A DNA stretch of 64,000 bases, from positions 208,351-272,350 of the forward strand of contig DASWXP010000002.1 in assembly GCA_036405415.1 (NCBI GenBank). The letters run 5' to 3'. The stretch is from Minisyncoccota bacterium. Its GTDB lineage: Bacteria > Patescibacteriota > Minisyncoccia > Phycocordibacterales > Phycocordibacteraceae. Below, in pieces: positions 1 to 64,000 of the stretch. The notes under the pieces were generated by a model that was given only the letters and a program-made list of their open reading frames with translations, did no database searches and had not been told where the DNA came from. The number at the start of each line of letters is the position of its first letter. Positions within the stretch are counted from its first letter, which is position 1. The position numbers and the translations under genes were made by a program.

Positions 1-93
1 CAGGGCGAAGATGATACCCGTTACGACGCGAAGCACGGTAGGAGCGAAGCCGCTCCAGCGATTAAGGTATGAACCAGTGATAAGGGTGTGCAT
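1..93 (-). CDS. partial CDS (N-terminal 31 aa) of a membrane protein, continues beyond window start
   Basis: Minus-strand ATG near 93 followed by a hydrophobic stretch (MHTLITGSYLNRWSGFAPTVLRVVTGIIFAL) running off the window edge. Confidence 0.25.
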   Translation of the reverse strand, partial: MHTLITGSYLNRWSGFAPTVLRVVTGIIFAL

Positions 94-167
94 AGGTGAT
101 AGTGATGCTGCTAACCCCTAAATTGTATCCCTTTCCCGTGAAGCATTCATGGAGGCTATGCACAGTC

Positions 168-413
168 CTAAAAAAGGGTCTGTTTCTCTGCCCTCGAGAG
201 CTTCTTTATTGCGGCTTCACGCGCGCACGCTTCGCTCCTTGAAGTAAAGGTCTCTTTATGCACGAGCGACACCGGGCGCCGGGCACGCGTGTATTTCGCT
301 CCCTCAGGGGCTTCGTTGTGTTCCCGTACCCTGCGCGTAAGGTCTGTAGTTACGCCGGTATAGAGCGTCCCGTCCGCGCACCTGAGCATGTAGACATACC
401 AGGCGTCTTTCAT
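168..413 (-). CDS. GIY-YIG nuclease superfamily protein (UPF0213/YhbQ-like)
   Basis: 81 aa; the 'YVYMLRCADGTLYTGVTTDLTRRVREHN' block is a GIY-YIG motif. Confidence 0.7.
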   Translation of the reverse strand: MKDAWYVYMLRCADGTLYTGVTTDLTRRVREHNEAPEGAKYTRARRPVSLVHKETFTSRSEACAREAAIKKLSRAEKQTLF

Positions 414-418
414 GGAAA

Positions 419-1894
419 TTATTTCTCGAGGTCCAAGACCTCGTCGATGCGGATCTGCGCCACGAACTCCGGTACGTGCGACACAAGCACCATCGCGCCC
501 TCGTACTCGTCCAAGGCCTTCGCGATAACCGGGATGTGGCGGAAGTTGATATGATTGGTCGGCTCATCGAGGATCAGGAGTCCCGGCTCTTCGAGCACGA
601 GGCGCGCGAACGCGACGAGCCCCTTCTGTCCCTCGGATAAGGAACCGATCTGCTTGTTCATGGTCTCCGCATAGAGGAGGAACCCTGCAGCAATCTTGCG
701 CATCTTCTCCTCTTCCGGCTTTTTCATGGCTGAGAGGAGCGACTCGCGGACCGTATGCTCGAAGTTGAGCGTCGAGAAGTCCTGCCGGTAGTAGCCGACC
801 TTCACGCCGCGCGTGATCTTCGCGCCATCAGCAGTTCCCTTCGCGAGCGCTTCGAGCAGCGTAGTCTTGCCGATGCCGTTCGGGCCCTTGAGCTGCAGGT
901 GCTGCTTCTTGCGGAGCGCGATGTTCGCCTTCTTCGTTACCGGCACGTGCTTCTTCGGGTCCATGATAGAAAGGGACTCGATGACAAGATAGTCGCCGAG
1001 AATGTCGGTCTGCGCCGGGATGTGGAACGGGCGGATGGTCTTGTCCTCGCGGCGCACCTCCACCTTGTCCTCCTCCATCTCCTCGATCTCCTCGCGCATC
1101 TTCTTCGCGACGAGACGCATCTTGCCTCCCTTCTGCGCGAAGAAGTTCGCCTTGTCCTTGTTGTCCTGGATCTTCTTGGCAAGCTGCGCGTTCTTGCGGT
1201 TCTCGCGCTCGATGCGGGCCGTGATGTCCTTCAGCACGTCGAAGTAGTTGCCCACGTACTGCTCGAGCTTCCGGGTGTTGCTATCAAGGTACAACACGCC
1301 GTCCGAGAACGAGTTCAAGAACTCCGCGTCATGCGAGATGACGAGACAGGTCTTCTCGTATTCCTTGAGGAACTTTGTAAGGTGCTCGATGCCGGCATGG
1401 TCGAGGTTGTTCGTCGGCTCGTCGAGCAAAAGAAGATCCGGGTCTTGGATGAGTGCCGACGCGAGGAGAAGGCGTGCCTGCTGACCGCCTGAGAAGGATT
1501 TCACTTCCCGATCGTGATCCGCCCTGAGGTTCACTACCGCGAGCACCTTGTCGATCTTCGGATCGATGTCGTACACCTTCTCCTTGAAACGCTTCTGGAA
1601 GAACTCGCGCACCGAAAGCTCGCGCTCTTCAGGAAGCACTACCTGATGCGCGAGCGCGATCGTAAGGCCGTTCGGGGTTAGAATCCGGCCATCGATAGGC
1701 TCGAGCTGGTTCGTGATCAGCTTGAAGATGGTCGACTTGCCGGCGCCGTTCTGGCCCATGAGGGTAACCTTCATGCCCTTCCTTAGAGAGAAGTTTGTTT
1801 CGGTGAGGATCGGGTAATTCACGCCGTAATTGAACGTGACGTCCTCAAAGCGGAGGACCGCTTCTTGCGGTCCGTTGGTGCCGTTTGCAGCCAT
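419..1894 (-). CDS. ABC-F family ATPase (tandem ABC domains, EttA/Uup-like)
   Basis: Two Walker A motifs (GQNGAGKST, GPNGIGKTT) and ABC signatures (LSGGQQARLLLA, LSEGQKGLVAFA). Start moved to MAANGTNG (ATG 1894) with an upstream AGGAAG. Confidence 0.85.
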   Translation of the reverse strand: MAANGTNGPQEAVLRFEDVTFNYGVNYPILTETNFSLRKGMKVTLMGQNGAGKSTIFKLITNQLEPIDGRILTPNGLTIALAHQVVLPEERELSVREFFQKRFKEKVYDIDPKIDKVLAVVNLRADHDREVKSFSGGQQARLLLASALIQDPDLLLLDEPTNNLDHAGIEHLTKFLKEYEKTCLVISHDAEFLNSFSDGVLYLDSNTRKLEQYVGNYFDVLKDITARIERENRKNAQLAKKIQDNKDKANFFAQKGGKMRLVAKKMREEIEEMEEDKVEVRREDKTIRPFHIPAQTDILGDYLVIESLSIMDPKKHVPVTKKANIALRKKQHLQLKGPNGIGKTTLLEALAKGTADGAKITRGVKVGYYRQDFSTLNFEHTVRESLLSAMKKPEEEKMRKIAAGFLLYAETMNKQIGSLSEGQKGLVAFARLVLEEPGLLILDEPTNHINFRHIPVIAKALDEYEGAMVLVSHVPEFVAQIRIDEVLDLEK

Positions 1895-1962
1895 GATTCT
1901 TCCTTTATAACAGATTTGTGTCGTATTGATAAGCCATGCTCCTCTGCGTGTATTATGTACGC

Positions 1963-2268
1963 ATGAATGCAATCTCCGGCGGCACAGCACACAAGCTACC
2001 TGCAGACATGCAGAAAGCGCTCACCAAAAGCAAAGCGTCACTCGCTGCATGGGAGACCCTTACACCGCTTTCGCGCAACGAATGGATCTGCTGGTGCATC
2101 TCCGTAAAGAAGGAAGAGACACGCTTAGAACACACCGAACGCATGATTGCTCAGCTCAAGGAAGGAAAGCGCCGCCCGTGCTGCTGGATCGGGTGCATCC
2201 ACCGGAAGGACAAGGAACTCAGTCCTTCTATTAAGGGAGTTCTTGAGAAGCGCTCTAAGAAGCGTTAG
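1963..2268 (+). CDS. YdeI/OmpD-associated family protein
   Basis: The 'TLTPLSRNEWICWCISVKKEETRLEHTERMIAQLKEGKRRP' block is typical of the YdeI/OmpD-associated family. The start is ambiguous (1936 or 1963). Confidence 0.55.
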   Translation: MNAISGGTAHKLPADMQKALTKSKASLAAWETLTPLSRNEWICWCISVKKEETRLEHTERMIAQLKEGKRRPCCWIGCIHRKDKELSPSIKGVLEKRSKKR

Positions 2269-3496
2269 CGCCTGCTACGTATCCCGTTGTCCAGCACAGC
2301 TGGAGCGAATAGCCTCCTGTTGGTCTCCGGATATTCAAGAGATCCCCGATTATATAGAGGTTCGGACACCTCTTCGAGCGCATGGTCTTCATATCTACCT
2401 CGGACAGGTTGACGCCTCCATCGGCCACGACCGCCCTGTTGAGTCCCATGAGTCCGGAGACGATCAGCGGGAGCGTCTTCAGTATTTCTGCGAGCCTCCT
2501 GCGCTCCTCCTTGGTTACGCTATGCACCTTCTTCTCCGGGTCTATGTCAGGAAGCAGCGAGAGTATCGCGTCTGCGGTTCCTTCTGGAGCGATGCTGCGG
2601 AACGCGTTCCGTAGGTTCCGGTTTCTTCCTGCATCAAACGCTGCCGCGATCTCCTTATCAAGCACCCCGAGATCCGTTTGCGGCCGCGTATCGATGCTAA
2701 GCGTAACGTCCCCTTCATGCAGATAGTCTGCGATCTTTCCTGCGGCATTCAGCACGAGCGGTCCTGACACGCCGAAGTGCGTGAGAAGCACGTCGCCAGC
2801 GAGCTTCAGACGCTTCGCGCCGTTCACGAATACCGTCATGCGCATGTCCTTGAGCGTGGTCCCCGCGAGCGCCTTGGACCATGCTTCCTTCGTTCGGAGC
2901 GGCACGATGGTAGGCGTCGGGTCGGTAACGGTGTGTCCCGCGTCCTTGAGCCAGCGGAACCCGTCTCCGGTTGATCCGGTCTCAGGATGCGACACGCCGC
3001 CGGTAGCGAATATATAGGAATCAGCCGTAAGCTCCTTTCCGCCCACGAGCACGCTCTCGATACCGTCCTTCCCGACATACACCTTCGCGACCGGAAGCCC
3101 GACGCGCATCTCGACGCCCTGCGCCTTCACGTACGCGAACAGCTTTGCCGTTACGTCTTCGGCGCTCTGGGATGCTGGGAACATGCGCTTCCTGCCTTCG
3201 GTAACGGTCGGTACGCCTATCGACTCGAAGAACGCGATCGACTCTTCAAGCCCGAACTGCGCGAACGGGGAGCGGAGGAACTCCGCAGAGTCTCCGAAGT
3301 GCGACAAGAGTGCACGCACATCCTTCTCATCGTTCATAATATTGCACCGGCCGCCTCCGGTTATGGAAAGCTTCTCGCCGAGCTTCCGGTTCTTCTCAAT
3401 GAGAAGAACCTTCTTCCCGCGGGACGCAGCGATGCCTGCAGCCATCATGCCTGCAGCTCCGCCACCCACCACGATCACGCCGTACCGATCCTTCAT
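2255..3496 (-). CDS. HI0933-like NAD(P)/FAD-dependent flavoprotein (BaiN/aminoacetone oxidase family)
   Basis: N-terminal Rossmann 'VIVVGGGAAGMMAAGIAASRGKKVLLIEKNRKLGEKLSITGGGRCN', a family hallmark. Confidence 0.8.
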   Translation of the reverse strand: MKDRYGVIVVGGGAAGMMAAGIAASRGKKVLLIEKNRKLGEKLSITGGGRCNIMNDEKDVRALLSHFGDSAEFLRSPFAQFGLEESIAFFESIGVPTVTEGRKRMFPASQSAEDVTAKLFAYVKAQGVEMRVGLPVAKVYVGKDGIESVLVGGKELTADSYIFATGGVSHPETGSTGDGFRWLKDAGHTVTDPTPTIVPLRTKEAWSKALAGTTLKDMRMTVFVNGAKRLKLAGDVLLTHFGVSGPLVLNAAGKIADYLHEGDVTLSIDTRPQTDLGVLDKEIAAAFDAGRNRNLRNAFRSIAPEGTADAILSLLPDIDPEKKVHSVTKEERRRLAEILKTLPLIVSGLMGLNRAVVADGGVNLSEVDMKTMRSKRCPNLYIIGDLLNIRRPTGGYSLQLCWTTGYVAGANAS

Positions 3497-3533
3497 ACGG
3501 GCACCGTACCGCATCCGAGGCGGTTTGTCTTTC

Positions 3534-4805
3534 CTATATATGGTCTTCCGACAGTATTGCGAGCAAGCCTGCCGCGCTCCATGCCTGGGTCTTGCAGGCT
3601 TTCTGTCCTGAGGCGCTTTCGTATTCCTCTATTGATTTGCTGAACACGAAGAGTTCTGCCGGTCCCTGCAGCTGTTCGTATGCCGTAAGAAGCGCTTCAC
3701 GTACTTGCACGGCTTCCTTCTCGAATCCCGCGTCACGCATGCCAAGCGCGATGAGGGCGGTATCGTGCGGCCAGATGGAACCGTTGTGATAGCTATTCGC
3801 TTCGAAATGCGCGGAGTCGCTCGAAAGCGTACGGATACCGGCACCAGGCACGAAGAGGTCAGGCTCCATGAGCCGCTCAGTGACCCTGACTACGTCTTCC
3901 GGAGCGAGTATCGAATAGAACACACCTTCATCTCTTGCACCTGCCCACAGAAGGTGTCCCATGGAAGAGCGGGCGGAGGTGAGCATGCGGCCTTGTCCGT
4001 CGAGCGCGAACGCAGGCGTGCCGTTTGGGAGCATGAAGTGCTCGTAAAAGTGTTCGCGCAGCTCGCGCGCACGCATGAGGAGCATCTCTGCTCGTTCTTC
4101 GTCTACATCCTTTAGGAGCAGATGCCATGCAGACAGTGCTCGGTACGCATATCCCTGCACTTCTACGGGCGCGATGGAATATGCAGGCTCCTCGTCCCGA
4201 TCTTCGAAGAACACGGACTCGGAGCTATCCATCCAGCTCTGTACTCTAAGTCCCCCGTGCACGCGCTCAGGGTGCATCTGGTACGAGACGAATCCGTTCG
4301 GGTGCGCGTCCATCGCTTCGAGGAGCCACCTGAGCGCGTCGTCCGTGTTCGCCCTGAGTAGCTCGAGCAGGTCGTCATCGTTGGTAAGGCGATAGTAGCG
4401 CTCAACCGCCATAAGGAAGAGCGGCGTCGCATCGACCGTGTCGTAATTGCGCATCACGCCGTCCGGATACAAAAACCACGGATGCTCCAGGTTCTGCGTG
4501 AGGTGCTCGTGATTGTCAGGACGGAACTCGTGGATGATCTTCCCGCGCTCCTCGCCGCTCTCGATATTCGTCTCGCGTCCCTGGAGCTTCGCGAGGTTGA
4601 TAAGCACGTTCCGTACGAGCGGAAGGTACCTCGTATCGCGAGTATTCTGTGCTATACGAAGCAGCAAGAGGCTCGTTATGAGTGAGTCTCTCCCGAAGAT
4701 GCACCCGTAGAGTTCTTCCTTGCCGGAAGCGAGTATGCCGTTCTCTACAACAAGAGAATCGATCGCATCAGCGCCTATCTTCAAGAGTTCCTCGCGTGTG
4801 GCCAT
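3534..4805 (-). CDS. glycogen-debranching-enzyme-like (amylo-alpha-1,6-glucosidase / six-hairpin glycosidase) protein
   Basis: 423 aa; 'YHNGSIWPHDTALIALGMRDAGF' and 'GRDSLITSLLL' are typical of GDE_C-type (alpha/alpha)6 glycosidases. Confidence 0.6.
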   Translation of the reverse strand: MATREELLKIGADAIDSLVVENGILASGKEELYGCIFGRDSLITSLLLLRIAQNTRDTRYLPLVRNVLINLAKLQGRETNIESGEERGKIIHEFRPDNHEHLTQNLEHPWFLYPDGVMRNYDTVDATPLFLMAVERYYRLTNDDDLLELLRANTDDALRWLLEAMDAHPNGFVSYQMHPERVHGGLRVQSWMDSSESVFFEDRDEEPAYSIAPVEVQGYAYRALSAWHLLLKDVDEERAEMLLMRARELREHFYEHFMLPNGTPAFALDGQGRMLTSARSSMGHLLWAGARDEGVFYSILAPEDVVRVTERLMEPDLFVPGAGIRTLSSDSAHFEANSYHNGSIWPHDTALIALGMRDAGFEKEAVQVREALLTAYEQLQGPAELFVFSKSIEEYESASGQKACKTQAWSAAGLLAILSEDHI

Positions 4806-4848
4806 GCCGCTAACGATACGGCTTTTCCCTATCGAGTTGATGAAGATG

Positions 4849-5292
4849 CTAGGCCTTCTTCTCTGCGCAATTGATCATCCACTGCACCTTGAAGCGATCC
4901 CTTACGCTTCCGAAATAATCGCCCCAGAACATGTCCTGCATCTCCATCTCAACCGTGCCGCCCTCAGAGAGCGCCTTAAAGAGACGGTCCGCCTCTTCGC
5001 GCGTATCCGGCTCGAGGTTTATGTATACGTTGTTGCCGTAGTTCATGGTGAAACCCATGCTCTCAGGCGCGTCCGTGCCGTAAAGCACGTGGCCGCCGAG
5101 AAGCGGAAGTCCTACGTGCATCACGAGCTCCTTGTCCTCATCCGAAAGCTCGGGCTGTCCCTCGTACGGAGGTACGTCCTTCATGCGCATGATGCCCTGG
5201 CCTTCGAACTCTCCGCCGAACACCGACTTGTAGAACGTGAAAGCCGCTTCGGTCTCGCGGGCAAAGTTGAGATAGGTAGATACGCGTGCCAT
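4849..5292 (-). CDS. PhnB-like VOC (glyoxalase/bleomycin-resistance fold) protein
   Basis: 147 aa; the 'FYKSVFGGEFEG...MHVGLPLLGGHVLYGTD...GGTVEMEMQDMFWGDYFGSVRDRFKVQWMIN' pattern matches PhnB/3-demethylubiquinone-9 methyltransferase-like VOC proteins. Confidence 0.6.
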   Translation of the reverse strand: MARVSTYLNFARETEAAFTFYKSVFGGEFEGQGIMRMKDVPPYEGQPELSDEDKELVMHVGLPLLGGHVLYGTDAPESMGFTMNYGNNVYINLEPDTREEADRLFKALSEGGTVEMEMQDMFWGDYFGSVRDRFKVQWMINCAEKKA

Positions 5293-5595
5293 AGGACGTC
5301 AATGATTAGAAATAACTCTATTCAATATAACCTGCTGAAAGAATCGATCTTTCCAAATCTGCTGGCTGTCTGGGACGATGTTGGAACCTGTATTCTCGAA
5401 TGGTAAGGTTCGCTTGGCGGGAACACTCTGAGGAGTGGTCCTCTACTGGGAAGCTAGTTGGTGCGGTAATAGCGTCACCAAGGCACACAGACCCAGTTTG
5501 CGGAGTCGGATCAGCACATACTCGATGGGTTCGCCCACTCGAAGCTGGTTCGGCTCCGTTTTCTGTTGCTGAGGACCTGGGACGATGTTGGAACT

Positions 5596-6429
5596 TCAGC
5601 TTTGCCCAGTCTTGTCCGCAGATAGCATGGTCCTCTCCCGCGCATTACTGCTAAGAAGCTGTATAAGCTCTTTAGTTTTCGGGAACATATTAATATTAAT
5701 ACTCATCTCTGTGGTTCCTTCATTTGTACGAAATAGAGATTGAGCGAGCAATCGATACATTTTCTCGGGGTCCGAGAGCAAACTGGTCGCAAGCCCATTC
5801 TTATGAGACTCCTGGCCTACTATTAATTCAATTTCCTTCTCGATCTCTTGGGCAAGGTCTTCAATAGGACGACTCGCAAGTCCGGCCTCAATCACGGTCT
5901 CTATCTTGTTCAGCTTCTTATACTTCTTGTTTGCGAAGGAGCTTCCTCCAAACAATGCGTCTGTATACTTGTTAGCAAACATCTTGATCACGTAATCAAA
6001 GGGCGAAAGGAAGAAGTACTCTTTATCTAAGACTTTTCCCGAGAGAATCGTAGAGCCCTGCGCAAGAGTGAAGTGATCTTCGACGAGCTGGTTGTCTTCA
6101 CGCACCTTTCTCGGTGAACTAATGTCTATATCTGAGGGGAGACCGAACTTATCCGCATTGGCTTTGAGGTGTGCCTGAGTTCTGTATAGGTCAGGCAATT
6201 CTGTGTCTACTAACTCACCATCGTCATTTATAAGTAAGTGGGCCTTTAGTTCTGTGGCGTTAGTGAACAGCAGGATCGCGCCAGAACCCGCAACAGCGTA
6301 TCTAAGCTTCCCATCTTCTATTTGGGCGTTATGCTCGGCAAATGAAAATATTGGCTGCAATGCACTCTCTGGAGATCTCTCGTGCGTGCGCGCAGCAACA
6401 GGACTGCTTTGCATCCTTTCGATACTCAT
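5596..6429 (-). CDS. hypothetical protein (island-associated)
   Basis: 277-aa ORF in AT-richer DNA with no recognisable motifs. Confidence 0.4.
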   Translation of the reverse strand: MSIERMQSSPVAARTHERSPESALQPIFSFAEHNAQIEDGKLRYAVAGSGAILLFTNATELKAHLLINDDGELVDTELPDLYRTQAHLKANADKFGLPSDIDISSPRKVREDNQLVEDHFTLAQGSTILSGKVLDKEYFFLSPFDYVIKMFANKYTDALFGGSSFANKKYKKLNKIETVIEAGLASRPIEDLAQEIEKEIELIVGQESHKNGLATSLLSDPEKMYRLLAQSLFRTNEGTTEMSININMFPKTKELIQLLSSNARERTMLSADKTGQS

Positions 6430-6452
6430 AGGATGAGTATCTCATAAAATAC

Positions 6453-6478
6453 TTGGCTGGCCGACTCGGATTCGAACC
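6453..6478 (-). other. tRNA 3'-end fragment (T-loop GGTTCGAATCC + acceptor 3' strand + G + CCA), Gln-type-like; putative att-site remnant
   Basis: The minus-sense read is GGTTCGAATCCGAGTCGGCCAGCCA. No complementary 5' acceptor strand or D/anticodon arms lie upstream, so this is not a full tRNA. It shares ...CCAGCCAA with the 3' end of tRNA-Gln at 19503. Confidence 0.4.
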
Positions 6479-6633
6479 TTGGTCGGTTAAGCCCGGGCTA
6501 GTCGGTTTAGGTCTTCTCGGGCTTCGCTAAACGACGCGTCTCGGGCGCTTCAAAAAAGTGACAAAAGTGACAGCCCTACGGATCTAATCTCATGAGTGAA
6601 CAAAGTCTTAAATGCTTTCATTATCGTGTTTCA

Positions 6634-6929
6634 ATATATCTATAGCCGCCCCCATGGCCGGGGACGACTACGGGTTGCGCTAGATAGGAATCTTGCGCTC
6701 CTCACGTACGGTGTACTGAGGGTAACGAGCAGCGTAAGCCGCTGTTACGATCTGTCCAGTGCGTACGTCACGATAAATGATTACCGTGCGGTAGCGAGGT
6801 TTAGTTTTCATTACTGAAGACCTTAGAGCTAATAATCGAACGACGCTGCCCCACAGAGGCAGCGTCTCTCATTTCTACGTGCGGGACGTCGTTCGATTAC
6901 CCCCTTAATGAGGACGGCTATAGATATAT
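6634..6929. repeat. 296-bp segment bounded by a 15-bp perfect (about 26-bp imperfect) inverted repeat ATATATCTATAGCCG / CGGCTATAGATATAT
   Basis: The left arm at 6634-6648 is the exact reverse complement of the right arm at 6915-6929, and flanking bases extend the imperfect match. The interior holds a 43-aa ORF and a nested 12-bp/9-bp stem structure (6836-6900). Confidence 0.6.
6680..6811 (-). CDS. small hypothetical protein (43 aa) inside the inverted-repeat-bounded segment
   Basis: MKTKPRYRTVIIYRDVRTGQIVTAAYAARYPQYTVREERKIPI; AAGG sits 8 nt upstream of the ATG. It was absent from the ORF track because it is under 60 aa. Confidence 0.3.
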   Translation of the reverse strand: MKTKPRYRTVIIYRDVRTGQIVTAAYAARYPQYTVREERKIPI

Positions 6930-6993
6930 AGAATCAAGGTGCTTCTACCGCTATCAATAGACTAGCATTTTCATAGAAACCGCTCCCTGTGCA

Positions 6994-7881
6994 CTAGTTA
7001 CTCCCTTTAGTTGTGGTAGAGGTCAGATTCGTAAAGTCTTGAAGTCCATGGATCTTTGCAATGGTAGCGAGATACTTCACGTAGCTAATGTCTGCTTGCT
7101 TAATTAGATAGGTTCCACCATCAATGAGAATCAGTACAGAATTTTCGGATTCATAGACCATGATTGCGTTGAAAGGACTCTGTACTCCAATTTCCTCACC
7201 ATTGAAATTTGAGTTTAGTCCGATACTTACAGCAACAGGTTTAGCGCCGCCAAGATATCTAGGGACAGATGAATACACAAAGAATGAGAACATGAAAAGT
7301 AAAATTGGCAGCGCAATGAGGAAGTACAGCAGACGATAGTAGGCGCCAAAGTAGATCACGATATTCTTCAAGGTAATCCGCATGGAATGCGCCTGCGCAA
7401 TCTCTTTATGAGATTTTTTTGCTACTGAGACACCAAAGAAAATCATTGCGACCCAGACGAAACCAAGAAAGTATATGAAGGACGGTGGGTTAATTGTTCT
7501 GCCAAGTAGAAGCGGAAATACAAAGAGCACAAAACTCAACGAGGAAGCCAGGCCAAATAATATGACTTTTAGTACGGAGATAAATATTGTCCTTAAGGCA
7601 CCCTTATTCTCTTTCAAATACTTATTTAGTACTTCTACTGCCTTAAGAAAACCGTAGAAGAAAGTTGATGGTAGAGCGACAAAAAAGAGAAATAGGCTGC
7701 CTGCGGTAAAGTACTGAACTTTCAAGAAGTTGAAGTCCCAGAAGCCGTAAAGCGCTAGATAGCTGTTCACGACAAGGAAGCCGAAAAAGGTCGAGCTGAC
7801 AGCAAACAAACTCACCCACTGAAGAGTGTTTGAAAGCCTGCTTTCTTGACGTGTGAACGGATTCATTTCGATAGTAAACAC
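6994..7881 (-). CDS. polytopic membrane protein, last gene of the LexA-headed defence-like operon
   Basis: 295 aa with at least 6 hydrophobic helices, on the same strand and 24 nt downstream of the Zn-ribbon gene. Confidence 0.5.
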   Translation of the reverse strand: MFTIEMNPFTRQESRLSNTLQWVSLFAVSSTFFGFLVVNSYLALYGFWDFNFLKVQYFTAGSLFLFFVALPSTFFYGFLKAVEVLNKYLKENKGALRTIFISVLKVILFGLASSLSFVLFVFPLLLGRTINPPSFIYFLGFVWVAMIFFGVSVAKKSHKEIAQAHSMRITLKNIVIYFGAYYRLLYFLIALPILLFMFSFFVYSSVPRYLGGAKPVAVSIGLNSNFNGEEIGVQSPFNAIMVYESENSVLILIDGGTYLIKQADISYVKYLATIAKIHGLQDFTNLTSTTTKGSN

Positions 7882-7905
7882 CTGATTCTTTCTGATTGCA
7901 AAAAC

Positions 7906-8991
7906 CTATTTGGACTTAACTAGCTTCAGTAAATCCTCCTCCCTTTCATATCCGTGCAGACGACCTTCCAGCATACCTAAACGATAACTAATACCATCGG
8001 TCATAAGTCGCCAGTTGGTATCCTGGAGCGTCTTTTTGATAAGCTTTTCCAGATCCTTGGAGCTGGCATACCCCTCCCTATCAGGCCGCTTTTCATACAC
8101 CACGAATGGAACGACGACATCCTTGGAAATCTCCGGGTTCTTGAATTGGAGCTTTATGTAGTCCGCCTTTTCGAGAACGGGAACGAGCAACTCTTCGAGT
8201 TCTATAATCTTCAGCTTCTTGAGCTTTGCGATTTTCTCGTACGATTCCTTGTTCTTCTCTTTCTCCTTTATCTCGTCCATAAGCCGCCCGATCCCCTCAA
8301 GGTTCGCCTTGGCTGCCATGAACTCCTGACCCTCTTTCTCGCTCAGGCAGAATCGCTCGCGATCCTTTTCAAAGTCTGGGTCTGACCTATCGACCATGCG
8401 CTCAATTTCTGAGATATCGGTATAGTCGCAATTCGGGCAGGTAACGACCGTAAACCATTTCTCGTCAGTAGACCTATCTTCCTCCACGACCTCTGCCTTA
8501 CATTTCGGACAGGTAGACTTCTCTCGCCTGAATTCTTCCCCATCGTCATAGAACGCACGACGCGGCATATGCTCCTGAGCACAGTCGTAGAAGAATAGGA
8601 CGCGATCCTTTCCGTCGAGTCCTGCCGAGTGATGGATCTTCGAGCTTACAAACATTAGACGTCCGCAAGTAAGGCAGCTTATGTCTTCAGGAGCTACGGC
8701 TGATTCGTAGAACTTATCGCTACGCTCGTCCCTTTGCATCCACTCCCTAATCGTCGCTTCTTTCTTCAGATATCTATTGCCCTTTATGAAATAGAGACTT
8801 ATACGCGTCACCGCATTGGATGTGCGTATCAGTTCATTCTCATCCACCTCTTTCTCAGGGTGCTTGTCCTTATACGTCTGCTTCAGTCCCTCAATGTCCG
8901 GCGTATGCTTCTCCCACGAACGGCATTTCTCGACAGTGTGCTTGTCGTAGAGGTCTGAGTAATATTGATGTGGTTTTAGACGAGGCTCCAT
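7906..8991 (-). CDS. Zn-ribbon-rich (three CxxC pairs) hypothetical protein, co-operonic with the CBASS-like genes
   Basis: 361 aa with CLTCG, CPKCK and CPNCD motifs; its start lies 1 nt after the E2-like gene stop. Confidence 0.5.
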   Translation of the reverse strand: MEPRLKPHQYYSDLYDKHTVEKCRSWEKHTPDIEGLKQTYKDKHPEKEVDENELIRTSNAVTRISLYFIKGNRYLKKEATIREWMQRDERSDKFYESAVAPEDISCLTCGRLMFVSSKIHHSAGLDGKDRVLFFYDCAQEHMPRRAFYDDGEEFRREKSTCPKCKAEVVEEDRSTDEKWFTVVTCPNCDYTDISEIERMVDRSDPDFEKDRERFCLSEKEGQEFMAAKANLEGIGRLMDEIKEKEKNKESYEKIAKLKKLKIIELEELLVPVLEKADYIKLQFKNPEISKDVVVPFVVYEKRPDREGYASSKDLEKLIKKTLQDTNWRLMTDGISYRLGMLEGRLHGYEREEDLLKLVKSK

Positions 8992-8992
8992 G

Positions 8993-9694
8993 TTATGGAC
9001 TTAGACGAATACTGTGCCTCTGAATCACGGAACGCAATTTTAATAAGGCAATCCATGCAGTGGGATGGCACTGCCTGATTTTTCCAGGACTAGTACAAAA
9101 GCACTTGCTCATTTCCGTTACCCGCTCTCTTCCCGAAAGAACCGCGCGTATGCGATCCCATTTTTTGTCCTTGCGCAGTTGACGGAGACACACCTGAACG
9201 TCCTCAACAGTTCCATTACCACTAGCGAAGGACTGGAAGACACCAGCTGCGCCATGCGCGTATTCTCCCCACGGCCACTTATGGTATTTGTCGAAATAAG
9301 TCTGCTCGTACAGGAAAGGGACTACGAGCTGATCGAGATACTTTATAAAAGAATAGCCTGTCCTTAGGAATTCTTGTTTCTCGACCGGTCCGCACAAGCA
9401 AGCATTACCACTCGTATAAAAGTGCCGATCTAGGACTTTTTCTATCGTGTCATCTTCCACTGTGAGGATAGGAATATCGTCAGCTTCCTTTCCTGGCTTA
9501 ATACGTATCTTATATGTCGCAGTAAGCACCTCACCTGGCGCAACCTGTCCGGACTGAATTAACCATGTAAAACCTGTCTTTGAATCGTACGCGGCAGTAA
9601 AAGTGAGACTGCCACTCACCTCACTACCGTCGGGACTAACGCTTAAGGTCGGGAGCTTTTCTTTAAGCCACTGCTTCTCACTTTCCGGAATCAT
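8993..9694 (-). CDS. prokaryotic E2 (UBC-fold)-like protein, candidate CBASS Cap2-short/E2-only component
   Basis: 'HFYTSGNACLCGP' resembles the E2 HPN..G.ICL active-site region. The start was set at MIPESEK (9694), overlapping the upstream stop by 17 nt. Confidence 0.4.
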   Translation of the reverse strand: MIPESEKQWLKEKLPTLSVSPDGSEVSGSLTFTAAYDSKTGFTWLIQSGQVAPGEVLTATYKIRIKPGKEADDIPILTVEDDTIEKVLDRHFYTSGNACLCGPVEKQEFLRTGYSFIKYLDQLVVPFLYEQTYFDKYHKWPWGEYAHGAAGVFQSFASGNGTVEDVQVCLRQLRKDKKWDRIRAVLSGRERVTEMSKCFCTSPGKIRQCHPTAWIALLKLRSVIQRHSIRLSP

Positions 9695-10592
9695 AGCCAC
9701 CCCAAGGTCGGTTTGGCGTGAAAGTATTCCCCGCCGTATATGCAACCGATGCTGCTGCCGCAGTGCGTACTGACTTCGAGGTTTCGCCTGTGTCCACAAA
9801 GGCCTCCTGCCAGTCTTCGACCTCATCCGAATCCTTGATTCTCTCAAGAACTACTTCAGCTGCCTGAGAAATAGCTCTCTTATCTGAATCTTCAACCAGC
9901 TGAGAAACAATGTTGTTTGTGTTCGCCGGATCAACAAGCTGCATAGAAGCAAAGTCATCCTTGAAAGACTCCATTACTTTAAGGAATGCCTTTCGAAGAT
10001 CACCCTTACTCTGATAACCAGAGAGAGCTTCTACAACGAACAGTTCCAGTACGAACGTCTTGATCTTCAAGTTATTACGATAAGCCCAGAGCTTGACCAG
10101 TCGAATCATCGGAACGCAGCCACTGTTCACGATATAATCAATATGTACTTTCAGATTCGTTTGCATTCTCTGCTTATCGCCGTTTACCAGATGGATGAAG
10201 ACGTCTTTGGTGTCTGTGATGAAACGTCCTGGAACCACGTCGATGTGGAAGTCGCCGGGAGCATCCGAGCCTTTCAGATCCAAGATACGTTCTGCCGATG
10301 CTTTGTGCGTAAGCAAATACTTCTCAGCAAGACGACTCGCCACGTCTTCGCGAATCTCCTTCAGAGAGCGTTCGTCTGAGCTTGGAAAATAGCAAACGAT
10401 GTCGAGGTCGTACCGATCACAAATCATTGTGCCCTTTCCCCTTGATCCGGCATATTTTATTACTGGATCATCACCAAATTCTTCACGAAGAAACTCGGTC
10501 ACTTCCTTCTTGTGCGCCTGCAAAGCTTCCTCCTGAGAATCCGAGAGATTCTGCGAAGCAAGCAGGTCATCCAAATATTCGTTAGGTGTCAT
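9678..10592 (-). CDS. cGAS/DncV-like nucleotidyltransferase (CD-NTase/SMODS-type Pol-beta NTase)
   Basis: 'IKYAGSRGKGTMICDRYDLDIV' is a GS-x9-DxD Pol-beta NTase motif very close to the CD-NTase 'GSyarGTaik.SDvDl' pattern. A third acidic residue lies in 'HIDVVPG'. The protein is 304 aa. Confidence 0.55.
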   Translation of the reverse strand: MTPNEYLDDLLASQNLSDSQEEALQAHKKEVTEFLREEFGDDPVIKYAGSRGKGTMICDRYDLDIVCYFPSSDERSLKEIREDVASRLAEKYLLTHKASAERILDLKGSDAPGDFHIDVVPGRFITDTKDVFIHLVNGDKQRMQTNLKVHIDYIVNSGCVPMIRLVKLWAYRNNLKIKTFVLELFVVEALSGYQSKGDLRKAFLKVMESFKDDFASMQLVDPANTNNIVSQLVEDSDKRAISQAAEVVLERIKDSDEVEDWQEAFVDTGETSKSVRTAAAASVAYTAGNTFTPNRPWGGYDSGK

Positions 10593-10601
10593 ACGATTCT
10601 T

Positions 10602-11771
10602 TTAGTTAATTGTTAATGCTAATTCGTACCCCTCTTCGATACGGTCATACACATGCAATTGAGGGCTTACATCTTTAAGTAATTCCCGTCCGCAAATTAC
10701 CGCAACAGGTGCAGGAACTGCAGCAAAGAGATGAAGCTTACTTTTTGCTCCGTGTTCGTTTTCAATTGCCCTGAGTGCGGACTGATATGTCCGCTGGAAA
10801 GCGTGCAAGGTCTCCTTGGTGGTCACAATCGAACGTCCTGGCTCTCTATCAACGGGAGCTATTTCATAAATGGTGAATTCAGCATCAATACTATTGGGCA
10901 ATGTGTCCGTCCCTATCTTGCCGCTCAACGATAGGAGTAGGGCGACTTTCTCCCGATCTGTACCCTGCTGAATTTGTTTACACTCAAACTGTACGGGATC
11001 TTCACTGCGCCACCGCCAGCCAGCCGGTTCATCTCTATGGTGCTGATAGAAATCTGACGCAATTTTATCACCCAAAGCGTTACCGAGGTGAACAAGAACT
11101 GGTATCCGGGCAAGAGGAAATACCGAAAGATGTCCGACTTGACGGCGTTCTATAGCGGGAGAAATCTGCCGTTCTACAACTTCATTCACTTTCGCGACAG
11201 CTGCAGTCCAGTAACTACCATCGACTTCCTGAGGCAAGGACTGCAAGTCAATCTCGATTGCTCGGTCATCACCCAGGTAACGAGGGTACCTACCTGCATC
11301 CAGAACAGCAGTTCGCACTTCCTCATTTGAGATAGAGACTGCGTCTCCTCGAATATTACCCATTATTCGAAGAACTACGGTCTCATGCTCGACACCCAAA
11401 CCTGTGAGGTACCTAATACGTGATTCGTGCTCGTGCTTATACTTGAGCAGAAGATCTTTCGGATACTGATCCACCTTATCGATAACTGCATGGCACTTGG
11501 TGCAAAGGAGCATGAGATTTGAAATCTGATTCCTTTCTGCAATTGGCATAGGATCATTACCCCGAGGACCACCCTTTGATCGCGCCACTATATGGGCGAT
11601 ATTAGAAAGCCTTACCTCATTGGTGGTCAGTTCATCTTCAAGCAGATACGCATTACATCCGTGAAATTCGCATCTACCACCTGCACGCGTCCACAGCTCA
11701 AAAACCACCGCGTCAGTGGCCTTAATCTTTGGAGCCTCTGTTGGCTCTGCTGCTGTGGCTGAGGTAGGCAT
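10602..11771 (-). CDS. Cap5-like effector: N-terminal HNH endonuclease + C-terminal ~280-aa sensor (SAVED-like) domain
   Basis: HNH motif: RCEFHGCNAYL...AHIVARSKGGPRGNDPMPIAERNQISNLMLLCTKCHAV. A large C-terminal domain follows with no obvious catalytic motif. Start set at MPTSATAAEP, 1 nt after the upstream stop. Confidence 0.5.
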   Translation of the reverse strand: MPTSATAAEPTEAPKIKATDAVVFELWTRAGGRCEFHGCNAYLLEDELTTNEVRLSNIAHIVARSKGGPRGNDPMPIAERNQISNLMLLCTKCHAVIDKVDQYPKDLLLKYKHEHESRIRYLTGLGVEHETVVLRIMGNIRGDAVSISNEEVRTAVLDAGRYPRYLGDDRAIEIDLQSLPQEVDGSYWTAAVAKVNEVVERQISPAIERRQVGHLSVFPLARIPVLVHLGNALGDKIASDFYQHHRDEPAGWRWRSEDPVQFECKQIQQGTDREKVALLLSLSGKIGTDTLPNSIDAEFTIYEIAPVDREPGRSIVTTKETLHAFQRTYQSALRAIENEHGAKSKLHLFAAVPAPVAVICGRELLKDVSPQLHVYDRIEEGYELALTIN

Positions 11772-11772
11772 A

Positions 11773-11982
11773 CTATTTCTTTCTACGGTTGTATGGCGAC
11801 TGATTTGGCGGCGCAAGCTTAATCTTCTTTTCAGAAGCCTTCGCACGTACTCCTGCTTCAGGCCTACCGAGCTTAAGCCCAATCACGCGCGTTGGCGTAT
11901 TACCCTTTGCGAGCTCTTTGAGCTGCTTCACCTCTTCGGGGTTCCACTTCTTACCTGCATTTTTAATGTACTTCTTCGTCAT
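11773..11982 (-). CDS. small basic protein (69 aa), possible DNA-binding/regulatory component
   Basis: Tightly coupled between the LexA-like and Cap5-like genes; 'WNPEEVKQLKELAKGNTPTRVIGLKLGR' is helix-turn-helix-like. Confidence 0.4.
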   Translation of the reverse strand: MTKKYIKNAGKKWNPEEVKQLKELAKGNTPTRVIGLKLGRPEAGVRAKASEKKIKLAPPNQSPYNRRKK

Positions 11983-11984
11983 AC

Positions 11985-12632
11985 CTAAAATTGATTCTTA
12001 ATAATTCCCACTACTTTCCCGCTCAAGAGGAATTCATCGCCCTCATGAATGAAGATTGGTAGGTATTTCTCCGTTGAATCTGCCTCCAGTACGATGCGGT
12101 TGTGCGCCTTATCCTCGCGGTAACGCTTAATTGTGGCGAGTCCGTCGATCACCGCCACGACAATGTCCCCATTTCGGTATGTCTTCTGTTCGCTATCAAC
12201 CAACACGAAGTCACCACTTTCAATGGTCTTACCTGCTTCCACTTCCGCCTTGTTCATCGAATCGCCGTCAGCAATAAGAGCATAGAGACCCTTCTTGTTG
12301 CGCGGAAGAAGCGAAGAGGAAATCTTGAGATACTGATCCACGTTCTCCTCGGCAAAGATGGCTGCGGGACCGCAGTTCGCTGCACCAACCACAGGCAGAG
12401 AGTAGATTGGGCTCGGACTTGCCTTGCTGTACCCCTTGTTTACGAGACGAATTATCCCCTCTTCCAGATTCATCTGAATTAGTCCCGCCTTCTCAAGCTG
12501 CTGAAGGTGGTACTTGGCGGTCTGGGGCTTTCCTGCCGCGCCAAGCATGTCCGCGATCTTGCGCAGGCTGTAGGAACCGAAGTCCTTGTGGGTCGCAATG
12601 AGGTCTAGAAGCTGCTTTTGTATTCGATGCAT
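11985..12632 (-). CDS. LexA-family repressor (wHTH + S24 peptidase), first gene of the operon
   Basis: N-terminal wHTH, Ala-Ala/Gly cleavage-region analogue 'VVGAANCGPAAIF', Ser nucleophile 'GDSM', and Lys in 'TIKRY'. Confidence 0.8.
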   Translation of the reverse strand: MHRIQKQLLDLIATHKDFGSYSLRKIADMLGAAGKPQTAKYHLQQLEKAGLIQMNLEEGIIRLVNKGYSKASPSPIYSLPVVGAANCGPAAIFAEENVDQYLKISSSLLPRNKKGLYALIADGDSMNKAEVEAGKTIESGDFVLVDSEQKTYRNGDIVVAVIDGLATIKRYREDKAHNRIVLEADSTEKYLPIFIHEGDEFLLSGKVVGIIKNQF

Positions 12633-12654
12633 ACCCCTATTATAGCAAATCTCA

Positions 12655-12705
12655 GAGTAAAATGCAAATATTTATTTGACATTTTACACTCTTAGCAATT
12701 ATACT
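12655..12705. promoter_or_regulatory. divergent promoter region with dyad GAGTAAAATG-N15-CATTTTACACTC overlapping a TTGACA-18-TATACT promoter
   Basis: Inverted repeat 12655-12664 / 12681-12692; plus-strand -35 TTGACA at 12676-12681 and -10 TATACT at 12700-12705. The region is a candidate LexA-like operator between the repressor operon and the ParB-MTase gene. Confidence 0.4.
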
Positions 12706-12756
12706 TGAGACACAGAAAGAGGCATCTAGTTAAAAGCCTGCGATACTAGCTCCCGA

Positions 12757-14091
12757 TTGAGGAGACGTTCCCTTGAAAGAGGCGCGGTTGACCTTACAAC
12801 TAGATGTCACTGCCGTATGCAAAGACTCTCTTGGACTACGGTCCAGAAGCGAGTGAACGACCTCGTTCCCCAAGATGTGAATCCTCGTTCTATAACCGAC
12901 CATCAGATGGCGGATCTTAAGCGCAGTCTTAAGAAGTACAACTTGGTAGAGATTCCAGCCATCGATACCAATGGAAATATTCTCGCAGGTCATCAACGTA
13001 TCAAAGCGCTTCAGCTTCTTGGCCGAGGCGATGAACTAATAGATGTACGCTTCCCTTCTCGGAAGCTCACCGAGCAAGAGTCAAAAGAATATCTCATAGC
13101 CTCCAACAAGCTTGGCGGTGATTGGGACTTTGATCTTCTGAAATCGTTCGACCTAACCACGCTTGAATTCGCGGGCTTCGATGAGATAGAGATCGGAGAG
13201 ATATGGGACAAGGATAAGGAAGTAGCAGACGACGAGTTCGATGTTGAAAATGAGCTGAAACAAATTAAGAAACCCAAGACTAAGCTTGGAGACGTAATCA
13301 CTCTAGGCCACCATAGAATCCTCTGCGGAGACTCGACCAAATCTGAGAACCTTAAGCGGCTCCTGGGCAATCAGAAGGCTTCAATGATTTACTCCGACCC
13401 TGTCTATAATCTCGACATCAATTATGACGGTGGGGTTAGCGGGAATAAGGAGTACGGTGGCAAGGTAAACGATTCTCGCTCCTTCGAGGAATATCGAACC
13501 TTCCTGAGAGACAGTATGGAAGCGGCACTAGCCGTGTCCTCGAAAGATACCCATGTCTTCTACTGGTGCGATCAGGTATATATCGGCGTGGTTCAGGAGA
13601 TCTATAGAACGCTTGGCATAACCAATAAGCGCGTATGTCTCTGGCTTAAGAACAATCACAATCCAGTCCCTAGTGTGGCGTTCAACAAGGTATACGAGCC
13701 AGTAGTGTACGGAGTTCGTGGAAAGCCTTATTTAGCTGACACCATGCAGAATCTGAATGAGGTCATGAACAAGGAGATGAGCTCAGGGAATGACCTACTT
13801 GATGAAGTAGATGTCTGGACTGCAAAGCGTCTTTCAGCGAAAGACTATGAGCACGCCACCTCTAAGCCGCCTCAGCTCCACGAGCGAGCCATTAAGCGCT
13901 GCACGAAGCCAGGAGACATCATCCTTGATAGCTTCCTTGGATCAGGCAGTACGCTTATAGCCGGAGAGTCACTCGGTCGCAAGGTTTACGGCTGCGAGCT
14001 TGAACCGCAGTTCTGTGATCTTATCGTACGTAGGTACGAGAAGATGACAGGTAAGAAAGCAGTGTATGAAAAAGACCAAAGCACTGCTTGA
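12757..14091 (+). CDS. ParB-like nuclease domain fused to N6-adenine/N4-cytosine DNA methyltransferase
   Basis: ParBc motif 'ILAGHQRIKALQLLG', MTase motif IV 'DPVYN' and motif I 'FLGSGST'. The start is ambiguous (12757/12817/12907). Confidence 0.8.
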   Translation: MRRRSLERGAVDLTTRCHCRMQRLSWTTVQKRVNDLVPQDVNPRSITDHQMADLKRSLKKYNLVEIPAIDTNGNILAGHQRIKALQLLGRGDELIDVRFPSRKLTEQESKEYLIASNKLGGDWDFDLLKSFDLTTLEFAGFDEIEIGEIWDKDKEVADDEFDVENELKQIKKPKTKLGDVITLGHHRILCGDSTKSENLKRLLGNQKASMIYSDPVYNLDINYDGGVSGNKEYGGKVNDSRSFEEYRTFLRDSMEAALAVSSKDTHVFYWCDQVYIGVVQEIYRTLGITNKRVCLWLKNNHNPVPSVAFNKVYEPVVYGVRGKPYLADTMQNLNEVMNKEMSSGNDLLDEVDVWTAKRLSAKDYEHATSKPPQLHERAIKRCTKPGDIILDSFLGSGSTLIAGESLGRKVYGCELEPQFCDLIVRRYEKMTGKKAVYEKDQSTA

Positions 14092-14650
14092 TAGGCTTGT
14101 AGAAGAACTCGAGAAAACTCCACTGATCCAAATTGCTTGCGACAAAGTCGGTATTTCCAGAAACACCTTCTATCGCTGGATGAAGGAGGACGAGGACTTT
14201 CTCGCTCGTGTTAATGAAGCCGTATCACTAGGTACGGGTCTTGTTAGTGACGTGGCCATAAGCAACGTACTGGAAGGCATCAAGAAGAAAGATGCCATGT
14301 ATACGAAGTATTGGCTAAGCCACAAACATCCTGACTTCCGGCGACCATATGTTCATAGGATCGATGCAGATGATCTCCTTCTACACTCTCGCCTTCTTGC
14401 TGAAGGAGCTCAGAAACATAAGGTTGAGCAACAGATAGCGAATTCACGCGGGTACATCGATGAAGAGATGTCACGGAGACAGGAAGCAGAAGTCGATGAC
14501 TTTATGGAGAAGTGGGATCACATCGTAGCCAAGGGAGACGAAGAACGCGCCAAAGTCTTATTCGAGAAGTGGAAGAAGGAATACGAGACTCAAGTGCCAG
14601 ACACTCCTCCACCCGACAATAAGAAGCCTCGTAAGAAGAGCTGGCGGTAA
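14066..14650 (+). CDS. HTH protein, phage terminase small-subunit-like
   Basis: 'IACDKVGISRNTFYRWMKEDEDF' is an HTH typical of terminase small subunits; the C-terminus is acidic/basic. Confidence 0.45.
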   Translation: MKKTKALLDRLVEELEKTPLIQIACDKVGISRNTFYRWMKEDEDFLARVNEAVSLGTGLVSDVAISNVLEGIKKKDAMYTKYWLSHKHPDFRRPYVHRIDADDLLLHSRLLAEGAQKHKVEQQIANSRGYIDEEMSRRQEAEVDDFMEKWDHIVAKGDEERAKVLFEKWKKEYETQVPDTPPPDNKKPRKKSWR

Positions 14651-14893
14651 TTACTCTTTCCCTTGATCTGCAAGAAGCTTCTTCCCTACCGGAGAATCGA
14701 CTGGGATCATACCCGTTGATCCACACACTGGACATGCTTTATATCGAGAGGTTGATCGCCATATTGAGTAGATAACTCCCGGAATGATGAAGCAGAGGAA
14801 TAGAACTATCTCTATCAACATACTTCCCTTAATTGCCGTACGAGGACTACCTACGTGTCCGCATGACGCACATATCATTTCTTGCTTAGCCAT
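14651..14893 (-). CDS. small Zn-ribbon membrane protein
   Basis: 80 aa with two CxxC pairs (CASCGH, CPVCGS) flanking one TM helix. Confidence 0.45.
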   Translation of the reverse strand: MAKQEMICASCGHVGSPRTAIKGSMLIEIVLFLCFIIPGVIYSIWRSTSRYKACPVCGSTGMIPVDSPVGKKLLADQGKE

Positions 14894-14901
14894 TTTGTTG
14901 T

Positions 14902-15058
14902 TGGTTCGGTTTTGTAATTCCCGATGGCCAGATACACAAAAATCCCGCCACCAGGAGGACCCTTACGAGTATCCCTACCTAAGTTTCCCTAGGTAACCGA
15001 ACCAACGACCCTGATGACGGGGTTTTTACGTTGGTTCGGATTTTCGACCATATCCTTT
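14902..15058. repeat. three copies of GTTGGTTCGG(T/A)TTT (two direct, one inverted) upstream of the recombinase module
   Basis: Copies at 14902-14916 (+), 14995-15006 (reverse complement) and 15042-15058 (+). Confidence 0.35.
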
Positions 15059-15227
15059 GGAAACCAAAGGGGTTAGGCCATTTTTATTTAATTGTAGGCA
15101 GGTTCCCCTGCCGTCTTCTAATGGTATCGCAGTTCTTAGGGTTTGCTAAGCCTGTCCACGACCATGCGACGAATCCCTAGTTCTGCATAGACTATGCACC
15201 GGCCACCTGTCTGGCATCAATTACTAG

Positions 15228-15530
15228 GTGGAGGACAGGGACAAAATACTAGATAAAGCAGACCATTACCGTTTTACGAAAGAAGCCGACAGTGCCTACC
15301 TGAACCGTATTTCCTTTCTTCCCCACCCTAAGGAAGATCTGAAGCGGGCGATTATTGAACGGATTGAGGAGCTAATAGCCACCTACACCTCCCTGGCCAC
15401 CTACGTCCCTGATGAACTAATTGATTGGCTCAATACCCATCAAAGAACGAATAAAAATCGACGGGTCTACCTGAAAGTATTACGAGACATGGAGAGCCTC
15501 CGAAAGGAGGCTCTTACTAAATTGAAATAG
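15228..15530 (+). CDS. hypothetical protein immediately upstream of the serine recombinase (possible accessory/directionality factor)
   Basis: 100 aa, ending 6 nt before the recombinase ORF. Confidence 0.4.
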   Translation: MEDRDKILDKADHYRFTKEADSAYLNRISFLPHPKEDLKRAIIERIEELIATYTSLATYVPDELIDWLNTHQRTNKNRRVYLKVLRDMESLRKEALTKLK

Positions 15531-15536
15531 CGATAT

Positions 15537-16859
15537 ATGCAAACAGATCAATTTTCAGCCTTAATAGGCCAAGCAAACATACCCATAGCAGTTAAGGTTA
15601 AGTACGTCCTCTATGCCCGTAAATCTACCGAGTCCGACGAGAAGCAAGCACTGTCCATAGATTCTCAAGTGAAGGAGATGATGCAAATAGCCGAACGGGA
15701 GAATCTGGAAATCGTAGATATAAGACGAGAAGCCCATTCAGCCAAAGACTCAGGGCAAAGACCCGTATTCAAAGAAATTCTAGAAGACCTAAGAAGAGAA
15801 CGATTCAATGGAATCCTGGTCTGGCATCCCGACCGTTTAAGCAGAAACGCTGGTGATCTTGGGTCAGTCGTAGATCTAATGGATGAGAGACGGCTAGTCC
15901 AAATACGCACGTATGGACAGACATTTACGAATACACCGAGCGAGAAGTTTCTCCTGATGATTCTGTGTTCCCAAGCAAAACTAGAAAATGACAATAAAAG
16001 TATCAACGTAAAACGAGGACTGAAGACGAGAGTAGAAATGGGACTCTGGCCAGCTCCTGCCCCAACTGGATATCTCAAAGAAAAACGAATGGACCGAAAA
16101 TGCGAGACATTGATAGATCCAGAACGAGGACCGATTATAAAGAAAGTTTTCGAGAAAGTAGCGTATGAGAAGTGGAGTGGCAGGAAGATCTATAACTGGC
16201 TCAAGTTTGATCTGAACTTTAAGACCGCTGCGGGAAACAAGAATCTGAGTCTAAGTAACATTTTCACCATCCTTGAAAATCATTTCTATTACGGAGTATT
16301 TGAATATCCGAAGAACTCGGGAAACTGGTATCAGGGCAAACACGAGCCACTTGTTTCCAAAGAGCTGTTCGATCTAGTTCAGGAGCAGGTTAAGAGCCAG
16401 TTCGTTAGATCGGAGAATAAGGAGTTTGCGTTTACTCGACTAATTACCTGTGGCCTTTGTGGCTCGGGAATAACGGCTGACGAGAAGTTTAAGAAGCAGA
16501 AGAACGGGAATGTTCATCGCCACGTCTACTACGGATGTAACAAGTCAAAAGATAGAGCGTGCAAGAGCGGCTATATAAATGAGCCAGCACTTATAGATCA
16601 ATTCGTGGAACTTATGGATCGAATAGATATTAGCGAGATAGGAGTTAAGGAAAAGATAAAGTCTGAGGTTGAGCGACTGAGGAAATTCCAGCAGTCTTTT
16701 CTGGGCATTAAGAGTAAAACTGAGATCAGGGATATAGATATACGGAACTATGCAAAATACCTTCTGCGCGAAGGAGCTGATACTGAAAAACGAGAATTAC
16801 TCGGATGTTTAAGGAGCAAGATTCTTTTAAAGGAGAAAGTCATTACTTTATCTCCATAA
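15537..16859 (+). CDS. large serine recombinase (resolvase catalytic domain + recombinase domain + Zn ribbon)
   Basis: 'YARKSTESDEKQALSIDSQ' catalytic Ser region, 'VWHPDRLSRN', and a C-terminal 'CGLCGSGITADEK...YYGCN...C' zinc ribbon. Confidence 0.85.
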   Translation: MQTDQFSALIGQANIPIAVKVKYVLYARKSTESDEKQALSIDSQVKEMMQIAERENLEIVDIRREAHSAKDSGQRPVFKEILEDLRRERFNGILVWHPDRLSRNAGDLGSVVDLMDERRLVQIRTYGQTFTNTPSEKFLLMILCSQAKLENDNKSINVKRGLKTRVEMGLWPAPAPTGYLKEKRMDRKCETLIDPERGPIIKKVFEKVAYEKWSGRKIYNWLKFDLNFKTAAGNKNLSLSNIFTILENHFYYGVFEYPKNSGNWYQGKHEPLVSKELFDLVQEQVKSQFVRSENKEFAFTRLITCGLCGSGITADEKFKKQKNGNVHRHVYYGCNKSKDRACKSGYINEPALIDQFVELMDRIDISEIGVKEKIKSEVERLRKFQQSFLGIKSKTEIRDIDIRNYAKYLLREGADTEKRELLGCLRSKILLKEKVITLSP

Positions 16860-16860
16860 C

Positions 16861-16888
16861 AAAAAGAGGCCCATATGGGCCTCTTTTT
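16861..16888. terminator. bidirectional rho-independent terminator AAAAAGAGGCCCATATGGGCCTCTTTTT
   Basis: Perfect 9-bp GC-rich stem flanked by A5/T5, between convergent genes. Confidence 0.7.
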
Positions 16889-16904
16889 GTTAGCTCTATG
16901 CTGT

Positions 16905-17531
16905 CTAGATTAGAATCAATAACAGTCCTGCTAGTGCCGCCATTCCAAAGTCCTCAATGAGAGTAATCTTGGTAAGCGGTACTTTAAGGAACGTACCCAG
17001 ACACGCACACAAGAATTCTTCCTTGCGAGCAATCTTGATAGCGACTCCAAGGCCGCTGAATAGCATAACAAGAAGCTCTACCCAGAGCAGAGCTGGGTTA
17101 TGTATTCCAGCAAGCATGAGGAGACCGAATGCGAGTTCAAGGAATGGATAGATATATCCATATCCCATCCACTTCTGCGCCAATAGGTCATACGTTGAAT
17201 ACCCCTCAGCGAATCCCTTTAGATCTAGGAGCTTGAAGCCTGCAAAGACGATAAAGAATCCTGCCATGAAGTACCCGATGGTACTGGTGAGCGCAAAGGT
17301 ATCGTTGTAGTAGTCAGCTAGAGATACGGCAATGGTTGATGCCGTCAGGAGGCTGAAGATAACGATAAGCGGTATATAACTCTTCCAAGTTATTGGACCC
17401 AGTCCTCGATCTTCCATTACATGCTTGGGCGTTGCTTTTTCGCTACCTTCAGGCACGAGAACCATCCCACACTTAGGACACTTACCAGGACCTTCCTGGC
17501 GAATCTCTGGATGCATCGGACAGATATACAT
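16905..17531 (-). CDS. heavy-metal-binding domain (CPMHPE...CPKCGM) fused to DoxX/MauE-like membrane domain
   Basis: N-terminal 'YICPMHPEIRQEGPGKCPKCGM' is a Cu/metal-binding HMBD-type motif. The remainder is 4-TM DoxX-like. Confidence 0.55.
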   Translation of the reverse strand: MYICPMHPEIRQEGPGKCPKCGMVLVPEGSEKATPKHVMEDRGLGPITWKSYIPLIVIFSLLTASTIAVSLADYYNDTFALTSTIGYFMAGFFIVFAGFKLLDLKGFAEGYSTYDLLAQKWMGYGYIYPFLELAFGLLMLAGIHNPALLWVELLVMLFSGLGVAIKIARKEEFLCACLGTFLKVPLTKITLIEDFGMAALAGLLLILI

Positions 17532-17533
17532 AC

Positions 17534-18007
17534 TTAGATTGGTTCGTAGCTAATAACGATGTGTTCCCCATCTTTGAGTACAGTGTTTTCGTAGGTATCT
17601 ACCCCTGTACCATCTACGGTAATACGTATTCGATGTGTAGCATCTGCTTTGTAGCTGAGGATCTCATCTTTGCTGAATGGCTGATCCCATACCGCGAAGA
17701 AGTCTGAGAGCGTGAAGTCCCGTTTCTCAGGAGACTCGACATGGATGACTCCATCAGGCGTATGCGTGTGGAGTGCTGTCATGCACGTCTGCTGAACGCC
17801 AATATTTGATGGAACAGGGACGTTCTCTCCATTCGCCACGATTTCGAGCATTGGATGAATATGGAATCCTCCGGCCATTTCGTCATCGCACAGAAGTGCT
17901 AGCTCACGATTCGTAAGTTCCCCTATCGGCTTCTGTGGACTTTGGGAGAAATACAGCAATGCTCCTATTACTGCAATAAGAGAAACAATAATAATTGCGC
18001 TCTTCAT
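17534..18007 (-). CDS. membrane-anchored hypothetical protein (His-rich motifs)
   Basis: N-terminal TM helix; HIHPM and HTHTPDGVIH could bind metal. Confidence 0.4.
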   Translation of the reverse strand: MKSAIIIVSLIAVIGALLYFSQSPQKPIGELTNRELALLCDDEMAGGFHIHPMLEIVANGENVPVPSNIGVQQTCMTALHTHTPDGVIHVESPEKRDFTLSDFFAVWDQPFSKDEILSYKADATHRIRITVDGTGVDTYENTVLKDGEHIVISYEPI

Positions 18008-18008
18008 C

Positions 18009-18407
18009 TTACTGTCCGTACCAAGACGTTTTCCAATCCTGCATCTGCTTTATCTCAGTGTTCTGGGCAGTAATAATGTTCTGCGCCATATCCTTAATCT
18101 CTTGATGCTTCGCATTCTGGAGCGCGAGCTGTGCCATTTGTACCGCCCCCTGATGATGCATAATCATCTCGGTAAGGAAGGCCTGGTCGAAAGCATCTCC
18201 TGTCTTACCGTTAAGTGCCTGCATCATTGAATCCATTTCTCCCTGCATGCCACTGTTCGAACCGCCCATCATTGAGCCGTCAGGCATCATATGTCCACCA
18301 GTTGCCTGCTGCGGAGCTACCGGTGCCTTACTTGCGGCTAGTGCATAGCCACCTCCTGCACCGATAATGAGCGCAATAAGACCAACTACAATTACATTCT
18401 TTTCCAT
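18009..18407 (-). CDS. DUF305 family protein with Met-rich segment (copper-resistance associated)
   Basis: 'FLTEMIMHHQGAVQMA' is the DUF305 signature; the Met-rich 'GGHMMPDGSMMGGSNSGMQGEMDSMM' resembles CopC/PcoC-like Cu-binding tracts. Confidence 0.65.
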   Translation of the reverse strand: MEKNVIVVGLIALIIGAGGGYALAASKAPVAPQQATGGHMMPDGSMMGGSNSGMQGEMDSMMQALNGKTGDAFDQAFLTEMIMHHQGAVQMAQLALQNAKHQEIKDMAQNIITAQNTEIKQMQDWKTSWYGQ

Positions 18408-18444
18408 AAGATTTAGTTAGATTGAGTAAGAAGAAAGTAGTCGC

Positions 18445-18813
18445 TTATGGAGCTTTTGGATTAAGAATGCCGCTGGAGAAAAGTTCTTGTAGAAGCGGTG
18501 TAGCAGGATAGAAGCGCCTACGATACCCGGGCGGGCGCTCAGGCTTCGGGACGGCAAGCCAAAACCATGCGAGCGCAAGAACCGGCACTATAAAAGTAGG
18601 AATTTCTAGAGGGAGAGCTGTAAACGTAGACTGCCAACTACTAAGATGATCAAAAATTGACATAGGACACATAGAAGTCTCGCCCTGCATGAATGGGCAA
18701 CCGCCCATACTGTGATCCATAGGCATAGCCATGAAAACCAACATAAAAAGTGGCACAAGCCCGACAAGTACAATTGACGTCCAGGACAGGAGCTTTTTAG
18801 CACTTATAGACAT
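18445..18813 (-). CDS. membrane protein with Met/Cys-rich motif, hypothetical
   Basis: 'MAMPMDHSMGGCPFMQGETSMCPMS' lies between TM helices. Confidence 0.4.
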   Translation of the reverse strand: MSISAKKLLSWTSIVLVGLVPLFMLVFMAMPMDHSMGGCPFMQGETSMCPMSIFDHLSSWQSTFTALPLEIPTFIVPVLALAWFWLAVPKPERPPGYRRRFYPATPLLQELFSSGILNPKAP

Positions 18814-18865
18814 ATGTCTCTAGTATACCGCTTCTGGTTCTAGCATAGAGCTATACTTTATTTAT

Positions 18866-19315
18866 ATGAAAATGACCAATATGTATGCTCGGTTCGGACT
18901 CATGATACTCATCTCCTTTGCTGCCATGTACATTTTGATGTACGCCATGGTGAATGTGCTTGGAAATGCGCTTCCGAACTGGAATCAGTTTTATATGGCA
19001 GGACTCATGACTTCCCCGATGATAGTGCTTGAAATGCTCTTCATGGGAACGATGTATGGGAATAAGAAATTGAATATAGGAATTATTGTTGGAGGTTTGG
19101 TTTTGCTTGTTATTTTTTGGATAAGTATTAGGCAGCAAGTCGGTATATCTGATGAGCAATTTCTGAAGTCCATGATTCCGCATCACGCCGGAGCAATCTT
19201 GATGTGCAGTAAGACTAAGCTTCAAGACCCAGAGCTGAAAGCACTCTGTACTGGCATTACATCAGGTCAGCAGGGTGAGATCGAGTTTATGAAATCAAAA
19301 CTAAATGGAATGTAG
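18866..19315 (+). CDS. DUF305 domain membrane protein
   Basis: 'MIPHHAGAILMC' DUF305 motif following three TM helices. Confidence 0.6.
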   Translation: MKMTNMYARFGLMILISFAAMYILMYAMVNVLGNALPNWNQFYMAGLMTSPMIVLEMLFMGTMYGNKKLNIGIIVGGLVLLVIFWISIRQQVGISDEQFLKSMIPHHAGAILMCSKTKLQDPELKALCTGITSGQQGEIEFMKSKLNGM

Positions 19316-19502
19316 GCGGACCTCGTGGCTACAGATTTAAAGCCAACTGCCCTCTGCTAAAATCCTCAACCATACTGAATAAGGTCTTTTGTTAGAGGGG
19401 TTCGAATCTTAACTACTTCGCACGGGATTAGGACTCGAATTTCGAGCTTCAAAATGCCTTTTGTTTATTGACGCGTCTCGAGCGCGATAACCTAGCACGA
19501 GT

Positions 19503-19576
19503 TGGCTGGGAGACTAGGGATCGAACCTAGATTGACGGGACCAAAACCCGGTGTCCTACCATTAGACGATCTCCCA
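19503..19576 (-). tRNA. tRNA-Gln (anticodon UUG)
   Basis: The cloverleaf was folded by hand. Acceptor is TGGGAGA/TCTCCCA, anticodon loop UUUUGGU, T-loop GGTTCGATCCC, with G73 and an encoded CCA. It aligns with E. coli tRNA-Gln. Confidence 0.85.
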
Positions 19577-19614
19577 ATACGGATATCCTGCCCGCAAACG
19601 ACGCTCCTCGCAAG

Positions 19615-20505
19615 CTAGGATGCGCACGCTTCTCTAAGCGCAGCCAGGTCCTCTTCGGTGAGCGAAACCGAGATACCGAAGTTGTACGGATACATCAAAG
19701 ACTCTGGATCTTCGGTGTGCCCGATCCCGAGCGCGTGTCCGAACTCATGCGCGAGCACACGCACCAGCTCCTCACGGCTCTCGAACGTATATACCGTAAT
19801 CTGTTCAGAATCCCCGTCTGCGGTGTAGTGTCCTTGGTCGAAATCGTGCCCGAGCGTCTCGTTGAATATCTCTGCGTTCTGGTTCAGCCGCTCCACGAGA
19901 CCGTTCAAGGACCCGACGCGAACGTTAATATCCCTTCCTAAGGATTCGATACGTGCCGCCTCGCTCCCAAGGCTCGCCTGCTGCCTCTCGAGCGTCGCCT
20001 TGCGCACCGCGAACTGCGCGTACACGGACGGCGGCGCGCCCCCGCGATCGTTCCAGGACGCTACATCGCGCTCGTACTGGGCGACATCCGCTTCGTACTT
20101 CGATACTGCTCGTTCGTAAGATGTCTTTAGTTCTTCGTATCGAGTCCTAAGATTATCTATCTCCTCCTTCATGGCGCGGTACTCCTGCTGCCCCGCTTCG
20201 ATGGAATCCCCGAGCGCGAGCGCTTCCTGCCGCTCGTCGTACACGAGCGATATGCCTATGCCAGTATCGCCCCTTCGGAATAGTTCCTTGCCCGCGGCCT
20301 CGTTCCAGACCTGAGCCGCCTCTTCAGCTGCAGTTATAAACGCCTCCTGAGAGAGCTCGAACCGAGGATCAGGAGAAAGCACGGTGTATGCGATAGGCTC
20401 TGCGCATCGCGGCGGATCCTTGATGTCCGAGAGCGCGTAGTGCGCGACTAAGCCGACGAGCGCCACCGGAAGCAGGTAGCGGAAAATGGGCGCGAGCATA
20501 CGCAT
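19615..20505 (-). CDS. matrixin-like zinc metalloprotease (metzincin)
   Basis: 'HEFGHALGIGHTEDPESLMYP' gives HExxHxxGxxH plus a Met-turn; a long coiled-coil linker; N-terminal TM helix. Confidence 0.7.
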   Translation of the reverse strand: MRMLAPIFRYLLPVALVGLVAHYALSDIKDPPRCAEPIAYTVLSPDPRFELSQEAFITAAEEAAQVWNEAAGKELFRRGDTGIGISLVYDERQEALALGDSIEAGQQEYRAMKEEIDNLRTRYEELKTSYERAVSKYEADVAQYERDVASWNDRGGAPPSVYAQFAVRKATLERQQASLGSEAARIESLGRDINVRVGSLNGLVERLNQNAEIFNETLGHDFDQGHYTADGDSEQITVYTFESREELVRVLAHEFGHALGIGHTEDPESLMYPYNFGISVSLTEEDLAALREACAS

Positions 20506-20508
20506 AGG

Positions 20509-21537
20509 CTAGGAAGAGAGATCGAGCACCGCAAGCTCAAGCGGGAGCTCCGGTACCGGCGCGAACCGGATGCGAGCGGACGCATCGAGGAACGCGCGAA
20601 GCGTCTCGTGCGTGAGCTTCGATTCCTTCGCCTCAGCGAGCGTAAGCGCTTCCTGATACGCGTCCTCTCCGAGCTCTTCAGCTATCTCCTTGCGAAGCTC
20701 TGACGCATGGCGCATAAGAAGGACTTGGCGAAGATACTCGAGCACCAGCGAAAGGTAAAGCGGGATATCTACACCCTGCGCTGACGCGGTCCGTATGGTC
20801 TCAAGCGCCTTGTCCGCGCTTCCTTCTGACAGCGCTGCCGCAAGCGCATGCACGAGCGCATGGCGCGGAGCGCCTGTAGCTTTCTCGGCGTCCTCACGCG
20901 AAAGCTTCTTGTCGGTTGCAGATGCGAGCGCCTTCTCGAGCACCGAGAGCGCGTCGCGATACGAGCCGTCTCCCAAATGCGCGATGAGGTCTGCGGCAGC
21001 GGGCTCAATCGCATAGCCTTCTTTCTTTGATACCGCCGTGACGAGCATCGCAAGCCCTGCACGCGTCGGCTTCTTGAACTGGAATACCTGGCAACGGGAA
21101 CGAACGGTTTCTGGAACCTTCTCAATCTCAGTGGTAGCGAGGATAAGCACTACGTGCGCAGGCGGTTCCTCGAGCGTCTTTAGAAGGGCGTTCCATGCGG
21201 ACTTCGAGAGCATGTGCGCCTCGTCAAGGATATACACCTTCCGTTCTGAGTTGTACGGGAGCGTATGCACGCTCTCGTTAAGCGCACGTACCTCGTCCAC
21301 GCCGTTGTTCGATGCGGCATCGAGCTCGAAGATATCGCGCTCATCGGTCTTGAGCTCGCGCGCAAAGATGCGCGCGATGGAAGTCTTCCCAAGGCCGCGC
21401 GATCCCGCAAAGAGATACGCATGCCCTACTTTCCCGCTTGCAATCTGCTCCTCAAGCGGCTTCACCACCTGATCCTGCCCCGCGACGTCCTTGAAGGACT
21501 GCGGCCTATAGGCCCTGTAGAGCGATTGATGCGCCAT
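20509..21537 (-). CDS. dnaX: DNA polymerase III subunit gamma/tau, short form
   Basis: 'YRPQSFKDVAGQDQV', 'GSRGLGKTS', 'YILDEAHMLS', 'SRCQVFQFK'. Confidence 0.85.
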   Translation of the reverse strand: MAHQSLYRAYRPQSFKDVAGQDQVVKPLEEQIASGKVGHAYLFAGSRGLGKTSIARIFARELKTDERDIFELDAASNNGVDEVRALNESVHTLPYNSERKVYILDEAHMLSKSAWNALLKTLEEPPAHVVLILATTEIEKVPETVRSRCQVFQFKKPTRAGLAMLVTAVSKKEGYAIEPAAADLIAHLGDGSYRDALSVLEKALASATDKKLSREDAEKATGAPRHALVHALAAALSEGSADKALETIRTASAQGVDIPLYLSLVLEYLRQVLLMRHASELRKEIAEELGEDAYQEALTLAEAKESKLTHETLRAFLDASARIRFAPVPELPLELAVLDLSS

Positions 21538-21549
21538 GCGGGAAGTATA

Positions 21550-22515
21550 CTACGCCGCTTCCTTGATCACGCGCTCCATGTCGTCAGCGCCCTGCGTCTC
21601 CATAAGCGCGGCACGCAGCTGCGCGGAACCCTCGAACCCTGCCGTGAATGCCTTCACGTGCTTACGCACCAGATGGAACGACTTTGCAGGCTGGAGCTTC
21701 TCGAAATCGCGCGCGAGCGAGAGGAGCGCCGCGAGCTTCTCGTCCCGCTGCGTATCTTCCTTGGCGCGTCCCGCGAACACCCACGGGTTCCCGAAGATGC
21801 CGCGCCCGATCATAACGCCGTCGCATCCGGTGTCGTGCGCTTTCTGTCGCGCTTCTGCGATCGTCTCGACATCGCCGTTTCCGATGATTTTGGTATCTGG
21901 AGCGATGCGGTCCCTGAGCGCTACAATATGCGGCATGAGGTCCCAGTGCGCCGGAACTTTGGACATTTCCTTGCGCGTGCGCAGGTGGACCGTAAGCGCA
22001 GGAAGATTCTCCTCCAGCAGGTTCGGCAGCCATTCGTCGATGGCTTCCTGGTTGTAGCCGATGCGCGTCTTCACGGACACCGGGATTCCAGCGGTGCGCG
22101 CTGCACGGATGATCTCCTTCGCTTTCTCGGGGTTCTTGATCATCGCGGCCCCTGCGCCCTGCTTTTCGATGGACTTGTCCGGGCAGCCCATGTTGATGTC
22201 GATACCGTCATAGCCGAGCTCTGCGCAGAGCTGCGCGGCATACGCCATGGATTCCGGGTTGCTCGAGAAGAGCTGCGCGACGATAGGACGCTCTTCGCTT
22301 GAAAACTGGAGGTCGCGCATTAGCGGGTTCTCATCGTCCGGAATGCCCTTCCTGTCGCGCATGTGATAGAGCCCGTCTGCGGACACGAACTCGGTCCAGG
22401 TTACGTCCGGCTTCCCAACAGACGCGATGAGCGAGCGGTACGCAGGATCAGTCACGTCCGCCATAGGCGCAAGGACGAAGAAGGGCTTTGGGAGCGTGTT
22501 CCAGAACGATTCCAT
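21550..22515 (-). CDS. dus: tRNA-dihydrouridine synthase
   Basis: 'VLAPMADVTDPAYRSL' and TIM-barrel Dus motifs. Confidence 0.85.
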   Translation of the reverse strand: MESFWNTLPKPFFVLAPMADVTDPAYRSLIASVGKPDVTWTEFVSADGLYHMRDRKGIPDDENPLMRDLQFSSEERPIVAQLFSSNPESMAYAAQLCAELGYDGIDINMGCPDKSIEKQGAGAAMIKNPEKAKEIIRAARTAGIPVSVKTRIGYNQEAIDEWLPNLLEENLPALTVHLRTRKEMSKVPAHWDLMPHIVALRDRIAPDTKIIGNGDVETIAEARQKAHDTGCDGVMIGRGIFGNPWVFAGRAKEDTQRDEKLAALLSLARDFEKLQPAKSFHLVRKHVKAFTAGFEGSAQLRAALMETQGADDMERVIKEAA

Positions 22516-22606
22516 AGCGGCATCCTACCGGCAGAAGCGTTATTCGACAATGCGGACCGCTTCGCGTAAAGTGCGTGCGGACACCCCTCAAACCACGGAG
22601 GTACAC

Positions 22607-23083
22607 ATGTATAAGGATTGGTCCTCGTACGTCTTCGTGACGCACGAGGGAGAGCAAGGAGGCGCCAAAGTCCTTTGCATCCGTAACAGTGACGGACCAG
22701 GAACTCGCCAGTGGAGGCTTCCCGGCGGTCCTAAAATGGAACAAGAACAGGACAGCCTGGATACTGCTCGTCGCACGACGACCAGACAGACCGGAATAAA
22801 CATCTACGGCCTAAACCTGAGACGTATCGGCGATTCAATAAAAAAGGAAGTCCGCACGCGCCGCAATCACCACTCACATAAGCTGAACAAGCACGCGATC
22901 CGCTTCTACCGAGCTTCCTTGCCCATCGACAGGCTTCTACGCAGAAGCAATCCTGCGGATGGGCTCGAGTCTGACTTCCTGCCCCTAAGCATTCTGCGAA
23001 GCAAAGAGGACTTCCTCGACTCGCATCGAAGGTTCCTCCTTGAAAACCGCCTTCTTGGCGAAACGGGTCCCGAAGGGGACTAA
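22607..23083 (+). CDS. degenerate NUDIX-fold protein
   Basis: 'WRLPGGPKMEQEQDSLDTARRTTTRQTGI' gives a partial Nudix box (G-x5-E-x7-R...G). Start set at MYKDW (22607) with an upstream GGAGG. Confidence 0.4.
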   Translation: MYKDWSSYVFVTHEGEQGGAKVLCIRNSDGPGTRQWRLPGGPKMEQEQDSLDTARRTTTRQTGINIYGLNLRRIGDSIKKEVRTRRNHHSHKLNKHAIRFYRASLPIDRLLRRSNPADGLESDFLPLSILRSKEDFLDSHRRFLLENRLLGETGPEGD

Positions 23084-23117
23084 GGGCCGGGCGCAGCACG
23101 CTGCACCCGGCCTTTTG

Positions 23118-24131
23118 CTATTCCTCTATCTGCACTTCCCCTCTTCGCTTGAAATACGCCTTCCCGGGGAACCTTAGGTCCACGTACTGGATAGATCCGT
23201 CGTTCAGAGAGAGCTGCGGGAACGCGCTCGCTGCGATGCCTGCTGCCTGCTCCTCGCGTCCGAGCACGTACGTGATGCGGGTGCCTGCCTCCGTATAAAG
23301 GTCTGCCTCGTCCGCACGGAACGCGAGCGCCGTGACATCGGCGCCGAGCGTGCGCATAGCCTTCACGAACAACAGCACGCCCGGGATGCGGTCCGCGCTC
23401 TCGATACGCGCGCGAACCGGAGACTCTCCCTGTTGCCCTGCGATAGGCGCGTAGATGCGCAACGCCGCCGAGGTCGACGCGACTTCCGGAGGAACCGGCG
23501 CAAAGATGAGCCCCTCGGCGTTCGCGCTGAAACAGGTGCCGAACGTGACTTCCGTTGAGGTGCCGCACCATACGTACGCTTCGGCGCGCGCGGTTGTTGA
23601 TACCGAAAGCGTCGTAAGGCCTTCGGCGCGGATAGAGACCGCCTCGATGTCCGGATGCGCATCAAGGATACGTGCGCGGATATCCTCTTCCGGGATGAAG
23701 AAGAGCGAGTTGCGCGGGAGCACGAACGCGTGCGTTCCTTGGAGACCCGTTTCTACCAACCGCTTCACCGCTTCAGCGTGCGGACCGTCTGCTTGAACGG
23801 CAGACACGCGAAGCGCCGGAAGCCATGAAAGATATATGAGGAGCGCGAGGAAAAGCACCGTGACGATGCCGAGCGCTATGAGGAGCGCCTTCCTCGCTTT
23901 CTTACGCCGCTTCTTGAGTGGCTCTTTCGGCTCGACTTTCGCCGTCTTCTTGCGCGAAATGGTGACGTTCTTCTTTGAGGCCGGGACCGCTACGGGAGCA
24001 GGTGCTGCAGCAGGCTTTCGAGCAGACGCGCGCATGTCCATAGAGCGCTTCGGGCGTGCTGCGGGCGTGGGCGCAGGAGCCTGCGCCTTCTTCGCCTTAG
24101 GCTGTATGTCCCAGGACCTCCTTTCCGACAT
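23118..24131 (-). CDS. FtsQ/DivIB-like cell-division protein (basic N-terminus, TM, POTRA)
   Basis: Lys/Arg/Pro-rich N-terminus, a single TM helix 'ALLIALGIVTVLFLALLIYL', then a POTRA-like domain. The start is uncertain and overlaps the serS 3' end. Confidence 0.5.
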   Translation of the reverse strand: MSERRSWDIQPKAKKAQAPAPTPAARPKRSMDMRASARKPAAAPAPVAVPASKKNVTISRKKTAKVEPKEPLKKRRKKARKALLIALGIVTVLFLALLIYLSWLPALRVSAVQADGPHAEAVKRLVETGLQGTHAFVLPRNSLFFIPEEDIRARILDAHPDIEAVSIRAEGLTTLSVSTTARAEAYVWCGTSTEVTFGTCFSANAEGLIFAPVPPEVASTSAALRIYAPIAGQQGESPVRARIESADRIPGVLLFVKAMRTLGADVTALAFRADEADLYTEAGTRITYVLGREEQAAGIAASAFPQLSLNDGSIQYVDLRFPGKAYFKRRGEVQIEE

Positions 24132-25365
24132 ACGGTACGAGCGCGTCGGGGACGCGGACGGTGCCATCCTCCTGCTGGAAGTTCTCGACGATCATCGTGA
24201 GTACGCGCGGCATGGCAACCGCGGTGTTGTTCAAGGAGTGCGCGAACTTGAGCGATCCGTCCTCGTCGCGGTACCTGAGGTTCAGGCGGCGCGTCTGGAA
24301 ATCATGGAAATAGGAAGAGGAATGCGTCTCCCGATATGTGTCCTGCGACGGCATCCACGCCTCGATGTCGTACTTCTTGACCTGCCCGAGGCCGAGGTCT
24401 CCGCCGCAATTCACGACGACGCGGTACGGGAGCCCAAGCTTCTCGAGGAACTCCTCGGCATTGCGCGTGAGTTCCTCATGGAGCGCCACTGACGTCTCGT
24501 GCGACGCCTCGCACAAGACGACCTGCTCCCACTTGAAGAACTCGTGCACGCGGATGAGCCCCTTCGTGTCCTTGCTGTGACTTCCCGCCTCGCGACGGAA
24601 GCACGGAGAGTACGAGAGGAACTTCGCCGGAAGCTGGCTCTTCTCGAGGGTCTCGTCCATGTAGTACCCCATGGTTGCCACCTCGCCCGTTCCTGCGAGG
24701 TACTCGCCGTCCTGGGTCCTGTAGAGATCCTCTTCGCCCTGCGGCAGGTATCCGGTTCCCATGAACGTCTCGCGACGCACCAAGGACGGCACAATCATGG
24801 GCATGAAGCCCTTCCCTGAAAAATGCGAAAGCGCGAGGTTCGATACCGCATTCGCAAGCAGGACGCCGTCGCCTTTGAGGAAGTACCCGCGGAACCCTGC
24901 GACCTTGGCGCCACGCTCGAAGTCTGCCATGCCGTTCTTTGTCATGAGCTCGACATGGTCCTTCGGAGCGAATGCGAACGTCGGGCGCTCGCCCCACTGC
25001 TTCACCTCGACGTTGTCCGCATCGCTCTCTCCTTCGGGAACCGTCATGTCCGGAAGGTTCGGCACTGAAAGCATGAGGGTCTGCCACTCCTCCATCACCG
25101 CTTTGTACTTCTCCTCAATCTCAGCCATTCCCTCCTTCACGTGGCGCATCGCCTCGAGCAGCTTCTCCTTCTCCTCGCCCTTAGCGAGCGCGATGGTCTG
25201 GCTCGCGCGGTTCTGCTCGGCGCGGCGGCTATCGAGCTCCTGGCGCAGGCGCTTGCGTTCGTCGTCAGCCTGAAGGAGGCGGTCGATGTCGACCTCGATG
25301 TGCTTTTTCAGGGCGCCCGCCTTGATGAGGTCCGCGTTCTCGCGGATGAAATGGATATCGAGCAT
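24097..25365 (-). CDS. serS: seryl-tRNA synthetase
   Basis: N-terminal coiled coil and class II motifs ('GYYMDETLEKSQLP', 'FRREAGS'). Confidence 0.9.
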   Translation of the reverse strand: MLDIHFIRENADLIKAGALKKHIEVDIDRLLQADDERKRLRQELDSRRAEQNRASQTIALAKGEEKEKLLEAMRHVKEGMAEIEEKYKAVMEEWQTLMLSVPNLPDMTVPEGESDADNVEVKQWGERPTFAFAPKDHVELMTKNGMADFERGAKVAGFRGYFLKGDGVLLANAVSNLALSHFSGKGFMPMIVPSLVRRETFMGTGYLPQGEEDLYRTQDGEYLAGTGEVATMGYYMDETLEKSQLPAKFLSYSPCFRREAGSHSKDTKGLIRVHEFFKWEQVVLCEASHETSVALHEELTRNAEEFLEKLGLPYRVVVNCGGDLGLGQVKKYDIEAWMPSQDTYRETHSSSYFHDFQTRRLNLRYRDEDGSLKFAHSLNNTAVAMPRVLTMIVENFQQEDGTVRVPDALVPYVGKEVLGHTA

Positions 25366-25452
25366 GTTCCCGCCATTGTACGGCAGGACCGCGGCTACGA
25401 AAAGCTGAGGATTTTATATTTTCTTTATCTCCCTTCGGTATGCTTCCCGGGT

Positions 25453-26316
25453 ATGGCGGATATCGAGGAGATCCTGAAGGAGGAATACGAGGAACGCGGC
25501 ATCGGATCGCTCCTTGAGATACCGCAACCTCCGGAAAAGCTCTGGCTGCGCGGGTCCCTTCCAGGAAGGGACGTGAAGCGGCTTGCGGTAGTGGGATCGA
25601 GGGCGCTCTCTCCGTACGGCGAAGCGGCCTGCCGGTATCTCCTGTCCGGACTCGCCGGCTACCCGATCTCGATTGTCTCGGGGCTCGCGCTCGGCGCTGA
25701 CGCGTGCGCGCACCGCGCCGCGCTCGAAGCGGGACTCCATACCATCGCGATCCCTGGTTCTGGGCTCGCGAACAAGACTATCGCGCCGCGCACGAACTAC
25801 GCGCTTGCGATGTACATACTCGCGTCAGGCGGCGCGCTGCTTGCGGAGCATCCGCCGGAAGAAGGAGCGCGCCCGTACTATTTCCCTTCACGCAACCGCA
25901 TCATGGTAGGACTCGCAGACGCGGTGCTTGTGATCGAAGCGGCCGAGAAATCGGGCACGCTCATAACGGCGCGCATGGCCGCAGACTATAACCGCGACCT
26001 CCTGTGCATCCCGCACCGCATCCTAGACGAGAACGGGCACGGCAACCACCTCTTCCTGCGGCTGGGTGCGGGTCTCATCACCGAGCCAGAGCATATCCTC
26101 GAAGCACTGGGGATTGCTGCTGAAGAGAAGCAGCAATCGCTTCCGCTCTTGTCTCCTGCCGAAGAACAGCTCTATGACGTGCTCGCTACCCCCATGCCGC
26201 GCAACGAGCTCATCCGCCGCTCGGGACTCCTTCCGGACGAAGCCTTGGTGGCGCTTCTGGCGCTTGATCTCAAGGGTCTGGTGAAAGAAACGTACGGCGC
26301 GTGGCGCAGGATCTAG
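25453..26316 (+). CDS. dprA: DNA processing protein DprA (Smf)
   Basis: 'VVGSRALSPYGEAACRYL...GLALGADACAHRAAL'. Start set at MADIEE; the longer in-frame ORF from a GTG at 25141 overlaps serS and is rejected. Confidence 0.85.
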   Translation: MADIEEILKEEYEERGIGSLLEIPQPPEKLWLRGSLPGRDVKRLAVVGSRALSPYGEAACRYLLSGLAGYPISIVSGLALGADACAHRAALEAGLHTIAIPGSGLANKTIAPRTNYALAMYILASGGALLAEHPPEEGARPYYFPSRNRIMVGLADAVLVIEAAEKSGTLITARMAADYNRDLLCIPHRILDENGHGNHLFLRLGAGLITEPEHILEALGIAAEEKQQSLPLLSPAEEQLYDVLATPMPRNELIRRSGLLPDEALVALLALDLKGLVKETYGAWRRI

Positions 26317-26379
26317 ACTCTTCACGCAGCCTCCACGCTTGACCATATATAGGTATGCGGGGTATCTGTGGGTACACAC

Positions 26380-28752
26380 ATGGCTAAACGGCTTCTTATC
26401 GTAGAGTCGCCTGCAAAGGCGCGCACCATCCAGCAATACCTCGGCAAGGAGTACGAGGTGCTTGCGTCCGTGGGTCACGTCCGCGACCTCCCGAAATCGA
26501 ATAAGGACGCCGTGGATATCGAGGATGGCTTCGTCCCGAAGTACGTGATATCCGCTGACAAGCGCGAGGTTATCGAGAAGATCGCGAAGGCCGCAGAGAA
26601 GGCCGAGGAGATATATCTTGCGACTGACCCCGACCGCGAAGGCGAGGCTATCGCCTGGCACGTGAAGGAAGCGGCGAAACTGAAGAAGCCGCAGCGCGTA
26701 GTCTTCCACGAAATCACAAAGGCTGCTGTCGAAGAAGCGCTCGCGCATCCGCGCGCAATCGACGAACACCTGCGCCGCGCGCAGGAAGCGCGCCGCGTGC
26801 TCGACCGCCTCGTGGGCTACGACCTCTCCGGCCTCATATGGAAGAAGGTGCGCTACGGGCTTTCCGCAGGACGCGTGCAGTCTCCCGCGCTCCGCATCCT
26901 CGCTGAGCGCGAGCGCGAGATCCAGGCGTTCGTGCCTGAGACGTACTACACGCTGGACGCCGTGTTCAAGGGGAAGAGCGAATTCCCTGCCGCGTGCGTC
27001 AAGGAGCCTACCGACCCGAAGGAAGCGGAACGCATCGTGAACGAAGGACGCGCTGCGTCCTGGACCGTTGCGGAAGTGAAGGAGCGCTCCGAAGAACGTC
27101 AGCCGCGCCCGCCGTTCACCACCTCAACCCTTCAGCAGGCAGCCTCAACCCGCCTCGGCTTCTCTCCTTCGCGCACCATGCGCGCCGCGCAGAAGCTATA
27201 CGAGGCCGGACACATCTCGTACATGCGTACCGACTCCGTGAATCTCGGAGCCGACGCCAAGGCGGCGCTCGCCCGCGCGGTGGAGGGTCAGTTCGGCAAG
27301 GATTATGTCGAGGTGCGCGCGTACCAGACTAAGAGCAAGAACGCGCAGGAAGCGCACGAAGCGGTGCGTCCTACGGACCCGAGCCGCGAGAATGCGGGCG
27401 CTACCGGCGACGAGCAGGCGCTCTATACCCTGATCCGCACCCGCGCTATGGCAAGCCAGATGGCATCCGCGAAACTTCAGCGCACGAGCGTGAAGGCGAA
27501 GGCAAACTGCGATATCCCGCTCTTCTCCGCTACGGGTTCCCGCGTCACGTTCCCAGGATGGCTTGCGCTTGATACGAGGGCGCGTGGCGAAGACGTCGAG
27601 CTTCCGAAACTCGTTGAAGGCGAACCGCTCACGCTCATCTCCCTCGGCTCTCTTGAGAAGCAGACCGAGCCGCCGAATCGCTACACCGAAGCGGGGCTCG
27701 TGAAGGAGCTCGAGAAGCGCGGCATCGGCCGCCCGTCTACCTACGCGTCCATCATGAAGACTATCCAGGACCGCGGCTACGTTGAGAAGACCGGACGCAC
27801 CCTCACCCCCACTGCTACCGGCATGGTCGTCTCCGGATGGCTCGAAGAGCATTTCGCGGACTACATATCTGATTCGTTCACGGCAGAGATGGAGGACGAA
27901 CTCGACGAGATCGCGCGCGGCGAGCGCGGGTACGAGGCAACCCTCTCCGAGTTCTACGGTCCGTTCTCGAAGGCCGTGAAGGCCAAGGATTCGCTCCCGA
28001 AAGCTACCTCACTCGGCGCGGTTCCTGAAGAATTTACCTGCCCGCTCTGCGGAAGCCCCATGGAGTTCAAGCTCGGACGCGGCGGCGTATTCATGAGCTG
28101 CACCCGCTACCCGGAATGCGAAGGCGCGCGCCAGGAGGACGGGACGGAACTCAAGGGCGACGAGCCTATCGGGAACGATCCTGCTACCGGCGCCCCTATC
28201 TTCGTTAAGACCGGACGCTACGGCCCGTACGTAGAGATGGAGCTTCCTGAAGAGGAGAAGCCGGTTGAGCTCACGAAGGCCGGGAAGCCGAAGAAAAGCC
28301 GCGGACGCCCGAAGAAGGCACTCAAGCGCGCAAGCATCCCGCCTGGTACCGACCTCTCGTCAGTGACGCTCGCCGACGCGCTCCACTACCTCTCGCTGCC
28401 GCGCGAGCTCGGGAACCATCCCTCGACCGGAAAGCCGGTTATGGCGAATGTGGGCCGCTTCGGTCCGTACGTGGGACACGACGGCGAGTTCCGTTCACTC
28501 AAGGGCGCGGACGATCCGTACACGATCACGCTTGATCGCGCAGTAGAGATCCTCGCGGAACCGAAGCGTCCGCCGAAGGGTGTCGACATCGTGCGGGAGG
28601 TCGGCAAGCACCCGAAGACCGGAAAGTCGATCGTGCTGTACAAGTCGAAAGCCGGGCTCTTCTTGAAGAAAGGCCTCCGCCGCATCTATCTCCCTGAAAG
28701 CCAAGATGCGGACAAGCTCTCACCCGAAGAGGCATCAGAATACTTAAAATAG
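26380..28752 (+). CDS. topA: DNA topoisomerase I
   Basis: Toprim 'LLIVESPAKARTIQQYLG', active-site Tyr region 'GHISYMRTDS', and C-terminal Zn ribbons 'CPLCGSPMEF'. Confidence 0.9.
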   Translation: MAKRLLIVESPAKARTIQQYLGKEYEVLASVGHVRDLPKSNKDAVDIEDGFVPKYVISADKREVIEKIAKAAEKAEEIYLATDPDREGEAIAWHVKEAAKLKKPQRVVFHEITKAAVEEALAHPRAIDEHLRRAQEARRVLDRLVGYDLSGLIWKKVRYGLSAGRVQSPALRILAEREREIQAFVPETYYTLDAVFKGKSEFPAACVKEPTDPKEAERIVNEGRAASWTVAEVKERSEERQPRPPFTTSTLQQAASTRLGFSPSRTMRAAQKLYEAGHISYMRTDSVNLGADAKAALARAVEGQFGKDYVEVRAYQTKSKNAQEAHEAVRPTDPSRENAGATGDEQALYTLIRTRAMASQMASAKLQRTSVKAKANCDIPLFSATGSRVTFPGWLALDTRARGEDVELPKLVEGEPLTLISLGSLEKQTEPPNRYTEAGLVKELEKRGIGRPSTYASIMKTIQDRGYVEKTGRTLTPTATGMVVSGWLEEHFADYISDSFTAEMEDELDEIARGERGYEATLSEFYGPFSKAVKAKDSLPKATSLGAVPEEFTCPLCGSPMEFKLGRGGVFMSCTRYPECEGARQEDGTELKGDEPIGNDPATGAPIFVKTGRYGPYVEMELPEEEKPVELTKAGKPKKSRGRPKKALKRASIPPGTDLSSVTLADALHYLSLPRELGNHPSTGKPVMANVGRFGPYVGHDGEFRSLKGADDPYTITLDRAVEILAEPKRPPKGVDIVREVGKHPKTGKSIVLYKSKAGLFLKKGLRRIYLPESQDADKLSPEEASEYLK

Positions 28753-28755
28753 AGA

Positions 28756-28784
28756 GCGGCCCCGGAATCGGGGCCGCTTCTGTA
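28756..28784 (+). terminator. rho-independent terminator after topA (GCGGCCCCGGAATCGGGGCCGC+TTCTGT)
   Basis: 9-bp GC stem immediately after the topA stop. Confidence 0.5.
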
Positions 28785-28991
28785 CGCGTTACGCGCAGAG
28801 TCGTTCAGGAGCTGCAGGAACACCGGCAGGTTGCCGGGGCTTGAGCTCGAGCGGATGCTGGCAGCGGTCGGTATTGATTGAACGACCGCGCCTATGAAAA
28901 ACCCTGCAGAAAGGACACGGGGATACAAAAGGCAGTACCATCTACTTGCTCCCTCCGTTGCGTGAATCTCATCAAACAGTATCCTTACGTT

Positions 28992-30584
28992 ATGACCACC
29001 GTCAAGGAAATCCTAGCGCAGACGAGCGGTCTCTCGCCTGAGGACGAGGCGCTCGTAGAAAAGGCATACGCTTTCGCGGAGAACGCGCACAAGGACCACA
29101 AGCGGTATTCAGGAGAGCCCTACTTCACGCACCCGGCCGCAGTAGCCAAGCAGCTTGCCGAGTTCGGCATGGACGCGCCCACCATCGCCGCAGCCTTGCT
29201 CCATGACTCTATCGAAGACGTAGGCGTCACCCCGGAAGAGATAGACCGGGAATTCGGCCCCGAGGTCCTTTTCCTCGTCGAAGGCGTCACCAAGCTCGGA
29301 AAGCATAAGTATCAGGGCGGAGAGCGCCACGCAGAGAGCCTGAGACGCCTTCTGGTTGCGACCGCGAGCGACGTGCGCGTGCTCATCGTGAAGCTCGCGG
29401 ACCGGCATCACAACATGACCACCCTCGTGCATGTGCCTGAGGAGAAGCGGCGACGCATCGCGCTCGAGACCTTGGAGATCTACGCGCCGATCGCAGACCG
29501 GCTTGGAATGGGAGCGCTCAAGAAGGAGCTCGAGGACCTCGCGTTCCCTGCCATAGACCCGGACGCGCACCAGCACGCGATCGAAGTCCGCAAGCTCAAG
29601 AATAAGGAGACCGAGCAGGGACTCGCGCGCGCCCAGAAGAACCTCCAGCACGCGCTCGTGAAGAAGGGACTCACCGACTTTTCCACGTCTGTCCGTATGA
29701 AGGGGCTTTGGAGCCTCCACCAGAAACTGAAGCGCAAAGGCGACGACATCACGCGCATCTATGACATCGCGGCGCTCCGCGTAATCGTACCGACCGTAGA
29801 CGACTGCTACACCGCACTTGGCGTGATTCATGCGCTCTGGAAGCCGCTTCCGGGCGAGTTCAAGGACTACATCTCCTTCCCGAAACCGAACGGCTACCAG
29901 TCCCTCCATACCACGGTCATGACAGGCGAGGCTGGAATCGTTGAGATGCAGGTACGCACCCGCGACATGCATCAGCGCGCGCAGTTCGGTATCGCGTCCC
30001 ATATGTCATACAAGTCGCTCGAGAAGAGCGCCGGCAAGCGCGCCTTCCAGCGGCTCTCCTTCCCGTGGATCAGGGATCTCGTGCCGGCGCTCCTCAACAT
30101 GAAGAAGATCGCTCCACAGAACCATGACGCGCCTGACGTGCCGCGCTGGCTCACGGACCTCAAGGAGGCGCATGCCGAAGCGACCGAGACCGACGAGTTC
30201 GTAGAGGGGCTCAAGTCAGACTTCTTCTCGCACCGCATCTTCGTGTTCACCCCGAACGGCGACGTCATCGACCTCCCTACCGAATCCACGCCGATAGATT
30301 TCGCCTATGCCATCCACAGCGACCTCGGAGACCATATGCAGGGCGCGAAAGTGAACGGGAAGCTGGTATCCTTCGACACGAAGCTCAGGAACGGCGACGT
30401 CATCGAGGTATTGAAATCGAAGTCTGCGCACCCAACCGCAAAATGGCTCGACTACGCGCGCACGAGCATGGCACGCCGCCATATCCGGAACGCGCTCGAC
30501 ATCGAGGCCCGCGGCAGGCCGCATGCGGAGAGCGTAAAGCCAAAGCGCTCCCCGAAGGAGCGCAAGCAGAAGAAGGTGAAGTAG
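28992..30584 (+). CDS. rel: bifunctional (p)ppGpp synthetase/hydrolase, RelA/SpoT family (HD + RelA_SpoT + TGS)
   Basis: HD motif 'HDSIEDV', 'RHHNMTTL', synthetase region 'YDIAALRVIV', and a C-terminal TGS domain. Confidence 0.85.
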   Translation: MTTVKEILAQTSGLSPEDEALVEKAYAFAENAHKDHKRYSGEPYFTHPAAVAKQLAEFGMDAPTIAAALLHDSIEDVGVTPEEIDREFGPEVLFLVEGVTKLGKHKYQGGERHAESLRRLLVATASDVRVLIVKLADRHHNMTTLVHVPEEKRRRIALETLEIYAPIADRLGMGALKKELEDLAFPAIDPDAHQHAIEVRKLKNKETEQGLARAQKNLQHALVKKGLTDFSTSVRMKGLWSLHQKLKRKGDDITRIYDIAALRVIVPTVDDCYTALGVIHALWKPLPGEFKDYISFPKPNGYQSLHTTVMTGEAGIVEMQVRTRDMHQRAQFGIASHMSYKSLEKSAGKRAFQRLSFPWIRDLVPALLNMKKIAPQNHDAPDVPRWLTDLKEAHAEATETDEFVEGLKSDFFSHRIFVFTPNGDVIDLPTESTPIDFAYAIHSDLGDHMQGAKVNGKLVSFDTKLRNGDVIEVLKSKSAHPTAKWLDYARTSMARRHIRNALDIEARGRPHAESVKPKRSPKERKQKKVK

Positions 30585-31607
30585 TTAGACCGTGAAGTTG
30601 CGGACCGAATAGAGATCCTCTTCGGGCTGCTGCGGAGGCTGCGGATTCTCCGCAGCGCTCGGAAGTATCGGCGCCTCTTCAACCGGCTCCGCTGGCGTCG
30701 GTTCTGTAGGATCCGCGATTGGCTGCTCTGCTTCAGCGAGAAGTGCCGCTTCGCGGGTCGCGAGCATCGCGGCGATATGCGAGAGGTCGTCCGGCGAGAA
30801 GAACTCGATCAAGAGACGTCCGCCGTTCGGACGATTCTCGATGAGGACGCGCGTTCCGAGCGTCTCCGTGAGGGACTTCTCAAGCGCCATCATCTCCGGC
30901 GTCTTGTCGTGCTTCCTGATCTTGTCCTGCGCGAGGCGGCGCGCCATCTGCTCAACCATGCGCACCGACGTCTTCTTGAGGACGATCTCCTTGAACAAGG
31001 TGTCCCGCTCTTCCGGCTTGTCGTTGAGCATGAGAAGCGCACGCGCGTGACCTTCGGAAAGCTCCTTGCCTACGACCGCCTGCTGGATGGCTTCCGGAAG
31101 GAGGAGGAGGCGGATGGAATTGGATACGTACTCGCGCGAGCGCCCGATCTTTGCGCCTACTTCCGCATGCGAGAGTCCGAAGGTCTCGACGAGCTGCGCG
31201 AGCGCCTTTGCGCGATCGATAGCGTTGAGATCCTCGCGCTGAAGGTTCTCGATGATGGCGAGCTCGAGCTTCATCTTGTCGCTCTGCTCGCCTGCACGGA
31301 TCACCACCGGCACCTCCTTGAGGCCAGCGAGCTTGGATGCGCGCAGACGGCGCTCTCCGGCGATAAGCTCGTACGCGGACTGGATGCCGCCGTCTGATTT
31401 CTCCACTTCCTTCCTCGTAACCACGAGTGGCTGGAGCACCCCGTACTGCCGAATGGATTCCGCGAGCGCCTTCAAGCGCTCCTCGTCGAACTCGAGGCGC
31501 GGCTGGTACGGGTTCGGCTCGATGCGATCAACCGCCACCCAGAAGATGGAGTCGTACTTCGTAGGCTCCGCGAACTTCTGCGGAGGATTCTGAGGATTCC
31601 CAAACAT
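30585..31607 (-). CDS. parB: chromosome partitioning protein ParB/Spo0J
   Basis: 'GVLQPLVVT', 'YELIAGERRLRASKLAGL' and an HTH region. Start set at MFGNPQ (31607) because the longer ORF would overlap the tRNA-Leu. Confidence 0.8.
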   Translation of the reverse strand: MFGNPQNPPQKFAEPTKYDSIFWVAVDRIEPNPYQPRLEFDEERLKALAESIRQYGVLQPLVVTRKEVEKSDGGIQSAYELIAGERRLRASKLAGLKEVPVVIRAGEQSDKMKLELAIIENLQREDLNAIDRAKALAQLVETFGLSHAEVGAKIGRSREYVSNSIRLLLLPEAIQQAVVGKELSEGHARALLMLNDKPEERDTLFKEIVLKKTSVRMVEQMARRLAQDKIRKHDKTPEMMALEKSLTETLGTRVLIENRPNGGRLLIEFFSPDDLSHIAAMLATREAALLAEAEQPIADPTEPTPAEPVEEAPILPSAAENPQPPQQPEEDLYSVRNFTV

Positions 31608-31754
31608 AGAGGCATTGTAGCATCGCCGCTTAACTTTGCAGGAGGCCATCCTGTGCAGTACGATACGCGAGTGTTGATACGTCGACACGCACACGCGCTC
31701 GTACGCGAGCGCGCTTCGTTCGGACAGGAGAGGCGCCTCTCTTTGTCCGGGCAT

Positions 31755-31836
31755 GCCGGGGTGGCGGAGTTGGTATACGCGGCGGATTCAAAACCCGCTT
31801 CCTTACGGATCGAGGGTTCGAGCCCCTCCCCCGGCA
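31755..31836 (+). tRNA. tRNA-Leu (anticodon CAA, long variable arm)
   Basis: Acceptor GCCGGGG/CCCCGGC, anticodon loop UUCAAAA, long variable arm, T-loop GGTTCGAGCCC; no CCA is encoded. Confidence 0.75.
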
Positions 31837-31881
31837 CAAAATTCTGTGGTACAGTGCGCCTGTTCGTAACAAGGGGGCGTT

Positions 31882-32049
31882 ATGCCGAATATTCCGCATC
31901 CGGAACTTCTGGTATTGACCATCGCAGCGCTGATGGTCGTTCTTTTTCTCTTCTTGAACAGGAAGGCGTTCTCGGGACCTAACCGGCTCGCCTCCTGCAC
32001 CAAGGAGCGCCTCGCGCAGATCCGGGCTTCCCGGACCGCGCAGGCCTAG
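31882..32049 (+). CDS. candidate small membrane protein (55 aa)
   Basis: AAGGGGG RBS 5 nt upstream; single TM helix 'LLVLTIAALMVVLFLFL'; a strong hairpin terminator follows. Confidence 0.3.
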   Translation: MPNIPHPELLVLTIAALMVVLFLFLNRKAFSGPNRLASCTKERLAQIRASRTAQA

Positions 32050-32063
32050 TTCGCAGAATGCGG

Positions 32064-32102
32064 AAAACCGCCCGGAACCACGCATGGTTCCGGGCGGTTG
32101 TT
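32064..32102. terminator. bidirectional hairpin terminator AAAACCGCCCGGAACC-ACGCAT-GGTTCCGGGCGGTTGTT
   Basis: 16-bp stem between the small ORF (+) and the peroxiredoxin gene (-). Confidence 0.55.
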
Positions 32103-32112
32103 GCGTCAGCCC

Positions 32113-32802
32113 CTAGATCTTGCCCACCAGATCCATCCCCGGCTCAAGCGTATCGTCTCCAGGCTCCCAGGATGCCGGGCATACCTGGCCCGCATGACTC
32201 TCCACGTACTGCGCGGCCTGGAGCTTGCGGAAGGTCTCCTTTGCCGCGCGGCCGATAGAGTTGTCATTCACCTCCATGGAGCGGAGCGTGCCCGAGGGGT
32301 CGATGATGAAGGTGCCGCGCAGCGCGAGACCCTCGTCAGGCGTGAGCTGGAGGTCGCCGCCCTCGATAAGCACGCCGAACGCGTCAGCGATCTTCCCGGT
32401 CGGATCAGCACCCATAGGGAACTCGATCTTCTTGATCGCAGGAGACGTATCGTGCCACGCCTTGTGCACGAACACGGTGTCGGTCGAGAAGGACACAACC
32501 TCTGCATTCACCGCCTGGAGCTTCGGGTAGAGAGCTGCCATCTCCTCGAGCTCGGTCGGGCACACGAACGTGAAGTCCGCCGGATAGAACATCATCACGA
32601 GCCACTTACCCCGGAAATCCGAGAGCTTCATGGGACGCATATCGCCCTTGTAGTACGCCTCGAACTCGTAGTCAGGAATCGTCTCACCTACGCGAACGCT
32701 GGTGCGGTATTCGCGATACGGATCATGGAAGTCGCCGCACTCGCTGCAATAGTTGCTTTTCTGTTCCTTATGCATAGTCCTATGGTCGTTTAGTAGGGGC
32801 AT
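32113..32802 (-). CDS. peroxiredoxin (AhpC/Tsa 2-Cys family) with short N-terminal Cys-containing extension
   Basis: 'FTFVCPTE' peroxidatic Cys motif and the resolving Cys region 'GQVCPASW'. Confidence 0.85.
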   Translation of the reverse strand: MPLLNDHRTMHKEQKSNYCSECGDFHDPYREYRTSVRVGETIPDYEFEAYYKGDMRPMKLSDFRGKWLVMMFYPADFTFVCPTELEEMAALYPKLQAVNAEVVSFSTDTVFVHKAWHDTSPAIKKIEFPMGADPTGKIADAFGVLIEGGDLQLTPDEGLALRGTFIIDPSGTLRSMEVNDNSIGRAAKETFRKLQAAQYVESHAGQVCPASWEPGDDTLEPGMDLVGKI

Positions 32803-32811
32803 GATACCATT

Positions 32812-33663
32812 TTGCCCACCATGAGTACTTCCGGGGACCCTTCCCCCATCATCTGCATCGCAGGCCCTACCGCGTCCGGGAAATCAAGGCGCGCCGTAGA
32901 GCTCGCCAAGGAACGGGACGGCGAGGTCATCTCCGTGGACTCGCGCCAGGTGTACCGGATGCTCGATATCGGTACGGAGAAGACCAGTAAAGAAGAGATG
33001 GATGGCATCCCGCACCACCTGATCGACATCATTGACCCCAAGGACACCTACAGCGCCGGTGATTTCGTGCGAGACGCGTCTCGGCTGATCGAGGAGATCC
33101 GGTCCCGCGGCAAGCAGCCAATCCTCGCTGGCGGAACCCATTTCTATTTCGATGCGCTCATATACGGACTGCCGGAAACCGCTCCTCAGAACCCAACATT
33201 GCGCGATGCGCTCGAGACGCGCTCCTGCGACTCGCTTATGGACGAACTGAGGACGCGAGATCCGCGACGCGCAGAACGTATCGATCCGAACAATAAGCGC
33301 CGCCTCATGCGCGCGCTTGAAATACTCGAGTCCCACGGACATGTCCCTGAACGCACTCTAGGGACGCCGAAGTATGAGATTGAATGGGTGCTCCTGAATC
33401 CTGAACGCGACGAGCTTAGAGCGCGCATTGCTGCGCGCCTCGAGAAGGCGCTTGAGAGCGGACTCATCGAGGAGACGAGACGCGTACGCGCATATGTAGG
33501 CGATACGCGCCTCAACGAGCTCGGGCTCGAATACAGGATCGTAGGCGAATACCTGCGCGAGGAACGCAGCGAGGAATCCCTTTTACCGTCCCTTTCTACC
33601 AAGGTCTGGCACTATGCGAGGCATCAGAAGGCATGGCTTCGTAAGATAGCCCAGGATTCCTAG
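32812..33663 (+). CDS. miaA: tRNA dimethylallyltransferase
   Basis: P-loop 'IAGPTASGKS' and 'DSRQVYR..DIGT'. Confidence 0.85.
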   Translation: MPTMSTSGDPSPIICIAGPTASGKSRRAVELAKERDGEVISVDSRQVYRMLDIGTEKTSKEEMDGIPHHLIDIIDPKDTYSAGDFVRDASRLIEEIRSRGKQPILAGGTHFYFDALIYGLPETAPQNPTLRDALETRSCDSLMDELRTRDPRRAERIDPNNKRRLMRALEILESHGHVPERTLGTPKYEIEWVLLNPERDELRARIAARLEKALESGLIEETRRVRAYVGDTRLNELGLEYRIVGEYLREERSEESLLPSLSTKVWHYARHQKAWLRKIAQDS

Positions 33664-34559
33664 CGTCCGCTTGGCGACCAGTGGACCGGATCGTCACGCA
33701 GCGTATTCCTAAAATTCCAGCGGTGGCCGTTATTCTTAAGCCAGTTGTACGTGCGCGTGTTACAGCTGCTGTTTCCGTTGCTGCACCCGACGTCAATATC
33801 TACCGCTTCGCCCGAATTATGGTTCGAGCCGTTGCCGCCGAGCGAGCATGGGCGCGCGACCGCGCCGATCTCGCTGCGCCTATTCCAGAGAGATACCTGG
33901 CTCGCTTCGGATCGGTAGGCACTCGTTACCTTGAGATCTATATTGTCTCTGGCTGCCGCTGCGCGCATCGCCATGAAATTGGTGACGGTCGCCTGCGTAG
34001 CTTTACCTGATCCACCAGCCACTGCAGCTGCCGGGAACGCAACCATAGTGGACTCATCCGCCGCAGGGCAGTTCGCGCCGGTACCCGTGACTACACGGTC
34101 ATCGACCTCGGCTCCCGGCGTCGCCGTTATGTTTCCGTCGAACAACGACTTGTTGTCCTTTGACTCGATGCATGAGGGACCTGACCCGTTAAGCAGGATC
34201 GTATTCCACGGACCGAACTGTCCTCCGTACAGCGTCTTCATCACGAAGTCCACAATGAGCCACGCGGAGAGGGTTATGAGAAGGCCCACGACGGCATTGA
34301 TGAGCATCTTGTTCGCGGTGCCGCGGTTCTCAGGATTCGTCGGCGACAGAACGTACAGGATGCCTCCCCACACGAGGATGATGGTCGCGAAGATGATCGC
34401 GATACCGATCGCGAAGTTCACTAAATTCTGAATGATGGCGAGCACCCCGCCGAATCCGCACGGACACTGGCGGCAGGCTTCCGGAACGATAGGACCGAAC
34501 TGCGCTTGCGCAGAAAGCGGCAGCAAGGCAAGAGCGATGAATAGCGCGGCGCGGGTCAT
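33660..34559 (-). CDS. secreted pilin-like (VirB2/TrbC-type 2-TM) N-terminal module fused to peptidase M15 (VanY/D-Ala-D-Ala carboxypeptidase-like) domain
   Basis: Signal peptide plus a two-TM module 'VLSPTNPENRGTANKMLINAVVGLLITLSAWLIVDFVMK'. The C-terminus has 'SAYRS', 'HNSGEAVDIDV' and 'DDPVHW', which form the M15 zinc-ligand pattern. Confidence 0.6.
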   Translation of the reverse strand: MTRAALFIALALLPLSAQAQFGPIVPEACRQCPCGFGGVLAIIQNLVNFAIGIAIIFATIILVWGGILYVLSPTNPENRGTANKMLINAVVGLLITLSAWLIVDFVMKTLYGGQFGPWNTILLNGSGPSCIESKDNKSLFDGNITATPGAEVDDRVVTGTGANCPAADESTMVAFPAAAVAGGSGKATQATVTNFMAMRAAAARDNIDLKVTSAYRSEASQVSLWNRRSEIGAVARPCSLGGNGSNHNSGEAVDIDVGCSNGNSSCNTRTYNWLKNNGHRWNFRNTLRDDPVHWSPSGR

Positions 34560-35107
34560 GGAAGTTCTACGGCGCCTTCACAGGAAGCGAACTCAAGATC
34601 GTAGTCAGGAGGATAGAGATCGTTCACGCCGGGACCTGCCACGACATTCGCATCGAGCTTGCAAAGGTCTGAGCGGGATATCTGCAATCTTTCAAGGAGC
34701 GCTTGTGCTGCCGCTTCGCGCGTCTCGCCGAGAGGTTCCGCCAGCAGCGTCACGAGGAACTCTCCTTGGGGCGAGTCCTGATCCGGCTCGATATACGTGA
34801 TGAGATAGGAATCCATCGGGCTTCCGGCAACCTGATACTCCTGCTGGCTTACCCAATCAGGCTGCGGAACGGCACTGAAGTCAGGGACACTGACCGTAGT
34901 GCCGTCGCTAAGCGCAAGGCTCCGCTCGCCACTCGCGATAGTGCCTGAGCCTATGCCGAGAAAAGGATTCTGACCTCCCGGCTGCTGAGACACTTCAGGA
35001 GACGCGTCTTTTGGAACGAGCACAACGTAGAGAATGCCGACCGCAAGCACCAGCAGGAGCAGGCCAGCTAGTATCATCCCTATTCCGAAGATTCTTGAGG
35101 AGTGCAT
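34556..35107 (-). CDS. membrane-anchored hypothetical protein between the two PG-hydrolase fusions
   Basis: N-terminal TM helix 'IFGIGMILAGLLLLVLAVGILYVVL'. Start set at MHSSRIF to avoid overlapping the upstream gene. Confidence 0.4.
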   Translation of the reverse strand: MHSSRIFGIGMILAGLLLLVLAVGILYVVLVPKDASPEVSQQPGGQNPFLGIGSGTIASGERSLALSDGTTVSVPDFSAVPQPDWVSQQEYQVAGSPMDSYLITYIEPDQDSPQGEFLVTLLAEPLGETREAAAQALLERLQISRSDLCKLDANVVAGPGVNDLYPPDYDLEFASCEGAVELP

Positions 35108-35126
35108 AGACGTATCGTACCACTTG

Positions 35127-36155
35127 CTATCGACCGAACTGGCAGCTCGGGTGGTCGACGCGCCGAGCATTCGGCACGCCGCAGCGCTGCGCGGAGCAGG
35201 CCCAGGCGCTCAGGTTAGAGGTATACAGGTTCTGCGCGGCGCGCGTATTCTTCGCCGGATTGAGCGCCGCGGCCGTACAACGATCGAAAAGTTCCTGATT
35301 CGTCACCCGCTGACTGCACCAGCCGACGCGACCCTGGTTGCGGATAGCATCTCCCGAGCACGGTCCGCTGAACGCAGCGCGGCAATCCATGCCCCAGCCA
35401 GCAGCCTCGGTGTCCGTAGTGGTGAGATTGATCTGCCACAGGCCCCAAGAATAGCTCGGTCCCCTGCCGCTATTGAGCTTGTCGGAACCGCTCGGCACCG
35501 AACGGCCGCCGCTCTCTTTGTTGCAGACGCGGGAGGCGTGCTCTCCGAGCGCTTCGAAGCGGGTGCCGCGCAGGCTCGCGAGGCTGCAAGGATGATTATC
35601 AATGACCGGCACGGAGCACTGGCCGCCGCCGGCCCTGCCGCCGCCCGGAAGCTGCATCGGGGTCCCCACGATGGTTCCCGAGAAGAGCGGCGTCGAGCTG
35701 GCTGCTACGACGCAGTAATCTCCGCCGGTTATGATCTCGTTCCATGGACCGAACCCGCCATTATCGTTGTAAAGAAGCTTCATCACGAAATCGACGATGA
35801 GCCACGCGGAGAGGATTATGAGGAGCCCTATCACGGCATTCGTGAGCACCTTCTTCGCCTGGGAATGATTCTCCGGATTCGTCGGCGTAAGGATCCAGAG
35901 CATGCCTGCGAACGCGATGATGAGCACGAAGATAACTATGCCAAAAGATATCGCGGCATTCATGCCGTTCTGAATGAGCTGCAGGAATCCTGCGAATCCG
36001 AGCGGAGCGCCTACGGGACAATCAGGATCAAGCTCATGCGCTTCAGGCACGAGCTGCCATTCCGGATCGAAGAGCGGCAGATTGGACTGCGCGCTTGCGA
36101 GCGCAGGTACGAGTAGAAGGAACGCGATAAGGAACGGAGCCCAGAGCCGCTTCAT
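35127..36155 (-). CDS. secreted pilin-like N-terminal module fused to lytic transglycosylase (SLT/GH23-like) domain
   Basis: The N-terminal module is nearly identical to that of 33660-34559 ('ILTPTNPENHSQAKKVLTNAVIGLLIILSAWLIVDFVMK'). The C-terminus has 'NKESGG...SYSWGLWQIN...AAQNLY', which is the ES...GLMQ...Y pattern of SLT. Confidence 0.6.
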   Translation of the reverse strand: MKRLWAPFLIAFLLLVPALASAQSNLPLFDPEWQLVPEAHELDPDCPVGAPLGFAGFLQLIQNGMNAAISFGIVIFVLIIAFAGMLWILTPTNPENHSQAKKVLTNAVIGLLIILSAWLIVDFVMKLLYNDNGGFGPWNEIITGGDYCVVAASSTPLFSGTIVGTPMQLPGGGRAGGGQCSVPVIDNHPCSLASLRGTRFEALGEHASRVCNKESGGRSVPSGSDKLNSGRGPSYSWGLWQINLTTTDTEAAGWGMDCRAAFSGPCSGDAIRNQGRVGWCSQRVTNQELFDRCTAAALNPAKNTRAAQNLYTSNLSAWACSAQRCGVPNARRVDHPSCQFGR

Positions 36156-36232
36156 ACGTGCATTCTATCTTGGAGAATCACTCAAACATCATCCTTTTCC
36201 CCGACACGAGAATCTGCTATCGTGCGCGTACA

Positions 36233-36303
36233 GGGTCCATAGTTTAGTGGTAGAACATCGGTCTCCAAAACCGATAGTGTAGGTTCGATTCCTACTGGGC
36301 CCG
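36233..36303 (+). tRNA. tRNA-Trp (anticodon CCA)
   Basis: Acceptor GGGTCCA/TGGGCCC with one G-U pair, anticodon loop CUCCAAA, T-loop GGTTCGATTCC. Confidence 0.8.
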
Positions 36304-36325
36304 CCTTATTGAAGCAAGAAGCTTC

Positions 36326-37117
36326 TTACACGCCTTTCGGTGGCAATGGAATAAACACGCTCGTCCGCTTCTTGTACGCCTCCCATTCCGGGTTGCCTGC
36401 GAATCGCGCTTCGAGCATCGGCACTCCCGATACCTTGAGAAGGAGGTAGGTGATAAGAATCGGGCTCACGAAGCCAGCAAGCGCGAGCGTAGCGCTCATG
36501 GATAGAAGCGCGGCGCACGACGCGATCGCGATACCCCACCACATAAGCGACTCGCCGAAATAGTTCGGATGTCTCGTATAGCGCCATAGTCCCTGGTCCA
36601 TGACCTTCCCCTTGTTCTCCGGCTTCCCGAGGAAGCGCGCGAGCTGATAGTCTCCTACTGCCTCGAAATAGAACCCGACCAACCAGGCGAAGATACCGAA
36701 TGCCGCAAGCGGCATGAGCGCCTCTGCAACCGAATCCGCAAAGAGGTTCGTAAGCGCAACCGGAAGCGATACCAGGAATATAACCAGGCCTTGGAGCATG
36801 TAGACCTGGAGGAAGCTTCGGAGCACGAAGGTCTTTCCCCACTCCTCTCGCCACTTCTTGTACCGGAAATCCTCAGGCTTCCCACGGTTGCGCAGATAGA
36901 TGCGGATTGAGAGCCGCGCGGCCCACACGGTCGCGATAGCGCTCAGAACGAACCCGAGCACGCTCTGGGTCCCGAGGAAGAACGTGACCCACGCGACAAG
37001 CGCGAACCCCCAACCGTACGCGATATCTGCCGTACCGTTGTCCTTGCGAACGAGCGACACAATGAACGCTATACACATGTAGACGAACAGGGTTCCCGCG
37101 GCGGTAAGTAGTTCCAT
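36326..37117 (-). CDS. DUF1295/steroid-5-alpha-reductase-like polytopic membrane protein
   Basis: 'RHPNYFGE' motif and multiple TM helices. Start set at MELLTAAG. Confidence 0.6.
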   Translation of the reverse strand: MELLTAAGTLFVYMCIAFIVSLVRKDNGTADIAYGWGFALVAWVTFFLGTQSVLGFVLSAIATVWAARLSIRIYLRNRGKPEDFRYKKWREEWGKTFVLRSFLQVYMLQGLVIFLVSLPVALTNLFADSVAEALMPLAAFGIFAWLVGFYFEAVGDYQLARFLGKPENKGKVMDQGLWRYTRHPNYFGESLMWWGIAIASCAALLSMSATLALAGFVSPILITYLLLKVSGVPMLEARFAGNPEWEAYKKRTSVFIPLPPKGV

Positions 37118-37234
37118 ATGAGCCCAGTATACCAACCCTTCCCGAGGGTATTGACAGGAAAAACGCCCGGGTGTAAGGTACTTGAACGTTCGCAAGTTCG
37201 CCGGCCTCGGCCAGCAGACTCGCGGACGTACCGG

Positions 37235-37310
37235 AAAACCCGTCCTCGGACGGGTTTTCCGCTATCCATTTGCATACCTAAAGGAAAAACCGCCCGGAGG
37301 GGCGGTTTTT
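37235..37310 (-). terminator. two tandem hairpin terminators downstream of rpmG (AAAACCCGTCC-TCG-GACGGGTTTT and AAAAACCGCCC-GGAG-GGGCGGTTTTT)
   Basis: Hairpin stems at 37235-37258 and 37285-37310, each flanked by A/T runs. Confidence 0.55.
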
Positions 37311-37311
37311 C

Positions 37312-37464
37312 CTACTTCTTAACTTCCTTGTAGATCTCGCGGGAGCGCGTATTTGGATCAAACTTCTTCAGCTCGATCTTACGCTCTACCTTCTTCTTAT
37401 TCTTGCGGGAAAAGCGTACGTGGCCGGAAGCCGACTTAAGCTTGATGAGACGATCCTGGGACAT
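37312..37464 (-). CDS. rpmG: 50S ribosomal protein L33
   Basis: MSQDRLIKLKSASGHVRFSRKNKKKVERKIELKKFDPNTRSREIYKEVKK (50 aa) carries the L33 signature 'LELKKFDP..R.H..YKE.K'. It was absent from the ORF track because it is under 60 aa. Confidence 0.75.
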   Translation of the reverse strand: MSQDRLIKLKSASGHVRFSRKNKKKVERKIELKKFDPNTRSREIYKEVKK

Positions 37465-37492
37465 AGATAGGAGGACTATACCAGGGGCCTAG

Positions 37493-40171
37493 TTACTTCG
37501 CAACGGCCTTTGGCTTCCTGGAAGCGCGCCGCGGGGACTTCCGGACCTCGAAATGCGGCTCCCCGTTCTTCATGGATACGGTTACGGAACCGCCCTCCAT
37601 GATGCCCTGACCCACCATAAGGGACGCGATCGGGGTGAGAATATGGTCCTGCACCGCACGCTTCAGGGGACGGGCGCCGTACTGCGGGTTGTATCCCTTC
37701 TCCGCGAGCCACTCCTTCACGCCCTGGTCGAGCGTAAGCGAGATGCGCTTCAGGGAAAGGCGCGCAAGCACTTCTTCTACCTGCGCGTCCACGATCTTCA
37801 TGAGCATTTCCTTCCCGAGCATGTCGAACATGACGATGTCGTCGAGACGGTTCAGGAACTCTGGACGGAAGTGATCCTTCAGGGCTCCCATAACCTTCTC
37901 CTTCATACGCTCCTGTGCCGCGGTCTCATCCGCCTCGCTCGTAGCGAATCCGATATTGGCCGCCTTGTCCATGAACTCAGCGCCGATGTTGGAGGTGAGG
38001 ACCACGATGGTGTTCTTGAAGTTTACCTTCCTGCCCTTGCCGTCAGTAAGGTGGCCGGAATCAAGTACCTGGAGGAGAATGTTGAATACCTCAGGATGCG
38101 CCTTCTCGATCTCGTCGAAGAGGACCACCGCGTACGGGCGATGACGGATGCGCTCGGTGAGCGACCCGGCTTCCTCGTGCCCCACGTAGCCCGGAGGCGC
38201 GCCGATAAGCTTCGACACCGAATGCTTCTCCATGAATTCGGACATGTCCACACGGACGAGCGACTCCTTGTCGTTGAACATGAACTCAGCAAGGCGCCGC
38301 GAAAGCTCCGTCTTACCCACGCCCGTAGGCCCGAGGAAGAGGAACGAGCCGATCGGACGGTTCGGGTCAGAGATGCCCACGCGCGAGCGCTTCACGGCGT
38401 CTGAGATAGCCTTCACCGCCCTGTCCTGACCAACCACCGCGTCCTTCAGCGCCGCTTCCATGCGCGCGAGCTTCGCTGCCTCTTCCTCGAGCATCTTTGC
38501 GACCGGGATGCCCGTCCAGCGGGCAACCACGCCCGCGATCTCCTGCTCCGTTACTTCCTCGTGGAGGATGCGGCGGGACTTCTGCAAGGTCTTCAAGCGC
38601 TTGGTCTTCGTCTCAAGATCCTTCTGGAGGCTCGGCATGCGGCCGTACCGGATCTCTGCGGCGGTACCGAGATCTGCCATGGCTTCCGCGTTCTCGGCCT
38701 CGACGCGTGCCTTCTCAAGCTCTGCCTTGAGCGAGCGGATGGATTCAAGCACCTCCTTCTCGTTCTTCCACTTGAGCTCGAGCTCGCTGGTCTTCTCGCG
38801 GAGGTCCGCGATCTCGGTATCGATCCCTGAGACGCGCTCGGCGATCTCCTTCGCGTTCTCGCTCTCCTCGTCCTTCTTGAGTGCTTCGCGCTCGATCTCA
38901 AGACGGCGGATGCGGCGATCCGTCTCCTCAAGCTGCGGCGGTTTGTTCTCAAGCGCGATGCGCAGGCCCGACGCGGCCTCGTCGATGAGGTCTACGGCCT
39001 TGTCCGGAAGGAACCGGTCCGTGATGTAGCGAGAGGAGAGCTCGACCGCCGAGACGATGGCGCCGTCCGTGATGCGCACGCCGTGGTAGAGCTCGTACTT
39101 GTCGCGCAGGCCGCGTAGGATCGCGGTCGCGTCCTCGATTGACGGCTCCTCGACGTACACCGGCTGGAAGCGTCGCGTGAGCGCGCCGTCCTTCTCGATG
39201 TGCTGCTGGTATTCCTTGAGGGTGGTGGCGCCGATCATGCGCATCTCGCCGCGCGCGAGCGCAGGCTTCAGCATGTTGGACGCATCGAGCGCGCCGTCAG
39301 CTGCGCCTGCGCCCACGATGGTATGAAGCTCGTCAACGAAGAGGATGACGCCGCCTTCTGACTTCTCCACCTCTTTCATCACCGCCTTCATGCGCTCCTC
39401 GAACTCGCCGCGGTACTTCGTGCCTGCGATCATGAGGCCGAGATCAAGGGAGAGAATCTCCTTGCCCTTCAAGGACTCGGGTACGTCGTTCTGCGCGATA
39501 CGGAGCGCGAGACCCTCGGCGATCGTAGTCTTTCCGGTTCCCGGCTCGCCGATCAATACCGGGTTGTTCTTCGTGCGACGCGAAAGGATCTGGATAACAC
39601 GGCCGATCTCCTGGTCGCGGCCGATAACCGGATCGAGCGCGTTCTCGCTCGCGAGCCTGGTTAGGTTGCGGGTGTACTTCGAAAGCGCGCGGAACTTCTT
39701 CGGCTCGGCGGAATCCCCATCCTTGTCCGCCTTCAGGTCCTTCAGGATCTGGAGCACGGTCTCCTCGTCGATGCGGAAGCGCGCGAGGATATCCTCAGCT
39801 GGTCCTGGGTGCTCGAGAATGGAGACGAAGAGGTGCTCACACCCCACGAACGCATCATCCATCTTCGCGGCGATCTTCGCGGCAGCCTCAAGAGCCTGCG
39901 CGAGGTCCGGCGTGAGATACAGGTTATAGGACGGCGAGAGCGTCGAGGACGCCTCCGGGATCTCGAGTGTCTCGAGAAGCGTATCTGAAAGCAGGATGGT
40001 ATCGATGTCCATCCGATCGAGCACCGAAAACACGAGGCTCTCTTCCTGATGTATGAGCGCCGTGAGGAGGTGCAGCGGGCTCACGTGATTCTGCCCGCGC
40101 TCGATGGCGAGCTCGTGCGCCTTCCTGATTGCCTCCTTGGCTTTTGTGGTGAAGTTACGAAATGGCTGCAT
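37493..40171 (-). CDS. clpB: ATP-dependent chaperone ClpB (two AAA+ modules + coiled-coil M-domain)
   Basis: Two Walker A motifs ([16 protein letters not shown]), a coiled-coil middle domain, and the N-domain 'LHLLTALI'. Confidence 0.9.
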
Positions 40172-40218
40172 GGGTACAGAATCTTACACTAGTAATGACG
40201 GGTCCGTGAACTCTACTC

Positions 40219-40962
40219 TTACGCGCCTTCCGCAAGGAGAACGTTAATACGTTCTGCCGGCGCGAAGAGGCCCGGGACGGAGGTCGCGATGCCGATGAGG
40301 TCGCCTTCTATGTTCACGGCGGCTGCCCCCGCCGGCACGCCGGTCACGTTCGCACGGATACCCGCTTCCTCGACGATGGAGATGATGCCGGAGACCGCAG
40401 CGCCTCCGCCCGTAAGCGACACGAGGGTCTGTCCCTGGCTCAGGTCCTTGGACGCGACGATGTCAGGTATCGCGACGTTCGGGAGGCCCGCCGTATCCGA
40501 GAAGCCGTAGATGGTGAGGGTCGCGCCGCCCTTGGACAAGGAAGCCTCGGCGCTCGCGCCGTTCGCGAACATGATCGTCGCCTCCTTAGGAAGCGCGGCA
40601 CCAGTCGCGGTAACGACCGCGCGCTTGTCAGGAAGGTAGGTCCCGATCGCGATCGCAGGCGTGGTGGTCGCGCCCTTATGGATCGTGACGCGGCGCGATA
40701 CGTCCGCACGGATCGCGCCTGAAAGAAGGTCCTCGTCGCGGATAACCACGGTCTCCTTCGGCGGAAGGATGTTCGGAAGCGGCGTGGTCTCGGCGGCCGT
40801 CTCGACGGTACGCTCGACGATGCGGTTCACGGTCTGCGTGACCGTAGGCGGCGCCTGATCCAAGAGCGACACGGTCATCACGGCAGTCGCGATCGCGGTC
40901 ACGAAATTCACCAGGATCGTGAGAAGCAGGAGCTGGGTCTTGTTGAGGTCCTCGATGTTCAT
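40219..40962 (-). CDS. membrane-anchored hypothetical protein (Ala/Gly-rich beta-rich C-terminal domain)
   Basis: N-terminal TM helix; 'TGGGAAVSGII' is faintly trypsin-like but has no catalytic Ser. Confidence 0.35.
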   Translation of the reverse strand: MNIEDLNKTQLLLLTILVNFVTAIATAVMTVSLLDQAPPTVTQTVNRIVERTVETAAETTPLPNILPPKETVVIRDEDLLSGAIRADVSRRVTIHKGATTTPAIAIGTYLPDKRAVVTATGAALPKEATIMFANGASAEASLSKGGATLTIYGFSDTAGLPNVAIPDIVASKDLSQGQTLVSLTGGGAAVSGIISIVEEAGIRANVTGVPAGAAAVNIEGDLIGIATSVPGLFAPAERINVLLAEGA

Positions 40963-40971
40963 ATGCGGAAA

Positions 40972-42126
40972 TTATACCGCGCCACGGTCTACGAAACGAA
41001 CGGCCCGGATGAGCGCTGCTGCGAAGCGTGCAAGGTCCCGAGAGGACGTATCCATGCCCCACGAGATACGCAGGGCTGCCGCTGCGCGCTCCGGGTCCCC
41101 CGTAAGCGCAAGGACCGCTTCCGAGCCCTCGGCGTCCGTCGCGCAGGCGCTCCTGGTCGAGACCGCGAACCCCGCTTCGTCCAGGAGCGCCTGGATATAA
41201 TCAGTATCGCGACCCAGAAGCGACAGGTTCAAGATGCGAGAAGCCTGTTCCTTCCCTTCGGTAAAGACGACATCAGGAATCTCATTCCGGAGGATTCCCT
41301 TCAGGACTTCGCGGTCCCGCAGCGCGCGCATGCCAAAAGCGTCTCGCGTTTCGTGCACTCGCTCAAGCGCGGCAGAAAGCGCAGCCGCGCCCGCGTGAGA
41401 CTCGGTTCCCGGACGAAGCCCGCGTTCCTGCCCTCCTGCGAGGATGAGCGGCTCGATAGGCTTGCCTCTTGGCACGATGAGCACGCCGGTGCCGCGCACG
41501 CCTCCCACCTTCTGCGCATCGAGCGAAAGCGTATCCGCGCCGAGGCGCGTGAGCTCAAACGGACCCGAGAGCGGAAGCTGGCTCGCATCCACATGGATGC
41601 GCACGCTCGCGGGAAGCGCTCTGCGGACGTCGCGGACCGGAAATACAGTCCCAGTCTCTCCGCACACCGCTTCAAGCGCGATAAGCGCGGTCTCAGGACG
41701 GATCTGATCCTTGAGCGCTAGGAGGTCGATAGTCCCGTCCTTGAGCGCAAGCGGCTCTACGGAGAATCCTTCTGCTTTGAGCGCCTCCATCGCGCCACGC
41801 GTGGACGCATGCGCGCTCGGAAGATAGAGGCAGTGCATGGACGAGGACGGACGGTCTTTCCTAAGTGCGCGCAGGTACCCGAGGATCGCAAGCGCGTTGG
41901 CTTCGGTTGCGCCTGAGGTAAAGATCACCGCATCGCTCTTAACGGACGCAAGCCGCGCGATCCGCACCCGAGCGTCTTTGAGGATCTCCCGAGCCGCTCT
42001 TCCTTCGGTATGCGGCGATGACGGATTGCCGTATACCCTGAGGGCTCTTTGGTACGCGCGAAGCGCCTCCTTCGATACGGGTGTCGCCGAGGCGTAGTCG
42101 AGATAGGTGCGTCTCATGCACTTCAT
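40972..42126 (-). CDS. cysteine desulfurase (class V aminotransferase, IscS/NifS-like)
   Basis: 'LDYASATPV' N-terminus, 'SLDAQKVGGVRGTGVL' PLP-Lys region, and 'STRSACAT' catalytic Cys loop. Start set at MKCMRRTYL. Confidence 0.8.
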   Translation of the reverse strand: MKCMRRTYLDYASATPVSKEALRAYQRALRVYGNPSSPHTEGRAAREILKDARVRIARLASVKSDAVIFTSGATEANALAILGYLRALRKDRPSSSMHCLYLPSAHASTRGAMEALKAEGFSVEPLALKDGTIDLLALKDQIRPETALIALEAVCGETGTVFPVRDVRRALPASVRIHVDASQLPLSGPFELTRLGADTLSLDAQKVGGVRGTGVLIVPRGKPIEPLILAGGQERGLRPGTESHAGAAALSAALERVHETRDAFGMRALRDREVLKGILRNEIPDVVFTEGKEQASRILNLSLLGRDTDYIQALLDEAGFAVSTRSACATDAEGSEAVLALTGDPERAAAALRISWGMDTSSRDLARFAAALIRAVRFVDRGAV

Positions 42127-42186
42127 GCTACGCCGAGTGCGCCCGTTTGTTAAAAGTGCCATTTCGTGAGATAATCCCTTGCAATT

Positions 42187-43677
42187 ATGGCGCGCAGCTC
42201 CCGACCACCAATCGTGGCCGTTATGGGTCACATCGATCACGGCAAGTCCTCCTTGCTGGACTACATCCGCAAGGCGAACGTGACCGCAGGCGAAGCAGGT
42301 GGCATCACCCAGCACGTATCCGCATACGAGGCGGAGCACGAGCACGAGGGGACCATCCGCAAAATAACGTTCCTCGATACCCCGGGCCATGAGGCGTTCC
42401 GTGCGCTCCGTGCGCGCGGCGCGCAGGCAGCTGATATCGCCATCCTCGTGATTGCCGCGGAAGAAGGCGTGAAGCCTCAGACCATGGAGGCGTTCGAGGC
42501 CATCACCGAGGCAGGCACCCCGCTCGTCGTCGCGTTCACGAAGATCGACAAGCCGGGCGCAGATGTCGAGAAGGCGAAGATCAGCGCGCTTGAGGCAGGC
42601 ATTTACCTCGAGGGCCTCGGGGGCTCGATCGCCTACACCGGCGTCTCCTCGAAGTCAGGCGAGGGTGTACCAGAGCTTCTCGATCTCGTGCTCCTTACCG
42701 CGGACCTCGCGGAACTTACTGCGGACCCGGAGCTTCCTGCTGAAGGCTTCGTGCTCGAGTCTTCCCAGGACCCCAAGCGCGGCATGTCCGCTACGCTCAT
42801 CATGAAGGACGGCACCCTTCCGGTAGGCGCGTTCGCGATCGCGGGCGCCGCCCTCGCTCCGGTCCGCTTCATCGAAGACTTCGCCGGCAAGCGCATCAGC
42901 GCTGCGCTCCCTTCTCAGCCGATCCGCATCTCCGGCTGGAACCAGCTTCCTCCGGCAGGTACGCCCTTCTCTTCCGCGAGCTCGAAGAAAGACGCGGAGA
43001 AGCTCGCGCTCGAAGGCGCAGCGGCTTCGGCAATACCGGCACGCGCTGCGGTTAAGCCTGCGAACGCGGAGCATGCGGTGCTTCCTATCGTACTCAAGGC
43101 AGACGTCACGGGCAGCATCCTCGCCATCAAGCACGAGCTCGCGAAGATCGCGCACGAGCGCGTGACCATAAGCATCATCCAGGAAGGCATCGGTGCCGTG
43201 TCCGAGGGCGACGTGAAGACCGCAGCGGCCGCGAACGGCCTCATCATCGGCTTCAACGTAGGCGTCGACAACGTCGCGCGCGACTCCGCTGAGCGCATGA
43301 ACGTATCGATCGATACCTACACCATCATCTACGAGCTCAAGGAGCGCGTAGAAGGGCTCGTGAAGGAGCGCGCACCGCGCGTGACCGTTGAAGAGATCCT
43401 CGGCGAAGCGAAGGTGCTTAAGGCGTTCAACACGGCAGGCACCAAGCAGGTGCTCGGTGCGCGTTGGAACTCAGGCGCGCTTTCCGTGGGAGACACCGTG
43501 AAGATAGACCGCCGCGGCCTCCACATCGGCAACGCGAAGCTCACGAACCTCCAGGTAGCGCGCGCGGACGTGAATGTCATCAAGGACGAGGGCGAGTTCG
43601 GCCTCCAGATCGAAGGCAAGTACGAGGCGGCTCCAGGAGATACGCTTATCGCCTTCCGCATGACCGAAACCCAATAA
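42187..43677 (+). CDS. infB: translation initiation factor IF-2, short form lacking N-terminal extension
   Basis: G1-G4 motifs ('[14 protein letters not shown]', 'DTPGHEAF', 'TKIDK') and C-terminal beta-barrels. Confidence 0.85.
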
Positions 43678-43678
43678 T

Positions 43679-44023
43679 ATGAGCGCACGAGACGAACGGG
43701 CTGTTTCCATACTTCTTGAGAACGCAGGGCGCTATATCGCCCGCGAGGCGGGGCGCTCCACGCTTATCACCCCCACGCGCGCTACCTTCTCCAAGGACCG
43801 CAAGAACGCCACGATCTACGTGAGCGTGTTCCCTGAGGGACAGGACGGCAAGGCGCTCGAGTTCTTGATGCGCCACAAGGATCTGTTCCGCAACGAGCTC
43901 AAGAAGACGACGCGCTTCGCCCGTCTCCCGTTCATACGTTTCGAGCTTGATAAGGGCGAGCGAGCGCGCCAGCACCTTGACGAGGTTACGCGGGACCTCG
44001 AGATCCCTGAGGAAGACGCGTAG
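43679..44023 (+). CDS. rbfA: ribosome-binding factor A
   Basis: 114 aa immediately after infB (the conserved infB-rbfA order); KH-like 'ATIYVSVFP' region. Confidence 0.7.
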   Translation: MSARDERAVSILLENAGRYIAREAGRSTLITPTRATFSKDRKNATIYVSVFPEGQDGKALEFLMRHKDLFRNELKKTTRFARLPFIRFELDKGERARQHLDEVTRDLEIPEEDA

Positions 44024-44057
44024 CGCGGAGGCGCTGCACGCGCTATTATCCTCTCTA

Positions 44058-44132
44058 GGGCCAGATGGCGAAGTGGTAACGCTGCGGATTGCAAACCCGC
44101 TATGCACGGGTTCGATTCCCGTTCTGGCCTCC
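44058..44132 (+). tRNA. tRNA-Cys (anticodon GCA)
   Basis: Acceptor GGCCAGA/TCTGGCC, anticodon loop UUGCAAA, T-loop GGTTCGATTCC, encoded CCA. Confidence 0.8.
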
Positions 44133-44136
44133 ATAC

Positions 44137-44219
44137 TGCCGGGGTGATGGAATGGTAGACATAGGGGTCTTAAACACCCCAGGCAGCAATGCCATGCGGG
44201 TTCGAGTCCCGCCCCCGGT
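44137..44219 (+). tRNA. tRNA-Leu (anticodon UAA, long variable arm)
   Basis: Anticodon stem GGGGU/ACCCC with loop CUUAAAC, long variable arm, T-loop GGTTCGAGTCC. Confidence 0.8.
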
Positions 44220-44273
44220 ACCCTGGGAATTGGTATTGAATTCAGGGCGCTTCTTATGTAGAATGCGCCTGTA

Positions 44274-44346
44274 TCCGCCTATAGCTCAGCTGGTAGAGCA
44301 CTCGCCTCTTAAGCGATTGGTCCTTGGTTCGAGTCCAAGTGGGCGG
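44274..44346 (+). tRNA. tRNA-Lys (anticodon CUU)
   Basis: Acceptor CCGCCUA/UGGGCGG, D-arm GCTCAGCTGGTAGAGC, anticodon loop CUCUUAA, T-loop GGTTCGAGTCC. Confidence 0.75.
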
Positions 44347-44357
44347 ACTAGAGAAAA

Positions 44358-44382
44358 GGAGAGGTCTTCGGATCTCTCTTTT
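44358..44382 (+). terminator. UUCG-tetraloop hairpin + T5 inside the tRNA array
   Basis: GAGAGGTC-TTCG-GATCTCTC followed by TTTTT, lying between tRNA-Lys and tRNA-Leu(UAG). Confidence 0.5.
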
Positions 44383-44400
44383 TCTGTTAGGATACGGAGA

Positions 44401-44481
44401 CGCTGGAGTGGCGAAATGGTATACGCGCCTGCCTTAGGAGCAGGTCCCTTCGGGGGTGGAGGTTCGAGTCCTCTCTCCAGC
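44401..44481 (+). tRNA. tRNA-Leu (anticodon UAG, long variable arm)
   Basis: Acceptor GCTGGAG/CTCCAGC, anticodon stem CCTGC/GCAGG with loop CUUAGGA, long variable arm. Confidence 0.8.
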
Positions 44482-44579
44482 ACACACTTGACTTTTTGTA
44501 CAAAATAGTGTTATTTTAGTCCCAGATTCCGTGATCCTTGAGAACACGGTGCAACCACACTCAGCCAAAGGAGCTGGAC

Positions 44580-45683
44580 ATGAATCAGTGCAAGTCAGAG
44601 CACGTGGCGGTGAATACCGCCCGTTACAAGAGGTGGGTCACCGGCATCCTCATGCCCGGCGCCCTACTCGCCCTGACCATGCTGGTTCAGGGCATCACGC
44701 CATGGTGGCAAGTCCCTCTCTGGGAGTACGCCCTGCTATTCCTGCTCGGTTCGTACTACGTCACCTCCCTGCAAAGGGTCGAGACCGGTATGATCGCCGG
44801 CATCACTCTTCTCGAAGAGCCGGTGCTCGAGGTGACCGCAGGTTGGTACTTCGTACCGCGGTTCCTCATGGAGATCGATTGGATGCCGGCACACACGCTC
44901 CAGGACCAGTTCCCGGGAAACCCGGAGCAGATCTCGAAGCGTGACGACAATCTCGGACTGCTTCCGAACGAGTTCCGGCCTATCCGCGCGATGACCGCTC
45001 CCGGCAAACCCGAAGACGGGGACGATCCGCTCAACACGCGGCTCGCGCTCGAGGTCATCTTCGCCGTTCGGTGGAAGGTCAAGCCTGGCGGCTTCTTCGA
45101 TGTGTATGTGAAGATCCCCGGCCGACGCTGGGAAGACAAGGTCGTGAACATCCGGCAACATATGCGGGATACCGGCGAGACGGAGCTGATCGAGGAAATC
45201 TCTGAGCGGTCGCCCTTCCGGGTGAACGCTGATATGCACCTTCTCAACGACCAGCTGAAGGAAGAACTTCAGACGGCAGTTGGCGACTGGGGCATCGAGA
45301 TCGAAGAGGCGCGCATGCAAGCGCCCGACTTCCCGCACAGCGTGAACACCTCGCTCGCCGACATCTCTACCGCGCTCGCGCAGCGTAAGGTGACCGAGAC
45401 AAAAGCTCATGCTGAGAAGCAGCGGCAGATACTGGTCAGCGAAGGCGAGTCGGCGGCGATCATCAACCTCGCCGAAGCGCGAAAGCGCGAAAGCATCGCC
45501 CGAGGCGAAGGAAGGAAGGAAGAAGCTGAACTAACGGGCATCAGCGGCGAGCAGCTCTATGCGGGCGAAATCGCCATTAAGACCGTAGGCGAGGGAGACC
45601 TCATCCTCGGCGAACCCGGCATCGCCCAAGCGTTGGGCATCGGAGGGTTCGTGCTCAAGCGTGCGAAGGATGCCGCGCCATGA
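44580..45683 (+). CDS. SPFH/band-7 (stomatin/HflK-like) membrane protein
   Basis: N-terminal TM helix, an SPFH core, and a C-terminal 'AEKQRQILVSEGESAAIINLAEARKRESIARGEGRKEEAE' coiled coil typical of Band 7. Confidence 0.8.
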   Translation: MNQCKSEHVAVNTARYKRWVTGILMPGALLALTMLVQGITPWWQVPLWEYALLFLLGSYYVTSLQRVETGMIAGITLLEEPVLEVTAGWYFVPRFLMEIDWMPAHTLQDQFPGNPEQISKRDDNLGLLPNEFRPIRAMTAPGKPEDGDDPLNTRLALEVIFAVRWKVKPGGFFDVYVKIPGRRWEDKVVNIRQHMRDTGETELIEEISERSPFRVNADMHLLNDQLKEELQTAVGDWGIEIEEARMQAPDFPHSVNTSLADISTALAQRKVTETKAHAEKQRQILVSEGESAAIINLAEARKRESIARGEGRKEEAELTGISGEQLYAGEIAIKTVGEGDLILGEPGIAQALGIGGFVLKRAKDAAP

Positions 45684-46339
45684 ACTGGCAGGGCATCCTC
45701 GTGTCGATCGTCTTCATTGCGATCGGCCTCGCGCTCATCCTCACCCGATTCAAGATGGGAAATCCCTTCCATAAGGACGCCCCTGACTCGGATCATGAGA
45801 CTGAGAAGCATGGACATGGCCACGGCAACCCGAGCGACTCGCATGGCAAAAAGTCACCCGGCCATCATGACGAACATAAGCACCACTCGGCACACGGTCA
45901 CGATGATCATCACGGCGGGAGCAATCCCTTCGTTCTGATGTTCATCGGCGCCGGCATCCTCGTGGTAATCGTCGTAATCGGCTGGTGGCTTTCCACCCGC
46001 GTGGCGCCTCCCAACGGGAAGCCTATCGCGGAACGAATCGCCATGGCGCCTCAAGGAACCCTTTCCGGGAACCAGGTGGCGCTGACTTCGTCGGTTCGCT
46101 GCGTGAGCATGGACGTCGTCGCTCGGGTGATTCCGCCCGGAGACGAGGTCGTGGTCGCGATTCCTGACGGCAGGAGCCTGGAGTTCGAGCCAGGCACTTC
46201 CGAAGGGACGCTGCGCGTCTGCGACGCGTTCAACCCTTCGGTCTGCGCAAACGGCCAGGGACTCAAGGGCGGCATACGGGCGGCCCGGATGGAGAACATC
46301 TCTTCCGATCCCGTCCATCTCCGCTGCAGGCTCTACTAA
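45680..46339 (+). CDS. NfeD-like membrane protein with His-rich loop, partner of the SPFH protein
   Basis: Its start overlaps the SPFH stop. A TM helix, a His-rich loop 'HETEKHGHGHGNPSDSHGKKSPGHHDEHKHHSAHGHDDHHG', a second TM helix, then a ~110-aa C-terminal domain. Confidence 0.5.
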   Translation: MNWQGILVSIVFIAIGLALILTRFKMGNPFHKDAPDSDHETEKHGHGHGNPSDSHGKKSPGHHDEHKHHSAHGHDDHHGGSNPFVLMFIGAGILVVIVVIGWWLSTRVAPPNGKPIAERIAMAPQGTLSGNQVALTSSVRCVSMDVVARVIPPGDEVVVAIPDGRSLEFEPGTSEGTLRVCDAFNPSVCANGQGLKGGIRAARMENISSDPVHLRCRLY

Positions 46340-46360
46340 GCACCGTGTTCGAACTACGCA

Positions 46361-46392
46361 AAGCCCGCGCCTTTCCCGGCGCGGGCTTTTTC
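46361..46392 (+). terminator. hairpin terminator AAGCCCGCGCC-TTTCC-GGCGCGGGCTTTTT
   Basis: 9-bp GC stem plus a T-run after the NfeD-like gene. Confidence 0.55.
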
Positions 46393-46399
46393 TTTGCCC

Positions 46400-46648
46400 T
46401 TAGTTCGCCCCTACGGTTGCCTTGAGGATGGAGACGATGGCGTTGGCCCCGAAGATGATGACGAGGCCGATGATGCCCCAGATCATGTGCTGCTGTCCGG
46501 TCCTGCGCTTTTCCTCGTCCTCCGCGCCCGCGATGAACTCCACGATACCCCACATGAAGACCACGAATGCGCCGAGCGCGAGCAGAGTGATAATCGGTGT
46601 GAGGATGGCGTCCTGCACCTTGGTGATGAATTGCTGGAAGGGGCTCAT
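46400..46648 (-). CDS. VirB2/TrbC-like pilin-family small membrane protein (paralog 1)
   Basis: 82 aa with TM1, a charged loop 'AGAEDEEKRRTGQQ', then TM2 'MIWGIIGLVIIFGANAIV'. Confidence 0.5.
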   Translation of the reverse strand: MSPFQQFITKVQDAILTPIITLLALGAFVVFMWGIVEFIAGAEDEEKRRTGQQHMIWGIIGLVIIFGANAIVSILKATVGAN

Positions 46649-46662
46649 GAGGAAAGTATAGC

Positions 46663-46690
46663 AAAAGCCCGCGCGTGCGCGCGGGCTTTT
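46663..46690. terminator. bidirectional hairpin AAAAGCCCGCGCG-TGCG-CGCGGGCTTTT between pilin paralogs
   Basis: Perfect 9-bp GC stem with A/T flanks. Confidence 0.45.
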
Positions 46691-46707
46691 GTGCTGCCGA
46701 TGGAGGA

Positions 46708-47073
46708 TTAGTTAACGATGACCGACGGGGTCACGTCGCCTACCGGAGGCGCGGTGTTGGTGGTCTGGAAGGTGCCGCGAAGGATGTTCACGAGACCCCA
46801 GACGGATACCATCACGAAGAAGCCGATGATGCCCCAGAGCATGAGGCTCTTGCCGTTCTCGCGCTTCTCTTCGTCCGCACCGCCCATAATGAAGTACTGG
46901 AACACGCCCCAGATGAACACGATGAAAGCGATAGCGAACACGAGCGGCACGAGCACGTTGTTGATGAGGCTGATGATGCCCTGGCCGATAGAGCCAGCGT
47001 TCGTTGCCGTGACCTGAGCGGACACGAAGAACGGGAACGCGAGAGCGGCAGCAAGATAACCGAGTTTCTTCAT
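46708..47073 (-). CDS. VirB2/TrbC-like pilin-family small membrane protein (paralog 2)
   Basis: Signal peptide, TM1, 'GGADEEKRENGK', then TM2 'LMLWGIIGFFVMVSVWGLVNIL'. Confidence 0.55.
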   Translation of the reverse strand: MKKLGYLAAALAFPFFVSAQVTATNAGSIGQGIISLINNVLVPLVFAIAFIVFIWGVFQYFIMGGADEEKRENGKSLMLWGIIGFFVMVSVWGLVNILRGTFQTTNTAPPVGDVTPSVIVN

Positions 47074-47165
47074 AGGTAATGATTACGTGTAAACCGTATT
47101 TCTTAAGGATAGACCGGAATGATGAAGCGTCAATAGAGCCCTGAAATCCGTGTGGACAGCGGCTT

Positions 47166-47582
47166 CTAGAGGAATGTGTCGTCGTCGTTGAGGTTTGGGG
47201 TCTGGGAACCACCGGTGCCCGGCGTGAATCCTGGAAGGTTCGGGACCTGGTTATCAAGCCTGAACGTTCCCCTCACGATGTTCACGAGGCCCCAGACAGA
47301 TACCATCACGAAGAAGCCGACCACGCCCCAGATCGCCAGCTGCTTTCCCTGCGCGCGCTTCTCTTCGTCTGCGCCTCCGGCGATGAAGTAGAGGAAGAGG
47401 CCCCAGATGAACGCGAGGAACGCGAGCGCGAACACCAGCGGGATCAGCACGCCGCCTATGAAGCGCGTGATGCTCTGGAGCATGGACGGGATGGTGTTCC
47501 CGGATATCTCGTACTGCGCGTACGCGGACGAGGCTGACAGCAGGAACAGGGCGAACGAGAAGAATGCGGTTCGGAGAATCAT
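47166..47582 (-). CDS. VirB2/TrbC-like pilin-family small membrane protein (paralog 3)
   Basis: Signal peptide, TM1, 'GGADEEKRAQGK', then TM2 'LAIWGVVGFFVMVSVWGLVNIV'; near-identical core to paralog 2. Confidence 0.55.
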   Translation of the reverse strand: MILRTAFFSFALFLLSASSAYAQYEISGNTIPSMLQSITRFIGGVLIPLVFALAFLAFIWGLFLYFIAGGADEEKRAQGKQLAIWGVVGFFVMVSVWGLVNIVRGTFRLDNQVPNLPGFTPGTGGSQTPNLNDDDTFL

Positions 47583-47621
47583 ATATATTTAGGATACCAA
47601 TATCTGTGCCTTGAAACAGGG

Positions 47622-47927
47622 TTATGCACTGAGGGCCCCCGGGATAAGGGTAAGAAAGAGCCGGACGATGCCCCAGACCGAGAACATCACCACCAGACCA
47701 ATGATGCCCCACAGCATGAGCGCCTTCCCTTTTTGGCGGTTCTCTTCTCCGCCCATGAAAAGGAACCGCGCCATGCCGATGAAGAAGAACAGCAGCGCGA
47801 GCGCGTACAGGAGCGGCATGACTGCCGTATTCACGATGCTCACGATGCTGGCCGTGAACTCCTTGAAGCTCGCGGCACGCGCGAGAGCCGGCGTGAGCAT
47901 TAGGAAGGCTGCGACAAGGTACCGCAT
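47622..47927 (-). CDS. VirB2/TrbC-like pilin-family small membrane protein (paralog 4)
   Basis: 'FMGGEENRQKGKALMLWGIIGLVVMFSVWGIV'. Start set at MRYLVAAF, 2 nt after the upstream stop. Confidence 0.5.
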   Translation of the reverse strand: MRYLVAAFLMLTPALARAASFKEFTASIVSIVNTAVMPLLYALALLFFFIGMARFLFMGGEENRQKGKALMLWGIIGLVVMFSVWGIVRLFLTLIPGALSA

Positions 47928-47929
47928 GA

Positions 47930-48310
47930 CTAGCGCAGAGAATTCACCGTACCTTCGATCACGAGCTGGATCGAGGTAGCGCCAAGGAGGATGAGACCGC
48001 CGATAACGGTCCACACCAGCGCGCTCTTAGCGCTCTGAAGCTTCTCGGCATTGCCTCTTGCAACCACGAACAGGAAGCCCACGTACACGAGCATCATGAT
48101 GAGGACTATGGTACCGATCTGTACGACGCCGCCGAGGATCGCCCGGAGAAACTCAGGGAGGGTTGAGACGCCGTTAAGCGGATTCACGAGCCCTCCTCCG
48201 GAGGTCGAGGTGCCGGTATTCGTTATAACCTCGGCGTGTGCCGCAAACGGCGCATACAGGAGCGTGAGGAGCACGGTATGCGAAAGAGAGCGAGTGAGTA
48301 TCCGGTTCAT
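47930..48310 (-). CDS. VirB2/TrbC-like pilin-family small membrane protein (paralog 5, divergent)
   Basis: Signal peptide, TM1 'ILGGVVQIGTIVLIMMLVYVGFLFVV', loop 'ARGNAEKLQSAKS', TM2 'ALVWTVIGGLILLGATSI'. Confidence 0.45.
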   Translation of the reverse strand: MNRILTRSLSHTVLLTLLYAPFAAHAEVITNTGTSTSGGGLVNPLNGVSTLPEFLRAILGGVVQIGTIVLIMMLVYVGFLFVVARGNAEKLQSAKSALVWTVIGGLILLGATSIQLVIEGTVNSLR

Positions 48311-48311
48311 G

Positions 48312-49613
48312 CTAGTAGGACGCGTTAATGGACTGGCTTGCGGTTGAGATCGCGTTATTCACCGATTCCCTGCCGCTCGCCACGTTACGAATCATGGTAG
48401 CAAAGATCGTGTCTGTGTCCGTCGGCGCTGGGGAGAGCCAGCCGCGCGCAACGAGCGCCTCAGGATAGAAGACCGGCTCGTAGAGGTCATCCTTCGACGG
48501 TGCAAGTGCTGCACGGACTGCCGGCGCCATGCCGAGCTTGCGCGCAAACGCCGCAACACTCTTGGCGTCCGAGAAAGAGCGCGCCACGCGCACCGCGCCC
48601 TCGGCGTTCGCGCTCGTGCGCGGCACCGCGAACGCGTACGCCTTCCCGTACGTGACGCGCGTCTGGCTCGTTCCCGGGGACGGGACCGGCGCCATATCGA
48701 AGTCGAGGTTCGGATTCGCAGCCGCAAGCGCCTTGCGCTCGGACGCGAACCCGAGGTACAGCGCGAGATCCCCCGCTACGAACGCGTCCCTGCTCTGCGG
48801 CAAGGAGCGATTCCAGGAGTACACCGTCTTCGTTGGGTTCGCGAACTCGGTATAGAAATTCAGCGCGCTCTCGGTAGGACGGATGCCGTAGTTCGTGCCC
48901 TTCATGGTGTCGAGATCCGATTCGATGCCGTTGGTAGTTCTCGTAGTGATCTGGTATCCCGCCTGCATGAATAGCAGCGAGATGATGGCACGCGCATGGT
49001 CGATATTCTCGTACGTACCGAGCGCGATCAGGCTTCGCGACACCACCTGACCTTCGCCTTCTCGGTTGACCGTTCCGGCAAGTCCCGAGACCGCCTCCCA
49101 GGTCGACGGCGGCTGCGTCACGCCTGCCGATGCGAGAATCGGGCGGTTGTAATAGAGGATGAGCGGATCGACCAGGAACGGGATGCCGTACGTGCCTCCG
49201 GTGGTAAGGAAGAGCTCGCCTATAGGGAGGAAGCTGCTCCTGAAGTCTCGTTCGGAGATGGTGCTCGACGGGATCATGCCGAGCTTCGATTGCGCGGACG
49301 CGAGGTCTTCCTGGGAGATGACGATGAGATCGGGACCGCGTCCGGATGCGATCGCTTCGGCAAGGTCCTGGTCGAAGGTCTCCTGCGGACGCTGGGTGTA
49401 GGAGACTTTCCCGTATTCTTGGTGCGCCTGCTTGTACTCGCCAAGCGCCATGTTCATCTCGTTTGCAGGCAAGGTTCCCCAGATGGTAACGGTTCCCACC
49501 TGCGGCACTCCCGAGGAGAATCCCTGGAAGCTCGCGAACAGCGCGATACCGACGAGCGCGATGACGCCGAATATCGCCATCACGATGATCTGGAACGGAC
49601 GGAGGTTTTGCAT
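48312..49613 (-). CDS. extracellular solute-binding protein (ABC transporter SBP family 1, MalE-like), membrane-anchored
   Basis: N-terminal TM anchor then a ~400-aa periplasmic-binding-protein-like domain ('TIWGTLPANEMN', 'YGIPFLVDPLILYYN'). Confidence 0.65.
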   Translation of the reverse strand: MQNLRPFQIIVMAIFGVIALVGIALFASFQGFSSGVPQVGTVTIWGTLPANEMNMALGEYKQAHQEYGKVSYTQRPQETFDQDLAEAIASGRGPDLIVISQEDLASAQSKLGMIPSSTISERDFRSSFLPIGELFLTTGGTYGIPFLVDPLILYYNRPILASAGVTQPPSTWEAVSGLAGTVNREGEGQVVSRSLIALGTYENIDHARAIISLLFMQAGYQITTRTTNGIESDLDTMKGTNYGIRPTESALNFYTEFANPTKTVYSWNRSLPQSRDAFVAGDLALYLGFASERKALAAANPNLDFDMAPVPSPGTSQTRVTYGKAYAFAVPRTSANAEGAVRVARSFSDAKSVAAFARKLGMAPAVRAALAPSKDDLYEPVFYPEALVARGWLSPAPTDTDTIFATMIRNVASGRESVNNAISTASQSINASY

Positions 49614-49616
49614 AAG

Positions 49617-50147
49617 CTACGGCGCAGTGAATACGATCGAGTAATGGTGCGGACCCGCCCTGAAATCCTTCACCTTATGGAAACCAGCACTTATGAAGAG
49701 CTCTTCGGCGACATGTTCGGTGACTACGCGGTGCGGAAGCGGGCCCATGCCCCCGTACGCGCCTGCCCAGTCAATGACGAGGAGCCGGCCTCCGGTCTTG
49801 AGGATGCGCTTGATCTCGGCTACGGCCCCCTCTCTGTGATCAAGCTGAAAGAGCGTGTTCGAAAGGATAACGGCGTCGAGCGACGCGTCGCGCAGCTTCG
49901 TGCCGCCGAGCTTCTCGAAGTTGCCCCATATAGTCTCGACATTGCGCAGGCCCTTCCCGGCTGCGTGATCCTTCACGTGCTTCAGGATATCCTCCTGTAT
50001 GTCTACCGCGTACACGCGGCCCTCAGGACCGACGATCGCCGCAGCGCTCGCCGCGTAGTGCCCTGAGCCGACGCCCAGGTCCCCAACCTTCATGCCTTCG
50101 CGGAGCCCGAGCTGGAGCACGTTGCTCTGCGGATTGCTGAAATTCAT
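49617..50147 (-). CDS. class I SAM-dependent methyltransferase
   Basis: Motif I 'VGDLGVGSGHYA' and motif II 'LDAVILSN'. Start set at MNFSNPQS. Confidence 0.75.
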   Translation of the reverse strand: MNFSNPQSNVLQLGLREGMKVGDLGVGSGHYAASAAAIVGPEGRVYAVDIQEDILKHVKDHAAGKGLRNVETIWGNFEKLGGTKLRDASLDAVILSNTLFQLDHREGAVAEIKRILKTGGRLLVIDWAGAYGGMGPLPHRVVTEHVAEELFISAGFHKVKDFRAGPHHYSIVFTAP

Positions 50148-50244
50148 ACGCAAAGTATAGCAAGCAGGCAGTTCTAGGTAGGTAGCAATCAACAAACACA
50201 AAGGGCGCGTCCGAGACGCGCCCTTTACCGGCGTACTGCCGTGT

Positions 50245-50418
50245 TCAGACGAAGGTGGTGCGATTGATGCCCTCGTGCCCGCGCTCGCGACGCTCCTCGG
50301 CGTCTCGCTCAGGGTTGTAGTCCACCCTGCACGGGACCGCGAATGCGCGACGGGGCTTCGCGGATTCTGGTGGCTGGGCCGAGACCGCAGGTTTCGGCCG
50401 AGGTGTGTTAACTCTCAT
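50245..50418 (-). CDS. candidate small basic protein (57 aa)
   Basis: AAAGAGG RBS 6 nt upstream of the internal ATG (MRVNTPRPKP...). The protein has low sequence complexity, which weakens the call. Confidence 0.25.
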   Translation of the reverse strand: MRVNTPRPKPAVSAQPPESAKPRRAFAVPCRVDYNPERDAEERRERGHEGINRTTFV

Positions 50419-50490
50419 CGTTGCCTCTTTGCTTGCTGCCCGAAATGTTCCGGCAGTCCGAGAGGATATTAACACGAAATGTATAAATGT

Positions 50491-50865
50491 CTATCTATCC
50501 TTGATCCTGAACCGGAGTATGCCTTCCCGCATGTCGCGATTAGCAACCACTTCAGCATCTTCCGGGAGGTCATGAGGACGGATGCCGACTGGCTCGTCGC
50601 TGATCTGGATGTCGTCGAGCGAGAATCCGAGCTCGCTTGCGATCTTCGGTGTACTAACCGCATTGAACGCATCGATAGCCGCACGCAGCTCGCTCAGCGA
50701 GTTTGCAAGTATCATCCTCTGGTACGCTTCTGACTCTTCGCCCGTTAGTGCCATCCGCTCGCCGAGCGACCGCTTCTCGAAGGCAGCAGGGTTGATGCCC
50801 TCAGCCTTGTCAGGAACCCTCCTGAGCGCATCTGGTCCGAACTGCTGCATGCCTTCAAGTCCCAT
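50491..50865 (-). CDS. hypothetical protein
   Basis: 124-aa ORF between the MTase and gyrA on the same strand. Confidence 0.35.
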   Translation of the reverse strand: MGLEGMQQFGPDALRRVPDKAEGINPAAFEKRSLGERMALTGEESEAYQRMILANSLSELRAAIDAFNAVSTPKIASELGFSLDDIQISDEPVGIRPHDLPEDAEVVANRDMREGILRFRIKDR

Positions 50866-50884
50866 ACTTGTTTCGGTTATGTGT

Positions 50885-53356
50885 CTAAAGCGCCACCATC
50901 GACGCGATGCTGTCTCCCTCGCGCATCTTCATGATGCGCACGCCCTGCGTCGCGCGTGAGAGGCTCGGAATCTCCCCTGCCGAACAGCGGATAACCTGGC
51001 CCTTCTTGGAGATGACGACGAGCTCGTCGTCCTTCTCGGCGTCGCCGATAAGCACCTTCGCGCCGATGATCTTACCCGTCTTCGCGGTCACGTCCGCAGT
51101 CTTGATGCCTGAGCCGCCGCGGCCTTGCACCTTGTACTCAGCGAGCGAGGTCTTCTTTCCGTACCCCTTGTCCATGATGACGAGCAGCGACGCGTTGTCG
51201 CCCGCCTCGCCCGGCACCACTTCCGCAGACACCACGCGGTCCCCCTTCTTCACGTTCATGCCGCGCACGCCCGCGGCCGTACGTCCCATGGCGCGCGTCT
51301 CCGCCTCGTCGAAGCGAATCGACTGACCTTCAGCGGTGACGATCGATACCGAATCGCCGGAAGCCGCAAGGTGCGCCGAGACGAGCCTGTCGCCGCCCTT
51401 GAGCGCGATCGCGATGATGCCAGAACGGCGCACGTCCGCGAACGACTTCGCCTCCACCTTCTTGATGGTGCCTGCTTCGGTCACGAGGAACACGGAGAGC
51501 CCATCGCGCTCCTTGCCCTTCGGGATCGCGAGTACGCTCGTCACGCGCTCTTCTCCCGCGAGCGGCAGGAAATTCATGATGCTCTTTCCCTTGGTAGCGC
51601 GCTTGCCTTCTGGAAGGTCGAACATGCGCAGCTGATATGCCTTGCCGAAGTCCGTGAAGAACAGCAGCTCTGCGTGCGCGCTCGCCTTCACGAAGTGCGT
51701 CACCACGTCCTCTTCCTTGGTGGACATATCAATCACGCCCACGCCGCCGCGCTTCTGCACCTTGTACTCGTCCGGGTTCGTGCGCTTCACATAGCCGCCT
51801 GCGGTTAGGACGAGTACGGACTCCTCGTCCGGGACGAGATCCTCGACGGAAATATTCTTCACACCGCCTTTCACAATCTTCGTGCGGCGATCATCGCCGT
51901 ATTTCTCGCCGATAGCCACGAGCTCTTCGCGCACAACCGCGAGGATGTTCTTCGCAGAAGAAAGAATCTTCTTGAGTCGCTTGATAAGCGCCTGGATCTC
52001 CGCGAGCTCGTCCTCGATCTTCTGGCGCTCGAGCGCTGCGAGCTTCTGGAGACGCATCTCGAGGATCGCTGCTGCCTGGATCTGAGAGAAGGCGAACTTC
52101 TTCTGAAGCGCTGCGGACGCGCTCGGGACGTCCTTGGATGCGCGGATGGTCTTGATGACCTCGTCGATGTGATCGAGCGCCTTGGAGAGGCCGAGCAGGA
52201 TGTGCTCGCGCTCTTCTGCCTTACGAAGCTCGTGCTCGGTACGACGCTTCACCACCTCCTCTCGATGGAGGATGAAGGACTCGAGCATGCCCTTCAAAGA
52301 AAGGGTCTGCGGCACGCCATCGACGAGCGCGAGCATGTTGTAGTGGAAGGTCGATTCGAGCTCGGTGTACTTGTAGAGATTATTCAAAACCGCCTGCGGA
52401 TGCGCGGTGCCCTTGAGCTCGACTACGACGCGGATATCCGCCGCGGACTCGTCGCGCAGGTCCTTCACGCCCTCGAGCTTCTTGTCGCGCACGAGGTCCG
52501 CGATGCGCGTGATGAGGTCCGCCTTGTTCACGCGGTACGGAATCGACGTTATGACGATGTTCGTTCCCTTCTTCTCCTCGACAATCTCAGCTTCGCCGCG
52601 CACCACCACGCCGCCGCGGCCTGAGGTGTAGGCGTGCTTGATATCTGTCTGGTTGAACGCGATAGCGCCGAGCGGGAAGTCCGGACCCTTCACGTGCTCG
52701 AGGAGGTCGTCCACGGACGCGTCCGGATTATCGATGAGGTGCGTGGTCGCGTTCACCACCTCGCGCAGGTTATGAGGCGGGATGTTCGTCGCCATACCAA
52801 CCGCGATGCCGAGCGTGCCGTTCAGAAGGAGGTTAGGGACGGCTGCCGGAAGGACGCTCGGCTCCTGCTTGCTTCCGTCGAAGTTCGGATTCCAGTCAAC
52901 GGTCTCCTTCTCGAGATCGCGGAGCATCTCATCGGCGAGGCGCGACATCTTCGCTTCGGTGTAGCGGTATGCTGCGGGCGGATCGCCGTCTACGGAACCG
53001 AAGTTACCCTGCCCCTGCACGAGGAGGTAGCGCGTCGCGAAGTCCTGCGCGAGCTTCACCATTGCGTCGTACACGGACGCGTCACCGTGCGGATGGTACG
53101 AACCGAGCACCTCTCCCACCACCGTCGCGGACTTCCGGAACTTCGCGGTCGGCGTGAGCCCGGTCTGACGCATAGCGTAGAGGATGCGGCGATGCACCGG
53201 CTTCAGTCCGTCGCGGACGTCCGGAAGGGCGCGGCTGGTGATGACGGACATCGCGTAATCGAGATACGACGTGCGCATCTCGCTCGTGATGGACTGATCC
53301 ACCACGTTCACGCGCGGCTCGATCGGTGCTTCTTCTTTTGCGGCTTTCTTCGGCAT
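50885..53356 (-). CDS. gyrA: DNA gyrase subunit A
   Basis: '[10 protein letters not shown]', '[21 protein letters not shown]' and C-terminal beta-pinwheel repeats. Confidence 0.9.
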
Positions 53357-53361
53357 GGAAA

Positions 53362-53733
53362 CTAGAACGGGATGACGGTCTTCTCGGTATCGTTCGCAGG
53401 CTGCGCGCGCCCCTCGAGCGTCGAGGAAGTGCGCGTCTCGATAACCTTGAGCGCAGCCTCGGTGCTCGTAGCATTGAATGCGGCGCCTGCCGCACCCATG
53501 AGGTTAGAGAACGCGCTCGCTGGCTCCTCGAACGATTCGGCGAATGTCTCGCGGTCTTCCGCAAGCTTCGGCTCGCTGAGCGCGAACGTTCCTGAGGTTC
53601 CGAGCGCAACCGCCCACCCGGCAGCGACAAGCGCCGTCACGCCGACCGCGACTCCCATCGCGATGTTGTGACGCACGTGCTCCGGCTTCTCCTGGAGGCG
53701 CTCGATGTGTCCCTTGAGGTTGTCTAGTGCCAT
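53362..53733 (-). CDS. hypothetical membrane protein
   Basis: 123 aa with one TM helix '[22 protein letters not shown]'. Confidence 0.4.
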
Positions 53734-53736
53734 AGG

Positions 53737-54378
53737 CTATGCGGTTATGACGATGATAGCACCGTCCTTGTCAGCGGCATCCTTCTTCTTAAGGGTGAGC
53801 TTGTCCACCTTCTCGCTCTCCTTGCCGCTCTCCTTGAGGAAGCTCTCGAGGGCCTTGGGCTCACCCATGCCGTCCCAGTGCATCGGGATGACCACCTTGG
53901 GCTCGAGCGTTACGGCGAGCTTCGCCGCTTCTGCGGCGTTCAATACGCCGTCCCCGCCGACCGGCACGAAGAGCACGTCAATATCGTCGATCGCCTCGCG
54001 CGCGTCATGCGAGAGCATGGGGTCCGAGAGCGCGCCCAGATGCACGAGGGTCATGCCTTCAAGGGAGACGGCATATACCGTGTTCACCGCATCGGTCTCG
54101 CCTTTCGGAAGGCCGTACTGGCTCTTCGTGAGGAATCCTTGAACCGTGACGCCTGCTACCTCGTACTCTCCCGGTCCATCGATAACGAACGGCTCGGTGC
54201 CCCCGAACGAGACCTCGGCCACGCCGTTCATGTCCTTGTGCTTTCTCGTGACGAGCGCGATATCGGCGCCGAAGCGTACCGCCGGAAGCGAGGCTCCCTT
54301 TGCGACCGGATCGAAGACCAGGGTGCGGTCTCCGAGCGTCACCTTGAAGCATTGCCCGCCGTGATGGGTGATAACCAT
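53737..54378 (-). CDS. MBL-fold metal-dependent hydrolase (UPF0173-like)
   Basis: 'ITHHGGQCF', 'DIALVTRKHKDMNG', 'VIPMHWD'. Confidence 0.7.
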   Translation of the reverse strand: MVITHHGGQCFKVTLGDRTLVFDPVAKGASLPAVRFGADIALVTRKHKDMNGVAEVSFGGTEPFVIDGPGEYEVAGVTVQGFLTKSQYGLPKGETDAVNTVYAVSLEGMTLVHLGALSDPMLSHDAREAIDDIDVLFVPVGGDGVLNAAEAAKLAVTLEPKVVIPMHWDGMGEPKALESFLKESGKESEKVDKLTLKKKDAADKDGAIIVITA

Positions 54379-54714
54379 GTTCTCTTCATTATACAGGAAT
54401 CGTAAGTCCTTTGATAGCAATCATGAGCCTATGCACAGGCCGCTTTGAGAAGATTTGATGTTAAGGCCGTACGATACCTGTGTGCGCGGTGATGCGCGGC
54501 ACGGGAGCTGGTCCGCAGGACCAAGTGCCGGGTTTTCTCCGGGTTACCGACCACCTGCGGTCCAGTTCCTTTACTGACCTGCCTCCTAGCAGGTCTTTCC
54601 TATTTCTCATTAGGACATATCCACAGAGGTATTGACAATAGATGAAGAGTGGGGTATCTTTTCGGAGCTAAGGGCCTGGACTGTCCAGGAAGCCAAAGCC
54701 GGAAAGGAAAGACC

Positions 54715-54813
54715 ATGAAGGTCAACACCTACAATCCGCCGGGCCTCATCGGCCTGGCTCAAGTGAAGAACGTCGCCAACGTCGCCCTGGCCGGCGCCGC
54801 CTCCGCCTGATCG
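54715..54813 (+). CDS. candidate 32-aa peptide ORF in the long leader upstream of rpsA
   Basis: MKVNTYNPPGLIGLAQVKNVANVALAGAASA with an AAGGAAAG RBS. A 15-nt perfect palindrome CCTGGACTGTCCAGG lies at 54677-54691 and a 7-bp hairpin follows the ORF. Confidence 0.3.
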
Positions 54814-55134
54814 GGCGCCGGCCGCACCGGAGGGTGTGGGGAGCTTCCCCACCGAACGCAACTCTGTTGGCGTGCGCGCCAGAAAGGATAACGCGACGAA
54901 CAACCCCTACCAGGGCTCGTAACAAAATTCTTTGGCGTAGGTAGCGAATGCCGCTGCCAATCTCACATATACAAGGTCCCGCCAGACTTCGGTCTGCGCG
55001 GGGCCTTCTCTTTTACCTATATATATGGTAGGTTTCTCGCATCGCGAGCGCGTATATAAGCCGTGCGCGGGCTATCCCTCAGCTACCCTAAGGCAACTGA
55101 GTACCCGCCACACAGGACGCCTCGTACATTTCTA

Positions 55135-56274
55135 ATGCCTGAAGAGATTCAGACGACTGAGGAGCGCAAGGCTCCCCCGGTTGTCTCGACTGTAGTAGTA
55201 GAACCTGGCCACCCGATGGCCGGGATGATTGACGATATCGCCGTGCCACCGCGCGCAGGCGACCTCGTCGAGGGAACCATTATCGAGCTCGTGCGCGGAC
55301 GTCTCTATGTAGACCTCCCGCCGTTCGGCACCGGTATCATCTACGGCCGCGAGTACCTCAACGCCGCAGATGTGCTTAGGAAGGCGAATCCGGGCGACAC
55401 CATCTCCGCGAAGGTCGTCGACGCCGCTGGCCTTGATGGCTACATCGAGCTCTCCCTCAAGGAGGCGCGCCAGGCCGCTATCTGGAGCGAGGCTGAGCAG
55501 GCTATCGCCGCGCAGACCATCTACACCCTTACCGTCGACGAGGCGAACAAGGGCGGTCTCATCCTTTCTTGGCAGGGCATCCAGGGCTTCCTCCCTGCTT
55601 CCCAGCTTACGAAGGAGCACTACCCGCGCGTTCCTGAGGGCGACAAGGACAAGATCTTCGGCGAGCTCCAGAAGCTCACCGGCACCGCGCTTTCGGTGCG
55701 AATCATTACGGCCGACGCGAAGGAGGGCAAGCTCATCTTCTCTGAGCGTGCAGGCGACGAGGAGAACGAGAAGGCGTCCCTCATCGACAAGTACCAGGTG
55801 GGCGACGTGGTAGAGGGCGAGGTCACCGGCGCCGTTGACTTCGGCGTGTTCGTGAAGCTCGAGCAGGGTCTCGAGGGTCTCGTGCACATCTCGGAGCTCG
55901 ACTGGGGCCTCGTGGAGGACCCGCGTGCCCTCTTCAAGGTTGGCGACCGCGTATCCGTAAAGGTTATCGAGGTGAAGGACGGCAAGGTTTCCCTTTCCGT
56001 GAAGGCCCTCAAGGAGAACCCGTGGAAGACCGCGCAGGACCGCTACAAGAAAGGTATGGAGGTATCCGGCGTTATCATCAAGTACAACAAGCACGGCGCG
56101 CTCGCGTCCATCGAGGAAGGCGTCGCCGGTCTCGTGCACATCTCGGAGTTCGCGTCTCCAGCGGAGCTCCGCGATACGCTCGAGCTTGGCCGCGCATACC
56201 CGTTCACCATCACCCTCTTCGAGCCGAAGGACCAGCGCATGACGCTCTCCTTCGCCGGCGCGAAGAAGAAGTAG
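55135..56274 (+). CDS. rpsA: 30S ribosomal protein S1 (four S1 domains, short form)
   Basis: Repeated S1 motifs ('GDLVEGTII', 'GDVVEGEVTGAVDFGVFVKL', 'GMEVSGVIIKYNKHGALASI'). Confidence 0.8.
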   Translation: MPEEIQTTEERKAPPVVSTVVVEPGHPMAGMIDDIAVPPRAGDLVEGTIIELVRGRLYVDLPPFGTGIIYGREYLNAADVLRKANPGDTISAKVVDAAGLDGYIELSLKEARQAAIWSEAEQAIAAQTIYTLTVDEANKGGLILSWQGIQGFLPASQLTKEHYPRVPEGDKDKIFGELQKLTGTALSVRIITADAKEGKLIFSERAGDEENEKASLIDKYQVGDVVEGEVTGAVDFGVFVKLEQGLEGLVHISELDWGLVEDPRALFKVGDRVSVKVIEVKDGKVSLSVKALKENPWKTAQDRYKKGMEVSGVIIKYNKHGALASIEEGVAGLVHISEFASPAELRDTLELGRAYPFTITLFEPKDQRMTLSFAGAKKK

Positions 56275-56325
56275 TTCCCTATCGGGAAATGAAGGCGCCC
56301 GGAGCTCTCGCTCCGGGCGTTTTCG

Positions 56326-56907
56326 TTACGCAGGCACCCAATCGAAACAGGTAGTCTTACGCTTCGGCTGATGCTCAACGTACCCTTCGGGATCGAAGTG
56401 CTCGATCGGCATGAGCCACCTGAAGCGGATCATGCGATTCTTCGCGATCAGGCCCGGATACGACTTGGACGACTTCGAGGAAGACCGGAATTCTCCCGGA
56501 ATCCGCTCGAGGACGCTCAGGTCCACGAGCGTGATGCCGAGTTCCTCCCTAATTCCTCGAGCCATCGCCGTGAGGGGACGTTCGCTCCGCTGACGCTTCT
56601 CGCTTACGCTGATGTCTTGCTTGCGGATGCGGCGCGTACCGTTGGCGAACACCTGCATGGATTCCCGCAGGAACAGGCGTCCTGTCGGTCCTTCGTGGTA
56701 GATGAGCGCTTGCGCACGCTCGACCAGACGCAGGAGCTTGCCGCGCTTGTTAACCGCAAGCTGCGACTCTCCGTTCCGGATCTCCTTCCAGAAATCCTCG
56801 ACGGTCTTCGTGGGGCCTTGGCCCCAGGTTTCGAAAGGAACCTCGTGCTGCTTCAATATTCTTTGAAGCGACGTGAGGCTCTGAACTTTTAGTATGCGAT
56901 ATGCCAT
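56326..56907 (-). CDS. hypothetical protein with partial NUDIX-box-like motif
   Basis: 'SERPLTAMARGIREELGI' approximates E-x7-R-E-U-x-E-E-x-G-U. Confidence 0.35.
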   Translation of the reverse strand: MAYRILKVQSLTSLQRILKQHEVPFETWGQGPTKTVEDFWKEIRNGESQLAVNKRGKLLRLVERAQALIYHEGPTGRLFLRESMQVFANGTRRIRKQDISVSEKRQRSERPLTAMARGIREELGITLVDLSVLERIPGEFRSSSKSSKSYPGLIAKNRMIRFRWLMPIEHFDPEGYVEHQPKRKTTCFDWVPA

Positions 56908-56959
56908 CTGGCACCTCCCTCCGCTTCCGGAGGGAATGTAGCATGCTTTCTCCTAAACG

Positions 56960-57721
56960 CTACTTCCCGAAGTGCCGTGACACGTGCTTCCAGATCAAAG
57001 GCTTCTTGATTGCGCTCGCGCCCATGTGCCCGTACTTCTGCAGCTCGACGTAGCGAGCGCCTATGTCCTTTGCGAGCTCCTCGGCAGGCTTTGCGTGCAC
57101 GATAAGGTCGTCCTTGGAGTGGATGAAGAGGAGCTTTTTTGCCTCAAGCTCCTCCTTCACCGCGACCGGATTATAGAAATCTCCTTTCGCGAGCTTCTTC
57201 CAGGCGTCCGGGTGCGTGCGGTATCCCATGCCGAACGCGTTCGGGACGTACTCGGCCATGGTTTTTAAGGGCTCGAGCGTCTCGTCCTGACGCGTCCAGT
57301 CTACGACGCCTGAGATGATAGCGGCCTTCTCTACGCGCGGGTCGCGCGATGCAAGGAGCGCCGCTGCGCCGCCGAAGCTCCCGCCGATGAGGAAGAACCG
57401 GGCATCGCGCATCTGGTGCTCAGTGCCGCTCCAGAGGTCGAAGAACCCGTTCTGTACGCCGTCCATGACGTCGATAAGGTCTTCGTGCGGGCTCTTCTCG
57501 AGGAACTCGCCCCGGCTCTCCCAGGTGCCGCGGTATATAGGCACAATGCTCCAGTAGCCGTTCCGCGCAAGGAGCTGCATCGCTTCCTGCTTGCCGCCCG
57601 GATATCCCGGACAGCCTGCAGCGAGAATCGCTACCTTATGCGAAGACGGACGCATTGCCGGCATGTATTCGGCAACGATGTCGTTCGCAAAGCGCGTGCG
57701 ATATATCTCGATTCCCTGCAT
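56960..57721 (-). CDS. alpha/beta-fold hydrolase (dienelactone hydrolase/esterase-like)
   Basis: Nucleophile elbow 'GGSFGG' and a C-terminal 'HMGA' His. Confidence 0.7.
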   Translation of the reverse strand: MQGIEIYRTRFANDIVAEYMPAMRPSSHKVAILAAGCPGYPGGKQEAMQLLARNGYWSIVPIYRGTWESRGEFLEKSPHEDLIDVMDGVQNGFFDLWSGTEHQMRDARFFLIGGSFGGAAALLASRDPRVEKAAIISGVVDWTRQDETLEPLKTMAEYVPNAFGMGYRTHPDAWKKLAKGDFYNPVAVKEELEAKKLLFIHSKDDLIVHAKPAEELAKDIGARYVELQKYGHMGASAIKKPLIWKHVSRHFGK

Positions 57722-57722
57722 G

Positions 57723-58322
57723 CTATTTCGTGTTCGCGTAGAGCATCGCGCGCTCGATGCCCTCTGAAACGAAGAGGCGCGAGGCTTCGGCTGCCCTCGT
57801 GAGGGCGCGCGTGAGTTCCGCGTCTTCTCCCGGCTTGAACTTTCCGAGGACGAGCTTCACCACGTCCTCTCCTGCCGCTGCCTTCTTCAGCTTTCCTTTC
57901 GGAGTATGCGCCGAGATGCCGATCTTGAGCTGCGCGAAGTCCTTGGTCTTGAGAGCGCGCGTGATGCTCTCGATGCCCTTGTGCCCGCCGCCGCCGCGAC
58001 CGAAGGTTGTCATCTTGATGGTGCCGATAGGGAGATCAAGATCGTCGCGTACCACGAGCAGTTTCTTCGCTGCCGGCTTGCTCTTTACGAGTCCCGCTGC
58101 AGTTTTGCCGGAATGATTCATATACACCTCAGGGAGCGCGAGCACGGTCTTGTTGCCGTCTATTGATCCTTCTGATACGAACGCTTCGGCGCTCTTCTTC
58201 AGCTTGAAGTCCGGAAAGCCCTCTTCCTGCGCAAGAAGTTCCACCACCATGCGTCCGGCATTGTGCCTCGTGCGCTCGTATTCGCCGCCCGGGTTCCCGA
58301 GGCCGATGATGACGTGTGCCAT
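57723..58322 (-). CDS. pth: peptidyl-tRNA hydrolase
   Basis: 'VIIGLGNPGGEYERTRHNAG'. Confidence 0.9.
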   Translation of the reverse strand: MAHVIIGLGNPGGEYERTRHNAGRMVVELLAQEEGFPDFKLKKSAEAFVSEGSIDGNKTVLALPEVYMNHSGKTAAGLVKSKPAAKKLLVVRDDLDLPIGTIKMTTFGRGGGGHKGIESITRALKTKDFAQLKIGISAHTPKGKLKKAAAGEDVVKLVLGKFKPGEDAELTRALTRAAEASRLFVSEGIERAMLYANTK

Positions 58323-58350
58323 TACGAACTATCCTAACATTTGAGATACG

Positions 58351-58380
58351 AAAAAGGCCCCGCGTTACCGCGGAGCCTTT
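58351..58380 (-). terminator. rho-independent terminator for the minus-strand gene ending at 58400
   Basis: AGGCUCCGCG-GUAA-CGCGGGGCCU followed by UUUUU in the minus-strand RNA sense. Confidence 0.5.
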
Positions 58381-58399
58381 CAGGTTCGCCCAAGAAGGA

Positions 58400-58900
58400 T
58401 CAGAGCTGGATCACGACTCCGCCGCTGCCGAACATCATGCCCATCAGTGCATCGGTGTCGCAGACCGTCGATGCCTTCCAGGCTTCCGAGATGACGACCT
58501 TCTCGTCAAGGGGCACATCGGGATAGGCGCGGGCGATCTCGGCCTTGCACAGAGCGCGAGTGACGCTCACGTCGTTGAACTGAACGTTCAGGGCCGCCTG
58601 ACGACGGTTGACCTCGGCCTCCTCGTCGTCATTGAGCTCGCGATTCTCAGTCTTGATCTTCGCGTCCAGCTCCTTGACCCAGGCGACCTCATCGGCGCGG
58701 AAGGCGTCGTAGGCGACCTTCTTGCGCTCATATAGGGAAACCCAGCGCTGCACGATCTCCGGCACGGGACCGAGGTCCTTGCTGTGCCTGCAGTGCTCGA
58801 CCTTGCCCTTCGGCGCGACGAATTCGTCGGGCGTCAGCGCGGCGGCTTCTGCAGCAAGCAGCGCCGCGATGGACTGTGAATTCTCGACAGTCGCGTTCAT
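58400..58900 (-). CDS. hypothetical protein
   Basis: 166 aa from MNATVENSQ; no recognised motifs. Confidence 0.4.
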   Translation of the reverse strand: MNATVENSQSIAALLAAEAAALTPDEFVAPKGKVEHCRHSKDLGPVPEIVQRWVSLYERKKVAYDAFRADEVAWVKELDAKIKTENRELNDDEEAEVNRRQAALNVQFNDVSVTRALCKAEIARAYPDVPLDEKVVISEAWKASTVCDTDALMGMMFGSGGVVIQL

Positions 58901-58988
58901 TTTCTTAAACCCCAGTTTTCTTGGACGACCTTGTCCAGAATAAATATGACACATTTATTGACAATATGCAAATAGAGTACGGGAGCGC

Positions 58989-59315
58989 ATGAGTGGTACG
59001 ATTATTTTAATGAAGGAATACCAGGAGGAAGTTGACGCGTGGTTCAAGGAAAAAGGCTGGGAATACTGGGAGCCGCTTGCCATAACCGCGCGGCTCTACG
59101 AGGAAGGCGGCGAGTTCGCACGCCTCGTGAATCACGTGTACGGCCCGAAGCGAAAGAAGCTCGACGAGCACGTGCAGGACATGGAGGAAGAGCTCGGCGA
59201 TATCATCTACACCCTTATCTGCTTCGCGAACTCGCACGGACTCTCGCTTGATTCGGCTATCAGAAAGAGCCTCGACAAGGTTGCAGGGCGAGACAAGGAT
59301 CGCTTCACTACGTAG
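58989..59315 (+). CDS. MazG-like nucleotide pyrophosphohydrolase (small single-domain)
   Basis: 'EEGGEFARLV...EEELGDIIYTLICFA' are the EExxE/D motifs of the MazG/NTP-PPase fold. Confidence 0.7.
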   Translation: MSGTIILMKEYQEEVDAWFKEKGWEYWEPLAITARLYEEGGEFARLVNHVYGPKRKKLDEHVQDMEEELGDIIYTLICFANSHGLSLDSAIRKSLDKVAGRDKDRFTT

Positions 59316-60039
59316 TCGTCCGTTTGATCCGGTATACCGTCTCTCGGTACGCGTTCCCAGCCTTTGCGTATTCTTCGATATCCTTAAGGAGCTTCTCTTC
59401 CCCGCCGAGTCCTGCCATCTGTGACTCGTATGCGCGGATCGCCTCGATCTTCTTGTGCAGGGCGTCTTCGGTCAGCGCTATTCGTTCGCGCTCGACATAT
59501 GTGTCACCTCCGAAGATCGTCTTGACGAGCGCATCCTCATCAAGACCCACGGCATACGGCAGGTCTGCATAGAAGAAGAATTCATTTTCTGACGTATCCC
59601 TTCTCTGAAGCTCCCGCAGCGCCTCGCCGACAAGCTCATGGTCCGGATGCTTCCGCAGTCCTGGGGCGTATACGGAAACAGGTCCTTCAAGAGAGCCTGT
59701 GTACGCCAAGACCTCAGCGACGATGGTCTCGATTATGTCCGTCCGGGACGCGAACGGATCGCGATACTGCCAATCAAGGAGCGGGAGATTGATGATCTGT
59801 GACTCAGGTACCAAAAGAATCGAGAGCGCAGTGCGATTCTCCTTAATTCGCGCGCGCATGGCTTCTGCGCTGTCCCGAAATCCCGTGAGCGCGTCCCAGG
59901 GCGTGCGCTGCACTGGATCCGGGGCGCCCGAGAAGCATGTCATAACCGCGCATGTGCTGCCCTCCGTTGCGAGCAGGCCTCCGAGCGAAAGCACCGCGTC
60001 GTCCAGATGCGGAGAAAGTATGAGATGCCGTACCTGCAT
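59308..60039 (-). CDS. PIG-L/LmbE family deacetylase
   Basis: 'LILSPHLDDAVLSLGG' plus a downstream 'HPDH'. Start set at MQVRHL. Confidence 0.75.
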   Translation of the reverse strand: MQVRHLILSPHLDDAVLSLGGLLATEGSTCAVMTCFSGAPDPVQRTPWDALTGFRDSAEAMRARIKENRTALSILLVPESQIINLPLLDWQYRDPFASRTDIIETIVAEVLAYTGSLEGPVSVYAPGLRKHPDHELVGEALRELQRRDTSENEFFFYADLPYAVGLDEDALVKTIFGGDTYVERERIALTEDALHKKIEAIRAYESQMAGLGGEEKLLKDIEEYAKAGNAYRETVYRIKRTTT

Positions 60040-60118
60040 GCGCCTATGGTACCTGATGCAGGCATTCGTCAAGATGCGAAAAAGTTGACGCGCAGATTCA
60101 GAGGAATACAATGCGCGC

Positions 60119-60670
60119 ATGAACGTTCTTGGGACTGCGTTTCGTGAGATATTCACCTTCGTTGTCCTTGCGGTTGTCATTGTCGTCCCGATCCGCCTCT
60201 TCGTGGCGCAGCCGTTCGTGGTCGAGGGCGAGAGCATGCATCCGACCTTCGAGTCTGGCGACTACCTGATCGTCGATCAGCTCTCCTACCATCTGGGCGA
60301 TCCTGACCGCGGCGACGTGGTGGTATTCCGCTACCCGAACGACGAGAAAGTCTTCTATATAAAGCGCATCATCGGCCTTCCGGGCGAAACGGTGCACATC
60401 GAAGGCGGCGAGACCCGCGTCACCAAAGCCGACGGCACCGAGATAACGCTCGACGAGACGTATGTCGTCGCCGAAGACGTAACCTATACCCTCTCCCGCA
60501 CGCTCGGCCCGGACCAGTACTTCGTTATGGGCGATAACCGCCCGAAGAGCTCGGACTCGCGCACCTGGGGCGCCTTGCCGGCGCATGACATCATGGGCCG
60601 CGCATACGTGCGCCTCCTTCCGTTCGATGAGATCGGCGTGCTCCCGGGTTCGGTAACCGTTCCTGAGTAG
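60119..60670 (+). CDS. lepB: signal peptidase I
   Basis: 'EGESMHPTF' Ser box, 'YIKRIIGLPGE' Lys box, 'FVMGDNRPKSSDSR'. Confidence 0.85.
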   Translation: MNVLGTAFREIFTFVVLAVVIVVPIRLFVAQPFVVEGESMHPTFESGDYLIVDQLSYHLGDPDRGDVVVFRYPNDEKVFYIKRIIGLPGETVHIEGGETRVTKADGTEITLDETYVVAEDVTYTLSRTLGPDQYFVMGDNRPKSSDSRTWGALPAHDIMGRAYVRLLPFDEIGVLPGSVTVPE

Positions 60671-60674
60671 ACCT

Positions 60675-61829
60675 ATGTCGCACACGCTTCAGCCTTCAGA
60701 CATCGTTAAGCGGGCGCATGCGGTCGGAAGCTATTACGGCTTCACCCCGCTCTCGACCTTAGCGGCAACCAAGAAGGGTCAGGGCGCGAAAGCGCCATAC
60801 CCGGACACGCTCGCGCTCGATACGCTCGATACGGCAGCCAAGGATGTCGCCGCGCTTTTGAAGCAGGTGCGCGACGCGGGACTCACCCCGTCCGCGCAGC
60901 AGCCACTCTTTTTCTGGCATACGAACGCCGCGCAGGGCCGCCCGGCGCCCAAGCAGATCGTGATTCAATTCCACGTGCTCGGTGTCGAGCATGCGATCGC
61001 GGACGCAGTGCTCATCCGTGCGGTGCGCTCCCTGATGCATGACCTCGGCAAGCAGGAGCCTACGCTTCGTCTTAATAGCATGGGAGATAAGGAGACCCGC
61101 GGCCGCCTCACCCGCGAGCTCACCCAGCTCGTGCGAAAGCACCAGCACCTCATCCCGCAGGAAGTAGCCGAGCACGTGCGCCAGGGACAGCCGGTCCGCG
61201 CCGCGCACCTCCTTGCACAGGACGAGAACCTGAAGCACTTCCTCCCGTCCCCTACCGATCACCTTTCCGAAGCGAGCCGCAAGCACTTCGAGGCGGTCCT
61301 CGAGTACCTCGAGTCTACAGATACCCCGTACGAGCTCTCGCCGCATCTCTACTCGCGCGCGAACGCCTGGACCGAGACCTGCTTCGAGCTCGCGCATGAC
61401 GCGGACGATAGCCTCCATGCCTGGGGATCCCGGTACAGCGAGCTCGCGCGTCCGTTCTTCAAGGGAACAGTGCATTCGGTCGGTGCCGTGGTGCGCGTGA
61501 ACGTACCGAGCCGCGATACGGTCGCGCCTATCAAGGAGCGCGGCAATCCTCGCTTCGTGTTTGTGCACATCGGCGATGAAGCGAAGCGCGAGAGCATGAA
61601 GATGGCGGATGAGCTCCGGAAAGCCCGTATCCCGCTTACCCAGGCCATGGGCGTGGCTTCTTTGACGGAGCAGATGCGCCTCGCCGAGACCATGAACCCG
61701 CCGTATCTCCTTATTATGGGCCGCAAGGAGGCGCTCGAGCGCTCCGTTATCCTCCGGGAGCGCGCTACCCACACGGAGACGTTCATCCCGCTTAATAGCC
61801 TCATAGAGCGCTTAAAGGCGGTTGCCTAG
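60675..61829 (+). CDS. histidyl-tRNA synthetase-like class II aaRS protein (divergent/short; HisS or HisZ-like)
   Basis: 'IQFHVLGVEHAIADAVLI' matches HisRS 'YRQFHQIGVE..G...DAEVI'. It also has a motif-3-like 'GSRYSEL...G' and a C-terminal anticodon-binding-like 'FVFVHIGDEAK...LLIMGRKE'. Confidence 0.5.
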   Translation: MSHTLQPSDIVKRAHAVGSYYGFTPLSTLAATKKGQGAKAPYPDTLALDTLDTAAKDVAALLKQVRDAGLTPSAQQPLFFWHTNAAQGRPAPKQIVIQFHVLGVEHAIADAVLIRAVRSLMHDLGKQEPTLRLNSMGDKETRGRLTRELTQLVRKHQHLIPQEVAEHVRQGQPVRAAHLLAQDENLKHFLPSPTDHLSEASRKHFEAVLEYLESTDTPYELSPHLYSRANAWTETCFELAHDADDSLHAWGSRYSELARPFFKGTVHSVGAVVRVNVPSRDTVAPIKERGNPRFVFVHIGDEAKRESMKMADELRKARIPLTQAMGVASLTEQMRLAETMNPPYLLIMGRKEALERSVILRERATHTETFIPLNSLIERLKAVA

Positions 61830-61868
61830 CAATTGCGCCCTTTTAGGCCCTATGGTATCTTTTCCTTC

Positions 61869-62129
61869 ATGCAAAACGCAGTACGCGTAGAGGTAAGCCG
61901 TGGCAAGAACGAGAGCTCGGCATCTCTTATTCGCCGCTTTTCCCGCCGTGGCCAGGGCCTCGGTCTCGTTCGTGCGCTCCGCAAGCGCCGTTACTACGCT
62001 CGCCAGAAGTCGAAGAACGTAGAGCACGCACGTGCCCTCATCCGCGGCGCTCGCATCATGGAGTACAACGAGCAGGTGAAGCTCGGAAAGATCGATCCGG
62101 CTGCCAAGAAGACTCGCGGCAAGAAGTAA
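61869..62129 (+). CDS. rpsU: 30S ribosomal protein S21
   Basis: 'VRVEVSRGKNESSASLIRRFSRRGQGLGLVRALRKRRYY' fits the S21 pattern (V.V..E....ALRRF.R...G....R.RR.Y). Start set at MQNAVRV and derived from ORF-track arithmetic. Confidence 0.6.
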   Translation: MQNAVRVEVSRGKNESSASLIRRFSRRGQGLGLVRALRKRRYYARQKSKNVEHARALIRGARIMEYNEQVKLGKIDPAAKKTRGKK

Positions 62130-62169
62130 GAGAAAGCGCCTCCGGGCGCTTTCTTGCTATCATTCCCTC

Positions 62170-62595
62170 ATGACCACACTCGATACGAGAAACTTCACGC
62201 GCCAGGCGCCTCCTGCGTTCCCTTTCAAGGACGCTCTTGCCGCAGCGCTTCCGGGCTGGGAGATGTCCTTGGTGTTCGCCGGAGAGACACGCGCACAGAA
62301 TATGAACATCGCGCTTCGCGGGAAGGACTATGTGCCGAACGTGCTGTCGTACGAATCCGGGAACAAGAGCGGCGAGATCGTGATCTGCCTTGCGGTTGCA
62401 AAGCGACAGGCACCCTCGTACGGACTCTCGTATCGCGATTTCGTAGGACTTTTGTTTATCCACGGATGCATGCATTTGAAGGGCATGCAGCACGGGGATA
62501 CAATGGATGAACGAGAACGCTCGCTTCTGCAGCGTTTTACTCGCGCTAACCTATCTCGCACCTCGAATGTCCCGACGCATCGCAACCGGCATTGA
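62170..62595 (+). CDS. ybeY: rRNA maturation endoribonuclease YbeY
   Basis: Zinc-binding 'HGCMHLKGMQHG' (HxxxHxxxxxH). Confidence 0.8.
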   Translation: MTTLDTRNFTRQAPPAFPFKDALAAALPGWEMSLVFAGETRAQNMNIALRGKDYVPNVLSYESGNKSGEIVICLAVAKRQAPSYGLSYRDFVGLLFIHGCMHLKGMQHGDTMDERERSLLQRFTRANLSRTSNVPTHRNRH

Positions 62596-63739
62596 TATCG
62601 GCACGCACCAGACGAAAGTCGTGGTGGTCGAAGAGGTGCAGGGCGAGAACGGCGCGGAACTCCATATCATCGGTACGGGCATCTCTGAGAGCCGTGGCAT
62701 GCGTCACGGCTACGTGGTTGACGCGGAGGACGCCGCAGAAAGCGTCCGGCTCGCCCGCATACAGGCGGAGCAGATCGCGCGCGTACCGATCCGGAAGGGC
62801 TTCCTCGCGATCGGGGGCGTATCGCTCGACGAAGTGCGCGCTTCCGGCGAAGCGATCATCTCGCGCGCAGACCAGGAGATAACGGACCTCGATCTCGAGA
62901 AAGTGCTCGAGACGGCGCGCGAAGCGGCGCGACCGAGCTTCTTGAATAGGACGGTGCTCCATGAGATCCCGATCGAGTACCGCGTGGACGGCGCCAAATC
63001 GCTCGGAGAGCCTATAGGCCTCAAGGGTACGCGCCTTACCGCGGACTACCTCTTCATTACCTGCCTCACGCAGCATGCGGAGGTTCTCACCGCCGCTACT
63101 GAAGCCGCTGACATCGAGGTTATCGACCGCATGGCGTCCCCGCTTGCCGGTTCCTATGTGACGCTTGCGAAGGATCAGAAGATGAAGGGCTGTGTGCTCG
63201 CGAACATCGGCGCCGAGACCGTCTCTATCGTGGTGTATGACGAAGGTCTTCCGATCTCCGTGAAGGTGTTCCCTATCGGCTCCACCAACATCACGGACGA
63301 TCTCGCGCTCGGGTTCAAGGTATCTATCGAAGACGCAGAGCGACTCAAGCTCGGTCGCCTCGGCGGCGCGATGTATCCGCGCAAGAAGGTGGAGGAGATC
63401 GTTACGGCGCGCTTCCGCACGATGTTCGAGCTCATCGACAAGCACCTGAAGCAGCTGGGACGCCGCGGTAACCTCCCTGCTGGCATCATCATCTCAGGAG
63501 GCGCCTCGGGACAGGGCTCTATCAGCGATATCGCGAAGGGCACCTTGAACCTTCCTACCCGCATCGCGGACCTGAAGCTCTCTTCGGATACGAAGGTGAA
63601 GGATGCTACCTGGGCCGTTGCGTACGGCCTTGCGCTCTGGGGTCTTACGGGAGACACGGAGACGCCGAAGAAGAAAGGCGTGCAGATGGGAGAGTTCGCT
63701 ACGACCCTACAGAAGTTCTTCAAGCAGTTTTTGCCATAG
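62567..63739 (+). CDS. ftsA: cell division protein FtsA (actin-like ATPase)
   Basis: 'GIDIGTHQTKVVV' phosphate-1 and 'IISGGASGQGS' adenosine motif. Start set at MSRRIATG, overlapping the ybeY end. Confidence 0.8.
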   Translation: MSRRIATGIDIGTHQTKVVVVEEVQGENGAELHIIGTGISESRGMRHGYVVDAEDAAESVRLARIQAEQIARVPIRKGFLAIGGVSLDEVRASGEAIISRADQEITDLDLEKVLETAREAARPSFLNRTVLHEIPIEYRVDGAKSLGEPIGLKGTRLTADYLFITCLTQHAEVLTAATEAADIEVIDRMASPLAGSYVTLAKDQKMKGCVLANIGAETVSIVVYDEGLPISVKVFPIGSTNITDDLALGFKVSIEDAERLKLGRLGGAMYPRKKVEEIVTARFRTMFELIDKHLKQLGRRGNLPAGIIISGGASGQGSISDIAKGTLNLPTRIADLKLSSDTKVKDATWAVAYGLALWGLTGDTETPKKKGVQMGEFATTLQKFFKQFLP

Positions 63740-64000
63740 ATATACGTTGACAGTTTTTTACGAAGGCCACAGTATCGATTGTGGACCGAGCAAGCTGCCG
63801 CACTGATGCGGTAAGAACGGATCCTTAGGGAGGCTCTGATGAGACGTCTGTTCGCCTCGTAGGTCCAGGCCGGCGAAGGGGCGAAAGACATGCCGCCCCT
63901 CAAACCCCGACTCCTGGGTCTGACCGAAATGGAGTGTGGCCCCGGCGAAGCGCCGGGGCCTTGCACGTTTGTGTATGAAAATAGCAGCACGATTCCCCTA

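What the first reader, a model, noticed from the sequence alone, without database searches (positions are those of the whole stretch)
5293..19576. AT-richer ~14 kb genomic island adjacent to tRNA-Gln with serine recombinase, phage-like and metal-homeostasis modules
Base composition shifts visibly from GC-rich flanks to AT-richer DNA between about 5.3 and 19.5 kb. The island ends at a tRNA-Gln(UUG) whose 3' end faces into the island. It encodes a large serine recombinase with a small upstream ORF, a ParB-nuclease/MTase fusion, a terminase-small-like HTH protein, the CBASS-like operon and a copper/metal-handling-like cluster. This pattern is typical of an integrative element or a degraded prophage.
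Basis: partly seen in the sequence, partly recalled or inferred. Interest (0 to 1): 0.6.

Follow-up and report, generated by a model that had tools for sequence, protein, structure and literature searches.

The report
Serine-recombinase mobile island in tRNA-Gln
The AT-rich 14 kb stretch is a real foreign island: a 13 kb mobile element that a large serine recombinase inserted into the end of a tRNA-Gln gene of a candidate-phyla-radiation bacterium, one of a large undescribed family that carries anti-phage and metal-handling genes and the 'LOOT' RNA.

Summary
GC is 0.467 at 5293-19502 against 0.600 outside, with no overlap between 1-kb windows. All the listed genes are present.

The host is a Patescibacteria (CPR) bacterium. 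Twelve relatives keep dnaX-tRNA-Gln synteny, but almost none of the island genes follow the tRNA there.

The island has two parts:
- A 13.05 kb element at about 6456-19506, bounded by an 8-bp repeat (TTGGCTGG).
- A 1.16 kb AT-rich tract at 5293-6452 that holds one orphan ORF.

The end far from the tRNA carries a conserved 89-nt module ending in a mimic of a tRNA 3' end. The end next to the tRNA carries a conserved motif directly after CCA. Both recur in relatives.

At least 485 metagenomic relatives of the recombinase exist. The 91 loci analysed share this backbone: CI-like repressor | ParB-methylase, TerS, TerL | LOOT RNA | recombinase | cargo | tRNA. One relative occurs 100% identical in two contexts, diverging exactly at the mimic's end.

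This copy lacks TerL. Two complete relatives have no capsid genes, so the element is satellite-like rather than a prophage. Its cargo is a type II-short CBASS and a metal module.

Unexpectedly, LOOT behaves as a 5' leader. One hairpin arm is repeated, and covaries, just upstream of the next ORF's start codon.

The parts
5293..6452 (.). AT-rich tract outside the recombinase element. It holds an orphan 272/277-aa ORF (5596-6429, minus strand) and an exact 18-bp direct repeat (5370-5387 and 5577-5594).
   Evidence: GC is 0.468. The ORF has no homologue except itself among 5.8 billion proteins. The repeat was found. No att module was detected here by nhmmer.
6453..6460 (.). tRNA-distal copy of the 8-bp direct repeat TTGGCTGG (CCAGCCAA in tRNA orientation). 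The crossover lies in this region.
   Evidence: Read from the sequence. In 18 aligned loci, conservation stops right after ...CAGC.
6456..6544 (-). Distal att module (P arm). It consists of the 16-mer GCGCCCGAGACGCGTC, an AT-rich spacer, a CTTACAGGGCTTGACCG-like block and a tRNA T-arm/acceptor mimic (GGTTCGAATCCGAGTCGGCCAGCCA).
   Evidence: nhmmer E = 7.9e-13. The same module occurs in about 35 related loci, always in tRNA orientation and, in loci that have a recombinase, to its left. It has no consensus RNA fold.
6549..6576 (-). Tandem GTCACTTTT repeats just inside the distal end. They are candidate protein-binding sites.
   Evidence: GTGTCACTTTTGTCACTTTTT is conserved at this position in at least 13 loci.
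6994..7881 (-). Multi-pass membrane protein (290/295 aa), the last gene of the minus-strand operon.
   Evidence: ORF found. No family match.
7906..8991 (-). A 361-aa protein with four CxxC pairs, from a family whose named members are all Patescibacteria. It recurs in the related elements.
   Evidence: 704 homologues, none with a Pfam domain among the 120 best listed. Present in L091, L098, L099, L110, L122, L131, L132, L159 and L175. AlphaFold2 pLDDT 86.6, with no significant PDB neighbour.
8993..9694 (-). CBASS E2-only (short Cap2-like) protein.
   Evidence: PADLOC E2 models, 2.8e-31.
9678..10592 (-). CBASS cyclase (CD-NTase, SMODS).
   Evidence: PADLOC PDLC00803, 2e-68. Pfam SMODS.
10602..11771 (-). 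CBASS effector, an HNH endonuclease fused to SAVED (Cap5-like).
   Evidence: Pfam SAVED 4.3e-36. PADLOC endonuclease effector 1e-118.
11773..11982 (-). 69-aa ORF between the repressor and the CBASS effector.
   Evidence: Called in independent Logan assemblies. No family match.
11985..12632 (-). CI/LexA-like repressor with an S24 self-cleaving peptidase domain, transcribed divergently from the ParB-methylase operon.
   Evidence: Peptidase_S24 1.8e-19. phrog_4 transcriptional repressor 1.3e-23. The GDSM and K motifs are read from the sequence.
12757..14091 (+). ParB-like nuclease/N6-N4 DNA methyltransferase fusion.
   Evidence: N6_N4_Mtase 2.1e-31. phrog_498 3.8e-90. phrog_620 ParB-like 2.5e-24.
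14066..14650 (+). Terminase small-subunit-like HTH protein. No TerL follows it in this copy.
   Evidence: Sf6_terminase 2.4e-06 and phrog_4102 4.6e-09. A TerL tblastn against the window found nothing.
14651..14893 (-). 80-aa membrane protein with split zinc-ribbon halves (Pmp3/LITAF-like). This is the ORF that follows the LOOT leader.
   Evidence: Pmp3 8.6e-06, 26.1 bits against a cut-off of 22.9. Homologues follow LOOT in L146 and L132.
14902..14913 (-). Copy of the 5' arm of LOOT hairpin P2 (AAAACCGAACCA), 8 nt upstream of the ATG of the 80-aa ORF.
   Evidence: In the 200-nt fold it pairs with the P2 3' arm.
14954..15079 (-). LOOT RNA (Rfam RF03000), transcribed divergently from the recombinase operon.
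   Evidence: 78.7 bits against a gathering score of 46.4. 119.7 bits with the session model R1, which was built partly from this sequence. Covariation in the hairpins.
15228..15530 (+). 100-aa ORF directly upstream of the recombinase. It is a candidate accessory or directionality factor, not tested.
   Evidence: ORF found. A homologue (78%) sits in the same place only in L105. No family match.
15537..16859 (+). Large serine recombinase, the inferred integrase of the element.
   Evidence: Resolvase 8.1e-23, Recombinase 4.7e-14, Zn_ribbon_recom 1e-08. phrog_95 integrase 2.4e-62. The closest solved structure is SPbeta YokA, 3.8e-14.
16857..16892 (.). Perfect 36-bp palindrome between convergent genes, a bidirectional terminator-like site.
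   Evidence: I6. All the recombinase-bearing Logan contigs retrieved end at 16886, inside it.
16905..19315 (.). Metal-handling cargo: HMBD-MauE (16905-17531, minus), a 157-aa His-rich protein (17534-18007, minus), DUF305 (18009-18407, minus), a 122-aa Met/Cys-rich protein (18445-18813, minus) and DUF305 (18866-19315, plus).
   Evidence: Pfam. Homologues lie as cargo next to recombinases in L092, L103, L122, L131, L146 and L153.
19468..19502 (-). tRNA-proximal att motif (P' arm): ACTCGTGCTAGGTTATC-GCGCTCGAGACGCGTC, directly after CCA.
   Evidence: nhmmer E = 9.4e-09. The same motif follows tRNA-Gln, -Ser, -Asn and -Trp in related loci.
19502..19509 (.). tRNA-proximal copy of the 8-bp repeat TTGGCTGG.
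   Evidence: Read from the sequence.
19503..19576 (-). tRNA-Gln(UUG), the integration target.
   Evidence: ARAGORN. Rfam tRNA 57.1 bits.

Best explanation
What it is. The tract is a foreign island at the 3' end of tRNA-Gln(UUG) in a Patescibacteria chromosome. Its core is a 13.05 kb integrative element (about 6456-19506).

How it got there (inferred). The element's own large serine recombinase recombined an attP with the tRNA. That attP contains a mimic of a tRNA T-arm and acceptor end. Recombination left an 8-bp repeat (CCAGCCAA) at both junctions.

Backbone. The family shares a CI/LexA-like self-cleaving repressor facing a ParB-methylase-TerS(-TerL) operon. Next comes a LOOT-led small gene, transcribed divergently from the recombinase. 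Two cargo slots flank this core.
- The slot behind the repressor holds a type II-short CBASS (cyclase, E2, HNH-SAVED nuclease) plus two unknown proteins.
- The slot between the recombinase and the tRNA holds a copper/metal-handling cluster.

Likely lifestyle (inferred). The element stays repressed and integrated. Repressor cleavage would turn on the ParB-methylase/TerS operon and allow excision. Having a TerS but no capsid genes and no TerL, it would depend on a helper phage for packaging, in the manner of a phage satellite or integrative mobilizable element.

Leftmost tract. The 1.16 kb at 5293-6452 is older foreign DNA or a remnant, not part of this element.

Shown versus inferred.
- Shown: the composition break, the gene content, the conserved end modules, absence from relatives, and mobility of a sister element.
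- Inferred: that this recombinase catalyses the event, the exact crossover, inducibility, and helper dependence.
For: Composition break.

Absence from relatives. Relatives keep dnaX-tRNA-Gln. None of the island genes follows the tRNA there, apart from a weak homologue of the 157-aa protein in L015. VOC lies 1-2 kb past the tRNA in L012 and L020.

The family. At least 485 metagenomic relatives of the recombinase exist. The best 80 are 68-86% identical, and 11 more come from IMG/VR. The order repressor | ParB-MTase, TerS, TerL | LOOT | LSR | cargo | minus-strand tRNA recurs. Where a tRNA lies downstream of the recombinase it is usually Gln, and otherwise Ser, Asn or Trp.

The ends.
- The proximal motif after CCA and the distal 89-nt module were found by profile search in dozens of loci, always in the same orientation.
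- Conservation stops exactly after ...CAGC.
- L137 and L138 are 100% identical over 12.1 kb and diverge exactly at ...GGTCAGCC|.

Complete elements. L137 and L111 (about 17 kb) contain no second recombinase among their annotated genes. No capsid, portal or tail gene was found in either. The same was true of ORFs from seven IMG/VR relatives.

Condition of this copy.
- The recombinase has all three LSR domains and the YxRxS...Q and DRLxR motifs, read.
- The repressor has an S24 domain.
- The left junction and the core are reproduced at 100% identity in independent Logan assemblies.
Against: - No empty site or excised circle was seen for this exact population. All Logan contigs that carry the left flank also carry the island.
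- The stretch 16887-19489 is not covered by any independent contig I could retrieve.
- The relatives used for the absence test are distant (dnaX 52-73% identical).
- The proximal motif also follows tRNA-Gln in relatives with no recombinase within 9 kb (L009, L011, L014, L015, L016). It alone therefore does not prove a live element.
- Recombinase-less islands bounded by the same modules exist (L015, L019).
- Recombination by this enzyme at these sites is untested.
- No replication gene was identified.
- A helper phage is purely inferred.
Confidence: 0.78

Rival explanations
1. It is a degraded prophage. On this reading a complete temperate phage integrated at tRNA-Gln, then lost its structural, lysis and TerL genes, leaving only the lysogeny and packaging remnants.
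For: - A CI-like repressor, a ParB-methylase and TerS are phage-like.
- Relatives carry TerL (phrog_38; 47 of 91 loci).
- Eleven relatives sit in the IMG/VR viral collection.
- This copy has clearly lost TerL.
Against: - Complete, att-bounded relatives of about 17 kb (L111, L137) hold only defence cargo around the same core and have no capsid, portal or tail genes.
- No structural PHROG family appeared among the 25 families matched by the most of the 54 ORFs taken from seven IMG/VR relatives.
- The backbone is conserved as such in many loci. This argues for a stable satellite-like architecture rather than independent decay.
- Caveat: structural proteins of phages of these bacteria could be too divergent for the profiles.
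Confidence: 0.15
2. The island was inserted by another enzyme, for example a tyrosine integrase that has since been lost. On this reading the serine recombinase is cargo or a resolvase/invertase.
For: - tRNA 3' ends are the classic target of tyrosine integrases (Islander, PMC4383910).
- Recombinase-less islands with the same ends exist (L015, L019).
Against: - The recombinase has the full large-serine-integrase architecture.
- Its orientation relative to both end modules and to the tRNA is fixed across the loci examined.
- No second recombinase was seen among the annotated genes of the complete elements.
- There is precedent for LSR-driven tDNA islands in Dehalococcoides (PMC3146451).
Confidence: 0.04
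3. It is a native hypervariable low-GC region, or an assembly or binning chimera, rather than an insertion.
For: - The source is evidently a metagenome assembly.
- The stretch 16887-19489 has no independent contig support.
Against: - Logan assemblies from several runs reproduce 1732-16886 and 19490-22201 at 100% identity across the left junction and the tRNA.
- The LSR-metal genes-tRNA-Gln arrangement recurs in relatives (L103, L092). L109 has the LSR element next to tRNA-Gln-dnaX, the same host locus.
- Both junction modules are in the expected orientation.
- Relatives lack the segment.
Confidence: 0.03

Closest known systems
Dehalococcoides ssrA genomic islands (McMurdie et al. 2011, PMC3146451)
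   Same: - A large serine recombinase inserts low-GC islands at the tRNA-like 3' end of a tDNA.
- A short direct repeat marks the far boundary, with extra conserved sequence next to it.
- Tandem arrays and recombinase-less 'cis-mobilizable' islands occur.
- The integration module includes a ParB-domain protein, a DNA-modification enzyme and a conserved structured RNA gene.
- No conjugation or capsid genes are present, so transfer was proposed to depend on a helper.
   Different: - The target here is ordinary tRNAs (mostly Gln; also Ser, Asn and Trp) rather than tmRNA.
- There is no second small serine recombinase (no DsiA/CcrA equivalent).
- A terminase module (TerS and TerL) and a CI-like repressor are present.
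- The RNA is LOOT, not a tRNA-Gly-like gene.
- The host phylum and the cargo differ (defence and metal genes here, dehalogenases there).
Phage-inducible chromosomal islands and tycheposons (bioRxiv 10.1101/2020.12.28.424599)
   Same: - The size is 10-17 kb.
- Integration is site-specific, next to tRNAs.
- A repressor faces an operon.
- TerS is present without capsid genes.
- Defence systems are carried as cargo.
- A minority of tycheposons use large serine recombinases.
   Different: - No primase, helicase or replication module was found.
- Most family members carry TerL.
- The integrase is a serine, not a tyrosine, recombinase.
- No helper phage is known.
- The hosts are Patescibacteria.
Large serine phage integrases (phiC31, Bxb1, A118/LI, SPbeta SprA/YokA)
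   Same: - The domain architecture is the same: resolvase, recombinase and zinc-ribbon domains.
- The junctions share only a short identity.
- The attP arms show dyad symmetry (CGAG-N12-CTCG).
   Different: - Sequence similarity is remote (best solved structure YokA, E = 3.8e-14).
- The attP carries a tRNA 3'-end mimic and about 90 nt of further conserved sequence, including a second copy of a 16-mer.
- The recombinase gene is not always adjacent to att.
LOOT RNA motif (Rfam RF03000; Weinberg et al. 2017, PMC5737381)
   Same: The window copy scores 78.7 bits over the full model and shows the four hairpins with GNRA loops.
   Different: - Rfam files LOOT as an sRNA gene.
- Here it sits in a fixed place, diverging from the recombinase gene (median gap 153.5 nt).
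- It is followed by a fifth hairpin and a covarying copy of one hairpin arm right before an ORF. It therefore behaves as a 5' leader.

Membership tests
Large serine recombinase (integrase type) | N-terminal resolvase catalytic domain with the nucleophilic serine | tested here: met
   PF00239, 8.1e-23, residues 24-169. YARKSTESDEKQ and HPDRLSR are read from the translation.
Large serine recombinase (integrase type) | Recombinase domain plus zinc beta-ribbon domain C-terminal to the catalytic domain | tested here: met
   PF07508, 4.7e-14, and PF13408, 1e-08.
Large serine recombinase (integrase type) | Catalyses attP x attB recombination with a 2-bp staggered crossover | not testable with these tools
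   Only an 8-bp shared segment at the junctions can be read. The dinucleotide was not determined.
tDNA-integrated genomic island (Islander type) | Lies at the 3' end of an intact tRNA gene, with a repeat of the tRNA end at the far boundary | tested here: met
   tRNA-Gln at 19503-19576. TTGGCTGG occurs at 6453-6460 and 19502-19509. A tRNA-like T-arm/acceptor segment lies at 6456-6480.
tDNA-integrated genomic island (Islander type) | Absent from the same locus in related genomes | tested here: met
   Twelve relatives have dnaX-tRNA-Gln without the island genes. The relatives are distant (52-73% dnaX identity).
tDNA-integrated genomic island (Islander type) | Tyrosine integrase | tested here: not met
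   No tyrosine recombinase was found in the island or in complete relatives. The only recombinase is a serine one.
Temperate prophage | Capsid, portal, tail and lysis genes | tested here: not met
   No such Pfam or PHROG hit in the window. None among the families listed for the ORFs tested from relatives.
Temperate prophage | Large terminase subunit | tested here: not met
   A tblastn of the relatives' TerL against the window found nothing. TerL is present in 47 of 91 related loci.
Phage satellite (PICI-like) | Integrase, a repressor facing an operon, a packaging gene (TerS), 10-15 kb, no capsid module | tested here: met
   The size is 13.05 kb.
Phage satellite (PICI-like) | Own replication module (primase/Rep) and induction by a helper phage | tested here: inconclusive
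   No primase or Rep family was detected, although three proteins remain unknown. Helper dependence is not testable here.
Dehalococcoides-type LSR tDNA islands | Pair of serine recombinases (large DsiB plus small DsiA), with tmRNA as the target | tested here: not met
   There is a single recombinase and the target is a tRNA. The comparison rests on PMC3146451.
CBASS type II (short) | CD-NTase cyclase, an E2-only Cap2-like protein and a SAVED-fused effector, with no E1 or JAB | tested here: met
   PADLOC cyclase 2e-68, E2 2.8e-31, endonuclease effector 1e-118. No E1 or JAB hit.
LOOT RNA (RF03000) | Score above Rfam's gathering threshold over the full model | tested here: met
   78.7 bits against 46.4, model positions 1-121.

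The most novel reading that the evidence does not exclude
LOOT may not be a free-standing small RNA. It may be the structured 5' leader of a swappable 'guarded gene' slot in these recombinase islands.

The 3' arm of its second hairpin can pair in two ways. It can pair with its local partner, or with an identical, covarying copy placed 0-15 nt before the start codon of whatever gene follows. The following genes include small membrane proteins and nucleases.

On this reading the RNA acts as a switch that gates translation of potentially toxic or defence cargo. This would resemble a riboswitch or a toxin-gating leader, with an unknown trigger.
Probability: 0.4. Interest if true: 0.7.

Novelty: new variant of a known kind. 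Interest (0 to 1): 0.6.

Why it matters
Patescibacteria (CPR) have tiny genomes and almost no described mobile elements. This analysis defines an abundant family of tRNA-targeting serine-recombinase islands in them, with at least 485 recombinase relatives in metagenomes. For the family it gives the end sequences, a predicted attP with a tRNA-mimic arm, a conserved backbone and two cargo slots that hold defence systems.

Three things follow:
- It offers a handle on horizontal transfer and phage defence in CPR.
- It provides a set of natural large serine integrases with readable attB/attP pairs.
- It gives a genomic context, and a testable cis-regulatory model, for LOOT, an orphan RNA motif known since 2017 with no assigned function.

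Tried and rejected
1. The 16-mer GACGCGTCTCG[G/A]GCGC (6533 and 19470) as the crossover repeat. Rejected. Conservation and the L137/L138 break point place the boundary about 80 nt further out, at the end of the tRNA mimic. The 16-mer is an internal element present on both att arms.

2. The tRNA-like piece at 6456-6480 as the displaced original 3' end of the host tRNA. Rejected. Its acceptor strand (TCGGCCA) cannot pair with this tRNA's 5' strand, and the same mimic is conserved across hosts.

3. The idea that an encoded CCA is always element-derived. Weakened. L008 has CCA with no motif after it.

4. A second distal module at 5362-5394. There is only a weak resemblance, and nhmmer does not detect it.

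5. An RNA fold for the distal 89-nt module. None was found.

6. Function of the 361-aa protein. The AlphaFold2 model is confident, but Foldseek against the PDB found nothing with E <= 0.001. Pfam, PHROGs and PADLOC gave no hit.

7. The 277-aa ORF. It is an orphan with no homologue.

8. Empty-site or alternative-context contigs for this population. The look-up of encoding contigs returned only island-bearing contigs. The matrixin-like and HMBD-MauE proteins were not on record.

9. attP or distal-module patterns in IMG/VR. Two exact-pattern scans found nothing, probably because the patterns were too strict.

10. Supplementary text of Weinberg 2017 on LOOT. It is not held in the library.

11. LOOT as a guide for att recognition. 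I saw no convincing complementarity to the att arms by eye and did not pursue it.

Full report
**1. The observation**

GC falls from about 0.60 to about 0.47 between roughly 5.3 and 19.5 kb.
- Thirteen 1-kb windows inside average 0.467 (maximum 0.489). Forty-nine outside average 0.600 (minimum 0.561). That is z = -6.6.
- The tetranucleotide distance from the host profile is 0.43-0.53 inside and 0.12-0.22 outside.
- ARAGORN and Rfam place tRNA-Gln(UUG) at 19503-19576 on the minus strand, so its 3' end faces the tract.

- A large serine recombinase with all three diagnostic domains (15537-16859) and a 100-aa ORF abutting it.
- A ParB-like/N6-N4 methylase fusion and a TerS-like HTH protein.
- A CBASS made of a cyclase, an E2-only protein and an HNH-SAVED nuclease. 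This is the type II-short layout.
- HMBD-MauE and two DUF305 genes.

The tools also added a CI/LexA-like S24 repressor at 11985-12632, transcribed divergently from the methylase operon.

**2. Host, and the proposed refutation test**

A scan of one genome per GTDB species with DnaX found only Patescibacteria/Paceibacteria-type MAGs as near relatives (45-73% identity). Twelve of them keep orf321-dnaX-(matrixin)-tRNA-Gln.

Almost none of the island genes follows the tRNA in those genomes. The one exception is a 30%-identical homologue of the 157-aa protein in L015. A homologue of the left-flank VOC gene lies 1 kb (L012) or 2 kb (L020, 65% identity) beyond the tRNA.

The segment is therefore not conserved backbone. 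The caveat is that these relatives are distant.

Independent Logan assemblies of the same population reproduce 1732-16886 and 19490-22201 at 100% identity. They all contain the island, so no empty site was seen at population level. All the recombinase-bearing contigs retrieved stop at 16886, inside a perfect 36-bp palindrome (16857-16892). This is most simply an assembly-graph effect.

**3. A large family**

The recombinase has 11 relatives in IMG/VR (58-78% identity) and at least 485 in JGI metagenomes. The best 80 of those are 68-86% identical, and many sit on contigs of 100-700 kb.

A tblastn and ARAGORN pass over the 91 loci shows a conserved order:
1. CI-like repressor (usually minus strand).
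2. ParB-methylase, then TerS, then a gap that holds TerL in 47 loci (phrog_38).
3. LOOT RNA (minus strand).
4. Recombinase (plus strand).
5. 0.1-9.4 kb of variable genes.
6. A tRNA on the minus strand with its 3' end facing the recombinase.

Where a tRNA lies downstream of the recombinase it is usually Gln (CUG or UUG). In the other loci it is Ser, Asn or Trp. L109 sits at the same host locus as the window (tRNA-Gln-dnaX-orf321).

Other parts of the window's island also recur in this family:
- The 361-aa protein recurs in the left arm of many relatives.
- CBASS recurs in L122.
- The metal genes recur as cargo in L092, L103, L122, L131, L146 and L153.

**4. The ends of the element**

The tRNA-proximal end. 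In tRNA orientation, the tRNA is followed directly by CCA|ACTCGTGCTAGGTTATC-GCGCTCGAGACGCGTC. The same motif, in a long form or a short palindromic form (TCGTGCTAGCACGA), follows the tRNAs of the related loci whatever their identity. It does not follow the six other tRNAs of the window.

The tRNA-distal end. A profile search finds a conserved 89-nt module in about 35 loci. It is always in tRNA orientation and, in loci that have a recombinase, lies to its left. In the window it is at 6544->6456 (E = 7.9e-13). Its parts are:
- the 16-mer GCGCnCGAGnnGCGTC;
- an AT-rich spacer;
- CTTACAGGGCTTGACCG;
- GGTTCTAGCTCGAG-ACGGCCAGC, which aligns with real tRNA-Gln T-arm and acceptor sequence.

Just inside the element lie tandem GTCACTTTT repeats.

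Where the boundary falls:
- In an 18-locus alignment, conservation ends right after ...CAGC, and no RNA fold is shared.
- L137 and L138 come from different samples. They are 100% identical for 12.1 kb and become unrelated exactly at ...GGTCAGCC|. This shows both where the mobile DNA ends and that a sister element sits in two contexts.
- In the window the two junctions share TTGGCTGG (6453-6460 and 19502-19509). That gives a 13,049-bp element.

The reconstructed attP has a dyad (consensus CTAGCTCGAG-N12-CTCGTGATAG; CGAG-N12-CTCG in the window), as expected for a serine integrase site. The arm next to the crossover imitates the tRNA half-site. The exact crossover dinucleotide is not determined.

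Related arrangements in other genomes:
- Tandem arrangements, with a distal module followed by another proximal motif, occur in L103, L109, L164 and L165.
- Islands bounded by the same modules but lacking a recombinase sit at tRNA-Gln in L015 (7.7 kb) and L019 (3.2 kb).
- Some 'empty' relatives therefore carry decayed or cis-mobilizable islands.
- L008, the closest relative, has the same tRNA 3' half and no motif.

**5. What kind of element**

The att-bounded relatives L111 (17.4 kb) and L137 (17.7 kb) contain the backbone plus defence genes. These include type IIG and C5 restriction-modification genes, a PLD-SNF2 helicase, an OLD-family ATPase, DUF4238 and SMODS. No capsid, portal or tail gene was found, and no second recombinase among the annotated genes.

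A PHROG scan of 54 ORFs from seven IMG/VR relatives listed no structural family either.

The window copy has no trace of TerL. The family is therefore best described as a satellite-like or integrative mobilizable island with a terminase module and two cargo slots. It is not a decayed phage, although divergent structural proteins cannot be fully excluded.

The closest described analogue is the Dehalococcoides ssrA islands (PMC3146451). The shared and differing features are set out under Closest known systems. Tycheposons and PICIs share the satellite logic.

I found no paper describing such elements in Patescibacteria.

**6. The leftmost 1.16 kb (5293-6452)**

This tract lies beyond the distal junction. 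It is as AT-rich as the element (0.468). It holds a 277-aa ORF with no homologue anywhere and an exact 18-bp direct repeat flanking 189 bp. No att module is detectable. It is probably older foreign DNA, and its origin is unresolved.

**7. LOOT**

Rfam finds LOOT at 14956-15079 on the minus strand (78.7 bits against a gathering score of 46.4).

A covariance model built from six copies finds 61 copies in the window plus the 91 recombinase loci, 1.16 Mb in all. It finds none with E < 0.1 in 339 kb of Patescibacteria loci taken around dnaX.

Position relative to the recombinase:
- In 48 of 91 loci LOOT lies antisense to the recombinase gene and directly upstream of it.
- The gap is tight: median 153.5 nt, and 126-175 nt in all but two of those 48.
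- The exceptions are 91 nt in one locus and 461 nt in L105, where the 100-aa ORF is inserted. The window is not among these 48. Its own gap is 458 nt, with the same ORF inserted.

Covariation supports the hairpins.

Looking 3' of the Rfam model, among 52 distinct copies with enough flank:
- 36 have a 9-12-nt copy (at most one mismatch) of their own, locus-specific P2 5' arm. In most it lies 35-65 nt downstream.
- In 35 of these, an ORF of at least 30 aa starts -1 to +15 nt after the copy.
- Controls: 0 of 61 copies upstream, and 1.6% when arms are swapped between loci against 65% for a locus's own arm.
- At least 20 different arm sequences are each matched by their own downstream copy.
- By eye, a fifth hairpin with a conserved U-rich loop lies between P4 and the copy.

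In the window the layout is:
- copy at 14913->14902;
- ATG at 14893;
- an 80-aa ORF encoding a Pmp3/LITAF-like membrane protein with split zinc-ribbon halves.

Elsewhere the ORF varies. Examples are zinc-ribbon/TM proteins, a T5orf172 nuclease and an HNH/VRR-NUC protein.

Folding the 200-nt leader pairs the P2 3' arm with the pre-ATG copy rather than with its local partner (-79.3 kcal/mol, z = -5.2).

My reading is an inference. LOOT would be a 5' leader that can switch between two helices and so gate translation of a variable, possibly toxic, gene. A DNA-level reading, in which the repeats are operator sites, is not excluded.

**8. Verdict**

The island is a member of a large, undescribed Patescibacteria family of serine-recombinase tDNA islands. 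That makes it a new variant of a known kind. The LOOT result is the most unexpected by-product.

Noticed in passing
window 14893-15079 (minus strand); also L090, L093, L098, L103, L105, L146 and others: In 36 of 52 copies, LOOT RNA is followed by a covarying copy of its own P2 5' arm. In 35 of these the copy lies 0-15 nt before the start codon of a same-strand ORF. A further hairpin with a U-rich loop lies in between. The swapped-arm control gives 1.6% against 65% for a locus's own arm. This suggests a cis-acting leader rather than the sRNA listed in Rfam.
   Followed up: yes
L137:507-12616 and L138:507-12616: The same 12.1-kb element is 100% identical in two metagenome samples, with unrelated DNA beyond the tRNA-mimic end. 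This is direct evidence that a sister element is found in two contexts.
   Followed up: yes
L015:12020-19697 and L019:12266-15467: These islands sit at tRNA-Gln and are bounded by the same proximal motif and distal 89-nt module, but contain no recombinase. They may be cis-mobilizable or decayed elements. L015 carries ordinary-looking metabolic and efflux genes.
   Followed up: partly
window 5370-5387 and 5577-5594: An exact 18-bp direct repeat (CTGGGACGATGTTGGAAC) flanks a 189-bp segment of higher GC (0.55). It lies between the VOC gene and the orphan ORF. The left copy sits in a weakly tRNA-end-like sequence. Unexplained.
   Followed up: no
window 16857-16892: A perfect 36-bp palindrome lies between the convergent recombinase and HMBD-MauE genes. 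All the recombinase-bearing Logan contigs retrieved end at 16886, inside it. The likely explanation is a bidirectional terminator plus an assembly-graph break.
   Followed up: partly
window 19420-19446: A fragment matching the T-arm and acceptor of a tRNA-Gln from other lineages (TTCGAGTCCTAATCCC, as in L016) lies about 60 nt inside the proximal end. It hints at an earlier or nested junction. Similar small remnants occur in L137, L162, L170 and L175.
   Followed up: no
window 7906-8991: This 361-aa protein has four invariant CxxC pairs. It has 704 homologues; those that carry a source name are from Patescibacteria, and none of the 120 listed has a Pfam domain. The AlphaFold2 model is confident (pLDDT 86.6), but it has no significant structural neighbour in the PDB.
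   Followed up: partly
window 5596-6429: This 277-aa ORF is found only as itself among 5.8 billion proteins. It is either an orphan gene or not a gene.
   Followed up: yes
window 6627-6655 and 6908-6936: A 29-nt inverted repeat (86% complementary) flanks 252 bp that contain a possible 43-aa ORF (about 6680-6811, minus strand) and a hairpin at 6839-6870. It lies just inside the distal end of the element.
   Followed up: no
window 1732: Three independent Logan contigs all end at window position 1732. The cause was not examined; it could be a repeat, a variant or a branch.
   Followed up: no
window 19490: Logan contig L088 ends 13 nt past the tRNA-Gln 3' end, inside the proximal att motif. This could reflect a branch between island variants in the population, or just low coverage.
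   Followed up: no

Follow-up and report, generated by a model that had tools for sequence, protein, structure and literature searches.

A long-range mRNA helix accompanied by a structured leader is a known kind of element. In RNase III processing stalks, which occur in the 16S and 23S rRNA precursors and at mRNA sites of phages T7 and lambda, the sequences flanking the processed unit form a near-perfect duplex of >20 bp with few non-canonical pairs, and the unit can lie within a longer transcript. The terminal inverted repeats of the Correia/NEMIS elements of Neisseria are transcribed and give rise to a long hairpin that can be cleaved by RNase III. Inverted repeats of ∼20–34 nt also bound the few hundred base pairs of invertons and of Hin/Gin-type segments. 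The messengers of hok (plasmid R1) and aapA/IsoA (Helicobacter) are compact, contain a small ORF, and have paired ends; in the hok and aapA3 mRNAs, metastable local hairpins are followed by a more stable 5′–3′ interaction (PMC6733600). The locus described here is a unit of ∼300 nt, found in a stretch of DNA that was analyzed over its full 64 kb (the window), in which an inverted repeat encloses the gene for a 43-aa protein. The two arms of this repeat are, on balance, probably the strands of a long-range 5′–3′ helix (P1) that closes a structured mRNA of the small gene.

The repeat, the small gene and their genomic setting

A first-pass annotation had described a mini-element bounded by a 15-nt inverted repeat. 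Both exact copies are present, ATATATCTATAGCCG at 6634–6648 and its reverse complement at 6915–6929, and the repeat reaches 29 nt with 86% complementarity (6627–6655/6908–6936). Further copies, which the annotation had suggested looking for, do not occur in the window: when the whole 64 kb was searched with the 15-mer and up to two mismatches were allowed, only the two arms matched, and two such hits were obtained in none of 100 dinucleotide shuffles. The 326-nt segment also folds more stably than its shuffled counterparts, with z = −8.8 for the minus strand and −7.4 for the plus strand. The 43-aa minus-strand ORF with a plausible ribosome-binding site, likewise annotated from the outset, is found between the arms; AAGG at 6821–6824 precedes the ATG by 9 nt. 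Coordinates of all features are collected in Table 1.

Table 1. Features of the repeat-bounded module and of the adjoining island end in the window
Feature	Position	Strand	Sequence or description
P1 5′ strand	6908–6936	minus	Exact core 6915–6929; A/U-rich outer part, inner part GCCGUCCUC; the arms of nine further lineages are homologous and show compensatory changes
Leader helix P2, 5′ strand	6887–6899	minus	UAAUCGAACGACG
Leader hairpin P3	6842–6866	minus	GACGCUGCC, 7-nt loop, GGCAGCGUC
Leader helix P2, 3′ strand and conserved motif	6829–6845	minus	CGUCGUUCGAUUA-UUAG
43-aa ORF	6680–6811	minus	MKTKPRYRTVIIYRDVRTGQIVTAAYAARYPQYTVREERKIPI; ATG 6809–6811, TAG 6680–6682
Stop-codon hairpin	6677–6698	minus	GCGC..AGAU/AUCU..GCGC
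Local 3′ hairpin	6642–6671	minus	GUAGUCGUCCCCG / UGGGGGCGGCUAU, 13 bp
P1 3′ strand	6627–6655	minus	Exact core 6634–6648; inner part GGGGGCGGC makes two U·G pairs with the 5′ arm
Tandem 9-mers	6554–6571	plus	AAAAGTGAC, two copies; between module and island end
16-nt direct repeat	6534–6549; partner 19471–19486		GACGCGTCTCGGGCGC; first copy within the island end (6455–6549, minus strand)
Island end, decayed tRNA-Gln-like 3′ end	6455–6490	minus	25/32 identical to the tRNA-Gln 3′ end
tRNA-Gln	19503–19576	minus	

The ORF is a genuine protein-coding gene and belongs to an unnamed family of small proteins. The 43-aa ORF by itself gave no match in a word-indexed protein search, and an exhaustive phmmer search was therefore needed. 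Among 1.8 billion representative proteins it identified 13 homologues at E < 1e-3, several of them 41–44 aa long and 53–61% identical to the query. Profile searches with the small protein gave 295 and 88 relatives, the latter from a clade profile, and none of these carries a Pfam domain or a name. Pairwise pN/pS values of the ORF lie between 0.21 and 0.50, with synonymous sites near saturation. The domain is recognizable by the motif YRDxxTGxxVTxxYAxxHPxTTVRE; it is frequently duplicated in actinobacterial proteins, is also present in viral contigs, and is common without any flanking repeat. No significant match to the 43-aa protein was found in Pfam, PHROGs, NCBIfam, or the sequences of the PDB, tblastn against 50,697 phage genomes gave no match, and look-ups by exact sequence returned no record for either the ORF or the neighboring 295-aa protein. 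The AlphaFold model of the protein is a β-β-α-β mini-fold (pLDDT 91.5), for which fold searches of the PDB and BFVD gave no significant match. As modeled, the product is a soluble β/α unit, hydrophilic and basic.

The repeat-bounded unit, here called the module, occupies one end of a ∼13-kb island of low GC content (47% compared with 59%). The tRNA fragment that had been placed at the island edge does adjoin the module and corresponds to the decayed tRNA-Gln-like 3′ end. The island encodes a serine integrase, a LexA/CI-type repressor, a ParB-methylase, and a small-terminase-like HTH protein, and it also carries a CBASS pair, a LOOT RNA, and a 361-aa protein with four CxxC motifs (4xCxxC). The mobile element probably uses the tandem 9-mers as protein-binding sites; the same motif is present in the related locus L070, and analogous pairs are found in L075 and L082. 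Restriction-type genes lie near the module in two further related loci, L192 and L193.

Four other identities for the element were considered and dropped. A retron-like ncRNA was discarded as no reverse transcriptase is nearby, and a CBASS-related RNA as relatives of the module occur without CBASS. A lambda sib-type retroregulator does not fit the location of both arms on one side of att, and a back-to-back terminator pair does not fit the hairpin at the 5′ end, which is only 4–5 bp long and weaker on the antisense strand.

Recurrence of the module and covariation of its arms

The same architecture is found in at least nine other lineages from metagenomes of Patescibacteria (CPR), which are ultra-small bacteria. 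Relatives were gathered from the fetched contigs of homologues and from a metagenome scan with a degenerate codon pattern, which was designed by hand and verified on known loci before the scan. The geometry is the same in loci L070, L075/L138/L096, L082, L147, L191, L192, L193, and L194, and a looser form of it is seen in L134 and L116. The arms of the relatives are 19–34 nt long; the 5′ arm lies 91–108 nt before the ATG (∼70 nt in L147), and the 3′ arm begins 13–29 nt past the stop codon. Scores for a flanking repeat range from 27 to 50 in the module loci as against 11 to 25 in ∼70 other members of the family. Some close homologues (L066, L081, L118, L146, and L170) have no repeat, which indicates that the repeat is not essential for the protein. 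Orthologues of the 361-aa 4xCxxC protein are encoded almost only in Patescibacteria (CPR) genomes, and a search with this neighbor gave 16 CPR loci, of which just one (L096) has the module, and no loci in viral contigs. One MAG labeled Gammaproteobacteria and a few unclassified genomes are the exceptions to the CPR distribution of these orthologues, from which the host of the island is very probably a member of the CPR as well. Rfam 15 contains no match to the module at the gathering threshold (two chance-level hits appear at E up to 10) and no match to the loci of the relatives.

The terminal inverted repeats, 15–29 nt long around a unit of ∼300 bp at an island edge, speak for a MITE-like element, one of the readings offered in the first-pass annotation; the small gene would then be carried by chance in a transposable mini-element. 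The distribution of the sequence argues against this. Besides the restriction of the 15-mer to the two arms in the window, two scans of sequence collections with the protein-coding pattern gave a single match per locus and at most one locus per contig, and in viral contigs the 15-mer was matched 65 times, always singly and unpaired, which is taken as chance. No direct repeat is present beside the arms, which are flanked by cattatcg and aggtgctt. The module is syntenic in related CPR elements, where it lies beside orthologous genes, and its arms diverge along with the gene and share no common family sequence. Because the unit is single-copy in the window and in the scanned contigs, is syntenic, lacks a target-site duplication, and encodes a conserved protein, the MITE-like reading is rejected as extremely improbable. 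The Correia/NEMIS repeats resemble the module in having terminal inverted repeats able to form a long RNA hairpin, but they are multi-copy, non-coding, and mobile, whereas the module is single-copy, coding, and syntenic.

An alignment of the arms from nine lineages was analyzed with RNAalifold, which gave 24 pairs, 16 of them with compensatory double changes; as in RNase III stalks, the unit is thus flanked by a covarying duplex of at least 20 bp. Pairing is retained in 95.8% of the cells of the alignment compared with 80.4% in shuffles, and changes on both sides affect 16 pairs compared with 6.6; neither value was reached in any of 500 shuffles. When the register of the P1 alignment was slid, 31%–54% was paired. 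At two fixed positions of P1, U·G is the commonest pair, occurring in six of the nine sequences each, and of the mismatches in arms delimited by symmetric scoring, 21 read as G·U in the sense strand and 8 would do so in the antisense strand. The sense strand is also the more stable one for the P1 duplex in eight of nine lineages (p = 0.027), for the local 3′ hairpin in all nine (p = 0.004), and for the whole module in eight of nine. L075 and L138 differ by five changes in one arm and are identical in the other, and four of the five changes retain or restore RNA pairing; the arms have not been homogenized. In folds of the full-length RNA, the closed form is favored over local-only folds by 12–29 kcal/mol in 10 of 10 lineages.

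Covariation alone does not discriminate between an RNA helix and inverted DNA sites that are kept alike. The U·G positions, the bias toward the sense strand, and the competing local hairpins, in contrast, are RNA-type signatures that a DNA site does not need. Among these, the excess of G·U on the sense strand (21 compared with 8) and the differences in strand energy are modest evidence. The lineages share ancestry, and the conserved U·G positions could be an inherited asymmetry of two DNA sites. True termination at the 3′ hairpin would leave the outer 10–15 nt of the 3′ arm outside the RNA, and yet they covary.

The stem-loops inside the repeat are conserved in the relatives, as leader helices P2 and P3, a stop-codon hairpin, and a local 3′ hairpin. 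The view of the repeat as the boundary of a discrete unit, already put forward in the first-pass annotation, is supported, and the unit is a functional one. The dimensions of the leader stems differ from those first given. The outer stem, described as 12 bp at about 6836–6900, exists but is 13 bp long (TAATCGAACGACG, 6833–6845/6887–6899). The inner hairpin GACGCTGCC/GGCAGCGTC (6842–6850/6858–6866) has the 9-bp stem that was described, with a loop of 7 nt instead of 8. Both stems are present, but a simple nesting of one in the other does not hold, as 4 nt (6842–6845) are common to both, and P2 and P3 therefore cannot both form at full length. A closing helix P2 is found at the equivalent place in 10 of the 11 leaders that were folded, and P3 lies just 5′ of a conserved AAAGGUCGAAUUA in the same proportion; in L075, both can be drawn by hand. 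The counterpart in the relatives of the motif on the 3′ strand of P2 is AAAGGUCGAAUUAUUAG, and the stems at the P3 position covary (GGCUGU/ACAGCC, GACUG/CAGUC, GGCGUG/CACGCC, and GCUACC/GGUAGC). When the Saccharibacteria-type subgroup was used to build a covariance model of the leader, the model found this subgroup alone and left the window, L070, L193, and L116 undetected, so that the conservation of P2 and P3 rests on single-sequence folds and a six-sequence consensus. On the plus strand of the window, P3 scores as terminator-like.

At the other end of the ORF, the stop-codon hairpin has equivalents in the relatives, and a local 3′ hairpin of 8–13 bp is present in all nine lineages, with energies of −14 to −22 kcal/mol. 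The 5′ strand of this hairpin was aligned inconsistently by MAFFT, and the hairpin was therefore scored sequence by sequence. This strand, the spacer that follows the stop codon, repeats the inner 5′ arm in direct orientation (GUCGUCCCC compared with GCCGUCCUC in the window), and the inner 3′ arm can consequently pair either with the spacer or with the 5′ arm. As the 3′ hairpin takes up the inner half of the 3′ arm, the hairpin and P1 exclude each other. The tail of the hairpin is A/U-rich, reaching the score of a terminator in L070 alone. The distance from the stop codon to the spacer strand is a constant 6–10 nt.

Orientation of the module and the invertible-segment reading

The likeness to invertons and Hin/Gin-type segments includes the occurrence of opposite orientations among relatives of the module. 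In the window, the small gene is co-directional with the conserved 361-aa gene; in L075 (46% identity, 1e-108), L096, and L191 it is convergent to the orthologue of this gene. The flank on the att side keeps its orientation, as judged from the tandem 9-mers and an ACTCGG-type tRNA-like remnant; the DNA similarity of this flank, with z = 4.2 to L075 and 8.4 to L070, is weaker evidence. Among the compared pairs, the protein most similar to that of the window ORF (76% aa identity) is encoded by L116, which apparently has the opposite orientation, judged from a short flank motif. Opposite orientations with respect to conserved neighbors indicate that inversion across the repeat has happened in evolution, and the module has probably been inverted more than once.

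The main rival to the RNA helix is built on these observations: the arms would be recombination sites, at which a site-specific or homologous recombinase flips the cassette and alters its own expression or that of its neighbors (phase variation). An arm length of 19–34 nt, similar to that of hix/gix sites, would suit this function, and the serine recombinase of the island (15537–16859) has a secondary match to "DNA invertase." This recombinase, however, is a 440-aa protein of the integrase type and lies 8.6 kb from the module, and no recombinase gene was found near the module in the sequenced flanks of L069–L075, L082, and L191–L194, which extend to at most 4–6 kb per side and often far less. 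In the assemblies, orientation is uniform within lineages, with one orientation in seven of seven L070-type and nine of nine L075-type contigs. L138 belongs to the uniform L075-type set despite ∼6% divergence. The module therefore differs from invertons and Hin/Gin-type segments in having, as judged from assemblies, neither an adjacent invertase nor heterogeneity within populations. Its arms are imperfect, with identities of 76%–100%, and not homogenized (five changes compared with none in L138), and its conservation is strongly of the RNA type. A DNA switch would leave the U·G positions, the sense bias, and the leader, stop-codon, and 3′ hairpins unexplained, and we regard it as unlikely. What stands of the original suggestion of an invertible switch or recombinase target is the difference in orientation between lineages; differences within lineages were not found in the assemblies, nor was an accompanying recombinase in the sequenced flanks of the relatives. 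The inversions look like a tolerated by-product of evolution in a self-contained, repeat-bounded unit.

A proposed closed messenger and its likeness to type I toxin mRNAs

According to the RNA-helix reading, P1 would be a helix of ∼24–30 bp, or 29–35 bp with its extension, closing a minus-strand transcript of ∼300 nt that encodes the 43-aa protein. From 5′ to 3′, this transcript would consist of the 5′ strand of P1, the leader, an A/U-rich start region, the ORF, the stop-codon hairpin, the spacer, and the 3′ strand of P1, with P2 enclosing P3 to form a leader domain beside a conserved GUCGAUUAUUAG. Two fates are proposed for the inner 3′ arm. With the spacer it would form the local 3′ hairpin, which is terminator-like and would be favored kinetically; with the distant 5′ arm it would form P1, which would be favored thermodynamically by a predicted 12–29 kcal/mol. 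Local hairpins would arise during transcription, and the finished or read-through RNA would then snap into a closed panhandle. Given the constant distance between the stop codon and the spacer strand, a terminating ribosome could bias the choice between the 3′ hairpin and P1. P1 may excise the small mRNA, stabilize it, or both, and may gate its translation, whatever sequences flank it. As such a unit would be self-contained, inversion across its arms would be tolerated, which would explain the two orientations among the relatives.

This mechanism assumes that the transcript extends across the outer half of each arm. In L070 and L082, an extended −10 box, TGGTATAAT, closely precedes the 5′ arm, so that transcription would include the arm. 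The window has no terminator between the upstream 295-aa gene and the module. From these two observations, we infer that both arms are transcribed. Scans for sigma-70-like promoters, uninformative here and in the relatives, found none in the window.

A duplex of the length of P1 is a classical substrate of RNase III, and such a duplex hides both ends of the RNA. By analogy, P1 may act both as a processing stalk of the RNase III type and as an end-protecting panhandle; the comparison is one of likeness, with no claim of membership. Like the units released from such stalks, the module could lie in a longer transcript, as it comes after the 295-aa gene in the window with no intervening terminator. 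It differs from them in enclosing a 43-codon mRNA and not rRNA, and in the local 3′ hairpin that competes with the stalk.

The mRNA might be cleaved or locked. A type-I-toxin-like messenger, as in hok/sok or aapA/IsoA, would be a special case of the RNA reading. Here the 5′–3′ helix would block translation of a harmful protein until the 3′ end is trimmed, and an antisense RNA terminated at P3 would be the antidote. By computation, the module combines a long-distance 5′–3′ helix and competing metastable hairpins with a small ORF, which is the logic of hok and aapA3 (PMC6733600); its transient local hairpins would likewise precede a stabler end-to-end helix. In the window, P3 followed by TCTCATTTCT scores as a terminator of the antisense strand, and the module is surrounded by defense and cargo genes, CBASS in the case of the window and genes of the restriction type in that of L192 and L193. 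In contrast to hok and aapA, the helix of the module is much longer (24–35 bp) and leaves the ribosome-binding region uncovered, and the product, modeled as a soluble, basic β/α unit with a conserved domain, is not a hydrophobic membrane peptide. The same domain is common without the repeat and is duplicated in actinobacterial proteins. On the antisense side, the terminator tail is not conserved in L070, L193, and L116, and a scan of the window found no promoter. As its predicted product is soluble and basic, the one hint of an antitoxin RNA is the unconserved terminator at P3, and P1 lies off the ribosome-binding site, the module falls outside the type I toxins as described, and we give a type-I-like function little chance.

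Another form of locking, quite unlikely in our estimate, would make the module a class of self-locking messenger in CPR mobile elements that times the production of a nucleic-acid-binding mini-protein. The helix of 24–35 bp with its U·G pairs would compete with the hairpin 6–10 nt past the stop codon, and translation or trimming by a nuclease would decide whether the RNA is closed and inert or open and active. Such a messenger would work like those of the hok and aapA toxins but with an unrelated, soluble product, and the putative mini-protein would act in the life cycle of the element or in defense.

As an instance of a long-range mRNA helix, the module is new: a conserved CPR mobile-element unit of ∼300 nt built around an unnamed protein domain. 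To our knowledge, hardly any experimental work has been done on CPR/Patescibacteria, and very few regulatory RNAs are known from them. The locus carries a caution for annotation, as the "terminal inverted repeats" that bound a small ORF can form the closing helix of an RNA and need not be the ends of a transposon or inverton. It adds a candidate family of structured RNAs that is supported by covariation and absent from Rfam, and a widespread small-protein domain, with a confidently predicted fold, that also occurs in phage contigs and in actinobacterial duplications. The LOOT RNA, so far an orphan, gains a genomic home. A family of CPR integrative elements becomes recognizable by its tRNA-side end, the pair of 9-mers, the module, and the 4xCxxC protein, with the ParB-methylase, the small-terminase-like HTH protein, the LOOT RNA, and the serine integrase as additional markers.

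Ends of the low-GC island

The low-GC island, an integrative element of about 13 kb, is enclosed by two copies of a 16-nt direct repeat, which are probably the attachment-site cores. A tRNA-Gln gene lies 16 nt from one copy, and a decayed tRNA-Gln-like 3′ end (6455-6490) is found ∼45 nt from the other. Just beyond the island, at the onset of the GC drop, there is a perfect 18-nt direct repeat that may be the remnant of another insertion boundary.

Features in the window and in related metagenome loci
Feature	Locus	Position	Strand	Details
18-nt direct repeat CTGGGACGATGTTGGAAC	window	5370-5387 and 5577-5594		perfect; copies 207 nt apart
277-aa ORF	window	5596-6429	-	one flank of module
16-nt direct repeat GACGCGTCTCG(G/A)GCGC	window	6534-6549 and 19471-19486		15/16 positions identical
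Tandem 9-mers, AAAAGTGAC x2	window	6554-6571		between island end and module
9-mer pair	L070	about 1343-1360		motif identical to window
9-mer pair	L075	about 2697-2715		analogous; sequence differs from window
9-mer pair	L082	about 205-225		analogous; sequence differs from window
295-aa ORF	window	6994-7881	-	other flank of module
361-aa protein	window	7906-8991	-	four CxxC pairs
284-aa ORF	window	8993-9847	-	listed start TTG
CBASS-type pair	window	9678-11882	-	SMODS nucleotidyltransferase (304 aa), then HNH-SAVED effector (426 aa)
LOOT RNA (RF03000)	window	14956-15079	-	78.7 bits
LOOT RNA (RF03000)	L075	7057-7185	-	80 bits
tRNA cluster (Cys, Leu-TAA, Lys, Leu-TAG)	window	44059-44483	+	tight, within 425 nt

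Surroundings of the small-gene module

The usual neighbor of the small-gene module, the inverted-repeat-bounded unit at one end of the island, is the gene for the 361-aa protein. This protein matched no family, and its orthologues (41%–66% identity) were found at 16 loci, nearly all in Patescibacteria MAGs, with one MAG labelled Gammaproteobacteria and a few unclassified. The two ORFs that flank the module gave no match in Pfam, PHROGs, or NCBIfam. By eye, the 295-aa product looks like a multi-pass membrane protein; the 277-aa ORF is low in GC despite its position outside the direct repeat.

Tandem 9-mers accompany the module in the window and in three metagenome loci of CPR (Patescibacteria) type with the same architecture. 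One of these, L070, keeps the motif of the window though the rest of its sequence is unalignable. The 9-mers are likely to be binding sites for an element-encoded protein.

The cargo of the island includes a CBASS-type pair. The end of its SMODS gene (9678-10592, minus strand) is overlapped by 170 nt by the 284-aa ORF, whose true start is probably further downstream than the listed TTG.

LOOT RNA in CPR integrative elements

In both the island and the syntenic Saccharibacteria-type element L075, a LOOT RNA lies directly downstream of a small-terminase-like HTH gene. Because it occupies the same place in the two elements, this orphan RNA motif appears to be part of a CPR integrative element family.

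Follow-up and report, generated by a model that had tools for sequence, protein, structure and literature searches.

A probable repressor-controlled CBASS cassette as cargo of an integrative island in a CPR bacterium

The stretch of DNA analyzed here (64 kb; hereafter the window) carries at 6994-12756, on its minus strand, seven open reading frames separated, from 5' to 3' along the operon, by 2, 1, 9, -17, 1 and 24 or 39 nt. A previous inspection of the letters alone (the sequence-only reading) had described seven tightly packed genes, and all of them were recovered at the coordinates it gave. Identical public contigs (L105-L109, the window's own element), whose genes were called independently, yield products of 215, 69, 389, 304, 233, 361 and 290 aa, the last gene having an ATG at 7866. 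The 69-aa protein and the CD-NTase both have 100% identical matches annotated 'Candidatus Paceibacterota', and the 361-aa family, present CPR-wide in 308 species, is almost wholly Patescibacterial; a CPR host, an ultra-small bacterium, is therefore supported for the island, as the sequence had first suggested. Features are collected in Table 1.

Table 1. Features of the island and their positions in the window
Feature	Position	Strand	Remarks
Low-GC integrative island	5388..16886	.	GC profile, blastn against L001, tRNA scan
Mem295, membrane protein, ~5 transmembrane segments (hydropathy)	6994..7881	-	Variable island cargo
ZN361, conserved CPR zinc-ribbon protein, 361 aa	7906..8991	-	Downstream anchor of defence-cargo hotspot
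E2-like (Cap2-short) protein, 233 aa	8993..9694	-	Candidate catalytic Cys99 in HFYTSGNAC
CD-NTase (SMODS), 304 aa	9678..10592	-	Active site GS49-50, D62xD64, D118
Cap5 effector, HNH endonuclease fused to SAVED cyclic-oligonucleotide sensor	10602..11771	-	
p69, basic DNA-binding protein, 69 aa	11773..11982	-	GcrA-DBD/Myb-like three-helix fold
LexA/CI-type repressor, predicted self-cleaving, 215 aa	11985..12632	-	Winged HTH + S24 peptidase domain
Promoter-like site, LexA-like operon	12639..12668	-	TTTGCA, 18 nt, TG-TATAAT; consensus scan 10/12
Putative operator, inverted repeat AGAGTAAAATG-N15-CATTTTACACT	12654..12690	.	Over -35 boxes of both divergent promoters
Promoter-like site, ParB-methylase/TerS/recombinase genes	12676..12705	+	TTGACA, 18 nt, TATACT; consensus scan 11/12
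ParB-N-like domain fused to N6/N4 DNA methyltransferase	12817..14091	+	First gene of divergent backbone operon
Terminase-small-subunit-like HTH protein (TerS)	14066..14650	+	Pfam Sf6_terminase 28.0 bits, cut-off 27
Large serine recombinase, probable island integrase	15537..16859	+	Pfam Resolvase, Recombinase, Zn_ribbon_recom

The AT-richer island noticed earlier is evident in the base composition: GC is 0.41-0.50 across 5-20 kb, against 0.57-0.63 in the rest of the window. Its left border is firm, while the right one is uncertain, low GC running on to a tRNA-Gln at 19503-19576. With blastn, homology to the sister island L001 covers the flank up to 5387, and then 6455-8991 and 12825-16807 within the island. 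The backbone operon diverges from the seven genes. Its ParB-methylase matches Pfam N6_N4_Mtase (2.1e-31), PHROG_498 (5.2e-90) and a ParB-like family (2.5e-24), and most likely starts at the ATG at 12817 and not at 12757; the intergenic region is therefore 12633-12816. The TerS-like protein matches PHROG terS (4.6e-9); relatives also have TerL (PHROG_38, 2e-83), which is missing from the window's island. Three public contigs end 27 nt beyond the stop codon of the serine recombinase.

Homology searches support the assignment of genes 3 to 5 to an E2-only ('type II-short') CBASS, made of Cap5, a short CD-NTase and an E2-like protein. Cap5 matches the PADLOC CBASS endonuclease effector at 7.8e-119, and solved Cap5 structures align over its full length (8ysq, 6.8e-54; 7rwk, 5.4e-43); its C-terminal domain, which had been singled out as a possible SAVED sensor, matches Pfam SAVED at 3.6e-36. 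Its domains follow the HNH-then-SAVED order of 7rwk, 8fm1 and 8ysq and its length is close to theirs; it is an ordinary member of their family, with no notable difference. The gene for the E2-like protein overlaps that of the CD-NTase by 17 nt, and its product matches two PADLOC E2 models (2.8e-31 and 6.8e-30) and nothing in Pfam or PDB sequence searches. For the CD-NTase, PADLOC cyclase model PDLC00803 spans residues 1-264 (2e-68); Pfam SMODS is barely over threshold (27.0 bits, cut-off 26.5), NTP_transf_2 gives a weak match too, and scores against NCBIfam CBASS cyclase models fall far under their cut-offs. Weak matches to CdnC (6p80, 1.1e-5) and SmCdnG (8hsb, 1.2e-4) include the region past the catalytic core. 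Some of the family's 530 homologs bear an AGS-C domain, typical of CD-NTases, and a SAVED effector is always adjacent, usually with an E2. The Ser/Ala-rich tail of the protein ends in a conserved FxPxxPW[GSAC] motif. All motifs quoted by the sequence-only reading are present: GDSM/K169 in the repressor, the nucleotidyltransferase residues of Table 1, HFYTSGNAC99LC in the E2-like protein and, in ZN361, the three CxxC pairs, which lie at 106, 161 and 185.

As in the E2-CBASS of Serratia marcescens (SmCdnG-SmE2; PMC12948482), the set consists of a cyclic-oligonucleotide-gated effector, a CD-NTase and a lone E2-like protein, with neither E1 nor JAB. The E2 gene comes immediately 3' of the CD-NTase gene and overlaps it, and the flexible CD-NTase tail with its terminal motif is a possible E2 handle. 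Among the differences, the cyclase is ~300 aa long, where those typical of E2-CBASS are longer, roughly 400 aa as in SmCdnG; its similarity to CdnC and to CdnG is only weak, whereas clade G accounts for 74% of E2-CBASS cyclases, and its tail motif contrasts with a G397-G398 segment near the SmCdnG C-terminus (PMC12948482). Moreover, the E2-like protein has no sequence match to solved SmE2, and the host is a CPR bacterium. The type II-short label proposed at the outset thus fits the gene set, with the qualification that the CD-NTase is atypical for E2-CBASS, being short and not clearly of clade G.

The identification of gene 1 as a LexA/CI-type S24 repressor is likewise supported by comparison with known families. 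Its product matches Pfam Peptidase_S24 (1.8e-19) and the PHROG_4 repressor (1.3e-23), and E. coli LexA structures align to it full-length at about 1e-9, their S119, K156 and A84-G85 included; its NCBIfam lexA score, 90.9 bits, is under the 110.95 cut-off. The dyad formed by Ser125 (in GDSM) and Lys169 is invariant in all 46 other LexA-like proteins aligned. The predicted cleavage site is Cys87-Gly88, position 87 being Cys or Ala in 46/46 of these relatives and position 88 Gly in 42/46. The dyad repeat that had been noted as a possible repressor site has arms at 12654-12664 and 12680-12690, which match at 10 of 11 positions and stand 15 nt apart; they are the sole matches in the 64 kb window to GTGTAAAATG with one mismatch allowed. 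The 15-mer GTGTAAAATGTCAAA occurs once per element, always 5' of the LexA-like gene, in four distinct groups (L014; L069/L073; L097/98/100; L105-109), and is not found in L001, which is without the repressor. Half-site spacing is 15 nt in the window against 6-7 nt in L069 and L073, and the reader of the site could therefore be either a LexA-like dimer or p69. Both promoter-like sites are predicted from their match to consensus; in the repressor operon 6 nt separate the end of the -10 box from the ATG, a spacing indicative of a leaderless mRNA or a very short leader.

Repressor and CBASS form a conserved pair. Among 42 distinct relatives in the CD-NTase family (metagenome loci from CPR and Bacteroidota), 26 have an S24 gene directly 5' of Cap5, and none was detected in the other 16. 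The order S24-(small ORF)-Cap5-CD-NTase-E2 is found on different backbones in L097/98, L110 (Saprospiraceae), L111, L112 and L114 (Hanamia). In at least three other loci (L129, L175 and L184), a small ORF and a Peptidase_M78 gene, resembling CapH/CapP, take the position of the S24 gene. These data sustain two earlier proposals, namely that the CBASS operon incorporates its repressor and that this arrangement parallels CapH/CapP.

CapH/CapP, CapW and CapK/CapS are DNA-damage-responsive regulators encoded 5' of CBASS or other immune operons (bioRxiv 10.1101/2022.04.27.489752; PMC11662680; PMC13373217); neither LexA nor S24 is mentioned in any of the four papers on such regulators that we searched. 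The S24 repressor resembles them in its place at the 5' end of an immune operon, in its predicted removal by a DNA-damage signal and in preceding other abortive-infection-type systems as well, and CapH/CapP-like pairs share its position within this CD-NTase family. It differs in being a single polypeptide of the LexA/CI S24 family with a predicted Ser-Lys self-cleavage, without M78 metallopeptidase, WYL domain or kinase.

Could CBASS simply be passive cargo on the promoter of a repressor, with or without p69, that acts as the island's CI-type lysogeny or immobility repressor, with no specific regulatory partnership, as rexAB is transcribed with lambda cI? We regard this as possible, if on balance doubtful. 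The repressor is divergent from the methylase, TerS and recombinase genes and shares one operator with them. L101-104 carry a distant LexA-like gene (30% identical) and p69 with no cargo at all; elsewhere, LexA-like genes with or without p69 head Thoeris-like, TIR-caspase, PDC-M48B or methylase cargo, and in L088 (Thermodesulfobacteriota) recombinase, LexA-like gene and p69 occur together. Because of the cargo-less elements and the non-CBASS cargo, the repressor may serve the island first and CBASS incidentally. Against this, S24 stays with Cap5-CD-NTase-E2 in Bacteroidota devoid of the CPR backbone, in L110, where tyrosine integrases are present, and in L114, inside a BREX/SMODS defence island; it precedes Cap5 in most of the family, is replaced at that very position in at least three loci by CapH/CapP-like genes, which are dedicated immune-operon regulators, and is mostly missing from elements with R-M, KAP or DUF6119 cargo. 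The two views are not mutually exclusive: the repressor heads the CBASS operon, as first proposed, and the occurrence of such repressors on other cargo and on cargo-less elements makes it the switch repressor of the island as well, with p69 as an optional partner.

Self-cleaving S24 repressors divergent from mobility or lytic genes, with defence cargo expressed with or near them on a mobile element, are known from lambda cI-rexAB and from SetR of SXT-type ICEs. The lambda cI mRNA is leaderless, as the repressor mRNA may be here, the short distance from -10 box to ATG recalling cI. Unlike those elements, the island has a backbone of serine recombinase, ParB-methylase and TerS (with or without TerL in its relatives) and no structural or conjugation genes, and its cargo is part of the repressor operon, flanked there by the repressor and a conserved distal gene.

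That distal gene, ZN361, is not a Cap protein but the conserved edge of a hotspot in which defence systems are swapped. Of 39 distinct CD-NTase-family loci, only 4 have it after the CBASS trio, and L110-L114 lack it. Elsewhere, the gene just 5' of it encodes Avs4, Hachiman, Shedu, PDC-S06, a TIR protein, HKD-Snf2, R-M of types I, IIG or III, a KAP NTPase, type I CBASS, a TIR-caspase pair or a Thoeris-like system; at least 12 further kinds of defence system adjoin it, across gaps that are just as short (median 12 nt). The ParB-methylase is conserved next to ZN361 in 39 loci, and the linked systems sit on integrative elements with serine recombinase, TerS and ParB-methylase. In nine loci the methylase directly adjoins ZN361, leaving the slot empty (in two, only a short ORF call of 57-59 aa lies between). 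In the sister island L001, a DUF6119 gene replaces window positions 8992-12824, that is, the whole LexA-to-E2 block, and ZN361 and the membrane gene persist with 90% identity.

It has to be weighed whether ZN361 is itself defence-related, acting alone, as a general helper 3' of other systems or as a regulator working with whichever system lies 5'; we judge this unlikely. Its co-orientation with diverse systems (gap of at most 40 nt in 45/63 co-oriented cases) speaks for such a role, as do its presence beside defence genes with no methylase, TerS or recombinase within 10 kb (Avs4 in L008, Dcm in L009 and L019), its strong conservation (40-90% identity, invariant Cys ligands) and its rarity in viral contigs (4 loci in IMG/VR). 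However, short gaps are expected because CPR genomes are compact, PADLOC, PHROGs, NCBIfam and fold comparison gave no homology or fold match to known defence proteins, and in the nine empty-slot elements it stands alone beside the methylase, with no defence gene 5'.

The sequence-only reading had placed all seven genes in one operon; taken as one extended CBASS-like system, this would make ZN361 and the membrane protein novel Cap accessories or effectors. Tight packing favors this (1 nt between the E2-like gene and ZN361, 24-39 nt to the membrane gene), and the order LexA-p69-Cap5-CD-NTase-E2-ZN361 recurs in L097/98, L115, L117, L119 and L120. The distribution of ZN361 given above, and its retention with the membrane gene in L001 once the CBASS block is gone, largely refute the idea, which we consider highly improbable. 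Mem295, polytopic as had been described, has no family match in Pfam, PADLOC, PHROGs or NCBIfam; outside the window's own element (L105/106) its homologs are limited to the closest sister islands (L001-L003), and unrelated genes replace it in L097. Of that earlier interpretation, the CBASS trio, the LexA-type repressor and the CapH/CapP parallel stand, and the single seven-gene system falls. Scarcely credible, finally, is a minimal or antitoxin-type nucleotidyltransferase in a toxin-antitoxin-like locus devoid of cyclic-oligonucleotide signaling: the protein is short and its SMODS, NTP_transf_2 and NCBIfam scores are poor, but the PADLOC cyclase match, the alignment to CdnC and SmCdnG beyond the catalytic core, the invariable SAVED neighbor, the usual E2 and the AGS-C domain of some members all contradict it.

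Phage satellites such as PICIs are small, integrative, TerS-bearing elements, and in the hotspots of such satellites and of prophages (PICIs, P2/P4) a fixed slot between conserved backbone genes holds defence systems that vary from relative to relative. The island shares these traits, with one variable defence slot. It differs in its CPR/Patescibacteria host, in its anchors (ParB-methylase and ZN361, at opposite ends of the slot) and in that no helper phage, replication module or att sites were identified for it.

We therefore favor, as the probable reading, that a CPR integrative element holds a regulated CBASS cassette in its cargo slot, genes 3 to 5 being CBASS and genes 6 and 7 belonging to the island's defence hotspot. 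The GTGTAAAATG dyad, which overlies the -35 boxes of the back-to-back promoters, is the most likely binding site of the LexA-like repressor, with p69 as a putative small GcrA/Myb-like DNA-binding partner. Bound there, the repressor would hold down its own operon, presumably co-transcribed from LexA-like gene and p69 through Cap5, CD-NTase and E2 to ZN361 and the membrane gene, and also the divergent ParB-methylase, TerS and serine-recombinase genes. LexA/CI S24 Ser-Lys self-cleavage classically depends on RecA-ssDNA; DNA damage, or RecA-loaded ssDNA generated by a phage, would trigger self-cleavage at Cys87-Gly88. RecA independence is known for some LexA-like proteins (PMC7101444). Cleavage would raise CBASS expression and probably that of the island mobility genes, an account in keeping with the repressor's conserved catalytic residues and predicted cleavage site, the conserved operator and the synteny. 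By analogy with published E2-CBASS work, infection would lead the CD-NTase, whose conserved C-terminal tail may be the E2 target, to make a cyclic oligonucleotide; its binding by the SAVED domain of Cap5 would switch on the HNH nuclease and result in abortive infection, the predicted anti-phage activity. The CBASS core is a known system; what is new is its predicted control by an S24 repressor and a previously undescribed CPR defence hotspot, where CBASS is swappable cargo on a mobile island.

All seven minus-strand ORFs were recovered at the positions proposed by the sequence-only reading, with intergenic gaps of 2, 1, 9, -17, 1 and 24 to 39 nt from gene 1 to gene 7, and independent gene calls on public contigs identical to the window (L105-L109) give products of 215, 69, 389, 304, 233, 361 and 290 aa. 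That reading held the locus to be a CBASS system with a built-in SOS-type repressor, and the seven genes to form a single system; the CBASS assignment and the repressor stand, while the seven-gene unit does not. The island is AT-richer than the rest of the window, as had been noted (GC content 0.41-0.50 versus 0.57-0.63 elsewhere), and the CPR attribution holds, since proteins 100% identical to the 69-aa protein and to the CD-NTase are annotated as Candidatus Paceibacterota.

Features of the island and of its borders (window coordinates)
Feature	Position	Strand	Remarks
18-nt direct repeat CTGGGACGATGTTGGAAC	5370-5387 and 5577-5594		left border only
Island	about 5388-16886
277-aa ORF	5596-6429		no match in Pfam, PADLOC, PHROGs or NCBIfam; no relative among fetched loci
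Mem295 (membrane protein)	6994-7881	-	gene 7
ZN361 (361-aa zinc-ribbon protein)	7906-8991	-	gene 6
E2-like protein	8993-9694	-	gene 5
CD-NTase	9678-10592	-	gene 4
Cap5	10602-11771	-	gene 3
p69 (69-aa protein)	11773-11982	-	gene 2
LexA-like repressor	11985-12632	-	gene 1
Intergenic region	12633-12816
Repressor promoter -10 box (TATAAT) and the nucleotides up to the ATG	12633-12644	-	ends 6 nt before the ATG
Dyad arms	inside 12654-12690
19-nt inverted repeat	12718-12736 / 12793-12811		79% complementary, arms 56 nt apart
ParB-like/N6-N4 DNA methylase (ParB-methylase)	12817-14091	+	12817 is probably the true start
TerS-like HTH protein	14066-14650	+
80-aa zinc ribbon + one-TM protein (Pmp3/LITAF-like)	14651-14893	-	antisense, between TerS-like gene and recombinase
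Large serine recombinase	15537-16859	+
Low-GC block beyond the recombinase	16905-19315		HMBD-MauE protein and two DUF305 proteins, all metal-related
tRNA-Gln	19503-19576

By gene content, the locus is a type II-short (E2-only) CBASS, as had been proposed: genes 3 to 5 match Cap5, CD-NTase and E2, and neither an E1/ThiF nor a JAB (Cap3) domain was found by Pfam or PADLOC in any of the seven products. Cap5 is an HNH-SAVED protein; the SAVED domain expected in its C-terminal part is present (Pfam, 3.6e-36), PADLOC identifies it as a CBASS endonuclease effector (7.8e-119), and it matches solved Cap5 structures over its full length (6.8e-54). Its gene lies 9 nt upstream of the cyclase gene, the sensor-bearing effector thus adjoining the cyclase. 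The CD-NTase matches the PADLOC cyclase across residues 1-264 (2e-68) and passes the Pfam SMODS threshold narrowly (27.0 bits, cut-off 26.5); aligned to CdnC, it has the active-site residues G49-S50, D62 and D64 (D62xD64) and D118. The reading as a minimal nucleotidyltransferase of the toxin-antitoxin kind was rejected on this cyclase match and on the alignment with CdnC and SmCdnG. The E2-like protein is recognized by PADLOC E2 models (2.8e-31) and has a candidate catalytic cysteine within HFYTSGNAC99; no match was obtained among PDB sequences.

The E2-CBASS cyclases described in the literature are typically long (about 400 aa), and 74% of them fall in clade G, which is a tendency and not a strict rule (PMC12948482). 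The present CD-NTase does not fit this profile: it is 304 aa long, its matches to CdnC (1.1e-5) and SmCdnG (1.2e-4) are both weak, and it is therefore an atypical E2-CBASS member. It also falls below the cut-offs of the NCBIfam equivalog models, and its family counts at least 530 members. In about 70 homologs whose C-termini were inspected, a Ser/Ala-rich tail is followed by a conserved FxPxxPW[GSAC] motif and then by 0 to 9 residues. This motif is a plausible handle for the E2, and its presence together with the candidate Cys99 is suggestive, but only suggestive, of covalent capture of the cyclase C-terminus by the E2 cysteine. As judged from sequence, then, the trio belongs to a known CBASS type, of which it is a somewhat atypical example.

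The first gene of the operon had been taken for a LexA-type repressor, and its product has the corresponding sequence features. It contains an S24 domain (Pfam, 1.8e-19) and aligns full-length with E. coli LexA, Ser125 (in GDSM) falling on S119, Lys169 on K156, and Cys87-Gly88 on the cleavage bond A84-G85; Cys-Gly is a UmuD-type cleavage site. Among the 46 other LexA-like proteins from the compared loci, the serine and the lysine are invariant, position 87 is always C or A, and 42 of them have G at position 88. The winged-HTH DNA-binding domain of LexA aligns with residues 5-63, Pfam HTH matches being below threshold. Cleavage stimulated by RecA-ssDNA would be expected from the family, for which exceptions to RecA-linked cleavage are described (PMC7101444). 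The protein is not the host's own SOS LexA, because it scores below the equivalog cut-off of the NCBIfam lexA model (TIGR00498; 90.9 bits, cut-off 110.95), lies on the low-GC island and has no counterpart in the sister island L001.

The repressor is part of both the CBASS and the island. On the CBASS side, the order S24-(small ORF)-Cap5-CD-NTase-E2 recurs in other CPR loci (L097/98, L111, L112), in a Saprospiraceae locus that carries tyrosine integrases (L110), and in a Hanamia locus inside a BREX/SMODS island (L114). A metagenome scan for CD-NTase homologs added 80 loci, 42 of them distinct and with enough upstream sequence; an S24 gene precedes Cap5 in 26 of these 42 (directly in 20, via a small ORF in six). 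In three of the other loci (L129, L175 and L184) the S24 position is occupied by a Peptidase_M78 (IrrE/CapP-like) gene; at least L129 and L184 also have a small ORF in front of it. These M78-type genes are, from their domain assignment, of the known CapH/CapP DNA-damage regulator type. Since they displace the S24 gene within one operon family, there is good comparative evidence that the S24 repressor does the same job as CapH/CapP, a parallel already drawn by the sequence-only reading.

On the island side, the 361-aa family was used as bait and 80 loci were fetched from GTDB species genomes. A backbone recurs, with serine recombinase, TerL (PHROG_38, 2e-83), TerS and ParB-methylase on one strand, and on the other a variable gene run that ends with the 361-aa gene. 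Where LexA-like genes are present, they are the first of the variable run, and the cargo that follows differs between elements: type I CBASS (L004/5), ThsB-TIR with an 8xMP membrane protein (L014), TIR with a caspase-like protease (L059, L069, L073), or PDC-M48B (L026). Four loci (L101-104) have a LexA-like protein, only 30% identical, and p69 without any cargo. In L069, L073 and L059, genes for a ThsB-like TIR protein and a caspase-like (Peptidase_C14) protein come after the LexA-like gene (and after p69, where present), an arrangement that resembles TIR-caspase immunity; these loci may be another SOS-gated system.

Within the 184 bp of the intergenic region lie two back-to-back sigma-70-like promoters (consensus scores 11/12 and 10/12) and a single dyad, AGAGTAAAATG-N15-CATTTTACACT (predicted repressor target, also given as GTGTAAAATG-N15-CATTTTAC), the arms of which cover both -35 boxes and are the sole matches to the half-site pattern in the 64 kb window. 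This palindromic putative operator thus lies at the repressor's own promoter. The half-site is conserved between elements: eleven loci, representing several distinct elements, each have exactly one copy of the 15-mer GTGTAAAATGTCAAA, invariably located upstream of the LexA-like gene, and L001, which lacks the repressor, has none. The operon mRNA may be leaderless, because the -10 box of the repressor promoter ends so close to the ATG; the lambda cI mRNA from PRM is leaderless. The 19-nt inverted repeat falls within the 5' leader predicted for the ParB-methylase gene and may have a regulatory role at the RNA or DNA level.

The comparisons show the product identities, the residues for catalysis and cleavage, the conserved geometry of operator and promoters, the borders of the cassette and the synteny counts; from these features we infer the following mechanism. 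A repressor dimer bound to the dyad would dampen both promoters until RecA-ssDNA, arising from DNA damage or phage replication, triggers its self-cleavage. Derepression of the operon would then raise the amounts of Cap5, CD-NTase and E2, and the island methylase, TerS and recombinase genes would probably be derepressed too. The CD-NTase, tuned by the E2 acting on its C-terminal tail, would make a cyclic oligonucleotide that switches on the Cap5 nuclease.

The second gene, p69, belongs to a family of more than 3400 members (70-100% identity among the best 120 listed) with a near-invariant tail, NQSPYN, and homologs in sequences labelled CPR, Thermodesulfobacteriota and Nitrososphaera. It usually follows the S24 gene as an optional companion; L112 and L114 lack it, and L110 has a DUF2188 protein in that position. 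The predicted fold resembles the GcrA DNA-binding domain, and we take p69 to be a DNA-binding protein that partners the repressor in an accessory role. Its gene lies opposite an N6/N4 methylase gene; a link to methylation would be pure speculation. In L090-92, p69 occurs alone among transposase genes. The 69-aa gene that follows the LexA-like gene in L004/L005 is not p69, to which it is unrelated (25% identity).

The last two genes had been considered as possible new Cap proteins of a seven-gene system, a reading that did not survive comparison with other loci. The decisive sequence comparison is with L001, the same island in a genome where the host flanking DNA is about 86% identical to that of the window. 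There, the segments equivalent to 6455-8991 (membrane gene and ZN361 gene) and 12825-16807 (methylase to recombinase) are conserved at about 90% and 82%, respectively, and everything in between (8992-12824; E2, CD-NTase, Cap5, p69, repressor and promoter region) is swapped for one DUF6119 gene that has an intergenic region of its own. Elsewhere, the genes immediately upstream of ZN361 include Avs4 (E = 0), Hachiman HamA/HamB, Shedu SduA, PDC-S06, a TIR protein, HKD-Snf2, restriction-modification systems of types I, IIG or III, Dcm, a KAP NTPase and a RelA/SpoT-domain protein, and in nine elements methylase and ZN361 are directly adjacent (two of these have nothing but a short ORF call of 57-59 aa in the gap). 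Of 39 distinct CD-NTase-family loci, only four have ZN361 after the CBASS trio. Because of this swap, the varied defence genes and the rarity of its association with the trio, ZN361 is, on comparative grounds, the distal anchor of a defence-cargo hotspot and not a Cap protein.

ZN361 is encoded in 308 species representatives and is flanked by the ParB-methylase in 39 of about 88 loci mapped; only four loci were found in viral contigs of IMG/VR, so that it is not a common phage gene. Its cysteine ligands (C106/109, C137, C161/164, C185/188 and C215) are invariant, and its structure is modelled with confidence, the model having no informative neighbour among known structures. ZN361 is co-oriented with its upstream gene and tightly abuts it (median gap 12 nt), which leaves room for a functional link with whatever lies upstream, a possibility that we consider rather unlikely. 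The membrane protein has about five transmembrane segments and no family match, and was found only in the closest sister islands. The ZN361 homolog of L004/L005 is followed directly by a reverse transcriptase (RVT_1) gene. Upstream of this homolog, a type I CBASS is formed by an S24 repressor, the unrelated 69-aa protein, a 1TM effector and a CD-NTase that bears an AGS-C domain.

The island has satellite-like traits: a serine recombinase as probable integrase, a LexA-like switch with a divergent promoter, and a TerS-like protein (PHROG, 4.6e-9). TerL lies beside TerS in many related elements (for example, L014, L026 and L058) and is missing from L001 and from the window island, where 14650-15537 contains only small ORFs. 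The gene maps of the window and of its relatives show neither capsid nor tail genes, and no primase or replicase was recognized on the island. The 80-aa Pmp3/LITAF-like protein is 97% conserved in L001. On the left, homology with the chromosomal flank of the sister genome stops exactly at 5387, the end of the first CTGGGACGATGTTGGAAC copy; L001 also has two copies of this repeat, about 435 bp apart, and the repeat may point to a former att site or to tandem integration. In segment 5388-6454 the window differs from L001, where two small minus-strand ORFs are found instead. The left border and 16780-19800 are not linked by any direct or inverted repeat of at least 12 nt, the only match being a chance-level 11-mer. 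Related elements carry Cu-ATPase, MerF, DsbA or cupredoxin genes on the same side as the low-GC block; the presence of metal-related genes there in both the window and its relatives suggests a second cargo zone beyond the recombinase, and the island may reach tRNA-Gln.

CapH/CapP is a two-gene pair of a small HTH repressor and an M78 (IrrE-like) metallopeptidase, whereas the window operon has no M78 domain (Pfam); the locus is predicted to work like this pair and is not a member of that class. Full-text literature searches returned nothing relevant on LexA or S24 regulators of CBASS or SMODS, which is not proof of absence, and LexA and S24 are also unmentioned in the checked papers on the immune-operon regulators CapH/CapP, CapW and CapK/CapS. 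As the conserved first gene of a CBASS family, the S24 repressor looks like a new form of immune-operon regulation, since this repressor and CapH/CapP are interchangeable and Thoeris-like cargo carries it too. P2/P4 and PICI elements carry hotspots, which the CPR element with its methylase/ZN361-bounded defence slot resembles, with different anchors and in a different host phylum. Defence-rich genomic islands and a high defence density are noted for CPR in two publications (PMC12455944; PMC12259885), and the keyword-matched passages of both contain no description of the methylase/ZN361 element family. The CBASS system is not categorically new; the regulator class looks new for CBASS, and the CPR defence hotspot is useful and apparently undescribed.

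Taken jointly, these observations lead to a tentative reading to which we give somewhat less than even confidence. S24 LexA/CI-type repressors, often with a small GcrA/Myb-like or DUF2188 protein, would form a fourth, RecA-linked class of DNA-damage-responsive regulators of abortive-infection operons (CBASS and Thoeris-like TIR). In Patescibacteria they would also be the switch of widespread, undescribed satellite-like integrative elements, in which the repressor operon is a plug-in defence slot bounded by ZN361, and ZN361 may act in defence or in cassette exchange.

If this is true, CBASS expression is tied directly to the classical RecA/SOS signal via a single self-cleaving repressor, and a class is added to the known immune-operon regulators, one that the comparative data indicate to be interchangeable with CapH/CapP inside one CBASS family. 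The tempting reading of the two terminal genes as new Cap proteins is corrected, and ZN361 with the ParB-methylase gives a practical anchor pair in the search for new defence systems in a phylum with few characterized ones. The locus also shows that abortive-infection systems occur in ultra-small CPR bacteria, on small mobile elements that have a fixed cargo slot.
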